This document shows positions 1-64,000 of a DNA stretch of 64,000 nucleotides, in pieces (positions within the stretch are counted from its first letter, which is position 1; every line of letters starts with the position of its first letter). The notes below the pieces were generated by a model, which worked only from the letters and a program-made list of their open reading frames with translations, did not search any database and was not told where the DNA came from. This stretch comes from Diplonema japonicum. Lineage: Eukaryota > Protista > Euglenozoa: Diplonemea. The DNA lies in the NCBI GenBank assembly GCA_964019335.1, contig OZ025650.1, positions 496,001 to 560,000 of the forward strand. The letters run 5' to 3'. Both the position numbers and the translations under genes were made by a program.

Positions 1-6
1 AAGAGC

Positions 7-99
7 TCAGTGGTCAGGACAAATTGCAGTTACTGTCGTCAGGAACGAGTGTTTCCGACTGAGAGATCAGGTATTTGATAACTTACAGGTTGTCATCAG
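7..99 (-). ncRNA. box C/D snoRNA family H
   Basis: Minus strand: TGATGA...internal CTGA...CTGA with terminal stem AGAGC/GCTCT. A near-identical copy at 55378-55470 is conserved only between the boxes. Confidence 0.8.
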
Positions 100-330
100 T
101 GCTCTGTAGTTTCCTTTGTTTGATGTCTCAAAATGATTTTCGAGTATCTTGTCGGGCAAGGAGGTGCAATAAGAATAATAAAAAAAAGGGGGTTGACGAA
201 ACGGGGGGTATTTTTTTTTTTCTTATTTTTTTTTTTGTTCTTTGATTCTCACTCAGAATCTTGGGGTTGGGAGCCAGTTATTGGGGATTGCAATCGTTGG
301 GTGAGGGAGTCATAACGATCAACCTACTTC

Positions 331-1812
331 CTACTTCTTCTTGGCGATGACCTTCTCGGTGGTCTTGGTGACCTTGCCAAGCATGACGACACCGTTGCCC
401 TCCATGATGGCGACACGGGAGAGACCCTCGCAGTTCTTGAAGGTGTCGACGACAAGGGGCTGCTGGGGGGCGAAGACGACCTCAGCCATCTCGTTGGCCT
501 TCAGGCAGTGGGGCTCCTCAGCCTTCTTACCGCCGGTCTCCTTACCCATCTTCCACACCAGCTGGGTCATCCTCACGGCGGACCTACCGGTCCTCACGAA
601 GCACACGGGGGTGTACCCGACCTTGAGCTCACCGGGGTGGTCCAGGATCTGCACCTGCGCGTTGAAGGTACCGGCCTCCTTCAGGGAGGCGTCCTTCTTG
701 TAGATCATCACGTCACCGGTCCTGGGCATGTTGTCCTTGTTGAGACCCTTCACGTTCAACCCAACGTTGTCACCAGCCTTGGCGTCCTCGCACCTCTTGT
801 GGTGCATCTCGCAGGTGAAGACCTTACCCACGCACGCGTTGGCGGCGGTGTGGGTGGGGAGGAAGAGCACTTCCTCACCGGGCTTCACGATACCCTGCTC
901 CACACGACCGGTAATAACATCACCGACACCCTTGATCTGTATTTATTTGTGTGTGCGTGCGTGTGCGTGTGTTGTTTATTTTATTTCTATTTTGTTGTTT
1001 CATACCTTGTACACACCCGAGACGGGCATCCTCATGGGAGCGTCGTTCTTCCTCTCAGGCATCCTCACCATCTTGTCAAGAGCGTCAACAAGGGTGTCGA
1101 TGTGGAGCTTCTCGTCAGCACCGACAAGAACATCCTGACCCTTCCACCAGTCCATCTTGGTGGACTTCTTCAGAAGGTTGTCACCGATCCAACCCGAGAT
1201 GGGGAGGACGGGGACGTTCTTCTCAACGAAGTCCTTCTTCCAACCGGTCTTCACCAACATGCTCTTCATCTCCTCCTTGATCTCGTTGTACCTCTCCTCC
1301 TTGTACTGGGCGACGTCGCAGTCCATCTTGTTGATACCAACGATGAGCTGCTTCACACCGAGAAGGTTGATGAGACGGGCGTGCTGCCTGGTCTGCCCCT
1401 GGATCTCACCAGCCTTGTGGTTACCCCTCGCGATGGCGGACACGAAGTTACCGTCAGCGGGGATCATCAGAAGGGCCACGTCGGCCTGCGAGGCTCCGGT
1501 GATCATGTTCTTGATGAAATCCCTGTGCCCGGGGGCGTCGATCACGGTGTAGTGCCACTTCTCCGTGAAGAACTCCTTGGTGGTGCAGGCGATCGTCACA
1601 CCACGCTCACGCTCCTCCTTCTGCCTGTCCATGTAGAAGGCGAAGGCGAAGGACTGCTTACCGAGACGCTCAGCCTCAGCCTTCAACTTCTCCATCTCAC
1701 GCTCGGGGATTCCACCAAGCTCGAAGAGGAGACGCCCGGTGGTCGTCGACTTCCCGGAGTCGACGTGACCGCAGATCACGATCGACAAATGCTGCTTACC
1801 GTCGGTGGCCAT
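331..1812 (-). CDS. EFL: elongation factor-like GTPase EFL, copy 1 (exons 1006-1812 and 331-936; 470 aa)
   Basis: [14 protein letters not shown] and NKMD motifs plus EFL-type signatures ([33 protein letters not shown]). Removing the 69-nt GT-AG intron 937-1005 restores YK|IKGVGDV. Confidence 0.95.
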
Positions 1813-1829
1813 GGTTTATGAGTTGATAG

Positions 1830-1885
1830 CTGTCGGGGGGTGGGTGGATGGATGGATGGATGGGTGGGTGGGTGGGTGGGTGGTG
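1830..1885 (-). promoter_or_regulatory. putative SL trans-splice acceptor of EFL with (CCCA/TCCA)n tract
   Basis: Minus strand (CCAC/CCAT)n CCCCCGACAG ends 17 nt before the ATG; same arrangement in all three EFL copies. Confidence 0.55.
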
Positions 1886-1954
1886 ATGGTTTTCTTTCTT
1901 TTTTTTTTTTCCCCCTCCCTTCTCACTCCAAAAAATTTACTGCAAATAATTTCT

Positions 1955-2033
1955 TCAGCGTTTATCAAATATCATCCCCAGTTTGCCTGCAAAGCAGTCA
2001 AATAAGCTACTCTTATCGTGTTTGGATCATCAC
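1955..2033 (-). ncRNA. box C/D snoRNA family A
   Basis: GTGATGA...GATGAT...CTGA, 79 nt; three copies; target not recognised. Confidence 0.75.
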
Positions 2034-2091
2034 AAGAATTCAAAAGCAAGCCAAAAGAAAACCAAGGCAAAGAGAGTCACCCATCAATGAA

Positions 2092-2161
2092 AGTTCTAGG
2101 ACAAGAAATGATGAGCTGAAGTAGGTAGCGAAGCACAGTCACAACTCGAGGCATTGTCCAG
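2092..2161 (-). ncRNA. single-hairpin AGA-box pseudouridylation guide, family 1 isoform a
   Basis: Stem GGACAA/TTGTCC, pocket TGCCTC + ATCATTTC, then AGA. The pocket fits the conserved LSU motif AAUGAU-UA-GAGG. Confidence 0.85.
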
Positions 2162-2235
2162 TGAAAACTATTCCGCAAAGAAAAACAGACGGAAAAAGGG
2201 GTTGGAGGTACAGACATAAACAACAATACAAAGAA

Positions 2236-2316
2236 TCAGATAAGAAACCGAAATACAAAGATTATAACTCACGAAAGTATTCATGTGAAACACGGAACAT
2301 TGTACTTTTTCATCAT
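2236..2316 (-). ncRNA. box C/D snoRNA family B (LSU UGAAACACGGA guide)
   Basis: ATGATGA...TCCGTGTTTCAC-ATGA (D')...CTGA; the guide is antisense to conserved LSU CUUGAAACACGGACC. Confidence 0.85.
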
Positions 2317-2347
2317 CTCTTTGAGGGGTGGCATTGTGTCTCCTGTC

Positions 2348-2414
2348 TGATCTTGGAACAGGGAGTATACTGTTGGCAGCATGGGTGACCCCGCCACAGA
2401 GCTGTTTGTTCCCT
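2348..2414 (-). ncRNA. single-hairpin AGA-box guide, family 2
   Basis: Stem GGAACA/TGTTCC + A-AGA. Pocket CAGCT + ACTCCC fits LSU GGGAGU-UU-GGCUG. Four copies in the window. Confidence 0.8.
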
Positions 2415-2479
2415 CTTGGAGGGGAAAGCCTTCAAAAGGAAAAAGCAACGAAAGAAGCCCTAAAAAAGCTGTAAAAGGT

Positions 2480-2570
2480 TCAGCGGTGTCCTAAGGGTAA
2501 TTAAGTTGCCATTTCTCGGGCATCGCACCTTGTGCTCCGACTGGGGCGGCATCATAGTGATTGTCATCAT
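2480..2570 (-). ncRNA. box C/D snoRNA family C (dual LSU guide)
   Basis: ATGATGA...CTGA; guides TGCCGCCCCAG and CCTTAGGACACC are antisense to neighbouring conserved LSU motifs CUGGGGCGGCA and GGUGUCCUAAGG. Four copies. Confidence 0.9.
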
Positions 2571-2642
2571 CTAGTAGAGGAAAGAAACAGTCAAAGGAAA
2601 CAGTCCCCCTTCCCGCACCTGGGAAAACACAGGTTTGTGTGG

Positions 2643-2729
2643 TCAGGTAAAACCCGAAAGTCAACTTCACACAGCAAAAAAAATAATGCATCAGGTCTTG
2701 AAACACATTGTGGAAAGTAATGTCATCAC
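2643..2729 (-). ncRNA. box C/D snoRNA family D
   Basis: GTGATGA...GTGTTTCAAGAC-CTGA...CTTTCGGGTTTTAC-CTGA; antisense to LSU GUCUUGAAACAC and ACCCGAAAG. Confidence 0.9.
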
Positions 2730-2771
2730 TTCAACTCCTTCTCATTCATGTTAAATGTTTCCCTCATGCAA

Positions 2772-2842
2772 ACCTCTCGAACAAGAAATGATGAGCTTGA
2801 GGTAGGTAGCGAGGCGCAGTCACAGCTCGAGGCATTGTCCTG
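2772..2842 (-). ncRNA. single-hairpin AGA-box guide, family 1 isoform b
   Basis: Same pocket as 2092-2161 with diverged but pairing-compatible stems; AGA at 2775-2777. Confidence 0.85.
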
Positions 2843-2890
2843 AAGACTTTCTTCCTGTGTGTCTTGCAGACACAAAGTAAAAGGAAGGTT

Positions 2891-2957
2891 GTGTCTTGCC
2901 ATGAAGTTGCCCTTGCAGTGCGAGAAGGGGCGTCCTGCAGGTTTGATCGTCATGGCG
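2891..2957 (-). ncRNA. single-hairpin AGA-box guide, family 3
   Basis: Stem GCCATGA/TCATGGC + A-AGA, upper stem TGCAG/CTGCA; target not recognised. Confidence 0.75.
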
Positions 2958-3008
2958 GAAAGTGAATGGAAGTGTACGAAACAAACGGAACGGGGCAACT
3001 AGGGCCAC

Positions 3009-3080
3009 AGCTCTTGCCCGAGTCATTGACCTGCAGTGGCGATGTCGAAGACTGCGCCCAGAGGCTGGTTACCAAGGGCG
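3009..3080 (-). ncRNA. single-hairpin AGA-box guide, family 4
   Basis: Stem GCCC/GGGC + A-AGA, upper stems CCT/AGG and GCAGT/ACTGC. Identity with the copy at 54679-54750 ends at the hairpin base. Confidence 0.65.
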
Positions 3081-3116
3081 GGTAAGAAACAATAACTTCT
3101 GCGTCTTCCTGGTTGC

Positions 3117-3206
3117 TCAGAAGTTGTGAAAGCTTTATCAAGAGTGTTGTATTCAGCCGGAGGCCTCGTGGCCCCGTCGTATAGTACCGATCCTGTTTCT
3201 CATCAT
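3117..3206 (-). ncRNA. box C/D snoRNA family E
   Basis: ATGATGA...CTGA (D')...TTGATA...CTGA; three copies with differing flanks. Confidence 0.8.
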
Positions 3207-3294
3207 CGCAGGTGGCAGGGGGGGAGAGGGAAAGAAAGCTGGATCCATTTCCGGGGGATGAGGAAAAACTATGAACAACAACAACAAACAAGAG

Positions 3295-3385
3295 TCAGCC
3301 TCCTCGACCTATTCTTTGGGTGCTCATCTCCCAGGGGTTTCCTGGAATGCACAGAGATTCCTTGTGTAAAAACAAAAATCATCAT
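3295..3385 (-). ncRNA. box C/D snoRNA family F (LSU CUCGACCUAUUCU guide)
   Basis: ATGATGA...AGATGA...AGAATAGGTCGAGGAGG-CTGA; antisense to the conserved LSU motif YUCRACCUAUUCU. Three copies. Confidence 0.85.
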
Positions 3386-3465
3386 TTGTTTGCTCTCCTG
3401 CTGTAGTTCGTGTAGTTTGTTCTTCTTTTCTTTTTTTCTTCCCTCTCCTCTTCCTTTTCAACTAT

Positions 3466-3640
3466 TTATGTAGGACCACACCAAGGCACACAAAAGACAC
3501 ATGGAAGGAAGTGAAGGTGTGCTGGTTAAATGTGGTTCTGAGCTTTGCTGTTGCGTGCGTTGAAAAGGGAGGGCGGGATCTTTTGCTTCTCCCCAACAGA
3601 GTGTGCGGAGACCCATCCCTCCCAAACCTGTCGCCACGCG
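3466..3640 (-). ncRNA. two-hairpin box H/ACA RNA
   Basis: Hairpin 1, H box ACAGCA (3546-3551), hairpin 2, then ACA (3469-3471). The pocket tops lie 15 and 14 nt from their boxes. Compensatory G-C to A-T change versus the copy at 55156-55330. Confidence 0.8.
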
Positions 3641-3696
3641 TCCGGGAGTGCTGCTGCTGGTGGTAGCGGTGGCGCTTCGGAAGCAAAGTGGTCAAC

Positions 3697-3763
3697 TCAT
3701 CTTGGAACAGGGAGTATACTGTTGGCAGCATGGGTGACCCCGCCACAGAGCTGTTTGTTCCCT
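3697..3763 (-). ncRNA. AGA-box guide family 2, additional copy
   Basis: Identical to 2348-2414 over the hairpin only. Confidence 0.8.
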
Positions 3764-3811
3764 CGCTCTTCTTTTTCTTTTTCTTTCTCTTCTCTCACCA
3801 TTGATCAGAAG

Positions 3812-3904
3812 TCAGGTAGGGTGTTCTTGGAATCGTTGCTCAACAAGTGATTGTTTGAAGATCTTCAGATTGGCTAGGGCGGTAGAATTCCAGGTTGTCA
3901 TCAC
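3812..3904 (-). ncRNA. box C/D snoRNA family G
   Basis: GAAG-TGATGA...CCGCCCTAGCCAAT-CTGA...CTGA-CTTC with terminal stem. The D' guide pairs LSU UUGGCUGGGGCGG with one G-U. Confidence 0.85.
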
Positions 3905-3935
3905 TTCAATAGGAGCTTTGGTGACAAAATAAAAG

Positions 3936-4015
3936 TCAGCTAGGGGCGAAAGAACAAAGTCACATTGTCTAGTAATTCAACAGAAATGATTTGTTAAAAT
4001 TGTTCAAATCATCTT
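3936..4015 (-). ncRNA. box C/D snoRNA family I
   Basis: Variant C box AAGATGA; D' guide AATCATTTCTG-TTGA; D guide TCTTTCGCCCCTAG-CTGA is antisense to conserved LSU UAGGGGCGAAAGA. Confidence 0.8.
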
Positions 4016-4204
4016 GTCCCCCCCCCCCCCCCCCCCCCTTCTCGCAATCAAGTAAAAATAATATAAATTAGAATAGGCTAAACCAAGGATAGTAAATCGA
4101 TAGGAGTAACGTTAAGAAAAAAAGGGGGGAGAGGGGGGAAGGGGGATTAAAACATAATGGGAACAGCTGCAGATTAGAGAAATTAAAAGGAAATAAAAAA
4201 AAAT

Positions 4205-4360
4205 TTGCGCTCACCGCATTAGTGAGATACCTCGTCCTGTCCCCCGAGTGCTCGACCCATAATAAAAGCTAACCTTTGTGCCATCTGGCCCTTTAAGGCT
4301 TCGTAGGGCTAACTGTATGTCGTCAACCTATTCCAGTTTAGCTACAAAGAATGGGTCTCC
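4205..4360. mobile_element. short structured element, possibly a non-autonomous Helentron-like element (HINE)
   Basis: Inverted repeat GACCCAT..AGCTAA / TTAGCT..ATGGGTC plus terminal hairpin CTCAC/GTGAG next to an A/T run. Confidence 0.3.
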
Positions 4361-4788
4361 AAGAAACCAAGAAAAAGAAGGGGAGAAAGGGGATGGGGGG
4401 GGGGGGGGGGTAGAAGAAACCAATTTCATTTCTATTCACGTTGCTTTGATCGTGCCACCTTTCCCTATTCCGTCTTCCTCCTATTTCTTTCCTGTTAAAG
4501 GAAAGAAAGAAGAGGGAAATAAAATATAGAAAAAAAAAAGGAGAACACGACACCAAAAGAGAAGACGTGCATCGTTTTAGCCTTTTGCTGAACGCGTAAA
4601 AACAAGCTCAACTTTTTTTTTATGGTACATTTTTTTTTTTTTTTTTTTTTCTGGCTTAGTGTTTCCTCGTGTCTCTCCATTTTCTATATCTTTCCATTCT
4701 GTGCTTGTTAAAAAAAAAAAAAGAAAAACTCCTCACAACGAAAAACAAAAACCAGCAGATTTTTTTATGTTGCCACGTCCCCCGTTAA

Positions 4789-5949
4789 CTAAAATACAAC
4801 GCCCCATGTCCCCGACACAGGGTGGTAGGTGAGGTGGGTGAGGGAGCAATTCTTCACAGTGTGCTGGAAGGGTTTGTGGCCGAGGATGGACCTCACGAGG
4901 GCGGAGATGACACCACCATGTGTGACGACCGCTATGTGCTGCCCTAAGAAGGAGGCGTCCTTGAGGGAACACAGGGCACGAAGCGCCACGTCTCGGGCAG
5001 ATTCACCATTTGGCCATCTCTTTGTGTGGTTAAGAGACCGCATGAAGGTGCGCACTGCAGGGTCAGTTGACATGCAACCCTCGAAGCTGCCTAAACTAAT
5101 CTCCATCAAACGCTCGTCCACCACATGCTCACCAGGCAGCTCCTCTTCAGGGAACATGAGAGATGCAGTGTCCATAGCCCGCTGCAGCGGTGACACAAGA
5201 ACAGCATCTATCCCGTCAGGAAGGACGAGGCCTGCCCGTGCCTCCGACGCTTGCCGCATCCCGCGATCGGTAAGAACTGTGTCCTTCTGCCCTTGCAGCC
5301 GCCCGATGACGTTCCAGTTGGACTCGCCATGCCGCACCACGTAGTAGTGCACGAGACCCTTGTCGGGGACCTTCCGACCTCCTTTCTTCCGCGACGCCGA
5401 CAGCACCGCCTCAACAGGGCACCACAGGTACTTTCCATCGCCAAACATTATTTTCATCGTCCCGTCCTCTGCGCATACTTCCTGGACTGTTCCCTTCTTC
5501 CCTAGATATGAGAGGACTGCTTGGTTCCATTCCAAAGTGTCGTGTGAGGTGTACGTGTTGTGGACGAGCGTCTCGTCGGCTTCAAGGCTGACCCACTCCC
5601 CTACCGTGTATGTTGTCTTTTGGAACCCTGTGTTCGATGACAGCGGGGAGTAAGGGTTCAGGTGTTGTTGCTGCTGCTGCTGCCGCTGTCTTTTCCGTTC
5701 CTTCTTGCTCGCTGAGGAGTCACGCGAGCTGTTGCTGTCCCAGCTGCCCGACGAGGCGCTGAAGGAAGGGTTGCGGTCGCTCAGGGTGAGGCACTGAGGT
5801 GTCTCTTGTTTTTCACAGAGCGGTTTCACGTACCCTTCACCGCTGCTGCTCCCGCCGCATTCTTCATCAGCGTACTCATTCCACTGCAGAAATGTGATCC
5901 GTCCCTTGTTGTTCCCTTTGGTCTTTTTTTGCCTCACACCAGGGGTCAT
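4789..5949 (-). CDS. histidine phosphatase (phosphoglycerate mutase family) with Mind-bomb-like SH3 repeat
   Basis: RHGES, SPLQRA, LMEISLG, GES and VTHGG motifs; the upstream VGEWV...W...LGKKGTV...W.P segment resembles the Mib SH3 repeat. ATG at 5949 follows a CAG. Confidence 0.85.
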   Translation of the reverse strand: MTPGVRQKKTKGNNKGRITFLQWNEYADEECGGSSSGEGYVKPLCEKQETPQCLTLSDRNPSFSASSGSWDSNSSRDSSASKKERKRQRQQQQQQHLNPYSPLSSNTGFQKTTYTVGEWVSLEADETLVHNTYTSHDTLEWNQAVLSYLGKKGTVQEVCAEDGTMKIMFGDGKYLWCPVEAVLSASRKKGGRKVPDKGLVHYYVVRHGESNWNVIGRLQGQKDTVLTDRGMRQASEARAGLVLPDGIDAVLVSPLQRAMDTASLMFPEEELPGEHVVDERLMEISLGSFEGCMSTDPAVRTFMRSLNHTKRWPNGESARDVALRALCSLKDASFLGQHIAVVTHGGVISALVRSILGHKPFQHTVKNCSLTHLTYHPVSGTWGVVF

Positions 5950-6022
5950 GTTAAGTGTCTGAGGATGGAGTATCAAGTAGTGGGATTGAAAGGAAAAAAG
6001 AAAAAAACCCCTCTCATGCTAC

Positions 6023-7229
6023 CTAAATAGCATTTCCCCCGATTTTCTGGTCCAACCCGTACCGGTGCTGCAACATCTCCCGTTGCTCTCTTTCAAGATC
6101 CAACCTCTTCCGCAGGGAAGGATTGAACTCCAGTATTTCCCGTCGTTGTTGTAAAAGCTGTTTTTTTTTTTTTTTTTTTTTTTTTTTTCTGCTTCCCATT
6201 CTCATCTTCCTTTCACACACCATCGGATGGACGTATTTCTGCTGGTACCACAGCAAACCAACTCCAACAGAGGTTATTCCTATACTTGAGGACAGGAACG
6301 CTACCCACACCTTTATCTGTTTTTTTTTTTTTTTTTTTTTTTTCATTTAACTCCATCAAAATTTCCGTGGATGGGAGTGAAAATAAAAATTCACTTTATT
6401 TTCACGCTCCGGCTTCTAAAAGAAATTAGGCCCAGGAGTGAAAAAATTCTGATAGCGTTAAAATAAGAAATATTATTTCACTCCTGGGCCTAATTTAAGC
6501 AAAACCCTCCAAGAATTCTTACCAAGGTTCCTTTGGGATAGGCAAGAGCCCGACTGCACAAGAGGCGGACGCAGCAGGGTTCACCCCCTTCCAAGAGCCA
6601 TACGAAAAGGAGTGGGCACGCTTTTGTGTTTCATAATTATAGGAAGGAAAAGAAGGGCCCGTCCGAAAGAAGAGGATTCTATTCTCTAGTTCAACGACAT
6701 GAAGCAAGGCCTGCTGCCCGTTCAGTCCGGGCGGCTTATTCAAGGCTAAACTCGGTTGTGAGGAGGAATTACAACAAGCAGTTGCAAAAGGTCCCCCTCA
6801 AGAGGTTCCAAGAAGGCGAGTCAACAAAAAAGGCGAACATCTTTACCCAAGAGCAAATGACAGAATTCTTTAGCACCGAGGTATGGCATCGTCCGCCACG
6901 CTAAACATGTGCACTACCGAGGCACATATCCGACACCTGTTGTAATTGGTACCACCTGTACCTCCCACCCACTCAAATTCTGCTGTCGTTAAATAAAATA
7001 TCGTATTTGTGAATATAAGATTGATGATTTCACTTGTGGTGGCAGTTTTGACTCGTTAAACGTTATAACACTCGCTTCGCTCGTGATATAACCGTCACTC
7101 GTCAAAACCACTGCCACCACGCGTGAAATCATAGGATCTTATATTCACTAAATAAATAGTTATTTTTTTTTTCCCCGTTTCCTTTCTTCCTTCGTCACAT
7201 ACATGAACTTCTCTAGTCATCGGCGCCAT
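6023..7229 (-). CDS. small single-TM protein (about 85 aa; exons 7203-7229, 6221-6316, 6023-6157)
   Basis: Phase-0 GT..CAG joins give MAPMTREVH|IKVWVAFLSSSIGITSVGVGLLWYQQKYVHPM|LLQQRRE...GNAI and remove both poly-A (poly-Lys) runs. Confidence 0.55.
6350..7160 (+). mobile_element. decayed Crypton-like (tyrosine recombinase) element
   Basis: Left hairpins (AAATTAGGCCCAGGAGTGAAA inverted repeat) and a right imperfect palindrome of about 150 nt centred on ACTCGCTTCGCTCGT. Frameshifted peptides YEKEWARF and YSRLNSVV...LKRFQEGESTKKANIFTQEQMTEFF resemble the N-terminal part of CryptonI-type recombinases. Confidence 0.65.
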
Positions 7230-7769
7230 ATTTTCTTCTTTTTTTTCCCTTCTTTTTTTAAATGTGTTCTTTTCTCCCTTACCCAATGGGCATTGCTGTG
7301 TATGAGGGGGGTACAGTTTTAGGCTCAAAAGCTATACGAAAAAAAAGAAGAGGGGGGGAAATATACAGTAGAAAAAAGAAGAAAAAGAGAGTAAAGAAAA
7401 GAGAGAGAGAAAAAAACCGTATTTTGCAAAAAAGAAAAAAAATATATGAGTTAAAGGAGGCCGGTGTTGGCGGCGCCCTGCACAAGAACTGTCTACTTGA
7501 TTACAGGGGGCGCGCCGCGGCCGAGTTGTAGCTTCTTCTGCGTTCCGCGTCGTGTCCTTAATGCGTGCGGTGTACAGCTCAACCCCAGCCGGTGCGTCCC
7601 GGGTAACCAAGATTCTGCGCTCGTGCAGTTTGCTGCCTGTTCGTCACCCTGAGCATCTGCATTATGTTCTTCCACTCGGGCGCTACCGGTGATGACCGAC
7701 GAGGAGGTCAACAGCGAACAACACATCTGATGTTTTTCTTATATTTTCATGTTATCCCCACCACCCTTT

Positions 7770-8131
7770 TTTTTAAAAAGAGGCCCGGAGGCCTCCCCCG
7801 TTTGTCCCTTTACCTTTACATTACGACTCACTGGTACTGGCACTGGTCTCTTGACATCCCCGCCCTTTGGTGCTGTTCGCCAGTGAGTATCAGGAACTAC
7901 AGGTTAGTTTGTTGGTTTTATGCAAGTGGCCACCACTTTCCAACTTGGTGGAGTTGTTGGGTTTGGGGATCCCTCCACCGGCGGTCCAGGTTCAAGTTCC
8001 AGATGGCGGAACTTTTCGTCCGGTCAGCCAACCCGACAGGTAGAGGATGATATGCTAATACTAGCGCTGACGCGGAATCGAACCAGGAACCGGTTAGTGG
8101 AGGTCCTAACCGCTAGTGCGAACTCGCCGGC
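7770..8131 (-). mobile_element. tRNA-headed SINE-like element or Pol III ncRNA
   Basis: Head 8131-8066 has A-box-like CTAGCGGTTAGG, B box GGTTCGATTCC and a 6/7 acceptor stem. The body ends in hairpin GAGGCC/GGCCTC + TTTTT + A run. Confidence 0.5.
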
Positions 8132-9401
8132 TAAAAAAAAAAGTTGTAGGTTTCAGTTTGCATTTGGGGATTTGGGAAACCATCTCTAGATTTTTTTCTT
8201 CTTTTTTTTTTCTTTTGCCTAGAGAAGGCACGGGTCTTCGCACATTTATTACTTCTTTATTTTTTTCTCGAGTCAAGAAATAGGTTCTTGCTACTTTTTT
8301 TTCTTTTTCTTTCCCCCCCCCCTCGTATTGGTTCTGGAAAAGAAAAACTACGGGAAATTCATCTGCAGCTGTTCTCACCTTTTTTTTCTTCTTCTTTTAT
8401 GTGTTTCACATTTGAAAAATACGGTAAAAGGGAGGGGAAAAATAAGGGGGAAGGGAGGAGATATATTATGCACTGTCCTACCCTATTTTTCTGCGCTTGT
8501 TAAAGACAAAGAGAGAGGCCACGTAGAAGTTTTCGGAATCTGCAGAACTCAATCAACAACTGCAATCCCCACAAACAGCATTTCCTTTTTTTTTTATCAA
8601 TGAAGGGAAGTCAAGGAAGGGAAAAAACTTGCGAAATTTAAAAAAGGGTGTCTCTCTTCTTCCCCCCCCCCCAAAAAAAAGGCACATATTAACTGCAAGG
8701 GAACATCACCCCCCCCTAACCCGACATCTGAGGCACATTATAAGCACGAAAAAGACGAAAAGTAGAAGGAAGGGGGGGAGATTGCAGCACATTGGGGGAA
8801 TAATGTGAAATAAGTCGATTGGGGGCCTTCCCGAAGCATTTTTTCAGCTTTTGTTTTTGTGAGCATATTTAACCCCCCCCCTTCTTTTTACAGGAACACT
8901 GGCTATCCATACAAAGCATTTCCAGCGGGTGTGAACGGCTTAATGAAAAAATAGAAAAGAAACACCAAAAAAAAACCCCACATAACCCATAAGAATGAAA
9001 AAAAAAGAACCTCTTTTTTTTTGGAAAAAAAGAAAAGAAGAATGGGAAAAAGGGGAAGGAAGATGACAATTTCAATTCTGTGTCCATCACATCACATGGA
9101 ATAACTCTAGAGGGGGTATAAAAGTGTTGACTCGGTTGGTCCTTTCAACAAACACCTAGAAATTGGGTGTGAACGGGAAGAAGAAAAAAAAAGGGGGGCT
9201 TTTTGTGTCGGTAAACGGGTACGGGAGAAAAAGAAATTAAAAAAAAGAAAAAGTAAAAGCAGCACAAAAAAAAAAAAGACAACGGCCCTCCCCTGCTGCC
9301 ACTCCCCTTAAAAAAAGGCTCTCCCTTTTTCTTCTGTTCGGATGTGAGGAAGCAAAACAATAATGAATAAAAAGAATGGGTGTCTTCCTTCCTCCTTTGA
9401 G

Positions 9402-12312
9402 TTATAGAGGGCACCCTGCTTTTAAACAGCTGCCTTCGCCTGTGCCCCCCGACCAGGGGAGGATGCCTCTATTGGAGCACTCGCAAGGACAGTTATTGGA
9501 GGTGCCCGGGAAGCTGAAGTGGTCATATGCTTTGAGGGAGGATGTGATGATGTAGATGAACCAAAGGCTAGCAAGGAAAACGGCTACGGGTTTGCGTAAG
9601 GGGCCGCCAAGCTCGCCGCCCTGGTACCCGCGTAGCACAAAGAGCAGCAAGATGCAGACCACGGCACAGATTGTGAAGATGGTCACAGAGAAGCCCAAAG
9701 CACCGGAAGGCACAATGTAGCATTCCCCTTTTGACTCGTAGTAGATCGAGGCTATGATCCATGGCAGCCCTAGTCCAAGGAACACGTTTACTGAGTTGCT
9801 GCCTGTAACGTTCCCAATTGCTGCGTCCACGTAGTCCTCGTTCTCTGCCGCCTGCTTCGACGCAAAGGTGTCGGGCAGCGACGTCCCCAGCGCCACGAAG
9901 GTGATGGCCGTGACGCTGTCCTTCAACTCCATCACACATCCCAGCAAACCTGCTATCTCCGCTACCATTGCCGTCACCATACCGATGAAGGCCAGTGACA
10001 CTCCAAAGCACGCCCACCCACCGCAGATGGCTGTCGGCGGCACGCATGCAAACAGCACCTTCCAGAAGAATGTCAGTGCGTGCATCACATACTCGAACGT
10101 TGTCGGTACCTCATCCCCGCCACCGATATTCATGGAGTCCCTGAACTGCCCGCCCCACGTGTTCGTTTTTATCTTATCATTCACACCATCGTTCCGCACC
10201 TTCTCCAACACGTTCTTCACAAGTGATGCCATCTTCGTGTCAGATGTGATGTCAACACGGCACTTCACAAGGTGCCCCAGCTTCCCGCCGGACTTACTCT
10301 CGACAGACACGAGAGTTACGAAGAAGTGCTCCGACTTCTCGTATGTAGAGGAGTCGATCAAAGGCACCTCGATCACTTTCTTAGTCTCACCAGGGCCAAA
10401 TTGCAAAGACCCCGCAGCAGCAGAGTAAGCTTCGGGTGCCGTCGCTGAATTGGAGCCTGTGCCGTCCATGGTGCGATACTGGACCAGAAGGGAGCCTGTG
10501 TGTGTGTGTGTGTGTGTGTGTGGACAGTGGTGTATACCTGTGGATCCGTTCTCTCTGATGACTTCTATTTTCACGTGGCCATCTGACTCGGGGACCACCA
10601 CTGCGGGCTGCGAGAAGCGGACCTCGCCAGGCAAGTCGTCGTCAATGATAGTGACCACAGCAAGGGGCGTCTCCCCCAGCACCTCAGTCGGGTCTGTTTC
10701 AATCTTGCACGTGAATAGCATATCCGCGTTCCTGACGTCGTTGTCAATAATGGGCACCTTGATGCTCGCCTCACCCATCTCGCCATCCTCGAAGACGATG
10801 GTCCCGTCCTTCCCAATGTAGTGCACTCCGTCCACTGCCGTCAGCTCTTGCGTGAAGTACCTTACATTGACACGCCCAGTGCTTCCCCTCGTACGTTGCA
10901 CCTTCAGCACGATCTCGCCATCGCCCTCCAAAATGGAGTACGATGATGTCAGGAACTCCACCACCCCAGGGTCCTTGTTGTTATCTGCAGTGTGGTGTTT
11001 GGCTGAACGGGAGCATACCTGACTTCTTCATCGAGTCTGACGGGGCAATCTTGTTCCCCAGCCCTGCGCCCTTTTTAACCTCGCGTATCACGTTTGACTT
11101 GGAGACGAGGTTACGGATAGCATTGATGCGGTAGTGCCCTCTGTTCAGCTTCGGCGGGTGTTGCTTGTAAAGCTCGTCGCTGAGAGACTCCTCCGTAACT
11201 AGGCCGTTGGAACTCTTCGTTGCCTTGACCAGGTCCATGACCTCGTCCTCGGTGCAGTCTACGAGCTGTGCGCTCAATATTTTCGTGTTTCTGCGATCTG
11301 GAACCTCCTCATCGGGGACAGTGTCCCCCCCCCCGGGGCGGAACCACCTCCTGTCCTGTAGGTACGCAACCGAGACGAGCAACGGGAAGAACAGGAAAGT
11401 GACGAACGCTTCCCACATCTCGATGACGTCCGGTGAGTTCCATTGCAAGACAACGAGGAGCCAGATGTAGGCGAAGACGGAGGACCCGCTGGTGATGAGG
11501 AAGACACCGAATTCTTTAATTTTTTTGACATGTTCGAGTGACCACATGCAGATGGCGGTGATGCATAAGAGATTAAAGGCAGCACTGCCGACAATGGTTG
11601 AGGGGCCGAGCTCACCGGGCACCTTGTCAAGGTTGTTGCACGTCTCAAGCACGGAGAGGAGGATTTCAGGGGCAGAGGAACCGAGTGCGAGAAGGGTGAG
11701 ATTTGCGACTGTTTCATTCCACACGGTGTACATGACGACGGCGGGCTTTTCGTCACCTTCTTCTTTTTTGAAGACGATCTTCTCACGTTCAGCTGTGATC
11801 TGCTCGATGCCGCTCATAAACACATCAGAGATAATGGCCACACCCAAGAACAGGTAAAACAGGCAAAACATGTACAAGATAATACGAACGCCGGTAGGCC
11901 ACAAATTCTCCGCAGGGAGAAGCACATAAGATGTGCAGAAGGAGTACCCCTTCTCAAAGCGTAGAATCAGATCTGCGCCCCACCCGAAGGTCCACCGCCG
12001 CTCGTCGTAGAGTGCGTTGGTGTTGTCCAACACGTCACCAGTCTCATGGTTTAGAAAGTTCGGTAAGCTGCCGTTATCGGGGTGCACCTTGAAGTTCATT
12101 TCCTTATTCGAGGTTGCTTTTGCCGGGTCGAAGGCAATCCCCACGACGCCTTCGATCAGCGTAAGCACTGTAAAGAACAACGCTATCACACTCACCCTCT
12201 TCCCGGCAGTTCTGTTTGTGGTTTGAACATTGTCATCTGCATACTTTATATAATAGCGTGTCTTCTCCTTTTCGTTCATTCTCCGTACCCGGTCCAAGCG
12301 GGGAAATTTCAT
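9402..12312 (-). CDS. NCX: Na+/Ca2+ exchanger (NCX/SLC8 family) with Calx-beta domains; introns 10985-11018 and 10496-10537
   Basis: alpha-1 LLALGSSAPE and alpha-2 FVALGTSLPD...GSNSVN motifs, two Calx-beta repeats; the intron joins restore the frame. Start codon uncertain. Confidence 0.9.
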
Positions 12313-12632
12313 TTTAGGAAAAGAATAAAAAAAAGGGGGAGGAAACAAATATCGCACGAATAGTATGTGGATGTGTGTGTGGGGGGGGGGGGGGTAGGGA
12401 GGAATGGGATGTACGAGTTTTTCTGCCCCCTCCCCCCCTCTTTTTTGTGTTTGCTCCCTCCCCGCCCAACTCCCTCCTTCCCCTGTCGTGAGATTGTTTT
12501 TTGAAGGTAAACTCTCAAAAAGAAAAGATACAAAAGCAACCAATGAAAAGGAAATAAATAAATAAATAAAGGAGAGTGAACAAAAGCCCTTTAGTTGTTT
12601 CCTTCGTTGCGCCGCCGTTTTGCTAGTACATT

Positions 12633-12910
12633 TGAAAAAAAACATCCCACTAGCGTGGGTTTCGCCCGTGGGGTGGGGAGGGGGACCCAAAAAATTGCCT
12701 AAATAACTCAAAATACCGCTGGAAACTCGAAATTCGATGTTAAGTTTCCCGATCACCGTACCCACCGCCACCGCACTGCTTGCGAGCGTGACTAGAACGT
12801 ACCCATACTGATCCGGGTACACAGGATATGCACTGATATGGAGTGAACGTTCCATATTGCCTAGGATGACAAAATAGCTACAACGGGGCGACCCAGCTTG
12901 TTATTTTTCA
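12633..12910. mobile_element. putative non-autonomous Helentron-like element
   Basis: Subterminal inverted repeats GGGT(TT)CGCCC(C)GT, terminal hairpin CCCAC/GTGGG beside an A/T run, several internal hairpins. Confidence 0.35.
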
Positions 12911-12989
12911 TCTTTTTCGTTCTTAAGTGGAAAGGGAACGAATAAAAAACAATTATTTAAGGGGGGGGGGGGCAGCGTTCATTTGATTA

Positions 12990-13153
12990 TACTATAAAGT
13001 GGAAGAAATGTCGGACGGACAAAACCTCCAGGCGTTACATAACTCGGGCATTTGTCAGTAGGGTAGGTTTTCCCAAGAGACACTGAAATATTATTGAGTA
13101 GTTCGACAGCCCAAGGCATATTTGTCAGTCAGGGATTTCTTCACTTTACAGTA
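12990..13153. mobile_element. putative MITE
   Basis: Imperfect terminal inverted repeats of about 19 nt, TACTATAAAGTGGAAGAAAT / ATTTCTTCACTTTACAGTA; no ORF. Confidence 0.5.
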
Positions 13154-13855
13154 TTTAATTCAACTCTCCCCCCCCCCCCCCCCCCCCCGTTGTGCTGGAA
13201 GTCACATGTCCTTGCACAGAAGGAAAACCCAAAGTGAATGAAGCGATCAAATACCATAATGTACAAAAAAAATAAAGGGGGAGGGGAATCTAACAATAGG
13301 GGTTGAGAAAGCATAAGGAACTCAAAACTCCCCTCCCCTCAGCAGTTCCTCTTTACATGACAGACACGCGCCTTGGGGAGAAGTTATCTTTTGGATATTG
13401 GATTTCTTTTTTTTTTTTTTTGTTTTAAAGCAGTAATGATAACAAATACCCTCTTCCCCCCCGGGCCAGAAATTAAGAAAGTGGGAAGGGGCGTAGGGGC
13501 GGGATGTTCTTTCCCTTCTTTGCTTTTTTCTTTTTTCTTTTGACAACAGGAGAGGAGAGGTAAGAGGAAGGGAAAGGAGAAGAAGGGGGGAAAAGAAGTC
13601 AGACAACAAAATCCATTTGGTACCATGTTATGAAGAAGGCCACATTGTCTGTGAGCAAGTATAATAGAACGAAAAAAAAAACCAGCCAAAGAAGAAAAAG
13701 TTGGTTTTACTTTTTATTTCATCTCTTTTTTTTTTGTTTCCCTCTTCCCCTTTCTCATTGTGATGTACTTTACACATACCATAAAAAATAAGAACAAAGA
13801 AAAATAAGAAAACTATTTAAAATAAGTTGAAGAGAAGACCCCACCCTCATCACCC

Positions 13856-14362
13856 TCACCTCTTGGCCTTCTCCTCTTTGGAGACGTTTGAGTAGTGCCT
13901 GCTGTATATCCGTATAAACTGCAACTGTTCCTCTTGTGATGGTGCAGAGGCAGGAGGCGACGGTGGGGTGCGTTTCACCATTTGTCTTGGGAGCTGCTTA
14001 ATGGGGTCGGCCCGTTGCTTTAAAATATTCGCAGTTGACTTTGGAGGAGGTATAGTAGCCAAAGGTATAGGGGTAGGGGTAGGGGCAAGTGGCGGGGTGG
14101 CTGGAGCCGTGGCCGGTGTTTCTTGCTTCCTGTTTTGAATGCCTCGCCTCCGCTTTCCCAACCACTGCAAAAACCCAAGCTTCAGAGATGGCATCACTCT
14201 TTCCCAACACAACACCAAAACCAGCACCATCATCATGGCAGTGGCTTGCATCCGCCGTTCACCCTCCTTCCATCCCAACAGCTGCTTTGCAAACTGCCAC
14301 ACACTCACTACCCTTGCTTCTCGATTACCCGGCGGCCCTGCAGGCCCCCACACCGATCCCAT
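13856..14362 (-). CDS. hypothetical protein (Pro-rich, possible TM)
   Basis: Open frame with coding-like composition between homopolymer-rich spacers; no recognisable domain. Confidence 0.3.
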   Translation of the reverse strand: MGSVWGPAGPPGNREARVVSVWQFAKQLLGWKEGERRMQATAMMMVLVLVLCWERVMPSLKLGFLQWLGKRRRGIQNRKQETPATAPATPPLAPTPTPIPLATIPPPKSTANILKQRADPIKQLPRQMVKRTPPSPPASAPSQEEQLQFIRIYSRHYSNVSKEEKAKR

Positions 14363-14513
14363 TGGAATCCTAATTAGGTTAAAAAGGGCCTGTTTTAACG
14401 TTGAAACCAACACTCAGTAATAAAAGAGGGGGAAATGGTATAAACTGTTTTCTTTCTTTTTTTTTTTTTTTTTTTTTTTTTTGTACAGGGCTGGACTTGT
14501 TGAAGGAGAGCGT

Positions 14514-16098
14514 CTACCTTTTCCTACTTTGCAGTGGTGGGAGAGTGGATGCCTTGGTCGACGTCTTTGGTGCAGGCTTTCGCCTGGCTGGGGAAATGCC
14601 CGAGGACTTCCTCCTTGATGGGGGCACGGGGTCCTTTGCGGCTGTTTCTCGGTACGCTTTGTTCCGTGTTGCCTGCGCATATATTTTCTTCTGCAGCGGC
14701 TCACTGACGTGTGTGTCGGAAAGGTTCACGGTGGTGATCTTTCTCCGTGCCTGCATCATGGCAAGGAGCGCCCGCCCAGCAGGGCTCGTGAGTGGGTTGT
14801 TACCAAAATCGATACTGTGGATCTGCGAACAGGACACAGGGTCCTGCAACACTTTGCACAACTTGACGCACTGCTCAGTCTCGATGAGTGAGTTTTGCAA
14901 CTTCAGTACGTGCAACGTTGGGTGCTTGTTGATGACACTGATAAGGGCATCGAAGCCTTTGGGACCCAGGTACGTGTTGGACAGGTCAAGCTCATGCAGC
15001 GGCTCTGTTGCCGATTCGAACTGGTCGAGCAGGCTGCTGTTCTGTGGTGTGTTGCTCTTTTTTTCTCTTTTTCTTTGTGCATACCTTTTTCGCACCTCTC
15101 TTTTCACACGCATCGTTATACAGCATCTTGAAGGCTGCCTCCACACCGTATACTGCGCCCTTGATTTTCGATCGCCCGTTGAACGTCTTCATCTCCTCGA
15201 TCGACGAGGCGAGATGGTCATCCCGCACACCCTGCGCTTCAAACCACGGGTGCTCGAGTGCCTGCTGTGCTGTGTACCTTTGGTTCACATCCACCACCAA
15301 GAGCTTCGAGACGAAGTCCCGAGCTTCCGGCGAAATCTTGTCCCACGCTGTCCCTTTGTCGAAAGCGAACTTCCCTTTTACTATCAGTTTGAAGAGCTTC
15401 GATTTGGCATCTGTCGCGTCTCTTGGCACCCTGAAAGGAGGGTATCCACACAACAGCACGTAGCAAATCACACCAGTGCTCCACATGTCACACGGTGGCG
15501 GCACGTAGTGCGGCTTCGTCTTGAACACACCTGCCTGGAGCAGCTCTGGGGCGATGTAGTACGGCGTACCGCACGCCTGCAGCATGGGATTTGCACCCTT
15601 GAACTGCGTCGCGAACCCAAAATCAGCTAACTTAATGGTTGTGACTTCTTTGTTTTTGCTGACTATGTCTTCAGTAGACTCCTTTAGAAGAAGGTTGTCA
15701 GGCTTCAAGTCTCTGTGCACCACACCTGTTGAGTGCATATACGCAAGTACTTTCAGGAAGTTTCTCATCAACTCACAAGCTGTCTTCTCGCTGTAGTGTT
15801 GCAGTTGTGTGATCCGTTTGAAGAGCTCGCCACCGTTGATGATCTCCATCACCAGGCAGATCACTTCGTCGTCCTCGATAACCTCCTTCAGCTTTACGAT
15901 GTTTGGGTGGTCCAGCTCCTTCAAAATACCCGCCTCACCTTTAACCTGTTTCATCCCTTTCGGTCCTAGCCTCTCCTTGCTCATCAGTTTCGCTGCGTAT
16001 TCTTCCTTTGTGCCTATCTCCACCACCTTATACACAGTAGCGTAGGCCCCCTTTCCTAGCTGCTCGTAAACATCGTACCGCGAACGCAGCACATCCAT
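14514..16098 (-). CDS. CAMK-group Ser/Thr kinase with C-terminal LRR domain (intron 15042-15084; 513 aa)
   Basis: GKGAYATV, HRDLKPDN, DFG and APE motifs. Removing the 43-nt intron joins AKK|NSSLL into the LRR (ELDLSNTYLGPKG). Confidence 0.9.
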
Positions 16099-16330
16099 CG
16101 TGTGTAGTCTGCAGTGCGTGAGAAGGGGAACATGTAAAAGAAAGAGAAATAGCTTGACGTGGCGAATGACGCGATGCAAGCAAAACAAAAGGAAATCACG
16201 TGGGCTCGTGTAGGGGAAGTGGAGGACATCGCATTATTACAAACAATGCAACAGCACACTACCAGACACGGGTTCTAATAGGTGCGACCATTGGGAAACA
16301 TTCACACTGGTACTACAGGAGTATTTACAC

Positions 16331-17762
16331 CTAAAACTGCTGTCCAGAAACCAGCCTAGTAATGAAGGCGAGGGCCTGCGTGTTGTGTTTGCGTTGTTAT
16401 GTATGACGATACCTTGATGGGGGCGGTCTCAGGGACTTCGTGGCGTCCACCTCTGATCGTGACAAAGGTGAAGTTGTTGTTGGCGTAACGGGTGGCGTAC
16501 CCACCGACCTGGTTCGAGCCGTCGTCGTCGGACTTGTAGGACCACACGTGCCACGGGTCGGCAACAGGGTACCCCATGCTCTCAGTCCAGGCCTCGTTGT
16601 CGGTGTAGGGGACACACGCGTCCCAGTCACCGTTGTAGATGACAACCCTCATCTTCTGAACAAGAAGAGGGTAAGTGTCGCGGGGAAGGTTGGGGCGGTT
16701 GGAGTTGTAGCTCCAGCCCTTAGCCGTTGCGCAGGTGGCCCACTTGAAGTCGATAGGCTTCACGTGCGTGGCGGCAGGGATGGAGGCCTGGTTGAAGTAG
16801 GCAGACGCCTTCCTGGAGTCAATGCATGCGTCGGGGCCACCGAGCTTTCCGTAGAACTCAGACTTACCAATAGGTGCCTTGTACATGCCTCTGTTGTGCT
16901 CGTCGAGCTCGGCATCGCCGTTGATGCACTCGCCGTACACGTTGTACAAGTCGATGTTGCCGATCATGGTGTGCATCTCTGCCATCAGTTCCCTGCAGTT
17001 GGCGGTCACAGGTTTCGAGAAGTCACAGGCGGCGTGGATCTGCTTCTTCAAAGAGTTAGGCATGAAGGCCATCTGGGTGAGGTACTCAGTGTCGTAGATG
17101 TCACGCTGACCGCCGCACACACCGAGCTCGCTACCAGTGCACCCGTTGCCGACACCGATACCATTGAGCTTAGCGCCCTTGTAGGTGCCGTTGCTTGCGG
17201 CCCAGGTAATAGCCTCCGCGAGGGTGGGCACGTACACTCCACCGTAGGACTCACCGGTGATGAAGAAGGGGTGGCTCACAAGCTCAGGGTACAGCTCAAA
17301 GAATTTCTCGACAGCGTGGAGGTTGTCCTGCGAACAGATGTCGTCGTTCTGCTTGTAGTCTACCGCGGGGTCGTCCGAGTAGCTGAACCCCACACCGACG
17401 GGGGCTTCGATGTAGATCATGTTGGCCACCTTGGCCCACGAGTTTGGGTTGGGCACAAGCTTGGTGGGGTCAGACGGGTTGCCCCTGAAAGGCCCGTGCT
17501 CGTAGTACCACCCATCCAAGGAGGAGCACCCCGGACCACCATTCATCCACAGCACGGTGGGAGTGTTCTTGGCAGCGGGGTCCCTGCCGGTACTCTCAAC
17601 GTACCAGTAGTGGATGTGCTTCCTGTTGTTGGGTCCGAAAGACAGGTATCCGGAGTACTGCTTCGAGGGAAGTGCACCAGTCCACCCAGGGAGGTTGGTG
17701 ATCTCATCCGCGGGCACGGCACTCAAGGAGGCCGCAACCAAGCCAGTGATTAACATAGACAT
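16331..17762 (-). CDS. serine carboxypeptidase S10 (cathepsin A-like); intron 16376-16412
   Basis: Signal peptide; WMNGGPGCSS, GESYGG, GDWDACVP and GGRHEVP motifs. Confidence 0.93.
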
Positions 17763-17854
17763 TTTCCTGCGATGCAATGAAATGACGGGATAGAGGCTAC
17801 ACAATTAACATTAACAATCTAAATAGTACTTCTAACGGTCTATGTAAGTTGGGT

Positions 17855-19709
17855 CTATTCGAGCGAACGCTTTGCGACACCCACCTTCGTGGAATTTACT
17901 CTTTTCGCAAAGCGGAGCGACTTGATGGTTTCTTCGACATGCTCTTTGAAGGGGCTGTATGGGGTGTGCTTGGTTTGTAAGTAAATACCTGGTGTTCACA
18001 AGCATGAGACACTTACTAGACCCGCCAAGGGAGTTCTTGAGGAGCCTAGTGAGGATGCAGTTTCTGAAGGGAACATGACCGCCTGTTCCTAGTGAGTGAA
18101 TGACGTCGCCAAGGTGTGTCAACGATATGTTGATGGCAACGGCCTCCTTGAAGCGCTGTCCTTGTACTTCGCTCTGTGTCACCTTCTCAGAGCCAGCGAG
18201 GTCGATCAAGTTGAGGACGCCATTGAGTGTGACACCGGTGACAGGGTCCGAAGTTTTGATCTTCAACATGAACACCGAGTGTGACCTGCTGCTCTGGTCA
18301 TTCATCTTCGTCGATGCACACGCCCTGTTCGACTGCGCAGTGCTCAGCAGCTCCCCCACCGTCGCCTGGTTGTCGACTTGGAACTCGCTAAGTCCTTCAA
18401 CCTGCACCTCAGTGTCACTCCCACACAGCTTCAGAGGCTCATTCGTCTTCTTCCCCAACAAGTCTCTGATCTGGTCGTTGTAAATCTCTAAGAACGAGCA
18501 ACTCAGTGAGCACGTGAAGCCCCTTTCATGTGTCAGCTTGGTGACCTTCTGGAAGATCATGTTAACAGCACGCGGTATGACCCCCTTGTTGTCTGCAGGG
18601 CCCTCCATTGTGTACGTCTTCCCGCTGCCCGTCTGGCCGTAAGCAAAGATACACACCTTGAACCCGTCAAGGCAGGACTGCACGAGCGGCTCCACCTGGT
18701 TGAATACCCCCTCTTGCGTCACAGAAGGATGGAACACATGGTCGTACCTGAAAGTGTAGTCCTCTGCCTTTGTGTTCCCAGTTGCGAGACCCGCCCTTTC
18801 CTTGCCCTTCATAGACAGCACTCGGTTGTTCTCAATGTCGAACTCAACAACATCCCTGTCGCTATTCAGCGGTGCTCTTATCCTGCAGAATACACGAATG
18901 TTGCCCTTTAGTTCCTCGATCTTGTTGTGGAGCTTCCTTCTCCCATCCTCGTGCAGGTTCAGGGCACGCTTCCCTTCCTCGATTTCCGTCTTTGCGTTCT
19001 CGTTTTTCGCGTCGAGATCATCAGCCATTTTGAGGAAGTGCTGGATCTGTCCCTCCACTTGCTGGATCTCTGTGGCGATCACCCTGTTCTTGGTCATGGC
19101 TTGGGTGTGCTTCTCTTTTGCTTCAAGCGTCATCACTTGACACTCGTCTTTCTCTTTCATGTACTTCTCGTGAGTTTCCTGCTCGGCTACTGCTAGCTTG
19201 TCAAAGTCATGTGTTGTGTTTACCATGTGTTCCACTTGTGCATTTGCCGTCAAGAGCAGATACTCTCTCCCACAAAGCTTTTCGATGGCTTCTCTGTTAA
19301 TGGTCTCTTGTTCGGAGCAGAGCTGGGAAATCACGCCTTCTACCAACTGCAACTGCTTGAGTTTCTCACCTTCCACCTCTTCTGCTTCCCTCCGTCGTTT
19401 CTCATCTCTGATAACGATTTCCTTGGCAGCCGTGGCTGAACCAGTCATCTCAGTTTGCATGTACTCTTTTTCTACCGACTTCAAATCTTCCTTCATGCTC
19501 TGTGTTTCAGTTTTTCTCTTCTCGCAGGCAGCCTCGTAACTCCTGATAGGCACGCTTCTGTACCTAATTTTCGGGTCCTGCTCGGTGCTAGGTGCTGGTG
19601 TGCTGGTGAGCTGAGCCTCCTCGGCACTCCTCTTGACACCCGCTATCCTGGTTGTGGAGAGGGGGGGCTTCCTGGGCGTAGGGCGCGTCCTTGTCGACAT
19701 GCTAGGCAT
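17855..19709 (-). CDS. kinesin-14 (C-terminal motor, Kar3/Ncd/KIFC-like); intron 17955-17988
   Basis: Coiled coil followed by ELKGNIRVFCR, GQTGSGKT, SSRSH and DLAGSE. Splicing restores VNTSP...ETIKSLRFA. Confidence 0.93.
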
Positions 19710-19789
19710 TTTTATCCTGTTGGAGTTAATACTTGTGTACAAGGCTAATTTGATTAAAAGAAAATGATCATGAGGCTAAGACCTAGCTT

Positions 19790-20112
19790 CTACTTGTCCT
19801 GGAGCTCACGGAGACGGCGGATGGTGGACTTAACAGTCGAGCTGTTCACGGTGTGCAGCGACCAAGCACCACCAGCGAAGGTGATCTTGCAGGGCCCATT
19901 GCAGTGCCAGATACCAACGGCCTTCCTCTTGATGGAGAACTTACCACACTGGGCGCAGAAATGCTTGGAGTGCTGCGAGATCTCAATCTTCTTCACACGC
20001 TTCCTCAGGTTAGCACCGTACCTGTGGTGTGTTATTTCTCTCTTATTTCTTTGATTGCATACCTGGTACCGAACTTACCGGTGATTCCGACCTTAACAGT
20101 GCGCTTACCCAT
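19790..20112 (-). CDS. RPL37A: 60S ribosomal protein eL43 (L37a); intron 20022-20062
   Basis: [17 protein letters not shown]|[13 protein letters not shown]...CAQCGK...GIWHC...GGAW. Confidence 0.95.
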
Positions 20113-20242
20113 TTTTGTAGTGTGTTTTTGCTTTCAATCTGTAATGTTGATGTGATCAGAAGAACAAGAGCGAAAAAGATAAAAAAAATAATAATAACTC
20201 TTTACTCTCCTTTAATTAAGTAACGTGTAACAAGTAATGCGA

Positions 20243-20721
20243 TCACTGGTTGACAGAGCCAAACTTCCCGAGTTCCGTGTGGTCGTTGGTGATGATCGTT
20301 TCGCAGAGGCGTGTGGTTTCTTCCTTGCTGCAGCCGATGCTGCGGAGGTTCTTGTACTGTTGAAGCTGTGAAGAATTTATAGCTGCGCAGGACCACATAC
20401 CGTACAGAACATCTTCTCGTTGCAGTTGTTCAGTGTTTTGCACTTCTTCATGCTCGCCACGGCACGCGGCGTGATGCTCTTGCAGAGGTGTTCGCGGTCA
20501 TGGTCCGGTAGTTCATCCGGGCCGTTCTCATTGAGCCATACCAGAGTCGCCATTGCCTCTGCCGACAACCCTGACTCCTTCACAATGCATAAGTTAGCGG
20601 CCTGCTCAGCACCCTTATTCGGGCACACCTCAGGATCGAACTCTAAGAACTCATCGTCGTCTTTCAGCTCAAACGCCGCAAACGAGACTGCAAAAAGCAC
20701 TGCTGCCACAAACATGCCCAT
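20243..20721 (-). CDS. small secreted Cys-rich protein; intron 20366-20400
   Basis: Signal peptide and spaced cysteines; a 35-nt GTATG..CAG intron joins two ORFs in frame. Confidence 0.7.
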
Positions 20722-20785
20722 CTTTGTTGTAACCTTATGATGCAGTAAGGAGGCGGGGCGTGTCGTTGTCTTAATGTCTATATCA

Positions 20786-21832
20786 CTAATCACTTTTCAC
20801 TTTCCTGCTGCGGAACATGACGACGCAACTCAGCAACATAATCACAACCAGCAAAATGGGTAGTGCTATCAACCCCACCAAGATAGTCTTTGTCGTGAAC
20901 GAGGTGCACTGCTGCAGGGAGATAGCTTGCGTTTCAGGAGACCAGGACAACATGCCAGTGTTGCCGCTGTGATCACCTTGGATGGCTTGGAGGGTCCACT
21001 CAGGTGTACGAGGGGCCGTCGGGTGTTGGTAAGTGCAGCCCTCATGGTCGTGGCCCGATAGGACCGCAATGGGTTTGACATTCTCAAGGATCCACTTCGT
21101 CGTGTTCTGGGAGAGTGTTGTTTGAGTGTGCACAAGACTAGAAGTGCGGTCGGTGTAGCGTATCTCAGGCTTGTCCCCAGGGCAGGAGCCCGCAGGCTTC
21201 CATAAAGGAATGTGGGTAAATAACACTATAGGGATATCATTCTTGATAAAGGAATTCAGGAACTTCCAGCTCTCCGTCCTACGAGAGCCATCGAGCTCCA
21301 TCCCATCGCAGCCAACGAGCCAGACCCCGTTCAGCTTCTTGACCCAGTGTCGCTTGTTGAACGTCTTCTCGAACCTGTCGACTGTTTCTTTGTCCATTTC
21401 GCTCCCGTAGCCCACGTCATGATTACCTGCCAATGACACCATGCGCTCTGTTGCGATGCTGAACGAGTCTTCGAAGCGTGCGTGGATGTCGTAGAACTCA
21501 GCGTCGCCGTAGTACTGGAAGGACATGAGGTCACCCAACATGATGGTGAGGTCGAAGGGCCCGTGTATCGCCCACATCACCGTCGTCACGAACTCGTAGT
21601 ACATGTCATTCATTTTGTTGTTCAAGTAATGGTGCACACTGTTCCGACGTGAGCCCACAATCTGCGGATCTGCCACCACCCATATGTAGTAGTCATCGTT
21701 CGTCGGCTCAAACGACTTGCTGCCCTCACTCACCTTGCAGCTGTGCAGTGGGAACAGCGGCACTGCCAAAGCTAAAAACAGCATCAACACCATAATGCAC
21801 CCCGACACCACATTCACGACTGCCTTCAACAT
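20786..21832 (-). CDS. membrane metallophosphoesterase (MPPE1/Cdc1/Ted1-like)
   Basis: ADPQ, LGDL, GNHDVG, THIPL and SGHDH motifs; N- and C-terminal TM segments. Confidence 0.85.
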   Translation of the reverse strand: MLKAVVNVVSGCIMVLMLFLALAVPLFPLHSCKVSEGSKSFEPTNDDYYIWVVADPQIVGSRRNSVHHYLNNKMNDMYYEFVTTVMWAIHGPFDLTIMLGDLMSFQYYGDAEFYDIHARFEDSFSIATERMVSLAGNHDVGYGSEMDKETVDRFEKTFNKRHWVKKLNGVWLVGCDGMELDGSRRTESWKFLNSFIKNDIPIVLFTHIPLWKPAGSCPGDKPEIRYTDRTSSLVHTQTTLSQNTTKWILENVKPIAVLSGHDHEGCTYQHPTAPRTPEWTLQAIQGDHSGNTGMLSWSPETQAISLQQCTSFTTKTILVGLIALPILLVVIMLLSCVVMFRSRKVKSD

Positions 21833-21937
21833 CTTCCTTCCTATGAGGCGATGAGTATTAAGTGTGGGAGTGCAGAATTAACACTAGACTTGTGTTTTTT
21901 TTTAAATTTGTGTAAATTTCACTGCTTTGTTCCGCTC

Positions 21938-22194
21938 TCATTTAGACCACACAGAATTCACTGCTGTTTGATGCCTGTTGGGTGTTGTTTATTTATTAAT
22001 TTCATACGTGAAGCCATCCATGTGGCAGGACCCGTTCCGGTACCCCTGCGCGACAGAGTTCAGCAAACCTGTGCTGCCATCTGTGGTAGTGATTACACGG
22101 CCTTGTCAGGCCTTGTCGGCATACCTAAGTATGACTTCTGAGAACACGTTTTTTTATCATCGCTTCTCTTGAATACTGTCTGCGGCAAGACCAT
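21938..22194 (-). CDS. 59-aa microprotein with two introns (22081-22124, 21975-22007)
   Basis: Two GTATG..ACAG introns of typical size keep one frame from CAG-GAAAATG to TGA. Confidence 0.6.
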
Positions 22195-22277
22195 TTTCCT
22201 GACCTATCGGATCTGAGACGACGCTCGCTATGAACGGATACTAGTAGGCCCCGGAAGGGGTGGGTTTACTTTATTCG

Positions 22278-23505
22278 TCATAGCTGAAAGAGTACATCCA
22301 TTCTGAAGGGTTTGGAACCGCTGAGCTGTGGGACTTGGCTGAACTCAAGCTGGTCGAGTACTTCACGGATGCCATAGAGCTGTGTGCGTGTTTGTGTTAA
22401 CTGGTCAGCATACCAACTCGTTGTATTTGACGACCTTCTTTCTCTCTTCGATCGACTTCACAAGGACAGTGAGGGCGGTAGTGAGGGCACCTCCTGCCCT
22501 CCCGACTATGGCTTGTGCGGGTTGTGCCGAGCTGTGGTACTCAACAGTGTTTGCAGAGCGTTGCTTGGTTTTGTTAGGTGTGATCCATGTTGTGAGCCAG
22601 TCGTTCCCGTCGTCAAGAGACGAGACGAGGTCATTGTCTCTGGAAGAGCAAGGCGGGCGGAACTGCGGGTCCAGCGGCGCAAGGTCGTCGTCATCGTGTG
22701 TCACAAGCGGCGGTTCCTCGAAAACAGAAGTGATTTCCCTCACGTCGGTGGTGTCAGCACTTGTTTCTTCATCGGCACAACCGCTTAACAGCAGAACGTC
22801 AGCGTCGCAAAGCCTGTCTGAGAAATCTTCCATTCCCAACGCCTGCAGGGTGTCTTCGTACATCTCTTCGGCCCCCTGCTCGCTTGGTTTCTTCCGATGC
22901 AGTTTTTCCCAGTTCTTCTTTGTTGGGCACAGCCCATATGGCAGGTCCAGTCCTGTTCCCGAATGGCAGCAATCCATCACGGCAGTCAGCCTGCAGCCAG
23001 CAGGCAGCGGTCGTACAAGGATTTCCCACATGATGTCATCAATAATCTGACCCTGCTTTTTGTAGTCGCAGGGCAGGATGGTCTCGTCTAGTCCGTCCAC
23101 CTCGTCACCTGATGTGTCTTTCACTTGACTCCCGTGTCCAGCAAAGAAGAAGAATAAGCTGTCGCCGGGTTGTGCGCCATAAGCAAGCCATTTCATGCCA
23201 ATTAATATGTTGGCTCTGTTCGCGTGATGCAGTGTCCCAATGTGCTTCTGCTCATCCGTCAGTACTCTGATGTTCTCTTCTTCAAATTTTCGCTCTTTGA
23301 GGAAGTTCAGCATACGCTGCGCATCATTAACACACCCATCGAGCTCGACGCCCCCCTGACCCGCGTAGTTGATTCCGATGAGCAGTGCGCGTCGTCGGGC
23401 ATCACTAGGGATAGGGACAAGGTTCGTAGGTTTCACCATACGGACCTCGCTCCCGTCGGGCAGCCTGCGCCGCGGCGGGTCGCACAATGCAAAAATATTT
23501 CCCAT
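22278..23505 (-). CDS. MCA: metacaspase (C14B); intron 22380-22413
   Basis: ALLIGINY, GCVND, FAGHG and DCCHSG motifs; the spliced C-terminus has QVPQLSGS. Confidence 0.92.
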
Positions 23506-23567
23506 ATTAGGGAGTGTACCTGTGCGTGCGTGCAATGTGATACGGATATATTTCAGAATAACAAAGT

Positions 23568-25100
23568 TTATACGTGAGGCACCCATTCCATGTCGGGGTC
23601 TTTTGGATAGAACGGGCGTGTAACCCTTTCATAATTTGTGTTCGGGAGATCAGCAAAAACAGCACCCGGAGACAGCATCATGAGGTTGGAAGCAGCAAAT
23701 TTCTCTAAGTCGGGGACAAGGTAGCCTAGTTTGATGACAACGACAGCAAAGTCGCTGAGCTTCAACTGCAACTGAGCGAAGTCGGCGTCGTAGTGCAGAG
23801 GCTTCCTCTTCGAGGCGACAACCACAGTTACGTTGTTATATGTCAGCAGCACATAAGGAGGCATTGTTGTAGTGTACTCAGCACCCTCGTACACGAAAGG
23901 GTAGCTTACCTCCTCACGGTGGATTGCCGCTACTTGGAAGGTCGCCGTGAACGGCTGGGAATTCTTGTTGTCAAGTTTCCCACCCAGGGACAAGCTGACC
24001 TTATCTCCTATACTGTGTTTTTCGATGCACATCATCACCGCAGCATGGTCCACAGGTCCTTGGACAAGATACTTCTCGGAGGGGTCGCGTTCCACAATGG
24101 CCTTCAAAACATCTGTTGCATCTCCAACACCGCCGGCTGTGGGGTTATCACCCGAGTCACTGATAACCAAAGGTTTAGACACCGTGGGCACCATGTCAAG
24201 TACTTCCTTAATAGTGCCGGCGGGCACACCAAAGCGGAACTCACTTCTTGCATTCCAGATAGCACTTGCAATCCTCAAGGCCTCTCTTTCCCCTGTCTCG
24301 GCATCTGTGGATGTCACAAGCACGGAGGTGCCGCTTCTGGGCTCATCTGCCCAACAATAGCCTACCAAGATCGAGGCGTCGACTATAGACGGCAAGGCAT
24401 CGGCCTCATGCAGCACAGAGGTGTAAAGTGTCTTGCTCGGTTCGTCTGCAGTGTTGGACATTTCACCACTGATGACAAGGGGTACTTTTACATATGTGAG
24501 CACAGGGCGCACCTTGTTCCTCAGTGACGTGACCAACAGGTTAATAGCACGGATTCTAGTCTCCACGACATCCACGTGAGGCGCTGTACGGTAGGCTGTG
24601 CAGATGTCTACATTTTCCGCCAGCTGTCTGCTGAAGTTCCCATGAAGGTCGAAACTGGCACACACCAGGATGTCCTTTCCCAATATGTCCCGCACCATAG
24701 TGGAGATGTGCCCCTCGCAGTCATCGATCCCCTCCGCGTTCATAGCACCATGGAAGTCCAGCCACACAGCATCTATGCCGCTTGACGCCTGAGCCTTCAA
24801 CCCCTGTTCAGTGTCATCCCATATTTTCTGAAAAGCACCTTTTGCTATGACCCCGCCTGGCATGGCACGGTACCTCGATATGAAAACGAACTCCACGTCG
24901 TCGAAACCCCTCTCCAGCGGCGGGATGGAGCCCGTCAGGTCTAATCTCGTCCCCTTCTCAACGTTGGTCAGTTTTTCGTAGATTTTCGCAATCTCTGCGC
25001 TTCCGCTACTAGTGCTGAAGTCTTCCAACTGTGTTTGAAGGGGTGAAAACGTAGCGTTCTCACAACCGACACCTACCACAGCAATCTTGAAACGTGTCAT
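23568..25100 (-). CDS. MlrC-like M81 metallopeptidase
   Basis: E.ATFSP, DFHGAM, DLHGN, YRTAPHVD and DSGDNPTAGG motifs; intronless. Confidence 0.88.
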   Translation of the reverse strand: MTRFKIAVVGVGCENATFSPLQTQLEDFSTSSGSAEIAKIYEKLTNVEKGTRLDLTGSIPPLERGFDDVEFVFISRYRAMPGGVIAKGAFQKIWDDTEQGLKAQASSGIDAVWLDFHGAMNAEGIDDCEGHISTMVRDILGKDILVCASFDLHGNFSRQLAENVDICTAYRTAPHVDVVETRIRAINLLVTSLRNKVRPVLTYVKVPLVISGEMSNTADEPSKTLYTSVLHEADALPSIVDASILVGYCWADEPRSGTSVLVTSTDAETGEREALRIASAIWNARSEFRFGVPAGTIKEVLDMVPTVSKPLVISDSGDNPTAGGVGDATDVLKAIVERDPSEKYLVQGPVDHAAVMMCIEKHSIGDKVSLSLGGKLDNKNSQPFTATFQVAAIHREEVSYPFVYEGAEYTTTMPPYVLLTYNNVTVVVASKRKPLHYDADFAQLQLKLSDFAVVVIKLGYLVPDLEKFAASNLMMLSPGAVFADLPNTNYERVTRPFYPKDPDMEWVPHV

Positions 25101-25192
25101 TTTCTGGAAAACATAAAGATCCAGTGACCAATGCTATAAAGAATACAATGTGAGCTGCAAGAGACGTGTTAAGAGTCTAGCAGTGTCCAATG

Positions 25193-27253
25193 CTAGGAGG
25201 AAGAAGAACTGTAAGTGTCACCGTCTTCGGATCTGGAGCTAGAGGTGTCGAGGCTGAATACTTCTGTGACGTCATTTTCGGTCTTATCGACGACACTGCC
25301 TTGCGTCTCGGCATGGAACATAATAGAGGTAGTGTCCGAGTGCGTTTCTAACCCTTCCTGGGAAGAGAAGCTCCTCCTCGGAGATGCGGACCTCGACCTT
25401 GAGTACGCAGGCGAGATACTATTGCTGCGAGACGGTCCTGCATCCTGCTGCGCGTCGACGGACGCACGTGGGGGGAGCGGTGGCTGTGTTACGCTCTCAC
25501 GGTGCACGGGGATGGGTGGAGACGGAAGGTCGGGGGGTGCAACACTCTCCACATCCATGGGCAGAGTGTCATCCGCAAAAGTATTGACTATTGCCTTCGG
25601 GGACTCTGTCTTCGGAGATTCTACAGGATCGGGAACTGGATCTATGGTTTCTAATTCTACTTTTGACGGTGCTGTGTGTATCACCTCAGGTTTGTCGGAT
25701 CCCTCGGAGGGGGGGCTCCTCGTTACTCTGTGTCTCCCGTTGTCGGAGAATTGCGGCGTGATGGCCTTTCTCTCGACTTCAATGGACTGAGGTGTGTTAG
25801 CCCCACGACCAACAGACTGAGGGGAGCCTGTCCTCCTCTGCCCGCTGCTAACACTCCTACTGCGTACTTGTGATCGTACCTCGTAGTTCTTGGTTATTGG
25901 GACCGACGTCCGCGACACAGGGTGGAGGACCTTGTTGCCACGCTCGTCTTCGAAGTAAGCACGAAGAGAGGGTGGCGGCACCCATCTAAAGGAGTGGTCG
26001 ACAGCGGGAGCGTCGCGCGCCAAAGCGGTGTATTTACTGGGCCCGTTGTCGAGGATGTGAAGAGGAGGCGTTGCACCTTTGACTGTGGCACAAAAGGGAA
26101 CTGCTGATCGAAGTGCTGGGGGCGAGTGAGAGGTCCATCTGATGCGAGGCTTGGACTTCACTGCCCATGGCTTGTACTTGTCAGGTGTCCCCGACCGCGA
26201 TGCAGACCATTTGTCATCGTTGTACTCAAGGCGCGGAGTTTTTTGCTTTATTTCAAAGGCTTGCTGAGCTGCTTCCATCGTGCCCAATCTTATCTTGAGC
26301 TCCACCAGCTCCTTGGAGCCTTCAGTCAGAGCTTGCCGTGCGTCGGTATGGGCCTTCTTCTTCAGGAGGTACCGTTCCTTGAGCTCTTTGAATCTGCGGA
26401 GCTGGTACTGTTGTCCCTGTTGTGCCTCTTCCACTGCCTTTTTCAGGAGATCCTCCTTTTGTCGGTGCTCGGATATGAGGAGCTCTCGTTTCTGTGCTTC
26501 GAGCGTCTTCTGGACTTCGAAGTCTTTATCCCGTGACGTCAGCAGTTTTTGCGATGTGCTGATTTCCAGCCGTAGCCGCTCGATCTCGCTGCTGTGCTCG
26601 TCGTTCTGCTGTCGTGTTTGTCTGAGGTCCCCCATCAAAGTGGCCTCTTGCTTCCGCATGTCGGCGATCAGGTCATCCTTGTCCCTGCCATTCAACATGA
26701 GCTTTTCCTCAGCAGCCCGTCGCTTTTCCCGTTCTTCTTCTAGGGTTTGCTCCAAGTTCTTTATCTCCTGCCGTCTCTTCCTCCCAATCTCCTCCTGGGT
26801 TTTCTGCACAGATTGCTCCATGTCACCCCATTGCTGCATAGCGGTATAGTACTCCTGTTGTTCGAGTTTATGTGCACAAAATACTGTACCTGTTTCAACT
26901 TCTCGGTAAGTGCAGCCCAGTTCTTATTTTTTTCGTCGGCTTCAGCAAGCTTTGTTTGTAACGCTTCGACTTCTGCTTTGGTAGAGAAGTTAGACACAGG
27001 CTGTGCGTGATGTGGTTATAGCTCGTTGTGTGCATACCGTTCTAGAGGGTCTGCTGGTGAGACTCGCATTGCGTGAATCCGACGTAGTTCTGCTGCTGCT
27101 CCTCCTGGGCAGGCTTGCTGTTCGTGTTGACTTCCTGGTCTTGCTGCTAGACTTGGGCGGTAGCTGTATTTTTTTTTTCCCGCCCTCCCCTCCTGCATAC
27201 TTTACTGTCGGAACATTTTGACCCCTTTCGCGATATGGTCCCCTCTTCTTCAT
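25193..27253 (-). CDS. coiled-coil protein with Ser/Pro-rich tail; introns 27164-27205, 27001-27037, 26855-26889
   Basis: Three phase-0 short introns link ORFs 26990-27298, 26761-26997 and 25193-26839. Confidence 0.75.
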
Positions 27254-27525
27254 CCTCCTGAGAGACCCGCCTTCCCCTTGTCGGAAGGCCACCCCCAATA
27301 CTCATGTTGTTACTTTTTTTGTTTAAAATGTATATTCCCACGTTTCTTTTATTGCGTGATGGAAGACGGGGAAGAGGGAAGGGGGGGGGGGGGGGTTATT
27401 AGTTTACAAAACGCCGAAGGGGATGGGGGGGGAAGGGATGCCCTATTTATGAGTTTGAGTTTTAAAAAAGTGGGGGGGGGGGAAAAAGCGATGAATGAAA
27501 GGAAAAGACAAACTATTCAGTTAAT

Positions 27526-28038
27526 TTAGTCGTCGGAAGGAATAGAAGGACACCAGTAGTTAGAGTGGGCGGAGAGTCTGGAAGTGGCAACTATTTGGCC
27601 GCAGAGAGTGCACACACGGGAATCCCCTGATGCGACGCTTTGTTTTAAGGCCTTGGACACGTCGGTATATGTCTCCGAAAGAATGGTGTCCTCACCTGAC
27701 ACAGCCGTTTTGAGGATTTCTTTGTCGGTTTTGTTTTCAGGACGCTTCTTCTCTTCCGATACGTGTGCCTTGGCCTTCTCCAGTACGCCCATGACGGCCT
27801 CTTCCCCGTATTTCTCTTTGATAGCAGAGATAATGCACCCTAATGCTTCGTCGCCGTCACCCTTTGAGATCTTCTTCCTCGCCTCTTCCAAGAGGACGTT
27901 CCCAGACCGCTCTTCCTTTCCTTGCATCTTCCTCGTTTGTTCCCTCTTCTGTTTACCAGCAACCGCCAACAATACAATAACACCAAGCACCCCTATCACT
28001 ACCGACACAGCTGTGACAACTACAGCGTCACTTTGCAT
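27526..28038 (-). CDS. N-terminal TM protein with C-terminal C2HC zinc finger
   Basis: Hydrophobic N-terminus; CTLC...H...WC. Confidence 0.75.
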   Translation of the reverse strand: MQSDAVVVTAVSVVIGVLGVIVLLAVAGKQKREQTRKMQGKEERSGNVLLEEARKKISKGDGDEALGCIISAIKEKYGEEAVMGVLEKAKAHVSEEKKRPENKTDKEILKTAVSGEDTILSETYTDVSKALKQSVASGDSRVCTLCGQIVATSRLSAHSNYWCPSIPSDD

Positions 28039-28556
28039 CAACCGTGTGGCTAGAGAATATACAGGGATATGTAATAAAATAGAAAATTTGAGAAAGACTT
28101 CTTTTTTTTTTTTTTTGAGACCAAAAGCCTACATCCGCTTTTCTTTTGAACTTTTAGTATTTTTTTTTTCTCTCGTTTCTTTTTTCCTACAGATGAGAAT
28201 GGCTTTTGACCTGTGGACAAAAAAAAATCATATTTTCTTGCGGTGGTTCCCCCCCTTTTTTTTTCATTTTCTGTTTTCTTCTTTCACTGGAGAAAAAGAG
28301 GGCGGGGTGGTGGATCAGAAAACAAAGCACTATGGGGGAAGCAGTTTTGGCCCCAAAAATAAAAACGTATGGTGCAGAGCATTTTAGCAACGTGGACCAT
28401 TGAACGCGTTGTGAAGAAACGCTGGAAAGAAACATAAAAAGGAAACACAAACACGCACCCTTTTCAATTATCATTTTTCTCGTTGTGAATTGAAGAAACA
28501 TACAAAAAAAAAGTTACGTTTTTTTTATTTATTTTTCTTCGTTTGTTGTCGGCTCC

Positions 28557-29414
28557 TCACTTAACGTTGGGGTTGGGTTTCGAAGACTGGCAGATGAAGA
28601 GCCTGCAGTCGGCAGACCGAGAAGCAATGGCAGTGATGGCAGTGAGAACAGCGCAGCCATCGGTGGCAAGGTCTGTCGTAGTGTTTGTCTTCTCATCGCA
28701 AACAGAAGAGGTGCCTGCCACCTGCCAAACGAATGTCTCTTTGGTAGGGTCGCCTTCAAAAGATCCTTCAGGGCCATAGACAGTGACCTTGAATTCGTTG
28801 GTGAACAGTGGGACAGGGCCCTTTTCGAATTTCTCAGCATTAGAGCTCAGCCAGCCTTGAAGAGAGAAAGGTGCAGAGAGCTCTGTAGTGGTGTCAAGTT
28901 CGAGTTGTGGGGGGCCGATGTCCTTTGAAGGGACTCTTGTTGTGTGCTCCTCAGACGCGAAGTACTCTTTAATGACAGGCACCAACTGGGTTCCCAGGTC
29001 TGTGCAGTGGAACCACCTCTCGAACAGCACGGTCTCGTTGGAGTCATCGACGAACCACCGGACTCCATCTGTCTCGCTCTCAAGCCTCTCTCTTTCAATC
29101 ACCAGCCCAACACTCCCTACATTCGGTCTCTGCGGGGAATGCGGTACACCACCCGGCAGCATGAATATCTCTCCTTCCTTAATTGGCACGTCCTTTGGTT
29201 TTCCCTTCTCCATCACCTTCAACACCATGTCCCCCTTTACCATCAAGAACAACTCCTCCCCTCCGTTCATGTGGTAGTCTTTCCTCACATTTGGACCACC
29301 TACAAACATCACTTTGTGCTGATGCCCAATCCCATACATCATCTTGTTGCACACAGGAGGTGAGAACGACGCCTCGTTATCGGCAACCCACTTCTTCATG
29401 CTTTCCACGCCCAT
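28557..29414 (-). CDS. HAAO: 3-hydroxyanthranilate 3,4-dioxygenase
   Basis: PPVCNK, VGGPNVRKDYH, PHSPQR and DLGTQL motifs. Confidence 0.93.
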   Translation of the reverse strand: MGVESMKKWVADNEASFSPPVCNKMMYGIGHQHKVMFVGGPNVRKDYHMNGGEELFLMVKGDMVLKVMEKGKPKDVPIKEGEIFMLPGGVPHSPQRPNVGSVGLVIERERLESETDGVRWFVDDSNETVLFERWFHCTDLGTQLVPVIKEYFASEEHTTRVPSKDIGPPQLELDTTTELSAPFSLQGWLSSNAEKFEKGPVPLFTNEFKVTVYGPEGSFEGDPTKETFVWQVAGTSSVCDEKTNTTTDLATDGCAVLTAITAIASRSADCRLFICQSSKPNPNVK

Positions 29415-29585
29415 CTTGTCCTGACAAATTGAGGTCAGAAGGAGGTTGTAATTGTGTTACTACAATAACTTAATAAGGTAGCGAGTCGGTATACAGGGTA
29501 GGCAGGGGCAGGGTAGAGCGGGGGATACAGCAACATAAAAATTGAAAACGTACGAAGTAAAGTAAGTGAAGGTCGAGTGTTGTGG

Positions 29586-32190
29586 CTATTTGGAGCCCTT
29601 TTCCTTTTTAACCGCTGGTCTTGCTGTTACTTCCTGCAGCACAACATCGAAGTAGACGTCAGAGGGATGCGTCACGCCATCGATAACAACAGCGTCCAGC
29701 TTAAAGCCTGCCTTCTGGAGGCGCTCGGTGTATTCCTTCTGCGCAGTTGTCACGTTCTCCTGCACAACCACCGCCATGCTGTTTCGCACCGCCTTTGTTG
29801 TCTTGTGATAGCAGTAATGCTGTGATGTGTGTTAGTTCCAAGAAGTGCGGCATACCTTGCCGGCCTTCTCCGCGTTGGCCCATATCTTCCTCTTCAGCAG
29901 GTCTGCAGCGATGGCCTCTGCATCGACGAGATCCGTGTCGAGGATGCTTGCACAGACTTCACCCCGGTATGTCTCGTAGGTGAGGACACCCTTGCTCTTG
30001 TCCCAGTATTCCCCCCAGTTCTCCGTATTACGTAGTTTTATCTTGCTAAACTCCTCAGGTTTCTCCACTGGGACTTCCACAGCTGCGGGCGTCACTGGCT
30101 GAGGTTGCCGAACAGCAAGTGTCGCCACTGGTGGGGTTGCGGCTTCGGCAACAGGAGACAAGGTTGGTGTGGGCACCGTCGTTGCGTGAGCCACAGGAGC
30201 AGCAGTAACGAACTCTTCCTGAGCATGTTCATGTTCTGGGATGCTCTTCTTTACATCTTCTTCTTCTATGTCTTTAAAGAGATCCACGCTAACGAGCTCA
30301 GGTTGCCTATCCGGCGTATCTGCTTCCTGTACAGAAAACGCTGGTTGGGCGACTTCCGGCGACTGAGGAGGCTGCTTTCTCATAGAAACGGGCGAAGGTG
30401 AGACTGTACTGGGGAGCTGCGTCGACGGAGTGTTCTGGCGCTCGAGTGTCTGCGTGTGACTTTCTTGTTGTACAATTGACTACCTACCTTAAAAAGAGGA
30501 GGCGAACCTGCGTTGGGGCTTGCCGGAGCGTGCCTTGACAGTGGGCGTGCTGTGGTTATTTCTAACGGTCTTGGCTAATACCTGGTGGGGTGCTGCGCTG
30601 CGGTTCCGACACACTGCCACACCTCTCCTCAGACCTCCTGGGGACATCAGCCTGTTGAGTTTTCCACGCCTAGCTGCACTAGATGCATACCTTATACGAT
30701 GGGGGTGGGCTGTCGAGTGTCTCTCTCGCCTGCTTCGCAATTGTTTGCACTGGTGCTGCAAGTGCAGGAGACGCAGACACTACTGCCGGTGACGACACGG
30801 AAGAAGGGATTGACGAGATAGGTGCCCTCACAGGGCTTGGAGACGATCTGTTAATAGGCTCTGGGGACGAAATGGGAGCGATCTGCTTGCGAGTGTATGT
30901 GTCGCTTGCAGCAGCGACTGGCGGTGAGATGTTGGGAGGGGATGTGGCAACTGGCTTGAAGCCCAGCTGCTCAGGTGACAGGATTGCAGGGGGGAGGCTT
31001 CTAATGTTTGATGACATTGCATCCACGTTGGGGGACAGGCTTCTCAGGTGATTGGGGGACACTGAAGCAGGTGGTGGGATGCTACCAATGGGTGGCGGCC
31101 GCACCTGACGGGGCGACGTCGGTGGTGAGTCCAAACCAATGCGCAAGCGACGCTGGCTTGGAGATTCTGCCTTCGGCGACACAGGAGGTGATTGTCTTGG
31201 AGACTTCAGGGTGTAACTACGTGTCGCAGCAGGGGGCACCTTCGGAGGTGAGTAGTTCCTTCCCAAAAGAGGGCGCTCACATGACCTCGATCGCAGACGC
31301 TCCATCTCCAACAACTTTGTCAACTCTTTCGCCTTTTGGTTTGTTTCCGCGAGTTGTCTTTCCAGCTCAGCTTCTTTGTTGCCCATGGAAGGGGCCCGCC
31401 TGCTGAACGTTGGTGACGATGCCGTGGGGAGCGTGGAGGGTGGCGGTGCCTGGATTTGTGCTGCGGCAACAACAGGAACTGGTGAGGCTGACATGTCTTT
31501 TGCTGCTACCTCTGCCTCTGTTCGCAGCCTCCGCACCCCATCTTCGTCGATAAGCCACCAACTACCCATCAGCACAGTGCTGTCGCCATCGTATTTAGAC
31601 TCGAGTCGTGCGTTCTTCCCCGTCACGACGTCTATCACATCAAGGCCTCCCTTGAGCTTCACTGGGGCCGTCATGGTGATCTTGGCAACACCCTTCGACC
31701 CGTTGTAGCTGTTGATGTAGGTTCCGATGAAAGTGGAGGGCGAGACCTTCTCGACATGGATGCAGCTTATGGCGCCGATGGCCCAGTGTAGGTTGAAAGA
31801 TGCTCTTGGGTGCTTATAGCTGCCGCTCAGTGTGAAGTGTTGATTACTGACTACAGCGGTGCCCGTTAGCTCACCCGAACGGATGTTGTGGTTGATGTGC
31901 AAAGGATACTTCACGGGCTCCATGCTGCCGTCCTCACGGGACTCTAAATGCCACACTCCACAGATGTCTGTAAACGGTGTCTCAAGGGGGTTCCCGTCTT
32001 TGGGTGGAGATCGTGATCCTGTCCTCACAGGCGATACGTACTGTTTCTCTGCTAGCGTTTTCTTAATCTCTTCCTTTAACCATTGCGTTTGCCCTGTCAA
32101 AGGGTTTCCTTCGCTAAGATTCTCTTGCCTCTCTTGCACTTCAGCTAGCCTCGTGTTCAAGGAGACAGGTGGACTCATAGACTTTTGCAT
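29586..32190 (-). CDS. Pro/Ser-rich hypothetical protein; introns 30652-30690, 30550-30581, 30450-30487, 29820-29855
   Basis: Four short introns join ORFs 30679-32190, 29832-30383 and 29586-29789 into one frame. Confidence 0.75.
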
Positions 32191-32535
32191 CTTCCTTCCC
32201 TACCTGTGATGATGTGTGATGAAAGAAGTGTGATGGCCAGTGTGACAGAATACTAAGAACGAACAACTACGACCCAGATTAGGTGGAAAAAAAATAAGAG
32301 AAATTTTCTTTAAAAAGGGACTGGAAATGAAACAGGTTTGCCAAAAATATAAGAAGAAATTGAACCGATTTTACAAAGTATCTACTTATCTAGGGGTCGA
32401 GCTAGGTAGCCGTCAAAGGCCACTCTTCCTTTTTTTTTCTCTTTTTTCTTTGTAAGATGAGTTGAGTTTCAGACAAAACCGAATACCCTCTTTTTTTTTT
32501 TTTTACTTCACATTTTTTTTTTAACTGTTACTTGG

Positions 32536-32567
<32 letters not shown>

Positions 32568-32759
32568 GGTTAACCGTTTCGTGAGTTTCTTCTTTTCATT
32601 GACAAAGCACTGCAGTTTATGTATCTCATCATTTCTTTTTTTTCATTTCTTTACTGTTTGTAACCCGGTGTGCACCGGTCTATAGGCACATCCTAAGATG
32701 CACGGCAAGCTGTGGGGTGGCACAAATAAAACACGGAATGTTCTACATGTACACCGCCT

Positions 32760-34754
32760 TCACCAAAATTCGTTCGGCTGGGAAGAGCTGGAAACAGTGG
32801 TGGGCAGCCCATAAGAATAACGACGCCCCCTGCCTAGGCCAGGGGGCGGCCTCTGTCCAAAACTTCTATTTATTTGGTTAGAATTAGAATTCCCCGTCAT
32901 CATCGACGCCCCAGTGCCGTCGGCTGTCTTCGTCAGTGCACTGGTGAGTGTCATCGAAACAGGCCTGCTGGAGATGACACTTTCTTCGTCTTCATCTTCC
33001 TCTTCTTTGATATCTGGGAACTGATACGACATCAGCTCAGCAGGTGTCGCAACAGGAAACGAAGGCTGCGGCTCAGGTTCCTTCTGCATAACCCCCCCGC
33101 TTGCATCCGCATGCGCCATGTCCAGGTTGCTCTGGTTCAGGTTCAGGGCCACAGGGTCTTCTTCCTGCGGCGCTCCCAGAGCACGAAAGCCGTTGTGGTT
33201 CCTTCCAAGCGACTTCTTTGTCACGTCATCTCGCATAGCCTCCTCATTCAGGTGGCGCTCCTGCTCAGCAAGTTCAAGCTTCCTCTGTTTCAAATACATG
33301 GTAATGCTGCCCTTGTAGAGCACGTACACACCACCGATGACCACAAATATAGCTAATGCTATCACTAAGACGACATCCAGCAGCGTGAGACTGGCGCCCT
33401 GCTGCGCGTTTTGACTGATTCCACTCACACCGTCAGGAAGCAACACCAAGTTCAGTATGTGTCCCACACCATCGATACCCGTCACGTTCGACGTCACTAG
33501 CGCCGTCCGCTGGAGGGCTGTCACCTCTACCGTAGCAGCGGCCTTCACAGCCAGCGCCGAGTTGAGGTTCAGCGTGGTTAGGGACACCTGTCCGCCAGCC
33601 TGCAACCTGTCTACCGTGTAGATGCCTCTCACAAAGTGATTCTTAACTAATTTTTGCAGGTCGCTAAACGCAAATGTAAACAAATCATCGTGTTTCTTAA
33701 CACCGATGGTGCTGAAGGCAGCGTCGTCGGGTGCAAAGACCGTTAAATTTGTGGACGTGAGCACATCAGACAGGAGTGCGACTTTCACTGCGTTGAGAAA
33801 CATGCTAGGCAGCACGCCCGGCACCACCAAACTGTTTGTGGGCAGCGTGACGCCAGGTGGGAGGAGGAGCTTACTGATGACTTGAGCGATGCCGTTCGTG
33901 GCTGTTGCGTTGCTCACAATGGCGGCCGACTCATCTAACGAGGTATTGATGAAAGTCGTGGTTGCCGTGAAAAATACTGTCAGTTTGTTGTTCTGGTCAA
34001 AGGTGTTCATCTCCTGCCCGTTGGAGTTCTGCAGTGTTGTGTCGCCCTTGTAGCCGTCCACCATCAGGTACCGCACGAACCTTGCTAAAACGCTCTGCGG
34101 CCATGTTTGAAACGACGATGCAGATGTGATTTGCACCTTGATGAACGCATCATCGCTAGGAGCGAAGATGGTGACGCTTCTGTCGGTCGGGACTGTAACA
34201 CCAGATGCAAGGAGGATAGAGCGGAAGATAGAGGGAAGCACGCCTTCGTCAGTGAGGGCCTGCGTGGGGATGCTTTTTTTGGTGTCAATAGTGTAGAGCA
34301 CCTTGTTGAGGACCTGCACCACACCGTTATTCACCGCGACCTCTGCTGTTGACTGGGATATGTCCTTCTCCGTTTCTGTCTTTATGTTCATCACATTGTC
34401 GACAACAGAGATATCGAGCCTGCTGTTCAAATCTGAAGTGTACAACCCAACACCCCTGTTCCCATATTGCGATATGATCCCTGTCTGTGTTATGCTCACC
34501 CCTGTGATGAGATGCAAGTTTATCAGCGCTTCACTATAAGACGGCTCTGTCTGTAGTAAATCTGTTGCCCCAATGGGCAAACCGGCAAAAGCACTATCAG
34601 CAGGGGGGAAAAACGTTACTAACGGTGGTATGTTCAGCAGATCATTCGCCCGCGACCCAACCATCGTCCGCATCATACTGAGGTCCTGCCTGCTGTCCAA
34701 CACATCTTTGACAGTGCCTTGTGAATATAGGGTCAACAAGACCAGCAGAAACAT
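32760..34754 (-). CDS. fasciclin (FAS1) repeat type I membrane protein
   Basis: Signal peptide, three T.F.P.D.AF ... NG..(Q/H)V/I repeats, one TM, disordered tail. Confidence 0.85.
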   Translation of the reverse strand: MFLLVLLTLYSQGTVKDVLDSRQDLSMMRTMVGSRANDLLNIPPLVTFFPPADSAFAGLPIGATDLLQTEPSYSEALINLHLITGVSITQTGIISQYGNRGVGLYTSDLNSRLDISVVDNVMNIKTETEKDISQSTAEVAVNNGVVQVLNKVLYTIDTKKSIPTQALTDEGVLPSIFRSILLASGVTVPTDRSVTIFAPSDDAFIKVQITSASSFQTWPQSVLARFVRYLMVDGYKGDTTLQNSNGQEMNTFDQNNKLTVFFTATTTFINTSLDESAAIVSNATATNGIAQVISKLLLPPGVTLPTNSLVVPGVLPSMFLNAVKVALLSDVLTSTNLTVFAPDDAAFSTIGVKKHDDLFTFAFSDLQKLVKNHFVRGIYTVDRLQAGGQVSLTTLNLNSALAVKAAATVEVTALQRTALVTSNVTGIDGVGHILNLVLLPDGVSGISQNAQQGASLTLLDVVLVIALAIFVVIGGVYVLYKGSITMYLKQRKLELAEQERHLNEEAMRDDVTKKSLGRNHNGFRALGAPQEEDPVALNLNQSNLDMAHADASGGVMQKEPEPQPSFPVATPAELMSYQFPDIKEEEDEDEESVISSRPVSMTLTSALTKTADGTGASMMTGNSNSNQINRSFGQRPPPGLGRGRRYSYGLPTTVSSSSQPNEFW

Positions 34755-34870
34755 TTCACGTATTTTCTGTTCTCATCGCACCTATTGAGATTAATAACAC
34801 TGTTCGAAGTCAGAAGAAGAAAAAAGAAGTTCACAACGAGACACGAAAGCATCTCTTACTGTCACTGCCA

Positions 34871-35986
34871 TCACGGAGCAGTCTGTGGTTTGTTTCTTGT
34901 ACCGCGCTGAAGCCGCGTTGTGGGTTTTTGTGATTGTGGAACGAACGAGAACTCCTGGAGGAGATCATCCACAGACGAAAAGGTTTCAGGTTGCTGCTGG
35001 CGAGGTTTGCTATATTTCTGACTCAATTTAGTTCTCCTAGGGCGGGGAAGGAGGCTGGCAGGGAGTTGTGTCGGGGTGGGCGTGCGTGGATGCAATGCGT
35101 GTAGGAAACCGTAAGTGTGCTGAACAATAGGCGGCTTCGGTGCATACGACACCTCGTCTGCAAGGTTGTAGTTCGGGAGGGTTCTCAGCAGTGCCCTCCT
35201 CTCTGCGGGTGTGGTCGTTAGCCTATGCAGGATTAGTCCAAACACTGATGTCGGCACACTCTTCGCCTCACCTTTGAGCATGTCACCGTCCTCCGTGGCA
35301 CGCATGGGCATATGCGTCATCTCCTCAGCCACTACTTCATCCCCCAGCTGGTCTTCAACAGCTGGCTGTGTAGCGACCAGCTGCACACCAATACGTTCAC
35401 CTCGCCTTTCAAGCACCACACAAGTTACATGCATGCCATCCTTGAAATCATCTTCCGCCTCAAATGGTATGATGGCACCCGTGCCCAGCTGGAGATACCC
35501 CTTTCTGCCTAGAACTACTAGCACGACACCATCTTCCCGTGTCAGCCCAGATGTGTACTGACAGGAGGAAGACAGGTCGGGCAGGTCCGGTTTTCTGGGA
35601 ACTATCGTATCGTAGAGCGCAGGGTTGTGGACCGACTGTACTCTTGCCTGCACGTCGTATGAGAGGGCCGAGATTATGCTGTGCTCTTCGGGTGTGAGGT
35701 CTAGAGGTTTTCGGAAGTGGTTTATCGGCATCTTTCTAAAAGGGAAATTCTCAAACCCAAACCCGTGCAACGAGTACTCTTGCGCTGCTTGTACACCGTC
35801 CTCAATGCAGCTCTCGCTGCTCATAAAGCTCGACTCCACAGTGTCTTCCACGGCCTCTTCTATGAAGCCGATTAGACGGCCAAGCGTCACCATGCGCTTT
35901 TCTGAAGGAACAGACCTTACACGAGGGAGCGTGCTGTCAAAGAACTTCCAGTCCCTTCGAGACTGGTTTAAGCGAACAGGCGACAT
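34871..35986 (-). CDS. hypothetical protein
   Basis: 371-aa ORF on the cluster strand, preceded by CACCACAG. Confidence 0.7.
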   Translation of the reverse strand: MSPVRLNQSRRDWKFFDSTLPRVRSVPSEKRMVTLGRLIGFIEEAVEDTVESSFMSSESCIEDGVQAAQEYSLHGFGFENFPFRKMPINHFRKPLDLTPEEHSIISALSYDVQARVQSVHNPALYDTIVPRKPDLPDLSSSCQYTSGLTREDGVVLVVLGRKGYLQLGTGAIIPFEAEDDFKDGMHVTCVVLERRGERIGVQLVATQPAVEDQLGDEVVAEEMTHMPMRATEDGDMLKGEAKSVPTSVFGLILHRLTTTPAERRALLRTLPNYNLADEVSYAPKPPIVQHTYGFLHALHPRTPTPTQLPASLLPRPRRTKLSQKYSKPRQQQPETFSSVDDLLQEFSFVPQSQKPTTRLQRGTRNKPQTAP

Positions 35987-36091
35987 GCTTCATGTGCTGT
36001 GGTGAAGTTCGCGCAGCAATAATAAACACAAAAAACCTACAGTGAAGTAGGCTATCAGAACTCTAACTAACACGGAAGTGTAGTCATGCAC

Positions 36092-38833
36092 TCACACATT
36101 GTACCGCGCGTGGAAGGTTCTCTGAACAATCGTGGCTGAGTGCTCAAGAAGCTCCTTCTGCTCACGTTGTTCGCAGCGAAACTCTCGCTCCTTTCGAAGA
36201 GTTTGCAGAAAGTCCAGTGCAAGATCTTTCTGTTTTGAAGAAGACAAAATGAATTCCCTTGAGCGCCGATAAGCGAATTTTCTGTAGGCTGGGACGACGA
36301 GCCGGTTGAGATGCACCTGTGATGCATGGAATTCGTCGATATTTTGCACCACGCTTGAGAAGACATGGGCAGCGAAGCTCTCCAGAAGACATCTTTCAAA
36401 TGACTCCTCCCGCTCTAAGAGCAACAGATTGAAGTCCTCTGTCCAATGATTATTCAGCAGCAGGCGCTGCATCGCTTCTTCGCGTCGAAGGTTCCACTGA
36501 ATGTGCACCACGCCTGCTGCTGCCCTGTTAGCTTCGCTCTGCATGCTGTTGAGTTTAGCTCGTTCGTTGTCTCGAGAAGCTACTTCGTCGGCAATACACC
36601 TGCAGACGGTGTGCCACATTGCGCACTGTCTCTCGAGGTATTCCCGTTTCATGTCTTCAGTTCTTTCAATAGCCAGCCTCGCGTTATGTTCCGATGCACC
36701 TACAGTGCTAGCAATAGAAGCGACCTCTGCTTCGTATATCACGTCTGCAGCGGTATCTTTGGCAGAAACGATAGAAGCGCGGCCTGCATCTTCCCTTTCG
36801 ACAACATCCACTCTGAAGATATATTGCTGTTTCTTGAGTAACAATTCCCTGACAAATTTTTGCTCCAGCTGCCACGTGCCCTCCTGACAGGATGCGATTA
36901 TATGTTGTCTTCCACTGCACTCCATGCAATCCAAAGAGGAGGAGACCACAACAGTGCGCCACATGGCGACGGCATCCTCCTTCAGATTAACAAATTCAGC
37001 GAACAGGAAGCTCTTTTGTCTCGTGAAGTCTTCAACATTCTTTTGGAAGATATCAACTATCCCCTCGGTGCACTTCGCCACACACACTTCTCGCTGTGCC
37101 TGCTCGACAGCTACCCACTGCGTCCTTAACAAGGTTTCAGATGTTTCACACAGGACATTATTGACCACAATTTCCATGCACCGCAGACGCTCTCGTTGCA
37201 TCTCTTCATTTCCCACCAAGCATATAATATGCCCACGATACTGCATAGCAGTACACAGATCCCTACCCTCTCTCACCAATGCAGCTCGCGCTACTGTCTC
37301 CTCAGCAGAACACTGACGCACGACAGTCATGAACTGTGCGTGTGTTTCGGCATACTTTTCACCCCGTGCACAAAGCTCACACGCAGCAACTGCCTCGCTC
37401 TCAACCAGCGACGCCCTGTGCGTGGCTTCGTCGGTGTTGACGTCAAGTAACATGCGTTTCTCATAGAAGGCCGATGCGGTGTACCTTTCTTCTCTCATGA
37501 GGTCGTCGCGTAGATGCATCTCACTTGCAACAACAGCATTTCTATCAAAAAGAAGTCTCAGAGAAGAAACAAATGAGCTCCGCATTGAAGCCTCCACATG
37601 TTGGAGTGCGAGTAGACTTGGCCGAAAGAAGGATGCCAACAGCTGCTGGCGGGCAATGGTCTCTTGCTCTATGAGGAATAGCTGGTACTGGCAGAATATG
37701 TCGTCGCTGTAGTAGGTATGTTGCACCTGTTCAAGGTAGCTGCGCGAAACGTTGTACAAGTGAGTGGCCCATGTGACATTGTGCCGCTTCCTTCTACTTA
37801 GAACACTTTTTACCATTCTATTTATTGACTTCCCTGCACACAACTTGACCTCATTATTCTCTTGCGATTTGAGGCTGTCTGTCCCACGCGAAGCATAGGA
37901 CGCGAGGAGTCCCCGTTGTATGCCTTCATAAAGCTCACAATCCTTCAGTACCCACTTATCTTTCAGGAAGTGTAGCATCGTGTGACGCCCGTGCAACCAG
38001 CCTAACTGTGTGTTTTCCAACAGTTCCCTCTCATGCTGCTCTTGTGAGTACAACACGACAAGCCTGATGGTTGCTCTCAAAAATACTTCCTCGCTGCGAA
38101 TGCTTGATCTGTGTAAGTCTTCAGTGGCCTCGTGGAGGACCCCTTCCACATTAGTTACGTACACGTTTCTCACTATCAATCTGTGTTCTGATTCTGCGTT
38201 GCTGAGTGTGTGTATCATAAAAGACTCAAATTCTCTCATTGTTTCATCTCTGATGTCAGCCTCTCTGCACAGCAAAACACATTGTCGCTTATTCAAAAGC
38301 GCTTCCCTTGCACACCGCAAAACCACAAGATGCTTCAAAAAGCGGAACACCACCCGCCCTGCGTACCATAGCGGGATACCCGTGAAGGAAAGCTGCGGTG
38401 TGTTCTGTTCTCGACCCACGGCAATGACAAGCCTGCCCCGCATCTCGCATTCAAGCAAACATACGGTCTCATAACCATTTTCCCAGGAGGTACTAACTTC
38501 GTCCCATTTACCCGTCTCTTCTTTTATGATTACTTCCCTTGCAGCTTTCTCTACCTTAATCCATCTCTCAAGCAGTGTAGCGTGCACTCGCAGTCCACGC
38601 ATCAACCTTTTGCTTTCAATATTCCCCCGTATCATGTCCTCTGCCTCTTGAAGCTGCCGCATCTCCCGCAGGTGCCTGGCTTCTATTTTCTCTCTCTCGC
38701 ATACAATAGCGTCGTTCTCAAGGTGCCGTAGTGTTTCCTTGTTTTTTAAGATGTTTTCATGTGTCGTTACTATAAGTCTTCTGAAAGACTTAGTGCATAT
38801 AGAATTACATGGCGGCCGTGGTGCATGGGTCAT
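36092..38833 (-). CDS. long helical E...R-repeat protein with terminal IQ-like motif
   Basis: 913-aa ORF with recurring E-x3-R-x6-E motifs and ATIVQRTFH. Confidence 0.75.
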   Translation of the reverse strand: MTHAPRPPCNSICTKSFRRLIVTTHENILKNKETLRHLENDAIVCEREKIEARHLREMRQLQEAEDMIRGNIESKRLMRGLRVHATLLERWIKVEKAAREVIIKEETGKWDEVSTSWENGYETVCLLECEMRGRLVIAVGREQNTPQLSFTGIPLWYAGRVVFRFLKHLVVLRCAREALLNKRQCVLLCREADIRDETMREFESFMIHTLSNAESEHRLIVRNVYVTNVEGVLHEATEDLHRSSIRSEEVFLRATIRLVVLYSQEQHERELLENTQLGWLHGRHTMLHFLKDKWVLKDCELYEGIQRGLLASYASRGTDSLKSQENNEVKLCAGKSINRMVKSVLSRRKRHNVTWATHLYNVSRSYLEQVQHTYYSDDIFCQYQLFLIEQETIARQQLLASFFRPSLLALQHVEASMRSSFVSSLRLLFDRNAVVASEMHLRDDLMREERYTASAFYEKRMLLDVNTDEATHRASLVESEAVAACELCARGEKYAETHAQFMTVVRQCSAEETVARAALVREGRDLCTAMQYRGHIICLVGNEEMQRERLRCMEIVVNNVLCETSETLLRTQWVAVEQAQREVCVAKCTEGIVDIFQKNVEDFTRQKSFLFAEFVNLKEDAVAMWRTVVVSSSLDCMECSGRQHIIASCQEGTWQLEQKFVRELLLKKQQYIFRVDVVEREDAGRASIVSAKDTAADVIYEAEVASIASTVGASEHNARLAIERTEDMKREYLERQCAMWHTVCRCIADEVASRDNERAKLNSMQSEANRAAAGVVHIQWNLRREEAMQRLLLNNHWTEDFNLLLLEREESFERCLLESFAAHVFSSVVQNIDEFHASQVHLNRLVVPAYRKFAYRRSREFILSSSKQKDLALDFLQTLRKEREFRCEQREQKELLEHSATIVQRTFHARYNV

Positions 38834-38902
38834 ATGTTCTGTGGTGCGTGGTACACTTGAGCACAGCTACAAGGTTCTTAATCTCATAAGAGATGACTGG
38901 TG

Positions 38903-39727
38903 TTAGAAGTCTATGCCTGTGTCTGGCAGGGGATACATATGCTGGGGTGAACGGGGGCTGGTTTGCAGGATCATGTCGCGGCGTGTTCGCCGCCAGATCT
39001 CAGCGTTGTATCTGTCTCGCTCCATCTGCTCCTCGAAGTTGGGGTTCAAGGCCGCTTCAACAGTGACCCTGAAAGGGCCTTGAAACTGCATGGCATCGCT
39101 GGTAGTGTAGATGGGGAAGCCGTTGACAGCACACACCCGCAGCCCTACGTGCAGCGTTGCGTACCTAGTGGCCGGTGGGATCACTTGCAGTATCCTCACC
39201 ACCCCGTTCATCTCCTTCAATGTCACACCGTCGAAGCTGAGCAACATTTCTTCTACCGTGCTCAGAGGAGCAGCAGCAGGGGGGCCGAACCGGTGGTTGG
39301 TATAAATGGGTCGTGTGTCCTTGGCGGGCTCGTTGGCCTTGATGCGCAAGTCAATCCATGTACTTGTCGCTGTGAGAGCATCTTCCCTTACCCTCACAGA
39401 CGCCCATAAATCTTCCGTCCGCAACACCTTTGCGTTCAGGTCCGCTTGTCGTACTTCAAGCTCCACACATATCATCACGTGACACCCGTTCTGAAGTTGG
39501 CACCCTACAGTTAGCGGACCCCAACGTCCATTCACACAGACTTTTTTCGCACCCAGCACACACGGCACGACACCTATCAGCTTTCTCGCCTCTGAAGTTT
39601 CCTCTAGTATTTGCCACAATTTTCCCTCTACCTCACCCAGCGTCGGTCTGTAGAGGAATTCATGACTGAAGGTTATTGCCTTTGCGGAAAAGATATCTAC
39701 TGTATAGTGCAGCAGGAACATACTCAT
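38903..39727 (-). CDS. BILBO1 N-terminal-domain-like protein with PDZ-like region
   Basis: The DIF..K..F...F..RPT..E and W..L....QL..GC pattern matches the BILBO1 NTD; LHVGLRVCAVNGFPI is PDZ-like. Confidence 0.65.
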   Translation of the reverse strand: MSMFLLHYTVDIFSAKAITFSHEFLYRPTLGEVEGKLWQILEETSEARKLIGVVPCVLGAKKVCVNGRWGPLTVGCQLQNGCHVMICVELEVRQADLNAKVLRTEDLWASVRVREDALTATSTWIDLRIKANEPAKDTRPIYTNHRFGPPAAAPLSTVEEMLLSFDGVTLKEMNGVVRILQVIPPATRYATLHVGLRVCAVNGFPIYTTSDAMQFQGPFRVTVEAALNPNFEEQMERDRYNAEIWRRTRRDMILQTSPRSPQHMYPLPDTGIDF

Positions 39728-39782
39728 TCATGTCTCTCTGTTTTGGTATTAAGAAAGAAAGGTCCACAAACAAAACAAATAC

Positions 39783-40913
39783 TTAGTAAGAGGGTTGATT
39801 CAAAAGGAATGATACTGCGCTGTCAACCTTTGCGTTTACTTCCCGCTGCACCACTTTTTGATGCTTGCCCTTGCCGGATGATGCTACACGTAGGCCGCTA
39901 TCGCGCTCGCTGCGGGAGGAGCCTGTGGTTGGGTTCTTGATCTGGAAGAGGTTTGCATCCTCCTCCTCGTAGTCGGCAGTGAAATCCTGCTTCACGGCGA
40001 TCAAAATAACATTCTTTCTCACAGTGTTGCTCTGCACAGGCTCAACCACTTCTTCTTGTTCCTTCTTCTTTTTTGGTGGGTTTCTGGTCAGGTCAGCCGC
40101 CTCTCGCTTTCTCTTCTTCTTCTCTTCCAGGTCCTGTGTAGCGTGGCCGTCGTCCAAGTACTTCAGCTTCCCTCTACAACTGCTCATCACCATATCACAG
40201 TAGTTGTCTTCCTCTGCAAAGGGATTCCCTTTAAGAGTAAGGTGAGTCAAGTGCTTGATCCCTTTGATCACTTTTAAACAGTCATTCGTCAATTTGTTGG
40301 ACCCAAGGTCGAGGATCTTCAAGGCGGAGCAGCCTAGCATGAAAGTGTCGAGTGCTGTCAGTTGGTTGTTGGAAATACGCAGTTCGCGGAGGTTAGTGAG
40401 ACGATGGGGCTTTGAGGACCAGGGGAGCTTCTTGAGGCAGCAGTTCGAGAGACTTAACTTAGTGAGGGTTTTCATCTGGCACACAGGGGCCAGCGACACA
40501 TCGTTGAGTGGGACATCGCGCAGAACCAGTGTGTGCAACTGGGACAACTTCGTCACTGCAGCGATGGAAGACGGGGTGCCAATCGCAGAACACCTGGCTG
40601 CGACCAAAACATTCAATCCCTTGATCTCCTCTACTCCTGACAGATCTTCAAGAGGGTTCTCTGTCACGTCCAGCGTCTTGAGTTCGGTGCAGGCACCTAG
40701 TCCTTTCAAGCTGGTGATTTTATTCCTCCCCACTTTCGCACACGACACATCACCCCCCAGGAAATCAAGGCTTGTCAGCATATTGCCTGTTAAGTCAACT
40801 TTGCCAACCCATTGTGCCAGCTTCTCAACGTCACTATACCCTGCATCAATAGCCGTCAGGGCGCCCCCTCTGCGCCTCTCACTGCTAGCGCTTTCCATCG
40901 TGAGCAACGACAT
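39783..40913 (-). CDS. leucine-rich repeat protein (SDS22-like repeats, basic tail)
   Basis: Multiple LxxLxLxxN repeats and an LKGNPF...YLD cap. Confidence 0.85.
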   Translation of the reverse strand: MSLLTMESASSERRRGGALTAIDAGYSDVEKLAQWVGKVDLTGNMLTSLDFLGGDVSCAKVGRNKITSLKGLGACTELKTLDVTENPLEDLSGVEEIKGLNVLVAARCSAIGTPSSIAAVTKLSQLHTLVLRDVPLNDVSLAPVCQMKTLTKLSLSNCCLKKLPWSSKPHRLTNLRELRISNNQLTALDTFMLGCSALKILDLGSNKLTNDCLKVIKGIKHLTHLTLKGNPFAEEDNYCDMVMSSCRGKLKYLDDGHATQDLEEKKKRKREAADLTRNPPKKKKEQEEVVEPVQSNTVRKNVILIAVKQDFTADYEEEDANLFQIKNPTTGSSRSERDSGLRVASSGKGKHQKVVQREVNAKVDSAVSFLLNQPSY

Positions 40914-40996
40914 TTCACGCTGGGAAGTTAAGATACTAACAACATTCAAAAACAAATTTACTAAACTACTGAAACTACTGAGTCTTAGAAAAGCAC

Positions 40997-43900
40997 TCAG
41001 TGAACAGGATTTCGATGGCCGAAGTCCGCCCAATAAGATATTTTCTGATACGATGAATGAGGCACCGGTTCCGACACCAACACCTGCTGTTTAACTGTGT
41101 GGTTGTATGGAAAGACAGAGGGCGGATGATTGAGACGTGTCGGTGCTCTAGGGGTGAAGTTCATTGTAGGGAGTCTGGCAGTGGCAGACGCTCCACAGTA
41201 GCGTTTGTGAGTTTCCTCAATCTGGCGGAAGAGATCCGATGCGACGGGCAGTTTCGTAGATGTTGGAGAAGAGACCTGCACGACGGGCTCTGGCCGGTGT
41301 GTCAAAGCAGTGTAAAGGGGGTTGCGCATAGCAGGGTAGGGAGGCAGCCGCAATTTTGGGATATCAGGAAAAATTGCTGTTTCCTTCCCTTCTTTCCGTC
41401 GCTTTGTGAGCTGTGCCCTCTTAACCGTCTTGGGCATTTTGACCTTATTGATCCTCACTGTCTTCTTCGGCAACGTGTTTGGCAGTACATCTTCCGCCTC
41501 TTCCTCAGAATTCCTGCCCTGCATCTCCTCCTCAGGTTCATCTATTGTTGTAAGGAAGACCTCATTAGCCATTCGCCCAGCGTCTACGCTTTCTGGTTTG
41601 CGTATTGCGGCTTTTAGCTTTTCAGCAACTGGAATTGCTTTGCTTATGGTTGTGTCTGAAGAAATGATGTTCAACATAGTGGATGCCTCTTTGAACTCCC
41701 AGGGGGTGACGTTGTTTTTCTGCGTAGTCTCCCTGTCCATACGTGAGTATTGCACAGTCTTTTCACGCTCCCTGCCTTGACACAAGGAGCCTATCATCAC
41801 CCCTTCCGTGTTCCAGATGTGCACTTTGAAGTCGAAGCCCGACGTAAACACCGATACTCTATTCACATCAATCACTACCTGCACTGAGTTGATCTCATCG
41901 TCGTGTGCCTTCCACGAATGCAAAAAGGGGACGTCAGTGATAGTCTCGGGGGGTGGCCGCACTGTTCCATCCATGCTGCTCGGTGCAGGCCACTTACTCG
42001 GAACAAGACCCGTCTTCTGGATGACGTTTCTGATGCTGTACACGTTAACGAAGCCCATGTCATCGCCCACATACAACATCTCACGCGCCTCATGGCATGC
42101 AATACTCGTAGTAGTAAGCTTGTGGTCTGTGTCGCTTCTAGAGGTTGAACCCACTCTATTGAACCATTTAGCAAGGAGCCGTTGAGGATGTGGGTAAGGC
42201 CTCGTGGACCAAATGTATAGGTAGCCAGAAGGGTCACTGCAAGCAAAGGCGGGCAGTGTCCCCAGTACGGACAGGGCGGAAACCTCTCCTGTACATCCAG
42301 CGTCAACTTCTTTGCTGGTATGGTGTCCGTATGTCTGTGGTGCGCTCCCAGCACATTCAATCACGTGTGTGAGAGCAAAGGTGTATGTGTCACTGCACAG
42401 TATCCTCCCCGATGTTGTGCTGATGATTACCATGCTGTTCGCGTGGCTGATGGCACAGAACGTTGCATGCATTGACTGGAGTGCCGCATTAATGGCAGTG
42501 GCCGGGTAGCTAGTTGAGTCTTGCGAGTCCCAGTTGATCTGAACAGGTGGCGTGCCACCCTGAGACACTGAAATAATAAACTTATGTCCCCTGCTGCCTG
42601 TCCCATAACACAAGGACGCTACAGCAGCTTTGTGCGACCCGAACTCCTGAATGCACGCACCGCTTGACGCCACGTACCCAGACACCTGTCCCATGATGGT
42701 ACCGACGAAGAACTTTCGACCCCTGCCGCACATGCAAAAAGATGTTATCTCGTCGGTGACCAAGTCATCGAAAACAGACTCGATCAACCCTGTGGTCTCT
42801 TCCCATATCTTGATGCTCTTTTTATGAACAGAAATGATCACGCGCGTCACTGTGTTGTAGAGTACAGTCACAACAGGTGCGTCACCCACGCAGTCGTGGT
42901 TGCTTGTCTGCTGGTACTTGTAAACAAATGTCGAGCGCGGACCACTAAGGATGATAGAGTCTGTGCTGTCAATATATGTAACGGCACTGAACAGGTTGCT
43001 CCTTGCATGCCGACACGTGGTGTTCATCTGCTGCCACGGGATGATCGTCTGGACCGCCTGAAAAGTCCTTATGTCCCATACCTTCACCATGCCTTGGTTG
43101 TCGGCAGTAATCACTTGCGGTGTGTCAGGAACTGTGTACAAACCCAAAATAGTCCCGTGGTGCGGTCGCTGCTTGTCCACAAGCCGCCACGGATGGAAGT
43201 CTTTGATGTGCAACACCCACACTAAGGGCTCGTACTCAAATCCAGCGGATAGCAAGAATTGGTGTTGCTTAGAGAATGCCAGCGTACACACACCCTGTCC
43301 ATGCCCTTTCAGTACGCCCGTACACACATTGCGCTCCAAGTTCATAATCTTGATAGTGGAGTCGAGGGATGCCGTGACCACTTCCTGGTCCACTATCAAA
43401 AGGTCTAGTATTGCTTCTTCATGGACCTTCGGCTGAGTCTTTGTGATTTCCATGCGTTCCACAGACCAGTAGTTCAGTGCCCCTGCACGTGAAGCAGAGA
43501 AGAGAACCTTGTACTTGCTGCACCAGCGAAGGGCCAGCTGGGACTCAGGCACTTTGACTACACGCTTCAGGGGAAGGATACCTTCGGTAACAGAGTAGTC
43601 ACGTGTGAGGCTGACAGGAACTGCAGCGGGGGTCATGTCCCAGAAGTGCACCTCCATGCCAGACGAACTGGTAATGAGCAGGTCTTGTTCGGGGGTGCGC
43701 TCGATGGACATGATGCTGTGCGGCAGGCGGGGTGTGCTTTTGATGCCCTTCAAAGTCTTCGGATCAATGACTTTCAGCTTATGTTGGTTTCCAAAGGTGC
43801 TGACTTTGATGATCTCATCCCATTCCGAGAAATATTTCAATTTTTTCATCTCAGCAGCCACAGCATAACCACCCGTCTCGTTTGTCTCGCCCACAGGCAC

Positions 43901-44215
43901 TCTGGATGCCTTCACGGGGATGTACTTCCGGATTTTCTCGTCGCCTTCATACCGCCCTTTCATAGCATTGTCTATGATGAACATAGTGAACTCCTCCCAC
44001 GACACTCTCGCGTCCCCGTTGAAGTCGATCTCATTGAACAGGTCGTGCAGCTTATCGCTCGTGATCGCTGTACCCGAGATGTTCTTTCCCACCGCAGCCT
44101 TTTTCAGGACGGTGGCAAAGTCGTCGATCTCCAATCCCAGATCCTCGCCACCCTTCTCGAACTCAGTGCGCAACAGGTCTAACTCATGTTCCCCCAAGTT
44201 CTTCACTACTTCCAT
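40997..44215 (-). CDS. EF-hand and WD40 repeat protein (WDR49-like architecture)
   Basis: DFNGDARVSWEEF EF-hand followed by many GH/WD repeats. Confidence 0.85.
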   Translation of the reverse strand: MEVVKNLGEHELDLLRTEFEKGGEDLGLEIDDFATVLKKAAVGKNISGTAITSDKLHDLFNEIDFNGDARVSWEEFTMFIIDNAMKGRYEGDEKIRKYIPVKASRVPVGETNETGGYAVAAEMKKLKYFSEWDEIIKVSTFGNQHKLKVIDPKTLKGIKSTPRLPHSIMSIERTPEQDLLITSSSGMEVHFWDMTPAAVPVSLTRDYSVTEGILPLKRVVKVPESQLALRWCSKYKVLFSASRAGALNYWSVERMEITKTQPKVHEEAILDLLIVDQEVVTASLDSTIKIMNLERNVCTGVLKGHGQGVCTLAFSKQHQFLLSAGFEYEPLVWVLHIKDFHPWRLVDKQRPHHGTILGLYTVPDTPQVITADNQGMVKVWDIRTFQAVQTIIPWQQMNTTCRHARSNLFSAVTYIDSTDSIILSGPRSTFVYKYQQTSNHDCVGDAPVVTVLYNTVTRVIISVHKKSIKIWEETTGLIESVFDDLVTDEITSFCMCGRGRKFFVGTIMGQVSGYVASSGACIQEFGSHKAAVASLCYGTGSRGHKFIISVSQGGTPPVQINWDSQDSTSYPATAINAALQSMHATFCAISHANSMVIISTTSGRILCSDTYTFALTHVIECAGSAPQTYGHHTSKEVDAGCTGEVSALSVLGTLPAFACSDPSGYLYIWSTRPYPHPQRLLAKWFNRVGSTSRSDTDHKLTTTSIACHEAREMLYVGDDMGFVNVYSIRNVIQKTGLVPSKWPAPSSMDGTVRPPPETITDVPFLHSWKAHDDEINSVQVVIDVNRVSVFTSGFDFKVHIWNTEGVMIGSLCQGREREKTVQYSRMDRETTQKNNVTPWEFKEASTMLNIISSDTTISKAIPVAEKLKAAIRKPESVDAGRMANEVFLTTIDEPEEEMQGRNSEEEAEDVLPNTLPKKTVRINKVKMPKTVKRAQLTKRRKEGKETAIFPDIPKLRLPPYPAMRNPLYTALTHRPEPVVQVSSPTSTKLPVASDLFRQIEETHKRYCGASATARLPTMNFTPRAPTRLNHPPSVFPYNHTVKQQVLVSEPVPHSSYQKISYWADFGHRNPVH

Positions 44216-44263
44216 GTACACCTGTGATGCGTGTATGCGGAAGGAAATTGAAAAAAATTACTC

Positions 44264-46279
44264 TCACGCGTACGCCTCTCGCATGGCCTGCCTGGTAATA
44301 AGGTGCCGGACCAACGTCTCCCATTTCTTTATCAACGCACCTGACTTCTTTTCTCTCGCTGTCACTTTGTGTTTCATCTCGTTGTCGAAGACGGCAATTC
44401 GCAAGGCAACCTCGTACTCCTTGGGTACAGCCACACCATCAAAGTTCGGGCGGCTAAAGCCACCTAGCCTGGTGAAGCCAACAAGGGCTTTAGCGTAGGG
44501 TATAAAGTAGTAAGCACACATCTGCGCAACCCTGAAACCCGTGACGTGGGCAAGATTCTTTGGTAGCGGTCCGTCGACTAGTGACACGGTGCCGTCTGTA
44601 CGGGTGTCGCTGCTTATTCTCCCGTCTTTTGTTTCGACTTCCGCTTCATACACCTCAGTTTGCCACCACCCAAAAATATCTTTCATTTTCTTCCCCCCAG
44701 ACTCCGTTGTTTTCTGCCATCCAGTGACCTGCACCCTGCGCACACCTCTCTCGTTCCTTTTCACCTGTCGCCCCATTCTCCTCCATGCATCCCTCCCCCG
44801 CAACTTCGTCACATCTTCCCTCACGTAGATCTCATACTGGTGCTCCTTTTTGAAGGGGACGGCATCCGGGTGGAGGCCTTCCAGCTTTGTCAGAAGAGTC
44901 TTTGCACAGAATAGATTATGCTTGACAAGATCCTTGTGGAACCCCGTAGGAGGCTTCTTGTACTTCATTCTCCTGATAAGTTCTTTTTCTACCTCGACGT
45001 GTGCTGGCGTCACACTGTCATTAATCTTTTTGAGGGTTTGGGCAAGCCAGAGTCGTTCGGGGTGCACGTGCGATTCACCGTCAGAGCCGTCGTCGACTTG
45101 ATGTCGTTCCCACATGCCCTCGTCAGCTTCTTTTGGTATGTCGATGGTTTCGAGGCGCTTTGTAAGAGTAATATTGTAGTCAAACGCGTACTTCGGGGTC
45201 ACATCCAGCACATGTCCGTCAAGATAGGTGAATACATAGCTGTACCCCGAAACAGAACTGGGTGTGTCCACACCCATCCAGTACCCTTCGGGGGACAGCA
45301 CCTCGCACCACGACTTTATTTCAAGGAAATGCTGCACGGGTCTCTTGGCGTAATATGCGGTTTCTTCGTCAGCTGCTTTGTTTACCGCTTTCACCGGGTT
45401 TCTCGGTGTGTGCCCCAGGAAGTCCGGGTCCCACGGTGTGCTGGCTGTCGCGTCCGCTTCGTTTTCAACGTCCTTCGTTTTTTCCTCCGCATCAAGCATG
45501 GCGTCAACCGACACCTCGATGTACTCATTCTCGTCTTCAGAACTCTCGAAGCTGAACAAGTCGGATTCCGCATCTTTCGCCTTTTTCGCTTTGCGAGCAC
45601 GCTTCTTTCTTTCTTTCTTCACCACGGTTTTCTTGTCGGGAGTGGGCGCATATGTTGGCTGCTCTGGCTTGCCAAGGATGGCCCTGTCAGCTGCCGCGTC
45701 AAGATAGCGCCCGACTTTACGAAGGCTGCTTGTCCACGACGTGTCCATGGACACACCAACGACAGGGCGCACTATGTAGCCTGCACTGTGCAAGATAACA
45801 TGCACCTCACGTTGGTCAGCTTTATGGAATTCGCTTTGCAGCTTCTTAGCGAAGGCGTCCTTCACAGCAACTTTAACACGCTTGGATTGTGGAAGTTCAT
45901 TAACTGAGAATGCCGTGACGGGGGGAAGTGTCGGGAGGTGGTGAGGGTGAGAAGGGAGCTTTACCACAGAGGGGTTCACATGCTTGCACTGCCATTTCTC
46001 AGACAAGGAACGTAAATAGGATAAACAGCACAGCAGATAAAAACAGTGCTCGTTCCTTGCCTGAGTCAACAAAGTGCGCCGGAGTTCAGACCTCCTCCAC
46101 TTAGCCACTCTTCTTGCAGCTGTTATCGACGGCAGCCCTTTTTGTTTCTTCTTTTTGTCAGGGACATCAAGGTCTCGTTCACTGTCACTGTCCCCATACT
46201 CGTCACTGTTGTCGATCACAATAGTCAATTCCTCGCCAACCTCCTCCCATTCTTCGTCGGACATTGCCCTGTGGTGCAT
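44264..46279 (-). CDS. XPC: DNA damage recognition protein Rad4/XPC-like
   Basis: WCEV..W..VD, DVTPKY, AWRRMGRQVK, FGWWQT and ALVGF...DGVAV motifs (TGD and BHD1-3). Confidence 0.8.
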   Translation of the reverse strand: MHHRAMSDEEWEEVGEELTIVIDNSDEYGDSDSERDLDVPDKKKKQKGLPSITAARRVAKWRRSELRRTLLTQARNEHCFYLLCCLSYLRSLSEKWQCKHVNPSVVKLPSHPHHLPTLPPVTAFSVNELPQSKRVKVAVKDAFAKKLQSEFHKADQREVHVILHSAGYIVRPVVGVSMDTSWTSSLRKVGRYLDAAADRAILGKPEQPTYAPTPDKKTVVKKERKKRARKAKKAKDAESDLFSFESSEDENEYIEVSVDAMLDAEEKTKDVENEADATASTPWDPDFLGHTPRNPVKAVNKAADEETAYYAKRPVQHFLEIKSWCEVLSPEGYWMGVDTPSSVSGYSYVFTYLDGHVLDVTPKYAFDYNITLTKRLETIDIPKEADEGMWERHQVDDGSDGESHVHPERLWLAQTLKKINDSVTPAHVEVEKELIRRMKYKKPPTGFHKDLVKHNLFCAKTLLTKLEGLHPDAVPFKKEHQYEIYVREDVTKLRGRDAWRRMGRQVKRNERGVRRVQVTGWQKTTESGGKKMKDIFGWWQTEVYEAEVETKDGRISSDTRTDGTVSLVDGPLPKNLAHVTGFRVAQMCAYYFIPYAKALVGFTRLGGFSRPNFDGVAVPKEYEVALRIAVFDNEMKHKVTAREKKSGALIKKWETLVRHLITRQAMREAYA

Positions 46280-46410
46280 GATAATGACAGCATGAAAAAC
46301 GGAAAATTATTCTGTCAAAGCCGCAGCTCTTCTGCGGTTGTGTCGGAAAACATTCCAAAGAGAAAATTTGCATGGAACAACTTTGCCAAGTACATGTTGT
46401 ACGCAGGCCA

Positions 46411-47760
46411 TTAGGATCTATTCGAAAAGAGGCTAGGCGCAGAAAATTGGTAGTTTGGCATTTTGGGTTTCGATGAACCAAAGAAACGGAAAACGGCAGC
46501 ATCATGAACAGGGTGTGTGGTGTGCATCACTAAAGAGAGAGCCTTCCTGCGCTCTGCGTCACTCAAATCGGCTTGGGTACGCACCTTGCGTGTAGCCTTG
46601 ATAAACGACGTAAAGAGCAATGCCATTCGTGAGTACCGCAGCCTTAGCCTGTGCAACTGCGCATTCTCCAGATTCGAAGCTGAGGTAGCAAGCATGTCGA
46701 CGTCTTGCGAATAACTGCAGGATGCCTCACTCTTCCGTGCCTTGTCCCATCGCGTGCAGTTCCTGCGCAACTCTGCCTTCCGGCCCTTCAGCCTTATGTG
46801 AACACACCCATCGGGCAAGTCGCCGTCGTAGGCGCTGTCCGGCATTCCGATGATATTGCACGCGTAGCATGGTTGGTAGGTGTCAGATAGCTCTATAACT
46901 TTGCGCAGCTCCTGCGGGAGTAGTTCCGCCACCATCCTCACCGTGCTCTTCACAAGGCAGGTATCGTCTGAGGTAATGATGACCTGGTCGCCAGACGCCA
47001 CATGGAACACTAGCAATCGGAACGCCTCAGAGGAGCTTCCGATAGAAAGGTACTCACGTAGCTTGTGGAGGGACATGCTCTGTTGGGCTGCCGAGGAGGG
47101 GACGCTGAACGCGTGATACGAAAGTTTTAAGGAGAGGCGTGTGAGAGACGTGTGGAAGCACCACACAAGGCGTGCATGGATGTCGCGGAGGAGGTTGGGT
47201 TGTTCAAGCAGCTCAGAAAGAGTACGGAGCTCTGTGGTCTTCCTCTGCTTCTTGAAGTCGGTGAAGCCAGACACAACATGGTCAGCGTGGATGTGCGCAA
47301 GTTTCCGACGACGAGTCTCTTTTTGGAAGGTTTGCTTCGCTAGGTGCTTCAGACCAGCGGCAATGTCACAAAATACAGCACCTACAAAGCTAACATGCGC
47401 CAGGAGAGGCTGCACCTCGGGCCATGTGCTCATCAAGGCGAACGTTCTGTGCAAGCCACGGGCATCACGATCAAGAACCTGGAATATGTATGCCAAGGTT
47501 CCCACCTTACCTTTGCCCCCGAACACCATCTTTCCTTCCCTTCCGGGGCCGACATGCTCTGCACTAAGTGCCCTCAGGCACACGCTTCTGACAACAGGTA
47601 CAAGTCCTGCTTTTACTGTTCTGCCTGACGCATATCGTGTCTCCTCTACCTCAGTAGTGTACCATGCGTTACCGTCATCCCTGCCCTCCTGTTCGGAGCA
47701 GCTCAGGACAAGTTTCGGTCCGTCTTTCTCGCTAAATGTTGCTAGCAGCAATGCATTCAT
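46411..47760 (-). CDS. FLCN: folliculin-like protein
   Basis: FSEKDGP, CLRALSAE..GREG..VFG, D.DARG..R and Y.CNIIG motifs. Confidence 0.85.
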   Translation of the reverse strand: MNALLLATFSEKDGPKLVLSCSEQEGRDDGNAWYTTEVEETRYASGRTVKAGLVPVVRSVCLRALSAEHVGPGREGKMVFGGKGKVGTLAYIFQVLDRDARGLHRTFALMSTWPEVQPLLAHVSFVGAVFCDIAAGLKHLAKQTFQKETRRRKLAHIHADHVVSGFTDFKKQRKTTELRTLSELLEQPNLLRDIHARLVWCFHTSLTRLSLKLSYHAFSVPSSAAQQSMSLHKLREYLSIGSSSEAFRLLVFHVASGDQVIITSDDTCLVKSTVRMVAELLPQELRKVIELSDTYQPCYACNIIGMPDSAYDGDLPDGCVHIRLKGRKAELRRNCTRWDKARKSEASCSYSQDVDMLATSASNLENAQLHRLRLRYSRMALLFTSFIKATRKVRTQADLSDAERRKALSLVMHTTHPVHDAAVFRFFGSSKPKMPNYQFSAPSLFSNRS

Positions 47761-47908
47761 CTAACCTTGGTGTTGTTTATGGAACGGGTTATAAAGATTA
47801 AAAAAAAAAAACAAAAGGGCTAGCAAATCAATTTTCTGATGCATTATTATCATATTTACATGCAGCAAGAGGGGAATACGAAAAGGTGTACCGGCACTAA
47901 TCTCAAGA

Positions 47909-50369
47909 TTACGATGCCTTCGCTTTGACGTATTTTATTGCAACTGCCACGTAAGTGGAGTACGATTCAAGAGCTACTTCATCGTCTTCTGAAAATGCGA
48001 TCAAATCATTGCCGTCGTTGATGCAGCGGTTTTGTGCCTAAGTGATTGCAAATAAATTGTGTTGCATACCTCAACCACACCAAGTAACTGGCCCGTTACT
48101 GTTTCTTTGATGGGGATACACAATACGTTCTTCACGGAGACATTGGTGATCGAGAATGCAGCCTGTGCTACAGAAGTGTTTTTAATGTTCAACATTTCGC
48201 CAACGACAGCGACATGCCCAGCTACTCCTTCACCTAAAGGTACTGTTATGACAGTGCCATCTGCTGTGGAGGTGTACAGCATTGCCCGTGTCTCATTCAT
48301 AAGGTACAACGTGGCGTTGCTACACTGCACAAAACTGCGTGCGCCAATCGCGACAGCTCTGAAAATCTACAATATGGTGCATGGTGTGTTTCTTCACATA
48401 CCTCTTCAACCCTCACCGCAGCATTGAGCTCTCTTGACACCTCATTCAGCACCCGTGCTCTACTCTCAAGCTCCTGTATACGTTCTGTTTGTTGTCCAAA
48501 CATGAGATGGATGCCCGCTTGTCCTCCCAACAATGACAACAATGCTATATCCTGCTCGTCAAACCTGCCACTGAGCTTGTTGATAGCCTGAATCACAGCA
48601 AGAACACGATTCCCTTGCTTCACAGGGCAGCACAACAAGTTCTTGGTCCTGTACCCTGTGGCTATGTCGACAACTTTGTTGAAGCGCGGGTCTTCATAGG
48701 CGTCCTGGATCGTCAGAATTTCACCTTTGCAGGCAGACCACCCTGCTACACCTTTGTTGATTGGCATTCTGATCTTCTGCCCGTTGGCGTTTACATTGTG
48801 AAAAGACCACAATTGCTCGTTCTCTTCATCGACCATGAATAATGTGGCACGGTCACAGTGTATCAACTTTCTCACCGCATTCACAACAAGCTCCACAGCA
48901 TTCTCGAGATTGAGCTCGCTCGACAGCTCCGACACACAGGTGATGACACATGCAAGGTTTTGCGTGAAAGCTTCTTTGGACTGCATGTTCTCCAACTGCG
49001 TTACCGCTTCAGACTTGCCTAGTTCTTTCTTGGGTATCTCAGAAAGCCGGCGACTGTTTTTCGTGATCAACAGGTACGTGTTGCACATGCCCTTTCCCTT
49101 TACAAACACATCCGTCATAAGATCGAACTCATTGTTATATTTCTCCTCTAAGTGGTGAGCAACTTGCTCGGTGCAGTTTATCCTGTTCGTTTTAGATAAA
49201 GACTCCATCCTGCTGGCCATGTTCACCGTGTCACCCCAGAAATCATAAATGGGCTTCGTGGCACCTAGCACACCAGAGACAGCCTCTCCCGAGGCAATAC
49301 CAAACCTTACATTCACTCGCTCGTTTATTTTTAACTCGGGCAGGCTGGTGTCATGCAATGTCTCAACGACATCGACGCACCAGTCGATCATGAGCTTGAT
49401 GTGGTCGGTATATTGCTGCCTAAACCCACTCACGGCCATGTAACAGTCACCAATGGTCTTCACTTTCATTATTCTGTGCTTGTCAGCAAGATTATCAAAC
49501 AGAATGAACAGCTTGTTGAGGCCAAGCACAAGGTTCGAATAATGTAAGTGCGCCGTCATTTTCGTGAAGCCAACCAAATCCGTGAAAGAAAATGTCAAAG
49601 AATTGTGTTTTACAGCAATGCATTGGGTCCCATGGTGTATGTCCATAACCACATCTTGGGGGATCAATGAGTAGAGGATGCCTTCGTTCGCTGTTGCTAG
49701 CTTAAGCTCGCTCCGAAGCAACATGTAACATGCAAACATGACAATAAGGTTCAAAGCAGCACAGGCAACTGTGATGTAGCCCAGAGTAGTCGCATCGATA
49801 ATGGGTAGTATTAACTGAGGGACACAAAAGAGAGACGCAATCAGGTACTTTAAAGTACGGGAGTTTTTTCGACTGGATACGGTGCCAGGTTGTGAGAAAG
49901 CATTGTCAACTTTTTTGGGGCTGGATGAACCATCTTTTAATGATTCGCTCCTCACCAACAAATTATAGTTCGGAGATGTGGGGATATTTAGCTGAGGCGA
50001 AGTTGATGCATCGGGTGGGTCTTCAAAGGGAACGACCAGTTGTGCCTTGTTATTGGTGCTCGTAGTGCTTTCTATGATACTTGGTAACGTGGCTGTCGAC
50101 TGTTTCGGCGTGATTCGCCTGCTAGCTAGTCGCATGCTTATCTGCCGTTCTTCCTCGTCACTAGTGATCCGACACCGAGCCATTGCACCCTCTACTTCTT
50201 CGGCATTCATCTCCTCGTGTGTGCTGTACCGTCTCCTCTTCTCAAGCTCTCTCTCCCGAAGCTCATACATCCACTCATCTGTTTGCATAGCGTCTTCGGG
50301 TTTTGGTTCTGCGTAGCACAGCTTATCCATCTCCTCCGCATCCCCATCCATCTCAGTAAGGAACTCCAT
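47909..50369 (-). CDS. membrane class III adenylate cyclase with two C-terminal GAF domains; introns 48367-48401, 48038-48069
   Basis: Two TM segments; FTDLVGFT, KVKTIGDCYM and YDFWGDTVNMASRME; GAF motifs DAYEDPRFN..VD..TGYRT and NK..FD..D. Confidence 0.9.
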
Positions 50370-50492
50370 CTATTCAACGCACATCGTATCTGTGGTGGGT
50401 TGGCGGGTTGACGAAAAGGGTGAAAATAAAGGAAGCTTTGGAGGATCTCCAAGGCAATGTACTAAACTAACTGCAAGTTCTGCCTCTTAATC

Positions 50493-51918
50493 TCAATCAT
50501 ACTTCCTGCGCTTGTCATGGTCACTCGAAGACGAACGACGACGCTGTGTGTGTGTGTGAAGTGCTATTGTTGCATACCTTTCTCTCGGAGGCGTCTGCCT
50601 TCACGTCATCAAGGATGGCGTCCATTCCGAAGGGGTCCTCTTCTCTGGTGCTCTCGAACTCAATGCTCCTCATGGGGTCCGACTTCCCCTCTTGTTTTCT
50701 GTGTTCTGCGTCGAGTTGTTCACGGTTCGCCTTGAATTGCGATTGCTTCCTATCGTTCTTGCTGAGAAGAGATTTTGTATAAGCGTTTCCCTCACCTTCC
50801 GTGTCCTCCAAGTTGCTGCCCAAGCCCCCGTTCCCCTGGTTGAACAACCTTTGGTCCAAGTAAGAGTCACCTCCGCCACCCCCACTACCTAGGCCGAGAG
50901 CCATCCTTTCACCCACGTCACGCTCTCCATCCTTGTCTCTTGCACCCCCTGATGCTTTGTGTGCTGCAATCCTCCTTTCGTGTTCCCACTTCCTTCTCCT
51001 CTCCTCACGCACTTCGTTTCTTTTCCTCTCCTCATCAACTTCTTCCCATGTCATGTCTTCGTTCTTTCTGGCTTCCTGCAGTTCGCTCCACTGTTCCCTG
51101 GCCTTGATTGCGTTTTCCTTCATCTTCGATTCGCTCTTCTCCTTTGCCTTGAGAGCCTTCTTCTTATTCACGGCTATCCTCTTCTCCACCTGCTCCCTCA
51201 TCGTCGTTTCTGCCGTCGTCATAGCTGTCGAGAACGATGCGAATTTAGGATTGATCTGCGCCTCCTGCAGGCCTCTGCCGTCTGCAGCAAGACGCTTATC
51301 TAAGGGAATGACATAGCCCTTTGGGTTTTTCCAGTTTGAGATGCACGGCGGGACTTTCCATTCCTGCATGTCCTCCATCTTGAGCTTTCTCTGAGGAGAG
51401 TGGAGTACAGGTGCTGGGGGAGAAGGAGGCCCCCCAGGCACTCTCTGCACACGAAACTTTGATGGCTCCAGAGGGTCCTTTTGTTGCTCAACCATCTTTA
51501 CCATTCTCCCCTGTACTTTTTCGCCGCCGCCCACTGTCTCACTGGGATTGTACCTGAAGTACGTTGCTCCGTTGTTCGCCTCTGGACCTTGTGGTGTTAT
51601 GGAAGCAATCTTGCCAGAGATTCTCGCCTCAAGTGCCTTTCTTGCCTTTTCATTAGCATCGTCCAGCTCCTCTTCGCATGGCCTGCTCAAGTCATTGTCC
51701 TCATAGTCTTTTGGAATGAGGTCGCTGAACTTGCTATACACTGTGACGCCTTCCGCGACGCCTTGTTCCGCGACGGCCGTTGATTGAATATTTCCACTGC
51801 TGTCCGTCGTCACTGCCAACGCGTTGCTTTTCCTGTCCGGTCTGCCAATGTCCAAAGGATACTGCAGCTCGTGTATTTCAGGAAAGGCGCCCCCGTCCCC
51901 ATGATTAAACCCCACCAT
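50493..51918 (-). CDS. SNW1: splicing factor SKIP/SNW1/Prp45; intron 50544-50577
   Basis: GDGGAFPEIH, DPLEP, SPPAPVLHSP and SNWKNPKGY..PLDKRLAADGRGL motifs. Confidence 0.93.
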
Positions 51919-51988
51919 GTTATGCCTGTGTGATTGTGGAGTATCAATAAAACAAAACAAATTCAGATAGGAATGACATGCAAGGTTT

Positions 51989-53470
51989 CTACTTCTTCTT
52001 GGCGATGACCTTCTCGGTGGTCTTGGTGACCTTGCCAAGCATGACGACACCGTTGCCCTCCATGATGGCGACACGGGAGAGACCCTCGCAGTTCTTGAAG
52101 GTGTCGACGACAAGGGGCTGCTGGGGGGCGAAGACGACCTCAGCCATCTCGTTGGCCTTCAGGCAGTGGGGCTCCTCAGCCTTCTTACCGCCGGTCTCCT
52201 TACCCATCTTCCACACCAGCTGGGTCATCCTCACGGCGGACCTACCGGTCCTCACGAAGCACACGGGGGTGTACCCGACCTTGAGCTCACCGGGGTGGTC
52301 CAGGATCTGCACCTGCGCGTTGAAGGTACCGGCCTCCTTCAGGGAGGCGTCCTTCTTGTAGATCATCACGTCACCGGTCCTGGGCATGTTGTCCTTGTTG
52401 AGACCCTTCACGTTCAACCCAACGTTGTCACCAGCCTTGGCGTCCTCGCACCTCTTGTGGTGCATCTCGCAGGTGAAGACCTTACCCACGCACGCGTTGG
52501 CGGCGGTGTGGGTGGGGAGGAAGAGCACTTCCTCACCGGGCTTCACGATACCCTGCTCCACACGACCGGTAATAACATCACCGACACCCTTGATCTGTAT
52601 TTATTTGTGTGTGCGTGCGTGTGCGTGTGTTGTTTATTTTATTTCTATTTTGTTGTTTCATACCTTGTACACACCCGAGACGGGCATCCTCATGGGAGCG
52701 TCGTTCTTCCTCTCAGGCATCCTCACCATCTTGTCAAGAGCGTCAACAAGGGTGTCGATGTGGAGCTTCTCGTCAGCACCGACAAGAACATCCTGACCCT
52801 TCCACCAGTCCATCTTGGTGGACTTCTTCAGAAGGTTGTCACCGATCCAACCCGAGATGGGGAGGACGGGGACGTTCTTCTCAACGAAGTCCTTCTTCCA
52901 ACCGGTCTTCACCAACATGCTCTTCATCTCCTCCTTGATCTCGTTGTACCTCTCCTCCTTGTACTGGGCGACGTCGCAGTCCATCTTGTTGATACCAACG
53001 ATGAGCTGCTTCACACCGAGAAGGTTGATGAGACGGGCGTGCTGCCTGGTCTGCCCCTGGATCTCACCAGCCTTGTGGTTACCCCTCGCGATGGCGGACA
53101 CGAAGTTACCGTCAGCGGGGATCATCAGAAGGGCCACGTCGGCCTGCGAGGCTCCGGTGATCATGTTCTTGATGAAATCCCTGTGCCCGGGGGCGTCGAT
53201 CACGGTGTAGTGCCACTTCTCCGTGAAGAACTCCTTGGTGGTGCAGGCGATCGTCACACCACGCTCACGCTCCTCCTTCTGCCTGTCCATGTAGAAGGCG
53301 AAGGCGAAGGACTGCTTACCGAGACGCTCAGCCTCAGCCTTCAACTTCTCCATCTCACGCTCGGGGATTCCACCAAGCTCGAAGAGGAGACGCCCGGTGG
53401 TCGTCGACTTCCCGGAGTCGACGTGACCGCAGATCACGATCGACAAATGCTGCTTACCGTCGGTGGCCAT
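51989..53470 (-). CDS. EFL: EFL copy 2 (intron 52595-52663)
   Basis: Translation identical to copy 1; same intron. Confidence 0.95.
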
Positions 53471-54749
53471 GGTTTATGAGTTGATAGCTGTCGGGGGGTG
53501 GGTGGATGGATGGATGGATGGATGGATGGATGGGTGGGTGGGTGGGTGGGTGGTGATGGTTTTCTTTCTTTTTTTTTTTTCCCCCTCCCTTCTCACTCCA
53601 AAAAATTTACTGCAAATAATTTCTTCAGCGTTTATCAAATATCATCCCCAGTTTGCCTGCAAAGCAGTCAAATAAGCTACTCTTATCGTGTTTGGATCAT
53701 CACAAGAATTCAAAAGCAAGCCAAAAGAAAACCAAGGCAAAGAGAGTCACCCATCAATGAAAGTTCTAGGACAAGAAATGATGAGCTGAAGTAGGTAGCG
53801 AAGCACAGTCACAACTCGAGGCATTGTCCAGTGAAAACTATTCCGCAAAGAAAAACAGACGGAAAAAGGGGTTGGAGGTACAGACATAAACAACAATACA
53901 AAGAATCAGATAAGAAACCGAAATACAAAGATTATAACTCACGAAAGTATTCATGTGAAACACGGAACATTGTACTTTTTCATCATCTCTTTGAGGGGTG
54001 GCATTGTGTCTCCTGTCTGATCTTGGAACAGGGAGTATACTGTTGGCAGCATGGGTGACCCCGCCACAGAGCTGTTTGTTCCCTCTTGGAGGGGAAAGCC
54101 TTCAAAAGGAAAAAGCAACGAAAGAAGCCCTAAAAAAGCTGTAAAAGGTTCAGCGGTGTCCTAAGGGTAATTAAGTTGCCATTTCTCGGGCATCGCACCT
54201 TGTGCTCCGACTGGGGCGGCATCATAGTGATTGTCATCATCTAGTAGAGGAAAGAAACAGTCAAAGGAAACAGTCCCCCTTCCCGCACCTGGGAAAACAC
54301 AGGTTTGTGTGGTCAGGTAAAACCCGAAAGTCAACTTCACACAGCAAAAAAAATAATGCATCAGGTCTTGAAACACATTGTGGAAAGTAATGTCATCACT
54401 TCAACTCCTTCTCATTCATGTTAAATGTTTCCCTCATGCAAACCTCTCGAACAAGAAATGATGAGCTTGAGGTAGGTAGCGAGGCGCAGTCACAGCTCGA
54501 GGCATTGTCCTGAAGACTTTCTTCCTGTGTGTCTTGCAGACACAAAGTAAAAGGAAGGTTGTGTCTTGCCATGAAGTTGCCCTTGCAGTGCGAGAAGGGG
54601 CGTCCTGCAGGTTTGATCGTCATGGCGGAAAGTGAATGGAAGTGTACGAAACAAACTGAACGGGGCAACTAGGGCCACAGTTCTTGCCCGAGTCATTGAC
54701 CTGCAGTGGCGATGTCGAAGACTGCGCCCAGAGGCTGGTTACCAAGGGC
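51989..54749 (-). repeat. direct repeat of about 2.75 kb (EFL + proximal snoRNAs), matching 331-3080
   Basis: Near-perfect identity apart from 12 extra nt of TGGA microsatellite and two visible substitutions near 54657-54681. Confidence 0.9.
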
Positions 54750-56022
54750 TGCCAAAAAAAAAGTAGGAACAAGCAATGCAGGAATGAAACCTTTTTGTGC
54801 TTTCAAAAAGTTACAAAACTTGCTCAGAAGTTGTGAAAGCTTTATCAAGAGTGTTGTATTCAGCCAGAGGCCTCGTGGCCCCGTCGTATAGTACCGATCC
54901 TGTTTCTCATCATCGCAGGGTGGCTGCGGAAGTCAGGAGGGAGAGGGAAAGAAAAACCTGATAAACTATGAACAACAAACAAGAGTCAGCCTCCTCGACC
55001 TATTCTTTGGGTGCTCATCTCCCAGGGGTTTCCCGGGATGCACAGAGATTCCTTGTGTAAAAACAAAAATCATCATTTGTTTGCTTTCCTGTTGCAGTTC
55101 GAGAACTTTTTTATTTCTTTTATGCTTTTCTTTTTTTTTCTTCTCATTCAACTATTTATGTAGGACCACACCAAGGCACACAAAAGACACATGGAAGGAA
55201 GTGAAGGTGTGCTGGTTAAATGTGGTTCTGAGCTTTGCTGTTGCGTGCGTTGAAAAGGGAGGGCGGGATCTTTTACTTCTCCCCAACAGAGTGTGTGGAG
55301 ACCCATCCCTCCCAAACCTGTCGTCACGCGTAGTACCTCTGACTGGAGAAGAGTTGGTCTGCCGCGGTGCACTTTGCTCAGTGGTCAGGACAAATTGCAG
55401 TTACTGTCGTCAGGAACGAGTGTTTCCGACTGAGAGATCAGGTATTTGATAACTTACAGGTTGTCATCACTGCGTTGCGTTCATTGCATAGATTAAGTAT
55501 GAATGGTTCGTCTGCCACGTCCGCCACCGGAGGAGGTGGTTGGTTTCGCCAGAGGCGTAACTACACAACTGATGCGCGCAGCACGTTGGAAGATGCAGCA
55601 CCACAATTGCAAATAAGAAGGCTGTTATTGTTCCCCTGCAAAAAGTTCAGCGGTGTCCTAAGGGTAATTAAGTTGCCATTTCTCGGGCATCGCATCTTGT
55701 GCTCCGACTGGGGCGGCATCATAGTGATTGTCATCATCTTTCCGTCGGGGTATGGAAGGAGGTAGGATTCTTTTTTTTTATTGCTCAGAAGTTGTGAAAG
55801 CTTTATCAAGAGTGTTGTATTCAGCCGGAGGCCTCGTGGCCCCGTCGTATAGTACCGATCCTGTTTTTCATCATCGCAGGGTGGCTGCGGAAGTCAGGGA
55901 GAAGAGAAAAAACAAAAAAGAAAAACTTAAAAGAGTCAGCCTCCTCGACCTATTCTATATATGCTCATCTCCCAGGGGTTTCCTGGGATGCACAGAGATT
56001 CCTTGTGTGGAATAATCATCAT
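53625..56022 (-). ncRNA. snoRNA cluster 2: C/D-A 53625-53703, AGA-1a 53762-53831, C/D-B 53906-53986, AGA-2 54018-54084, C/D-C 54150-54240, C/D-D 54313-54399, AGA-1b 54442-54512, AGA-3 54561-54627, AGA-4 54679-54750, C/D-E 54824-54913, C/D-F 54986-55076, H/ACA 55156-55330, C/D-H 55378-55470, C/D-C 55647-55737, C/D-E 55785-55874, C/D-F 55936-56022
   Basis: Box-to-box sequence matches to the cluster at 1955-4015 and to 7-99. Confidence 0.85.
55156..55330 (-). ncRNA. two-hairpin box H/ACA RNA, copy 2
   Basis: Matches 3466-3640 with a compensatory pair change (55275/55296). Confidence 0.8.
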
Positions 56023-56338
56023 TTACTTGTTTCAAAATGCATTTCATCAACTAGTGGTCACTGGTTATCAACTAGTGGTATCACTTGAAGGCGCAGTTGC
56101 CTAGCAAGCTCCCTCAGTCACTTGATCAACATCAGATCACGCGTAGAGTTGTTGTCTGTATGAAATGAGTGGAGAAGCAAGTTGCTCAGTCAATAAAGAT
56201 GATAAACTAGGGAGGAGGTTGGTGGGTGGGGTAACTTCGGGTTAAAATCAGTTTGTAACATCTTGGTAGATGATTACATTTCCAGGAGCGTAATAAGAAC
56301 AGAGGGTACAATATACAAGATTTGCTATTGCAAGGTTT

Positions 56339-57820
56339 CTACTTCTTCTTGGCGATGACCTTCTCGGTGGTCTTGGTGACCTTGCCAAGCATGACGACAC
56401 CGTTGCCCTCCATGATGGCGACACGGGAGAGACCCTCGCAGTTCTTGAAGGTGTCGACGACAAGGGGCTGCTGGGGGGCGAAGACGACCTCAGCCATCTC
56501 GTTGGCCTTCAGGCAGTGGGGCTCCTCAGCCTTCTTACCGCCGGTCTCCTTACCCATCTTCCACACCAGCTGGGTCATCCTCACGGCGGACCTACCGGTC
56601 CTCACGAAGCACACGGGGGTGTACCCGACCTTGAGCTCACCGGGGTGGTCCAGGATCTGCACCTGCGCGTTGAAGGTACCGGCCTCCTTCAGGGAGGCGT
56701 CCTTCTTGTAGATCATCACGTCACCGGTCCTGGGCATGTTGTCCTTGTTGAGACCCTTCACGTTCAACCCAACGTTGTCACCAGCCTTGGCGTCCTCGCA
56801 CCTCTTGTGGTGCATCTCGCAGGTGAAGACCTTACCCACGCACGCGTTGGCGGCGGTGTGGGTGGGGAGGAAGAGCACTTCCTCACCGGGCTTCACGATA
56901 CCCTGCTCCACACGACCGGTAATAACATCACCGACACCCTTGATCTGTATTTATTTGTGTGTGCGTGCGTGTGCGTGTGTTGTTTATTTTATTTCTATTT
57001 TGTTGTTTCATACCTTGTACACACCCGAGACGGGCATCCTCATGGGAGCGTCGTTCTTCCTCTCAGGCATCCTCACCATCTTGTCAAGAGCGTCAACAAG
57101 GGTGTCGATGTGGAGCTTCTCGTCAGCACCGACAAGAACATCCTGACCCTTCCACCAGTCCATCTTGGTGGACTTCTTCAGAAGGTTGTCACCGATCCAA
57201 CCCGAGATGGGGAGGACGGGGACGTTCTTCTCAACGAAGTCCTTCTTCCAACCGGTCTTCACCAACATGCTCTTCATCTCCTCCTTGATCTCGTTGTACC
57301 TCTCCTCCTTGTACTGGGCGACGTCGCAGTCCATCTTGTTGATACCAACGATGAGCTGCTTCACACCGAGAAGGTTGATGAGACGGGCGTGCTGCCTGGT
57401 CTGCCCCTGGATCTCACCAGCCTTGTGGTTACCCCTCGCGATGGCGGACACGAAGTTACCGTCAGCGGGGATCATCAGAAGGGCCACGTCGGCCTGCGAG
57501 GCTCCGGTGATCATGTTCTTGATGAAATCCCTGTGCCCGGGGGCGTCGATCACGGTGTAGTGCCACTTCTCCGTGAAGAACTCCTTGGTGGTGCAGGCGA
57601 TCGTCACACCACGCTCACGCTCCTCCTTCTGCCTGTCCATGTAGAAGGCGAAGGCGAAGGACTGCTTACCGAGACGCTCAGCCTCAGCCTTCAACTTCTC
57701 CATCTCACGCTCGGGGATTCCACCAAGCTCGAAGAGGAGACGCCCGGTGGTCGTCGACTTCCCGGAGTCGACGTGACCGCAGATCACGATCGACAAATGC
57801 TGCTTACCGTCGGTGGCCAT
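56339..57820 (-). CDS. EFL: EFL copy 3 (intron 56945-57013)
   Basis: Translation identical to copies 1 and 2. Confidence 0.95.
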
Positions 57821-57974
57821 GGTTTATGAGTTGATAGCTGTCGGGGGGTGGGTGGATGGATGGATGGATGGATGGATGGATGGGTGGGTGGGTGGGTGGG
57901 TGGTGATGGTTTTCTTTCTTTTTTTTTTTTCCCCCTCCCTTCTCACTCCAAAAAATTTACTGCAAATAATTTCT

Positions 57975-58597
57975 TCAGCGTTTATCAAATATCATCCCCA
58001 GTTTGCCTGCAAAGCAGTCAAATAAGCTACTCTTATCGTGTTTGGATCATCACAAGAATTCAAAAGCAAGCCAAAAGAAAACCAAGGCAAAGAGAGTCAC
58101 CCATCAATGAAAGTTCTAGGACAAGAAATGATGAGCTGAAGTAGGTAGCGAAGCACAGTCACAACTCGAGGCATTGTCCAGTGAAAACTATTCCGCAAAG
58201 AAAAACAGACGGAAAAAGGGGGGTGGAGGTACAGACATAAACAAACCGAAATACAAAGATTATAACTCACGAAAGTATTCATGTGAAACACGGAACATTG
58301 TACTTTCTCATCATCTCTTTGAGGAGTGGCTTTTCTTCTTTTTTTTCCACATGTTGTCTCCTGTCCCGACCCTTTTTGGAATCTTGGAACAGGGAGTATA
58401 CTGTTGGCAGCATGGGTGACCCCGCCACAGAGCTGTTTGTTCCCTCTTGGAGGGGAAAGCCTTCAAAAAGCAACGAAAAGCCCATCGTAAAAAGCTGTAA
58501 AAAGGTTCAGCGGTGTCCTAAGGGTAATTAAGTTGCCATTTCTCGGGCATCGCACCTTGTGCTCCGACTGGGGCGGCATCATAGTGATTGTCATCAT
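57975..58597 (-). ncRNA. snoRNA cluster 3: C/D-A 57975-58053, AGA-1a 58112-58181, truncated C/D-B, AGA-2 58379-58445, C/D-C 58507-58597
   Basis: Matches the proximal members of clusters 1 and 2. Confidence 0.85.
58243..58314 (-). pseudogene. C/D-B snoRNA copy lacking its D box
   Basis: A 23-nt deletion relative to 2222-2244 removes CTGA. Confidence 0.65.
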
Positions 58598-58703
58598 CTA
58601 AGGAGCGATCCAGAAGAGTTCTTCCCCAAAAACGTCTCTTGTCTGTATGAGCAGGTAAAAGTAAAATAGAACTACTATAAAACTGTTAAGGTGTTTAGAA
58701 AGG

Positions 58704-61700
58704 TTATCTGTGGAAAGCAGAGTGTAATCTTGTGGGTGTGGAAGTGGACGGGCGTGTGGGGATCACCCTAGCCGGTGGCCTGTTGCCAGGCGCAGATGCG
58801 ACACGGGGTGGCAACGGGTCGCGCTGGGAGGAAAGGTTGGGAAGGTTTCTCGAATCTTCAGACATTGGAGACGCAGTGTCGGGACCCATTCTGGGGAGAG
58901 TAGGGTGGGTGATGTTGAGATTAGAAAGGTGTTCTTTGTACACCTGGAGGTCCTTGAGGGTGCGTTGCAATTCAGACGCGCACTCGAAGTACTTCTTCTG
59001 CCACACCATTTCGTCTGTAACTGCATCTTGCTCTTCGCGCATTTGATTGAGTTTTACAAAGGCCCTCGTCTTCAAACGCTTCTCCTTCTTCACGTCTTCA
59101 CGAAGTCTGTCGATTTCTTTTGTCATTTCGTGCATGCCTGCCTTGTTAGTAGTAGGAGCTGGTGTGCTACTCTGCGGCGTGTTCCTTGGCTTCTCCTCGC
59201 CTTTTTCGTAGTTCCTTAGGAGCTTTTCAATGTCGTATTTCTCGTACTTCTCGTATCGTCGTGTTTTTTTCGTAAGTTCCTCCAACTGCTTGCTGTGGCA
59301 GACTTTCCAGGCAACAAGATGCTTCTTCTTCCGTTCTTGAAGGTCTAGATCACGAAGCAACTGCTCGACTTCCATTTCAGTTGCCGACAAGCTCTTTTGC
59401 GTTGAATTGAGCTGCTGCCTCATCAGCTCCTCTTTCTCCTCCACTTGTTCTTTGTTGCCCCAAAACTTGCTGCTCGCGTCGGCTTTGTCTTTCTCCAAAG
59501 CCGCAATCTTTTTTTGGTAATGGCTCTCGAGGTTGCTGATCTTCATCTCATGCCACAGTTTAAGTTTTGCAACTGTCATCTGAAGCTCTGCGTTGTGCTC
59601 TTTCAGCTTGTTTGTTTCTTCGTCATTGATCGCTATTCGCAGTGCCTGCCGCTTCATGTGCAGGGGAGCGACCTCGCTCTTTCCTATAGACATCATAGCA
59701 TGCCGCTTTATCTCCTCGAGGTTGATCTGCATCTCGCGGTACAGTTTTTTTTTGTGGTCCTTGAATTGTCCTTGCAAAAGCGCAATCTCATTCCGGAGAC
59801 CTGTCATATCTTCCTCGTACTCTGCCTTCACCTTCTCACGCACGATGGCCTCGAGTTGGGCTAATTCATCACGCAGCTCGTCGTTCTCCTTCTGCAAGCA
59901 ATTCTTGTGGAAGATCAAGTTGTACTTCTCATCGTTGACACGGGCAGCCACTCTCCGAGAGAGAGCTTTCTTATCAAGTTCACGAAGCTTTTCCAAGTGC
60001 AGTACTTTCTGCTCCCCTTTGAATAGAGCGTGTCGATGGTGTTGGATGATAAGTTCCGATGTCTCTGCAATGTCTTTCAGATGTTGCACTTGCCACTTCC
60101 GCAGATTGATGCCGAGGTTGTCCATCGCCATGCTAAGCAAGGGGGCTGGTATTTGATAGACAACGAAATCAGTACCTTCCTGCCGTGTGTGGGCTGCCTT
60201 GGTCATGACAGCAGTGTGGAAGTTGTTGAACATTTCCAGCTTCGCGGTTGAGTCGGGTTTGCACTCATCGGGATTCATCACCTGCACGACGGAGGCGTTG
60301 ACTGTTTCGCATATGCCCTTCAGTTTGATGACGGAAGAATGTAACAAGTGCTTGTTGATCTCTTGCTTTAATATCACTGTCTGCTTCTTTCGCAGCCCTA
60401 TTTCAGTACGTTTCTTCCTTCGCACACGACCGCGTGTGTCCTTCGTATCGCCACCATCTTCCTGCAAATCGTGTTCGTACTGCGCACGCGCTTTGCTGTT
60501 GATCACTTTCACAAAGTTGTCGTTGTACTGGACGGCATGGCGGTCGTGCATGACAGCGGCCCCGTTCTCCTTAGGCTCGAGCTTCCAACAGTAAAATGTT
60601 TTCAGCATTTCCCGCTCGATGCTGATCTCCAATGCTTCAGCGCTTGCCTTCACAGTACCCAGGGTCTGGTCACGTTCTCTGTCGTTACCGCTTCCTATCA
60701 TCACGTCCTCAACGAAAGACTGGTCGTTCTTCACATCACCTACGAAGTTGCTGATGTTGTTGTACTCTTGCAGGAGGGCTTTCCTATCTTCGTCACCTAA
60801 CCCGAGCAGGAAGGCATTCAAGAAGTGCAGTGGAGGGCTATAAGCACCAATCCACAAACTTGTGTTACCGACACGGTCGAAAAACCCTTCGTCGAAATGC
60901 GCCAATTTGTGTGCAGGTATTTGTTTGGGCTCGTCCCTCTCCCATTCGTACTCTAACAGCTGAAGCCTTCTGTAGACAGTGCGGTAGTCGGACGCAAACT
61001 GGGTTGAATAGAAAAAAAAAAGAAAGAAACGCCATACCTGCTCATCGGACAACCGCAGGAGCACACTCTTTGTCATGATGTGCGGATCCATTCGCGCCTC
61101 TGCAGTCACTAATGTAGTCTGCTTGCTTGCAGTTTCTAGTTGGACGAGTGCAGCAGCAACAATAGCGGCAGTGTTCTTCATAGGTTTTGCACCTCCTGGT
61201 GGGGACAAGAACGAATGCTTCAGCACGGTCACAGCAAGTACGAGCTTCAAAAACAAAACTTTATATGTGACCTCCATGAAAGAAGAAACAGCGCGAGTGT
61301 CAGATGGGTCGCTTAGCGCCTCCAAATCGGCTTGCACCTTCTTGAGCTCCCTAACTGCGTCAGACATCCCGACAGACACAGACGCTGTGATGTTTGCTGC
61401 GCTGTCCAGTTTTGACACCGTTGTACATATCAGGACGATGCAGTACATGTGGTACAAATGTGTTGTTGCATACTGCAGACAGTATGTAGTGCGCAAGTTT
61501 GAAGATAGGTCGGTGGTGGTGTGCCCATCACTACACTTTACTCCAGCCTGCTTTTCCTTTTCCCAGTTCCACTGAGTGTAAATCTGCATAAAGTGCGGAA
61601 TGTACCAAGGTTCTTCTATTCTGCCATCTAAAGCCATTAAACAGCTGCCATTCCATTGAGTCCCCTTTGTCTTTCCCTGGTTGGAAGTTGATGCTACAGT

Positions 61701-64000
61701 GTCCAAGTTGTCTTTAGCCAGTCCAACGCGCAGTACCTTGTCAATCCCAGGTATCTCATGTATATGCTTCTTGATGTCGTGGCTCTGCCTTGCTGCCTGC
61801 CAACGGAGAGCGAATGGCATCACAGAAGCGGTGATGCTCAAGCAGTACTCGTGGATCAGGTTATGTTTCAGCTCCTTCATCTTCTTCCTCAACAGCTCAG
61901 GCCTCCTGGACCTGAGTATTTCGGCCGTCCTCGCGTTGAGTTCTTCTAGGATTTGCCGCCTGTGCGATGACTTGATGTAGTTAATAGACAAGAACAGCGG
62001 TCTCAGCTGCTCTTGCGTTATAAAGCTGTCAACAAGCCATTGGGGGAAGGCATCGAGACCTCTTTCATCCTTTTGGTCATCTTCTTTAGATGCCTTCTGA
62101 ATGAAGTCTGCTGCTTTGCTCATTTTCGAATTTGTCACACCAGATTGATGGAACTCGTTGTCGTTTTGAGTGACAAATGTACTCCCCTGCTGCTTGACCT
62201 TTTCGTAAGCAAGGGATTGGTAATACATGTCTATGGGCAGTTGGTTGTACAACGTGGCGGCCACTAGAATATTTTTCTGCGCCATCTGAACATTTAAACT
62301 TCTCCTCAGGTCAGGGATGCTGTGTGACAAGATGCGTTTCAGCCCTGCAGCAGAATGAAAATCGAAGTGTGCCATGCCGTGTTCAAACTCGGCGATAGCC
62401 AGCTGTGTCAGATACTCTGTGCGCAGTGCGATGACCTCTGCCATGTCAATGTCGTCTGTGTGATCATCGATTTCTGCGTACGTTTTCCGTGTTTCGAAGT
62501 CCATCGCCTCGAACTGAAACTTCTTGACGTCGATGCCCATGAGGCAGCCCTGCTTTCTGTGTATGTTGTAGAGCAGCTCTGTCTCGTACAGAGCATCCAA
62601 CAGCGAGCTCCTTAGTATCACTGCCTCCATGGTGTCGTACCACAAGCTTCGCTGCAATGCTTCATCTTTCTTAACTTCGCCCTTCTTATTGGTGGGTACG
62701 TTTTCTTCCAGCAAACTGTTGATCACACCATGCACTGCTTCTGCATCGTCGAGAAACGACCTGTCATCAGTGTCCTCGTTGATGGCAGCACTCTGCAGCT
62801 GTCGCTGGACACGTTCCTCTTCGGTTAGCACCTTCCATTCCACGAACATCAACTGCAGTGCTTGTTGCTTAACAGCACTCAAGATACCCATGCCAGCACC
62901 AAAGTCATTCATCACATTCATCGTTATGTAATTGACAAGCTCCATAACATCAGCTATAACCCCCAAGCTAGAGTAGAAATCGAGGATGTTCACAACCGAC
63001 GATCCTGGGAACAGTGCGTTGTACAACTTGGTGTCCGATGTTGACATCTGTGGCAGCCCTGCGTGTGACCACCAGTCCATTGTGTTCGAGGCCTTGTAGA
63101 TGGAAGAGATTGAGCGCTTCTCCTCCGTGATCTGCGTGTTGATGATCTCCCTGATAAGCGAGTAGATCAGCTCGTAGACTATGGTTTCGTTAGAATAAGC
63201 TGCTGTGAAGTATGTGTCATTCAAATCGAGCATGGGGCGCATGGAAATGGTTTCCAGGATCAATTGAGAAAGTCTCGTGAGCTCTTCTGGGTCTGTAGAA
63301 TGCTCGTATGCTTCCATGTAGCAATCGATGACTTTTCGCTTCCCGTCTTGGAACCAGGTCTCGCACTCATAAAGATCTTCGAGAATGGTGACCCTATCCA
63401 CATCCTGCCCCTCTGCCACCTTGTACAGCCCAATGTAGTGCGTCCCTATTTTGAGGAGTTCGTGTTCAAGCGTTTCTAAATCGCGAAGAGCAAGGTCGTA
63501 GACGATGGCCTGGCCAAACCTGTCGATCACGGTGATGGACTTTCCCGTCACCCTGTACGTGTCGTCCCTGCATTCGATGGAACACATGGAATTTATCTCG
63601 GTTCTGTTTGCACCTAAAAAAGCGTCCTCTTCGCTCTGCAACCCGTCTATGTTAAACTGGTGTAGCTTCGCCGTGAAGTCCGAGACACCACCGTCACACT
63701 CAGCATCGTCATTCACACCATCTTCTTCGTCTTCTTCGTCAGCTTCGCCACCGAGTCCCGCACGGACTTTCGTGTGCGAGACGTAACCATACCTGTCAAG
63801 ACACAGCCGCCTTCTGATTGATGTGAAGTAATTTACAATATCAAGAAGCCGCTTCCTGAATTCTCTTATTCGAACGAATCGCAACAAGTACAGAGCTTGC
63901 TTCTTGTGGCTGGACAGACTCTGGGGCACTCTACTCTTTTCGGGCTGCTTCTTCGAACTGTGCTTGTCGGAATCAGGCTTTGCACGCACTGTTGCACGCT
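58704..64000 (-). CDS. very large helical/coiled-coil protein, 5'-partial (possibly CCDC162-like); probable in-frame intron 60999-61037
   Basis: 1761-aa ORF reaching the window edge; C-terminal coiled coil. The family call is from memory only. Confidence 0.8.
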   Translation of the reverse strand, partial: RATVRAKPDSDKHSSKKQPEKSRVPQSLSSHKKQALYLLRFVRIREFRKRLLDIVNYFTSIRRRLCLDRYGYVSHTKVRAGLGGEADEEDEEDGVNDDAECDGGVSDFTAKLHQFNIDGLQSEEDAFLGANRTEINSMCSIECRDDTYRVTGKSITVIDRFGQAIVYDLALRDLETLEHELLKIGTHYIGLYKVAEGQDVDRVTILEDLYECETWFQDGKRKVIDCYMEAYEHSTDPEELTRLSQLILETISMRPMLDLNDTYFTAAYSNETIVYELIYSLIREIINTQITEEKRSISSIYKASNTMDWWSHAGLPQMSTSDTKLYNALFPGSSVVNILDFYSSLGVIADVMELVNYITMNVMNDFGAGMGILSAVKQQALQLMFVEWKVLTEEERVQRQLQSAAINEDTDDRSFLDDAEAVHGVINSLLEENVPTNKKGEVKKDEALQRSLWYDTMEAVILRSSLLDALYETELLYNIHRKQGCLMGIDVKKFQFEAMDFETRKTYAEIDDHTDDIDMAEVIALRTEYLTQLAIAEFEHGMAHFDFHSAAGLKRILSHSIPDLRRSLNVQMAQKNILVAATLYNQLPIDMYYQSLAYEKVKQQGSTFVTQNDNEFHQSGVTNSKMSKAADFIQKASKEDDQKDERGLDAFPQWLVDSFITQEQLRPLFLSINYIKSSHRRQILEELNARTAEILRSRRPELLRKKMKELKHNLIHEYCLSITASVMPFALRWQAARQSHDIKKHIHEIPGIDKVLRVGLAKDNLDTVASTSNQGKTKGTQWNGSCLMALDGRIEEPWYIPHFMQIYTQWNWEKEKQAGVKCSDGHTTTDLSSNLRTTYCLQYATTHLYHMYCIVLICTTVSKLDSAANITASVSVGMSDAVRELKKVQADLEALSDPSDTRAVSSFMEVTYKVLFLKLVLAVTVLKHSFLSPPGGAKPMKNTAAIVAAALVQLETASKQTTLVTAEARMDPHIMTKSVLLRLSDEQVWRFFLFFFYSTQFASDYRTVYRRLQLLEYEWERDEPKQIPAHKLAHFDEGFFDRVGNTSLWIGAYSPPLHFLNAFLLGLGDEDRKALLQEYNNISNFVGDVKNDQSFVEDVMIGSGNDRERDQTLGTVKASAEALEISIEREMLKTFYCWKLEPKENGAAVMHDRHAVQYNDNFVKVINSKARAQYEHDLQEDGGDTKDTRGRVRRKKRTEIGLRKKQTVILKQEINKHLLHSSVIKLKGICETVNASVVQVMNPDECKPDSTAKLEMFNNFHTAVMTKAAHTRQEGTDFVVYQIPAPLLSMAMDNLGINLRKWQVQHLKDIAETSELIIQHHRHALFKGEQKVLHLEKLRELDKKALSRRVAARVNDEKYNLIFHKNCLQKENDELRDELAQLEAIVREKVKAEYEEDMTGLRNEIALLQGQFKDHKKKLYREMQINLEEIKRHAMMSIGKSEVAPLHMKRQALRIAINDEETNKLKEHNAELQMTVAKLKLWHEMKISNLESHYQKKIAALEKDKADASSKFWGNKEQVEEKEELMRQQLNSTQKSLSATEMEVEQLLRDLDLQERKKKHLVAWKVCHSKQLEELTKKTRRYEKYEKYDIEKLLRNYEKGEEKPRNTPQSSTPAPTTNKAGMHEMTKEIDRLREDVKKEKRLKTRAFVKLNQMREEQDAVTDEMVWQKKYFECASELQRTLKDLQVYKEHLSNLNITHPTLPRMGPDTASPMSEDSRNLPNLSSQRDPLPPRVASAPGNRPPARVIPTRPSTSTPTRLHSAFHR

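Follow-up and report, generated by a model that had tools for sequence, protein, structure and literature searches.

Genes for EFL, an elongation factor-like GTPase, occur three times in the 64,000-nt stretch of Diplonema japonicum DNA analyzed here (the window, part of contig C3), each behind a spacer filled with small RNA-like units. Do these units form a guide array dedicated to each EFL gene, or did clusters and neighboring genes spread together?

EFL genes of the window and their mRNA

All long genes in the window lie on the minus strand, and those other than EFL are functionally unrelated. The predicted protein fits EFL both in its domains (PF00009, PF03144, PF03143 and PF22594, the EF-1alpha-type set) and in its nearest relatives. 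It is 84% identical to that of Diplonema papillatum, the nearest named relative, and ∼70–72% identical to EFL-type proteins of Perkinsus, dinoflagellates (Cladocopium) and green algae. Perkinsus, dinoflagellate and green-algal lineages reportedly have EFL instead of EF-1alpha. Pairwise comparison of the three window copies showed identical coding sequences, and copy C equals copy B across the CDS and a further 88 nt upstream of it. Each gene is interrupted by a single 69-nt GT-AG intron (in copy A, 1005-937), seen removed in one RNA contig (set X3).

The RNA data were assembled contigs, not reads, from a strain or close relative ∼2% diverged. In an X3 contig, the match to copy A stops at 1828 and is followed by 18 more letters. 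X2 contigs carry a spliced leader (SL) end, ...GCTACAGTTTCTGTACTTTATT(G), attached at 5959 and also 16 nt ahead of the start codon in the C19-type EFL copy, which is the source of the SL-joined 5'UTR in a high-depth EFL RNA contig. The SL 23-mer has 214 genomic copies; its reversed control has 0. Because the EFL message receives its SL 17 nt ahead of the start codon, the snoRNAs lie outside the mature mRNA. An intronic snoRNA/host-gene arrangement was ruled out: the 69-nt intron, the only one, contains no snoRNA unit, and the units lie upstream of the SL acceptor. Depth in RNA contigs was hundreds to thousands for EFL and 0–16 for the snoRNA cluster. One X2 contig of low depth (2.6), possibly DNA carry-over, covers CD2 and AGA-a1 (3722-3915). 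None of the RNA contigs showed a precursor that links a snoRNA with exon 1 of EFL. Since the long genes of the window all lie on one strand, the co-transcription of cluster and EFL in the original prediction would be generic, shared by every gene of the array and not special to EFL, whose mRNA excludes the cluster.

Predicted rRNA-modification guides upstream of EFL

The non-coding DNA 5' of all three EFL genes proved to be tiled by C/D and hairpin-AGA units, as had been described, and the intervals match (Table 1). All units, including CD9, share the EFL strand. Those of cluster A measure 70–175 nt each and together make up ∼67% of the cluster DNA. CD9 is the first unit of a further cluster running past the window start (C3:494.7-496.0 kb).

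The guides had also been expected to be complementary to the organism's own rRNA. We counted as a guide any stretch of 11 nt or longer that is perfectly complementary to its own SSU, 5.8S or LSU rRNA and located 0–2 nt before a CTGA box, with 21 reversed or shuffled rRNAs and the plus strand as controls. Thirteen of 42 minus-strand CTGA boxes qualified (4/12, 7/22, 1/2 and 1/6 by region), compared with a mean of 0.00–0.05 for the 21 control rRNAs and none for the plus strand, bearing out the expectation. The remaining 48 kb of the window held one guide versus 0.5 expected, and no snoRNAs were found in its ∼24 other intergenic spacers. Across C3:446.5-560 kb, the minus strand carries 38 such guides and the plus strand 2.

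Nine of the ten C/D units had one or more guides scoring higher than the control maximum; CD4 had none at any recognisable box. Each of CD1–CD8 has a C box (RUGAUGA) towards the 5' end and a D box (CUGA) towards the 3' end, 79–100 nt apart (class range 55–140 nt), and CD9 likewise fits the box C/D layout. The terminal stem is 4–5 bp in CD1, CD2, CD7 and CD8, and 1–3 bp in CD3–CD6. The guide matches support the C/D units as predicted genuine rRNA-modification guides.

AGA-a, AGA-c2 and AGA-d fold as single hairpins with a pocket, the AGA lying 1–2 nt past the lower stem; AGA-b and AGA-c1 fold less cleanly. In the AGA-c family, a bipartite guide of 9+6 or 7+6 nt fits LSU U1077, 15 nt from the AGA, while controls gave ∼0.1 match per region. 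With its hairpin, AGA box and 14–16-nt spacing, AGA-c is a predicted H/ACA-like guide of the trypanosomatid type. The pocket strands of AGA-d, GAUCAAA/GCAAC (7+5 nt), fit LSU U2980, 14 nt from the box, with a target score (12) that agrees with the fold and is not significant on its own. Searches of the rRNA found no target for the AGA-a family (nothing significant for AGA-a1) or for AGA-b. Together, the mixture of C/D and H/ACA-like genes, their repetition in the genome and their location on the strand of the flanking genes match a euglenozoan polycistronic snoRNA cluster, as far as prediction goes.

Table 1. EFL genes and predicted snoRNA units of the window, with guides and targets
Feature	Position	Strand	Details
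CD9, box C/D	5-102	(-)	downstream of EFL A; repeat family D11; D' (CGGA) guide 14 WC + 1 GU to LSU 2289-2303 (predicted Nm A2293); D guide 11 nt to SSU 1426-1436 (predicted Nm C1429)
EFL copy A	331-1812	(-)	470 aa; exon 1 1812-1006, exon 2 936-331
EFL copy A 5'UTR and acceptor region	1813-1900	(-)	UTR ∼17 nt; SL acceptor AG ∼1830-1829
Long (CCCA/CCAT)n polypyrimidine tract	1832-1900	(-)	upstream of EFL A SL acceptor
snoRNA cluster A	1952-4016	(-)	15 units: 8 box C/D, 6 AGA-box hairpins, 1 two-hairpin H/ACA candidate
CD1, box C/D	3934-4016	(-)	D guide 13 nt to LSU 972-984 (predicted Nm G975); terminal stem 4 bp
CD2, box C/D	3803-3906	(-)	D' guide LSU 2724-2736 (predicted Nm G2727); D guide LSU 2709-2724 (predicted Nm C2712); scores 12.5 and 13, control maximum 9.5
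AGA-a1, single hairpin then AGA	3697-3766	(-)	paralogue of AGA-a2 (2345-2417)
Two-hairpin H/ACA candidate	3466-3640	(-)	H-like ACAGCA between hairpins, ACA near 3' end; MFE -58.5, z -1.9; 98% identical copy at 55156-55330
CD3, box C/D	3293-3387	(-)	D guide 15 WC + 2 GU to LSU 1097-1113 (predicted Nm C1101); score 16, control maximum 10
CD4, box C/D	3113-3211	(-)	behind C box, 12 nt complementary to LSU 2840-2851; no clear D' box
AGA-b, hairpin then AGA	3007-3084	(-)	no target found
AGA-d ('X')	2870-2965	(-)	7-bp lower stem, internal pocket, upper stem, then AGA; z -3.8
AGA-c1, H/ACA-like single hairpin	2773-2848	(-)	bipartite guide 9+6 nt to LSU U1077, 15 nt from AGA
CD5, box C/D	2640-2731	(-)	D' guide 12 nt to LSU 709-720 (predicted Nm U713); possible D guide, 9-11 nt, to SSU 754-764
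CD6, box C/D	2478-2575	(-)	D' (CGGA) guide LSU 2727-2738 (predicted Nm G2731); D guide 12 nt to LSU 2760-2771 (predicted Nm G2763); four copies in window (repeat family D5)
AGA-a2, single hairpin then AGA	2345-2417	(-)	repeat family D6
CD7, box C/D	2233-2322	(-)	D' (AUGA) guide LSU 713-726 (predicted Nm A716); terminal stem 5 bp
AGA-c2	2093-2169	(-)	paralogue of AGA-c1, 87% identical; LSU U1077 guide retained
CD8, box C/D	1952-2036	(-)	D' (CUUA) guide 13 nt to LSU 2566-2578 (predicted Nm U2570); terminal stem 4 bp
EFL copy B	51989-53470	(-)	offset +51658 vs A; CDS as in A
snoRNA cluster B	∼56225-53622	(-)	∼17 units; occupies spacer from EFL C to EFL B
CD10	∼56225-56130	(-)	cluster B; target SSU C846
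CD3'	56024-55934	(-)	cluster B
CD4'	55879-55781	(-)	cluster B
CD6'	55742-55645	(-)	cluster B
CD9'	55473-55376	(-)	cluster B
H/ACA	55330-55156	(-)	cluster B
CD3	55078-54984	(-)	cluster B
CD4	54918-54820	(-)	cluster B
AGA-b	54749-54677	(-)	cluster B
AGA-d	54635-54540	(-)	cluster B
AGA-c1	54518-54443	(-)	cluster B
CD5	54401-54310	(-)	cluster B
CD6	54245-54148	(-)	cluster B
AGA-a	54087-54015	(-)	cluster B
CD7	53992-53903	(-)	cluster B
AGA-c2	53839-53763	(-)	cluster B
CD8	53706-53622	(-)	cluster B
EFL copy C	56339-57820	(-)	offset +56008 vs A
snoRNA cluster C, short	57972-58600	(-)	5 units; start ∼100 nt past stop of upstream 1761-aa ORF
CD6	58600-58505	(-)	cluster C
AGA-a	58448-58381	(-)	cluster C
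CD7	58320-58240	(-)	cluster C
AGA-c2	58189-58113	(-)	cluster C
CD8	58056-57972	(-)	cluster C

Conservation and duplication of cluster and gene

In the distal, older part of the cluster, units are 95–98% identical between A and B and spacers 27–65%, in line with the proposal that units are conserved while spacers diverge. The proposal does not extend to the proximal 1.2 kb, which together with EFL is 100% identical between A and B, spacers included, and is therefore uninformative on unit versus spacer conservation. This identical block does bear on another claim, that cluster and EFL were amplified as one, and here the prediction stood: a 3.6-kb module of cluster plus EFL at C3:447999 matches that at C3:484976 with 99% identity, and the module is present in five of the six EFL copies of the contig. 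A second, unrelated module, EFL with a downstream snoRNA, is repeated five times on contig C87. Judged by sequence identity, cluster plus EFL is a real duplication unit.

EFL copies and clusters across the genome

EFL copies on C3 are found only at 447999, 478575, 484976, 497003, 548661 and 553011. Genome-wide there are 14, five of which have a cluster upstream. The five copies on C87 have different snoRNAs, 0.4–0.7 kb downstream, and upstream of the other four (on C15, C19 and C6, and at C3:478575) the guide search found no snoRNAs. One of these four, the C19-type copy, is expressed; the C15 copy has an upstream spacer of just 136 nt. EFL copies on C87, C15, C19 and C6 show homology to the window copies only from ATG to stop. 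Thus the idea that each EFL gene has its own upstream array fails genome-wide.

Cluster DNA gave ∼100 matches; almost all of them fall on the C3:345-555 kb minus strand, with 8 more on contig C84, where 8 CD2-related copies lie. Clusters at C3:459.8-461.4 kb and 491.2-492.9 kb are upstream of a DEAD-box eIF4A-like helicase gene, and that at C3:494.7-496.0 kb is upstream of a 425-aa orphan gene. All three copies of the helicase gene and all four of the orphan gene lie amid clusters on C3, and cluster families recur at many sites without EFL. That the same families precede these two genes and EFL-free sites is an outcome that the original prediction had listed beforehand as one that would refute it.

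Even so, snoRNAs are located no more than ∼1 kb from 11 of the 14 EFL copies. These copies fall into two regions, C3 and C87, whose flanks are unrelated and whose snoRNAs belong to different families. Among the few loci sampled, EFL and snoRNAs are linked more than would be expected if EFL were purely a passenger. This surplus is borderline at most, with a rough Fisher value of 0.01–0.06 for ∼5 independent EFL loci in a non-random sample.

Comparison with known snoRNA clusters and gene arrays

Trypanosomatid snoRNA genes form clusters that mix C/D with H/ACA-like members, exist in several repeats and are processed from polycistronic Pol II transcripts; those of the H/ACA-like type consist of single hairpins that carry an AGA box (PMC2613932, PMC6562600). 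Single-hairpin RNAs are also mentioned for Euglena (PMC2613932). The arrangement here resembles that of T. brucei and Leishmania in mixing C/D and single-hairpin AGA-box RNAs, in repeating clusters, also at further sites of the same chromosome, in their sense orientation within polycistronic units of an SL trans-splicing organism, and in guide spacing (5 nt for D/D', 14–16 nt for AGA). It differs in that the duplicated unit takes in protein genes (EFL, the eIF4A-like helicase and the 425-aa orphan), giving mosaic 'cluster + gene' cassettes over >200 kb, in having a two-hairpin H/ACA candidate among single hairpins, and in its host, a diplonemid relative. No published description of snoRNAs in diplonemids was found in the literature searched. 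Guide genes of Euglena gracilis are reportedly tandem and dense, as here, with polycistronic expression and frequent divergence of paralogues; unlike here, the repeats are said to consist of snoRNAs alone.

Kinetoplastids keep highly expressed genes, such as those for tubulins, EF-1alpha and HSP70, in tandem arrays. EFL resembles these in its many copies, identical CDS, homology bounded sharply by the CDS and diverged 3' flanks, but its repeats are dispersed among unrelated genes rather than strictly head-to-tail. Vertebrate intronic snoRNAs, such as SNORD2 in EIF4A2, likewise link rRNA guides to highly expressed translation genes, represented here by EFL and an eIF4A-type helicase, a linkage that has been interpreted as functional coupling (PMC13736004). 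In contrast, the units here have no cis-spliced intron location, many snoRNAs share one inter-gene spacer of a polycistronic array, and the linkage is neither obligatory nor specific.

Origin of the cluster–EFL association

We consider it likely that these are ordinary snoRNA clusters of the euglenozoan type known from trypanosomatids and Euglena, in a diplonemid, spread with neighboring genes by segmental duplication. It is very improbable that the units are decaying repeats or pseudogenes, functionless dispersed debris resembling snoRNAs. An Rfam search of the units returned no family at threshold, AGA-a, AGA-b and the D guide of CD4 lack a convincing rRNA target, and coverage of units in RNA contigs is very low, all as expected of debris; yet snoRNAs are expected to be missing from poly(A)-type libraries. 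Debris is also hard to reconcile with guides at the canonical box distance, far above controls and on a single strand, with units kept at 95–98% where spacers drifted, or with diverged paralogues (AGA-c1 and AGA-c2) that retain one target.

A more serious, though still unlikely, alternative is that cluster and EFL are expressed as one functional unit, in which snoRNAs would come from the outron, upstream of the EFL trans-splice site, and selection would tie guide supply to elongation-factor dosage, much as vertebrate introns release snoRNAs from translation-related host genes. CD8, the last unit of cluster A, ends ∼120 nt before the EFL SL acceptor with the polypyrimidine tract alone between them, and the proximal cluster and EFL are homogenised as one block in A and B. 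EFL has also joined snoRNAs in two unrelated modules, the helicase is another translation factor among the passengers, and ribosomal-protein and translation genes, EIF4A2/SNORD2 among them, are overrepresented as vertebrate snoRNA hosts (PMC13736004). However, the four EFL copies lacking detected upstream snoRNAs include the C19-type, which is among the highly represented transcripts, and the C87 snoRNAs are downstream rather than upstream of the gene. The same clusters precede the orphan gene and many EFL-free sites, a one-directional array co-transcribes every gene with clusters, and the RNA contigs showed no snoRNA–EFL exon 1 precursor.

Under the preferred reading of ordinary clusters spread by duplication, the sense-oriented clusters sit between the genes of a long polycistronic array that runs in one direction. 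By analogy with trypanosomatids, snoRNAs would be excised from an RNA polymerase II transcript that is also the source of the neighboring mRNAs. The modules may have arisen through segmental duplication, unequal crossing-over and gene conversion among the many dispersed cluster copies, and the clusters interleaved with the repeats probably supply the homology for recombination. A gene between two clusters would be copied with both. EFL would be one such passenger, and the eIF4A-like helicase, the 425-aa orphan gene and a 299-aa ORF family on C87 would be others. Because clusters are also found next to other genes and are missing at some EFL copies, the arrangement looks like the usual trypanosome-style layout, copied along with its neighbors, and not like a dedicated EFL control device. 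The many copies with identical CDS fit dosage control via copy number and, in a genome without gene-specific transcription control, co-amplification would raise the dose of both guides and elongation factor.

RESULTS

snoRNA units and their rRNA guides

All long credible ORFs of the window (contig C3, 496001-560000) are on the minus strand, as in a one-directional gene array of polycistronic type. The three EFL genes (copies A, B and C) have identical coding sequences, and functionally unrelated genes lie between them, namely Na/Ca exchangers, a kinase, a carboxypeptidase, kinesins, a metacaspase, an M81 peptidase, a cyclase, an SNW/SKIP protein and a histidine phosphatase. A tRNA gene search of the window was negative. 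A homologue search with the stop-free reading frame of an EFL copy on contig C87, running through its intron, gave Diplonema papillatum as the nearest named relative (84%), followed at ~70% by Perkinsus, a dinoflagellate and green algae, all lineages that use EFL.

The prediction that snoRNA units tile the DNA upstream of EFL, on the EFL strand, is borne out by boxes, hairpins and guides to the organism's own rRNA. Cluster A (4016-1952, minus strand) consists of 15 successive units that together occupy about two thirds of the DNA: eight box C/D units, with 79-100 nt from box C (RUGAUGA) to box D (CUGA), six hairpins followed by an AGA box, and one 175-nt two-hairpin H/ACA candidate. Guides were sought in the organism's SSU, 5.8S and LSU rRNAs (the LSU is unfragmented in its rDNA unit) as exact complements of at least 11 nt, located 0-2 nt before a CTGA box. 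Such complements were found at 4 of 12, 7 of 22, 1 of 2 and 1 of 6 CTGA boxes in the four snoRNA regions, versus a mean of 0.00-0.05 over 21 reversed or shuffled rRNAs and none on the opposite strand. Elsewhere in the window (48 kb), one guide-like match turned up against 0.5 expected; this match, at 30650, was rejected as a snoRNA because it has no C box and is in line with chance. With G-U pairs allowed, the control maximum was exceeded by one or more guides in 9 of the 10 C/D units, and by two guides in four of them. Predicted targets are listed in the table.

Among the single hairpins, the AGA-c family carries a 9+6 nt bipartite guide to LSU U1077, with the AGA box 15 nt away, and a paralogue only 87% identical retains this guide. 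AGA-d adopts a textbook hairpin fold whose pocket strands fit LSU U2980 at 14 nt. No rRNA target was found for AGA-a or AGA-b, and a relaxed, structure-free search for pseudouridylation targets of AGA-a, AGA-b and AGA-d did no better than shuffled rRNA. Rfam returned nothing in the window at gathering thresholds; a permissive scan gave sub-threshold, unusable matches only (CD7 to snoR4a, 25 bits; CD6 and CD2 to snR67, 21 and 16 bits).

In those parts of clusters A and B that are old enough to have diverged, identity is 95-98% for units and 27-65% for spacers. The proximal 1.2 kb of the cluster plus EFL is 100% identical and is thus uninformative on unit versus spacer conservation. Cluster C begins only ~100 nt (58600-58704) past the stop codon of an upstream 1761-aa ORF, so the 3′UTR of that ORF must be very short or overlap the first snoRNA.

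Features of the window, of contig C3 and of the genome, with predicted rRNA modification sites
Feature	Position	Strand	Remarks
EFL genes (three)	331-1812, 51989-53470, 56339-57820	minus	one 69-nt GT-AG intron each
Clusters around EFL copy A	C3 494.7-496.0 and 498.5-499.9 kb
Clusters around EFL copy C	C3 550.1-552.1 and 554.0-554.6 kb
Predicted 2′-O-methylation sites	LSU U713, A716, G975, C1101, A2293, U2570, C2712, G2727, G2731, G2763; SSU C846, C1429
Predicted pseudouridine sites	LSU U1077, U2980
Partial SSU rDNA	C37:500460-501050, C78:225662-226071, C80:201742-202018, C18:611890-612361, C34:455893-456158		fragments of 260-590 nt outside the rDNA array

Transcripts and trans-splicing

All sequencing runs found consist of assembled contigs rather than reads. 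Three RNA-like runs were shown to be RNA by a spliced intron (X3 record 25) and by spliced leader (SL) ends. In the upstream histidine-phosphatase gene, runs X1 and X2 differ from the window by ~2%, indicating that at least these two come from a close relative or strain. RNA contigs cover EFL (~323-1830) at depths of hundreds to thousands and the cluster at 0-16.

These contigs show ...GCTACAGTTTCTGTACTTTATT(G) joined to the upstream gene at its 5′ end (5959), and also 16 nt before an EFL ATG, where the UTR is exactly that of the EFL copy on C19. The genome has 214 copies of this 23-mer and none of its reversed form, which identifies it as the spliced leader (3′ part). Its copies are scattered over both strands of many contigs, many of them within a few kb of contig ends; no single tandem SL-RNA array was seen. 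For the window-type EFL UTR, one contig matches to 1828 and continues with 18 further letters. From this we place the acceptor AG, as an inference, at ~1830-1829, with a 70-nt polypyrimidine tract ahead of it. This tract is a (CCCA)n(CCAT)n microsatellite (1832-1900, 53490-53570 and 57840-57920), whose length in copies B and C exceeds that in A by 12 nt.

With the SL acceptor downstream of the cluster, the snoRNAs are excluded from mature EFL mRNA. Those of cluster A lie in the 2.9 kb of spacer that separate the end of the upstream mRNA (~4736) from the EFL acceptor. A contig of low depth bridges two neighbouring units (3722-3915), which is compatible with a polycistronic precursor but does not prove one. 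A cis-intronic host-gene arrangement was rejected, as the 69-nt EFL intron contains no unit.

EFL modules across the genome

A genome search with exon 1 recovered no fewer than 14 copies of EFL, all encoding the same exon-1 protein; C3 carries six of them and C87 five, and single copies lie on C15, C19 and C6. That each EFL has its own upstream array holds for five of the six C3 copies, which share the cluster-plus-EFL module (99% identical over 3.6 kb at two further sites), but not beyond. The C3:478575 copy has only 32 nt of upstream flank in common and is preceded by a kinesin gene. For the copies on C15, C19 and C6, no guides were detectable in ~5 kb upstream, the spacer upstream of the C15 copy being just 136 nt. 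On C87, a different module occurs five times, comprising ~110 nt of 5′ flank, EFL, and 0.4-0.7 kb of 3′ flank with other C/D snoRNAs, whose guides target LSU 2195-2206 or LSU 730-742. These units recur at several C87 sites away from EFL, and one of them is also found on C32 and C111, both without EFL.

The eight copies off C3 show homology from ATG to stop only, at 91.5-95% DNA identity. Exon-1 protein of the C87 copies is 100% identical to that of the window copies despite a 5-8% DNA difference, indicating strong purifying selection. In four of the five C87 copies (loci L006-L010) the frame is open through the intron region, giving open frames of 551-584 aa. Homology of the C3 modules always ends ~8 nt past the stop codon (323-333, 51981-51991 and 56331-56341). 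The window copies have identical 5′ flanks and unrelated 3′UTRs, in which B and C have just 10 nt in common, so that post-transcriptional control could differ between copies.

Other dispersed elements were noted around the C87 locus L008. A ~70-nt element (minus strand 3885-3975; C87:304026-304116) occurs at 86-97% identity on at least 10 contigs, including C85, C91, C60, C105, C53, C82, C108 and C97, and shows neither C/D nor AGA features and no rRNA complementarity. A ~50-nt C/D-like unit (CUGAUGA ... CUGA; minus strand 4250-4300), with copies on C32 and C111, lacks an rRNA complement of at least 10 nt and is a candidate orphan guide.

Clusters beside other genes

Cluster distribution was verified on C3, C84 and C87. 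Cluster A DNA gave ~100 matches, nearly all on the C3 minus strand at 345-555 kb, and one unit occurs eight times on C84. Some cluster sites, about eight at C3 345-376 kb and several more at 400-409 kb, have no EFL within 38 kb. Within C3:446.5-560 kb, clusters lie at 449.5, 459.8, 486.5, 491.2, 494.7, 498.5, 550.1 and 554.0 kb; those at 459.8 and 491.2 kb are followed by an eIF4A-like DEAD-box gene, and that at 494.7 kb by a gene for a 425-aa orphan protein. All three copies of the eIF4A-like gene and all four of the orphan gene lie on C3, between clusters. Clusters are therefore not specific to EFL: what recurs is the cluster, with different genes next to it. EFL itself often has a cluster on either side. 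The 425-aa protein (L018:7284-8561, C3:493284-494561, with three C3 paralogues at 65-100% identity) belongs to no recognisable family; it has no Pfam family and no solved-structure relative, and Atlas leads were sub-threshold only.

DISCUSSION

Linkage of EFL and snoRNAs is real as genome architecture. How it arose is probably explained by segmental duplication and gene conversion, driven by dispersed cluster repeats, which would have spread units of cluster plus gene; the clusters would act as recombination substrates that carry adjacent high-demand genes along. A retrocopy origin of the EFL copies was ruled out, since the alignment spans the intron region in every copy and none appears intron-less. 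Two homopolymer runs, ~26 G and ~17 C in minus-strand reading, border the distal edge of cluster A (4020-4045 and 4395-4415). In the source-like run X19, numerous alternative DNA junctions begin at 4037-4043, so the site looks like a recombination or assembly hot spot.

The original prediction went further, coupling rRNA-modification guides to EFL dosage. The existence of two independent EFL-snoRNA modules and the presence of an eIF4A-like gene among the passengers are suggestive of such coupling, yet independent EFL loci number only about five, EFL copies without snoRNAs are expressed, and non-translation genes are passengers as well. The excess of EFL-snoRNA association is borderline. A regulatory module specific to EFL is not supported; linkage is neither obligatory (snoRNA-free copies) nor exclusive (other passengers). 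It also seems rather unlikely that translation-factor genes (EFL and the eIF4A-like helicase) have become non-randomly embedded in snoRNA arrays, at least twice independently and with unrelated snoRNA families on C3 and C87. We retain cluster-driven duplication as the working explanation.

In trypanosomatids, C/D snoRNAs are mixed with single-hairpin AGA RNAs in clusters that recur several times over, and the RNAs are processed out of polycistronic Pol II transcripts (PMC2613932; PMC6562600). Mixed clusters, single-hairpin AGA guides and placement in polycistronic arrays recur in this lineage; unlike the trypanosomatid layout, the duplicated unit here takes in protein-coding genes. The common hallmarks fit, but do not prove, an origin before the diplonemid-kinetoplastid split. 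An unfragmented LSU, as found here, has been reported from diplonemids and prokinetoplastids (PMC9082867). A literature search found no published description of diplonemid snoRNAs, and our data provide a sequence-level picture of these genes in a diplonemid relative, with ~20 concrete rRNA methylation and pseudouridylation sites predicted from the guides.

The coupling idea resembles the host-gene concept of vertebrates, where snoRNAs reside in translation genes, EIF4A2 among them (PMC13736004). Cluster-driven duplication is a pointer to a mechanism of gene amplification. If translation-factor genes were indeed embedded non-randomly in snoRNA arrays, the outcome would be ‘dosage cassettes’, one duplication scaling both rRNA-modification guides and translation factors. 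Guides would then be freed from the spacer or outron beside the factor gene, making such cassettes the equivalent of vertebrate snoRNA host genes in a trans-splicing, polycistronic setting.

What the first reader, a model, noticed from the sequence alone, without database searches (positions are those of the whole stretch)
3466..3640. A canonical two-hairpin H/ACA RNA among single-hairpin AGA guides
Seen (minus strand): lower stem GCGTG(G/A)CG / CGCACGC, pocket ACAGGTTT + TTTTCAA, upper stem GGGAGGG/CCCTCCC and H box ACAGCA. Hairpin 2 follows with AGAACCACA/TGTGGTCCT, pocket TTTAACCA + CTTGG and terminal ACA. The two copies differ by a compensatory G-C to A-T pair (3606/3585 vs 55296/55275). 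Known: trypanosomatid and Euglena pseudouridylation guides are essentially single-hairpin AGA RNAs, the snR30 homologue being the exception. The snR30 m1/m2 motifs (AUAUUCCUA, AAACCAU) are not visible and I could not match either pocket convincingly to rRNA. Inference: a retained ancestral form, a processing/chaperone RNA, or a guide for a non-rRNA substrate.
Basis: partly seen in the sequence, partly recalled or inferred. Interest (0 to 1): 0.8.

Follow-up and report, generated by a model that had tools for sequence, protein, structure and literature searches.

The report
Two-hairpin guide RNA in a diplonemid
In a marine single-celled diplonemid, a cluster of small guide-RNA genes holds, beside the one-hairpin guides typical of its trypanosome and Euglena relatives, a twice-copied sequence predicted to fold into the two-hairpin form used by most other eukaryotes; it likely marks ribosomal RNA, but its target and its expression as one RNA are untested.

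Summary
The structure is real. Window 3640-3466 (minus strand) has two stem-pocket-stem hairpins, an H box 15 nt and an ACA box 14 nt below the pocket tops, and a 13-nt hinge. A scanner tuned to it found this layout in 6 of 25,533 shuffles. It sits in a snoRNA cluster beside an EFL gene; the host is a diplonemid, not a trypanosomatid. A second copy is 172/175 identical with different upstream neighbours, and a contig from another run joins it to a third neighbour, so both hairpins move as one cassette. Neighbouring single-hairpin AGA guides are real; one has a strong LSU rRNA target. The claimed compensatory pair is not supported: pair probability 0.09, and a third allele changes one side only. 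It is not snR30, since m1 and m2 are missing from their places. No target was found above chance, but only non-euglenozoan rRNA could be scanned, and the same scan also missed two of three AGA neighbours. No homologue from another species and no RNA ends were obtained. Best reading: one canonical H/ACA pseudouridylation guide for rRNA (0.5). It would be the first two-hairpin modification guide I could find reported in Euglenozoa.

The parts
3466..3640 (-). Predicted two-hairpin box H/ACA RNA, copy A (175 nt; ends predicted, not mapped)
3553..3639 (-). Hairpin 1: 7-bp lower stem with bulge at 3634, pocket, 7-bp upper stem, variable apical part holding 3606 and 3585
3624..3631 (-). Pocket 1, 5' strand (ACAGGUUU)
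   Evidence: 0.84 unpaired
3560..3566 (-). Pocket 1, 3' strand (UUUUCAA); 15 nt from pocket top to H box
   Evidence: 0.82 unpaired
3546..3551 (-). H box ACAGCA within the 13-nt hinge 3552-3540
   Evidence: hinge 13/13 identical between copies; H box 0.72 unpaired
3472..3539 (-). Hairpin 2: 8-of-9 lower stem, partly self-pairing pocket (3530-3523 + 3485-3481), 6-bp upper stem
3469..3471 (-). ACA box, 14 nt from pocket-2 top
55156..55330 (-). Copy B, 172/175 identical, different upstream neighbour (a C/D RNA)
3697..3756 (-). Upstream neighbour of copy A: single-hairpin AGA-box RNA (further copies near 2350-2410, 54020-54080, 58380-58440); target not found
2092..2159 (-). Single-hairpin AGA-box guide with predicted LSU rRNA target (paralogue at 2774-2838); positive control
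   Evidence: score 13.5; 0 of 60 shuffled pockets as good
3292..3385 (-). Downstream neighbour: box C/D RNA
332..1812 (-). EFL (EF-1alpha-like) gene with one GT-AG intron at about 1003-937, closing the cluster; identifies the host as a diplonemid

Best explanation
The 175-nt minus-strand stretch has two hairpins followed by an H box and an ACA box at standard spacing, and is likely one canonical H/ACA RNA that would be cut from the cluster's polycistronic transcript, load a Cbf5 core complex on each hairpin and guide pseudouridine formation in rRNA, predicted mainly through the open first pocket. Shown by sequence and calls: the layout, the box spacing, the place in a C/D + AGA snoRNA cluster, and the movement of both hairpins as one cassette among three neighbourhoods. 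Inferred: expression as one molecule, Cbf5 binding, and an rRNA target. The target probably lies in a region where diplonemid rRNA differs from the eukaryotes I could scan. Hairpin 2 may be a weak guide or mainly structural, because its pocket half-closes on itself.
For: Layout rare in shuffles (6 of 25,533) and in the window. Stems stable and pocket 1 open. Spacings of 15 and 14 nt lie inside the 14-16 nt rule (PMC2613932 passages). Both boxes read ACA, whereas all trypanosomatid single-hairpin guides known in 2008 end in AGA (same paper) and the single hairpins of this cluster end in AGA. The identical block 3641-3457 starts 1 nt before the first stem. The hinge is 13/13 identical while four spacers or flanks are 37/73, 46/67, 43/80 and 26/72 identical. 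Run X13 joins 3459 to 2414, a third neighbourhood. The cluster serves rRNA: one AGA neighbour scores 13.5 on a conserved LSU uridine, and two C/D guides have 11- and 12-nt perfect rRNA complements in 6 and 7 of 14 loci. Pocket-1 leads: (a) 18S helix-17 loop, 6+6 bp in one of the two discoban-type loci (6 of 100 shuffled pockets as good within those two loci); (b) the T. brucei SSU stretch UGAAA-UUA-GAACC, 5+5 bp with three unpaired bases, read by eye from a supplement.
Against: No conserved target above chance: for pocket 1, 18 of 40 shuffled pockets score as well, and for pocket 2, 13 of 40. The helix-17 lead is matched by 47 of 100 shuffles over all 25 loci. T. brucei has no SSU pseudouridine between positions 131 and 505 or between 505 and 662, so neither lead has a trypanosome counterpart. 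No Rfam H/ACA family matches. No homologue from a distinct species, so box conservation is untested. Folding energy is not unusual. A 305-nt block of tightly packed AGA hairpins nearby is also 303/305 identical including its linkers, so an identical hinge does not prove one molecule.
Confidence: 0.5

Rival explanations
1. Two separate single-hairpin guides, each with an ACA box in place of AGA, lie 3-6 nt apart and are processed into RNAs of about 95 and 75 nt.
For: The H box begins with ACA, so hairpin 1 could end there. Hairpins elsewhere in the cluster are packed with almost no spacer and co-conserved (block 3079-2775).
Against: It needs two independent AGA-to-ACA departures side by side. 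Hairpin 1 plus tail (95 nt) exceeds the 57-91 nt range of trypanosomatid guides. The halves stay together in all three neighbourhoods seen.
Confidence: 0.15
2. One two-hairpin H/ACA RNA whose target is a spliceosomal RNA (U2 or another snRNA) or SL RNA, as for scaRNAs. Diplonemids cis-splice most genes and may have kept such a guide.
For: No rRNA target above chance. D. papillatum has GT-AG introns, a full U1-U6 set and an opisthokont-like U1 (PMC10161547 and PMC11613528 passages).
Against: No UGAG (CAB box, consensus recalled) anywhere in the RNA. The neighbours with identifiable targets aim at rRNA. No diplonemid snRNA sequence was available, so this is untested rather than supported.
Confidence: 0.15
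3. A non-modifying or dual-function H/ACA RNA that pairs with pre-rRNA as a chaperone or processing guide, in the manner of snR10 or snR30.
For: Two-hairpin ACA-type size. Pocket 2 half-closed. AACCA (5 of the 6 m2 bases) at 3527 and UUCC at 3510/3506 resemble m2 and m1. In one unrelated locus (L072) both pocket-1 arms match 6 nt apart at about the LSU 5' boundary.
Against: The m2-like piece is on the 5' strand and the m1-like piece in the apical loop, not opposite each other at the base of the loop as snR30 requires (PMC2664660 passages). AAACCA and AUUCC are absent. ES6 complements score 7.5-10.5 at scattered positions in 7 loci, with no common site. Both pockets keep modification-type spacing.
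Confidence: 0.13
4. Chance hairpins in a spacer of the cluster, copied along with real snoRNAs.
For: Unremarkable folding z-score; no family match; no expression data; the scanner also fires in one coding region.
Against: Sharp conservation edges matching the predicted ends, while real spacers diverge; layout in 6 of 25,533 shuffles.
Confidence: 0.07

Closest known systems
Canonical eukaryotic box H/ACA snoRNAs (hairpin-hinge-hairpin-tail; PMC2613932 passages, PMC6049503 abstract)
   Same: Two pocketed hairpins, ANANNA hinge, terminal ACA, 14-15 nt spacing.
   Different: No family match in Rfam 15; target unknown; found in a euglenozoan, in a cluster otherwise of C/D and single-hairpin AGA type.
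Trypanosomatid and Euglena single-hairpin H/ACA-like (AGA) guides (PMC2613932, PMC3273796 passages)
   Same: Mixed C/D + pseudouridylation-guide clusters; each hairpin has the same stem-pocket-stem build; the neighbours here are of this kind.
   Different: Two hairpins, an H box, ACA rather than AGA, 175 nt rather than 57-91 nt.
snR30/U17, including T. brucei TB11Cs2C3 (PMC2664660, PMC6411936 passages)
   Same: A larger H/ACA-class RNA; the known exception in trypanosomes.
   Different: [quoted passage not shown]

Membership tests
canonical box H/ACA RNA | hairpin-hinge-hairpin-tail fold with internal pockets | tested here: met
   predicted fold
canonical box H/ACA RNA | H box ANANNA in a single-stranded hinge | tested here: met
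   ACAGCA at 3551-3546, 0.72 unpaired
canonical box H/ACA RNA | ACA three nucleotides from the 3' end | tested here: inconclusive
   ACA at 3471-3469; identity between copies runs on to 3457; RNA end not mapped
canonical box H/ACA RNA | 14-16 nt from pocket top to box | tested here: met
   15 and 14 nt
canonical box H/ACA RNA | pocket pairs with a target around U-N (at least 8 bp, PMC6049503 abstract) | tested here: inconclusive
   no site above shuffled pockets in non-euglenozoan rRNA; the organism's own rRNA and snRNAs were not available
canonical box H/ACA RNA | boxes and stems conserved across species | tested here: inconclusive
   only two copies and one near-identical allele; no covariation
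canonical box H/ACA RNA | expressed as one RNA bound to Cbf5, Nop10, Nhp2 and Gar1 | not testable with these tools
   all runs holding the stretch are contigs
euglenozoan single-hairpin AGA guide | terminal box AGA | tested here: not met
   both boxes read ACA
euglenozoan single-hairpin AGA guide | single hairpin of 57-91 nt | tested here: inconclusive
   halves would be about 95 and 75 nt if processed apart; processing unknown
snR30/U17 | m1 and m2 on opposite strands of the proximal loop of the 3' hairpin | tested here: not met
   no Rfam match
H/ACA scaRNA | CAB box (UGAG, recalled) in an apical loop | tested here: not met
   no UGAG in the RNA
H/ACA scaRNA | snRNA target | not testable with these tools
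   no diplonemid snRNA sequence obtained

The most novel reading that the evidence does not exclude
Diplonemids run both guide designs side by side, with box identity tied to architecture (ACA with two hairpins, AGA with one). The two-hairpin form was present in the euglenozoan ancestor, and the archaea-like single hairpins of trypanosomes and Euglena are a secondary simplification, which would undercut their use as a primitive character for rooting eukaryotes.
Probability: 0.3. Interest if true: 0.72.

Novelty: new member of a known kind. Interest (0 to 1): 0.5.

Why it matters
Single-hairpin AGA guides are treated as the euglenozoan rule (PMC2613932, PMC3273796). The simplicity of trypanosomatid and euglenoid snoRNAs has been cited as support for a eukaryotic root between Euglenozoa and the rest (PMC2837639 passage). 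A two-hairpin ACA guide in the third euglenozoan lineage, in the same cluster as AGA guides, would show that one Cbf5 machinery handles both designs. It would also make the ancestral-versus-derived question testable by surveying diplonemid genomes. One RNA cannot by itself separate retention from a recent fusion of two guides.

Tried and rejected
Rfam: no gathering-score hit in the window. At E up to 10, none of the 42 weak matches in 1-5000 overlaps the RNA, and on 3445-3660 there are four chance-level matches, none H/ACA. No whole genome is held. No tRNA in the window.

Obtaining diplonemid rRNA failed. A recalled diplonemid 18S primer was not found in the paper library. In viral contigs it gave 27 loci, which I took to be chance matches without examining them. 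A universal V4 primer found no viral contig. The one metagenome scan returned a fungal-type 18S fragment and a bacterial chance match. The genome-collection scan gave 45 eukaryotic rDNA loci, of about 470 estimated, none recognisably euglenozoan; two look heterolobosean by my recall. The plasmid collection gave 2 records. The EukRef supplement holds trees, not sequences. The organism's own rRNA letters at the candidate sites could not be read, so every target lead stays open.

Mis-specified runs: one search used wrong coordinates for pocket 1's 3' strand, and searches used wrong pocket coordinates for the AGA controls. These were redone (pocket 1; controls). Searches used 25 of the 45 loci (longer, less redundant ones; searches added one extra LSU segment). 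Searches used 14.

Weak leads not accepted. Pocket 2: the universal 18S helix-18 uridine (4+4 bp, 22 of 25 loci; the pocket's best conserved score is matched by 13 of 40 shuffles), and one-sided matches of its 5' strand at two other 18S sites. Pocket 1: a conserved 18S site with 4+7 bp but 5 G-U pairs, and one-sided 7-9 nt LSU matches.

Low contig depth over the RNA in three runs guessed to be RNA says nothing about expression. Earlier-findings look-ups found nothing on this locus.

Supplements that may bear on the target and were not seen: D. papillatum Additional file 1, section 4 (no hits among the 7 files searched); pocket drawings of PMC4855143 (pictures); the T. brucei SSU cell beyond about 400 nt (cut); the Euglena ribosome supplement. 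Two Euglena guide-RNA papers were not held, so the Euglena rule rests on secondary statements.

Full report
Host and setting. The window encodes an EFL-type elongation factor three times, each with a GT-AG intron. Its first 270 aa are 100% identical to a EukProt transcriptome protein and 91% identical to Diplonema papillatum, the best named hit; beyond the top 14 hits identity falls to 83% or less. The host is therefore a diplonemid. Upstream of each EFL gene on the minus strand lies a snoRNA cluster. Between 3904 and 1953 there are seven C/D-box elements and several hairpins ending in AGA. Parts of the cluster recur at about 53600-56100 and 57950-58620 in changed order.

Observation. Stem pair probabilities are 0.88-1.0. 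Pocket 1 is open (0.82-0.84 unpaired), pocket 2 half closes (0.42-0.61), and forcing both open costs 3.5 kcal/mol. Pocket top to box is 15 nt and 14 nt, inside the 14-16 nt rule quoted in PMC2613932 (passages). A scanner for this layout, with thresholds set to what the RNA meets, fired on 6 of 25,533 dinucleotide shuffles. In the window it fired on both copies and on two overlapping places in a coding ORF. Folding energy alone is ordinary (z -1.14). The compensatory pair does not stand: its probability is 0.09 in both copies, and the contig of run X13 changes 3606 but not 3585 (record 24, four differences in all).

One unit or two. Copies A and B are 172/175 identical; identity starts at 3641 and ends at 3457. 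Upstream, A has an AGA hairpin and B a C/D RNA, and in run X13 position 3459 is joined to 2414, another AGA hairpin. The hinge is 13/13 identical, against 37/73, 46/67, 43/80 and 26/72 for four flanks or spacers. Both boxes read ACA, while the cluster's single hairpins end in AGA, as do all trypanosomatid guides reported in PMC2613932. This favours one two-hairpin RNA. Against: the block 3079-2775 of closely packed AGA hairpins is also 303/305 identical with its linkers, so tight co-conservation is not proof. All runs that hold the stretch are contigs and cannot show RNA ends.

Family tests. Rfam gives nothing. snR30 needs m1 and m2 on opposite strands at the base of the 3' hairpin's loop, and T. 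brucei keeps an invariant m2 (PMC2664660 passages). Here AAACCA and AUUCC are absent; AACCA lies on the 5' strand and UUCC in the apical loop. Best complements to the ES6 region fall at different places in 7 loci. There is no UGAG.

Target search. No diplonemid rRNA or snRNA could be obtained, so pockets were scanned against eukaryotic rDNA found as contamination in prokaryote assemblies (45 loci; 25 of them used for the nulls). The method can work: the AGA guide at 2159-2092 pairs 7+8 bp around a conserved LSU uridine, score 13.5, with 0 of 60 shuffled pockets as good. It failed for the two other AGA hairpins tried (30 of 60 and 17 of 60 shuffles as good), so a miss is weak evidence. For the finding, the best conserved sites are at chance level (18 of 40 and 13 of 40).

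Leads for pocket 1. The best single site, tied with two others at score 11.0, is the 18S helix-17 loop of locus L050 (6+6 bp, 2 G-U). L050 is one of two loci I take to be heterolobosean (label recalled). It is matched by 47 of 100 shuffles over all 25 loci and by 6 of 100 within those two loci. From recall, this register equals a human pseudouridine, and a diplonemid-specific primer matches the pocket's 5' strand for 9 nt there but not its 3' strand; neither recollection could be verified. A second lead is the T. brucei SSU stretch UGAAA-UUA-GAACC (supplement 3 of PMC10662448, first about 400 nt visible), which pairs 5+5 bp with three unpaired bases. PMC6049503 (abstract and section headings) gives 8 bp as the minimum and says pockets can fit more than two unpaired bases. 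T. brucei's own map has no pseudouridine at either place (supplement 4; placement by my counting). Pocket 2 reaches only the 8-bp minimum, at a universal helix-18 uridine.

Mechanism. Most likely (0.5) one canonical H/ACA RNA, processed from the polycistronic cluster as in trypanosomes (PMC3273796 passage), binding two core complexes and guiding rRNA pseudouridylation chiefly by pocket 1. Layout, spacing, context and cassette behaviour are shown. Expression, protein binding and target are inferred. Rivals: two ACA single hairpins (0.15), an snRNA or SL RNA guide (0.15), a processing or chaperone RNA (0.13), chance (0.07).

Novelty. The architecture is the textbook eukaryotic one; its place is what is new. 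Six library searches (listings and abstract starts) showed no survey of diplonemid snoRNAs and no two-hairpin modification guide in Euglenozoa. The D. papillatum genome paper has no 'small nucleolar' or 'pseudourid' in its main text. The library lacks most subscription papers, including two Euglena guide-RNA studies, so absence from print is not proven. Other papers opened: PMC6411936, PMC11613528, PMC2837639 (passages); PMC4855143 (supplement table 2); PMC6805782, PMC8209450, PMC6492006 (passages; only a primer was taken from the first); PMC7678783 (supplement search); PMC7672448 (supplement unreadable).

Verdict. A real, well-formed candidate and a new member of a known kind in an unexpected lineage. 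Interest 0.5.

Noticed in passing
window 3079-2775 (copy 54749-54445), minus strand: A 305-nt block, 303/305 identical between copies, of four closely packed hairpins: one at 3079-3013 ending in AGA, whose pocket fits a conserved 18S uridine weakly (3+6 bp, chance level); a 117-nt branched hairpin ending in AGA without guide spacing; a short hairpin; and an AGA guide. The first three may be one longer H/ACA-like RNA. No Rfam match and no snR30 m1/m2 arrangement seen.
   Followed up: partly
window 2159-2092 and 2838-2774, minus strand: Paralogous single-hairpin AGA guides; the one at 2159-2092 has a strong predicted LSU rRNA target (7+8 bp in 2 loci, same core in 6), and the two differ in stems and apical part.
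   Followed up: yes
window 55640-55480, minus strand: A structured stretch of about 160 nt between two C/D RNAs, present only in this copy of the cluster; no Rfam match at E up to 5.
   Followed up: partly
window 2570-2478 (also 54240, 55737, 58597), minus strand: C/D RNA with a weak Rfam match to snR67 (21-23 bits, below the gathering score).
   Followed up: no
window 3206-3114, minus strand: C/D RNA with a stretch right after box C that by recall resembles a long complement to the 3' part of 18S rRNA, away from the usual D/D' guide position; not confirmed by the perfect-match scan.
   Followed up: partly
window 332-1812, 51990-53470, 56340-57820: Three near-identical EFL genes, each directly downstream of a snoRNA cluster copy whose members are shuffled in order; contigs of other runs show further arrangements.
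   Followed up: partly
L075 (NZ_CP050525.1) and loci L030-L074: A 1.76-kb 'plasmid' record that matches eukaryotic 18S rDNA, and an estimated 470 stretches of eukaryotic 18S rDNA in the prokaryote genome collection: likely assembly contamination.
   Followed up: no
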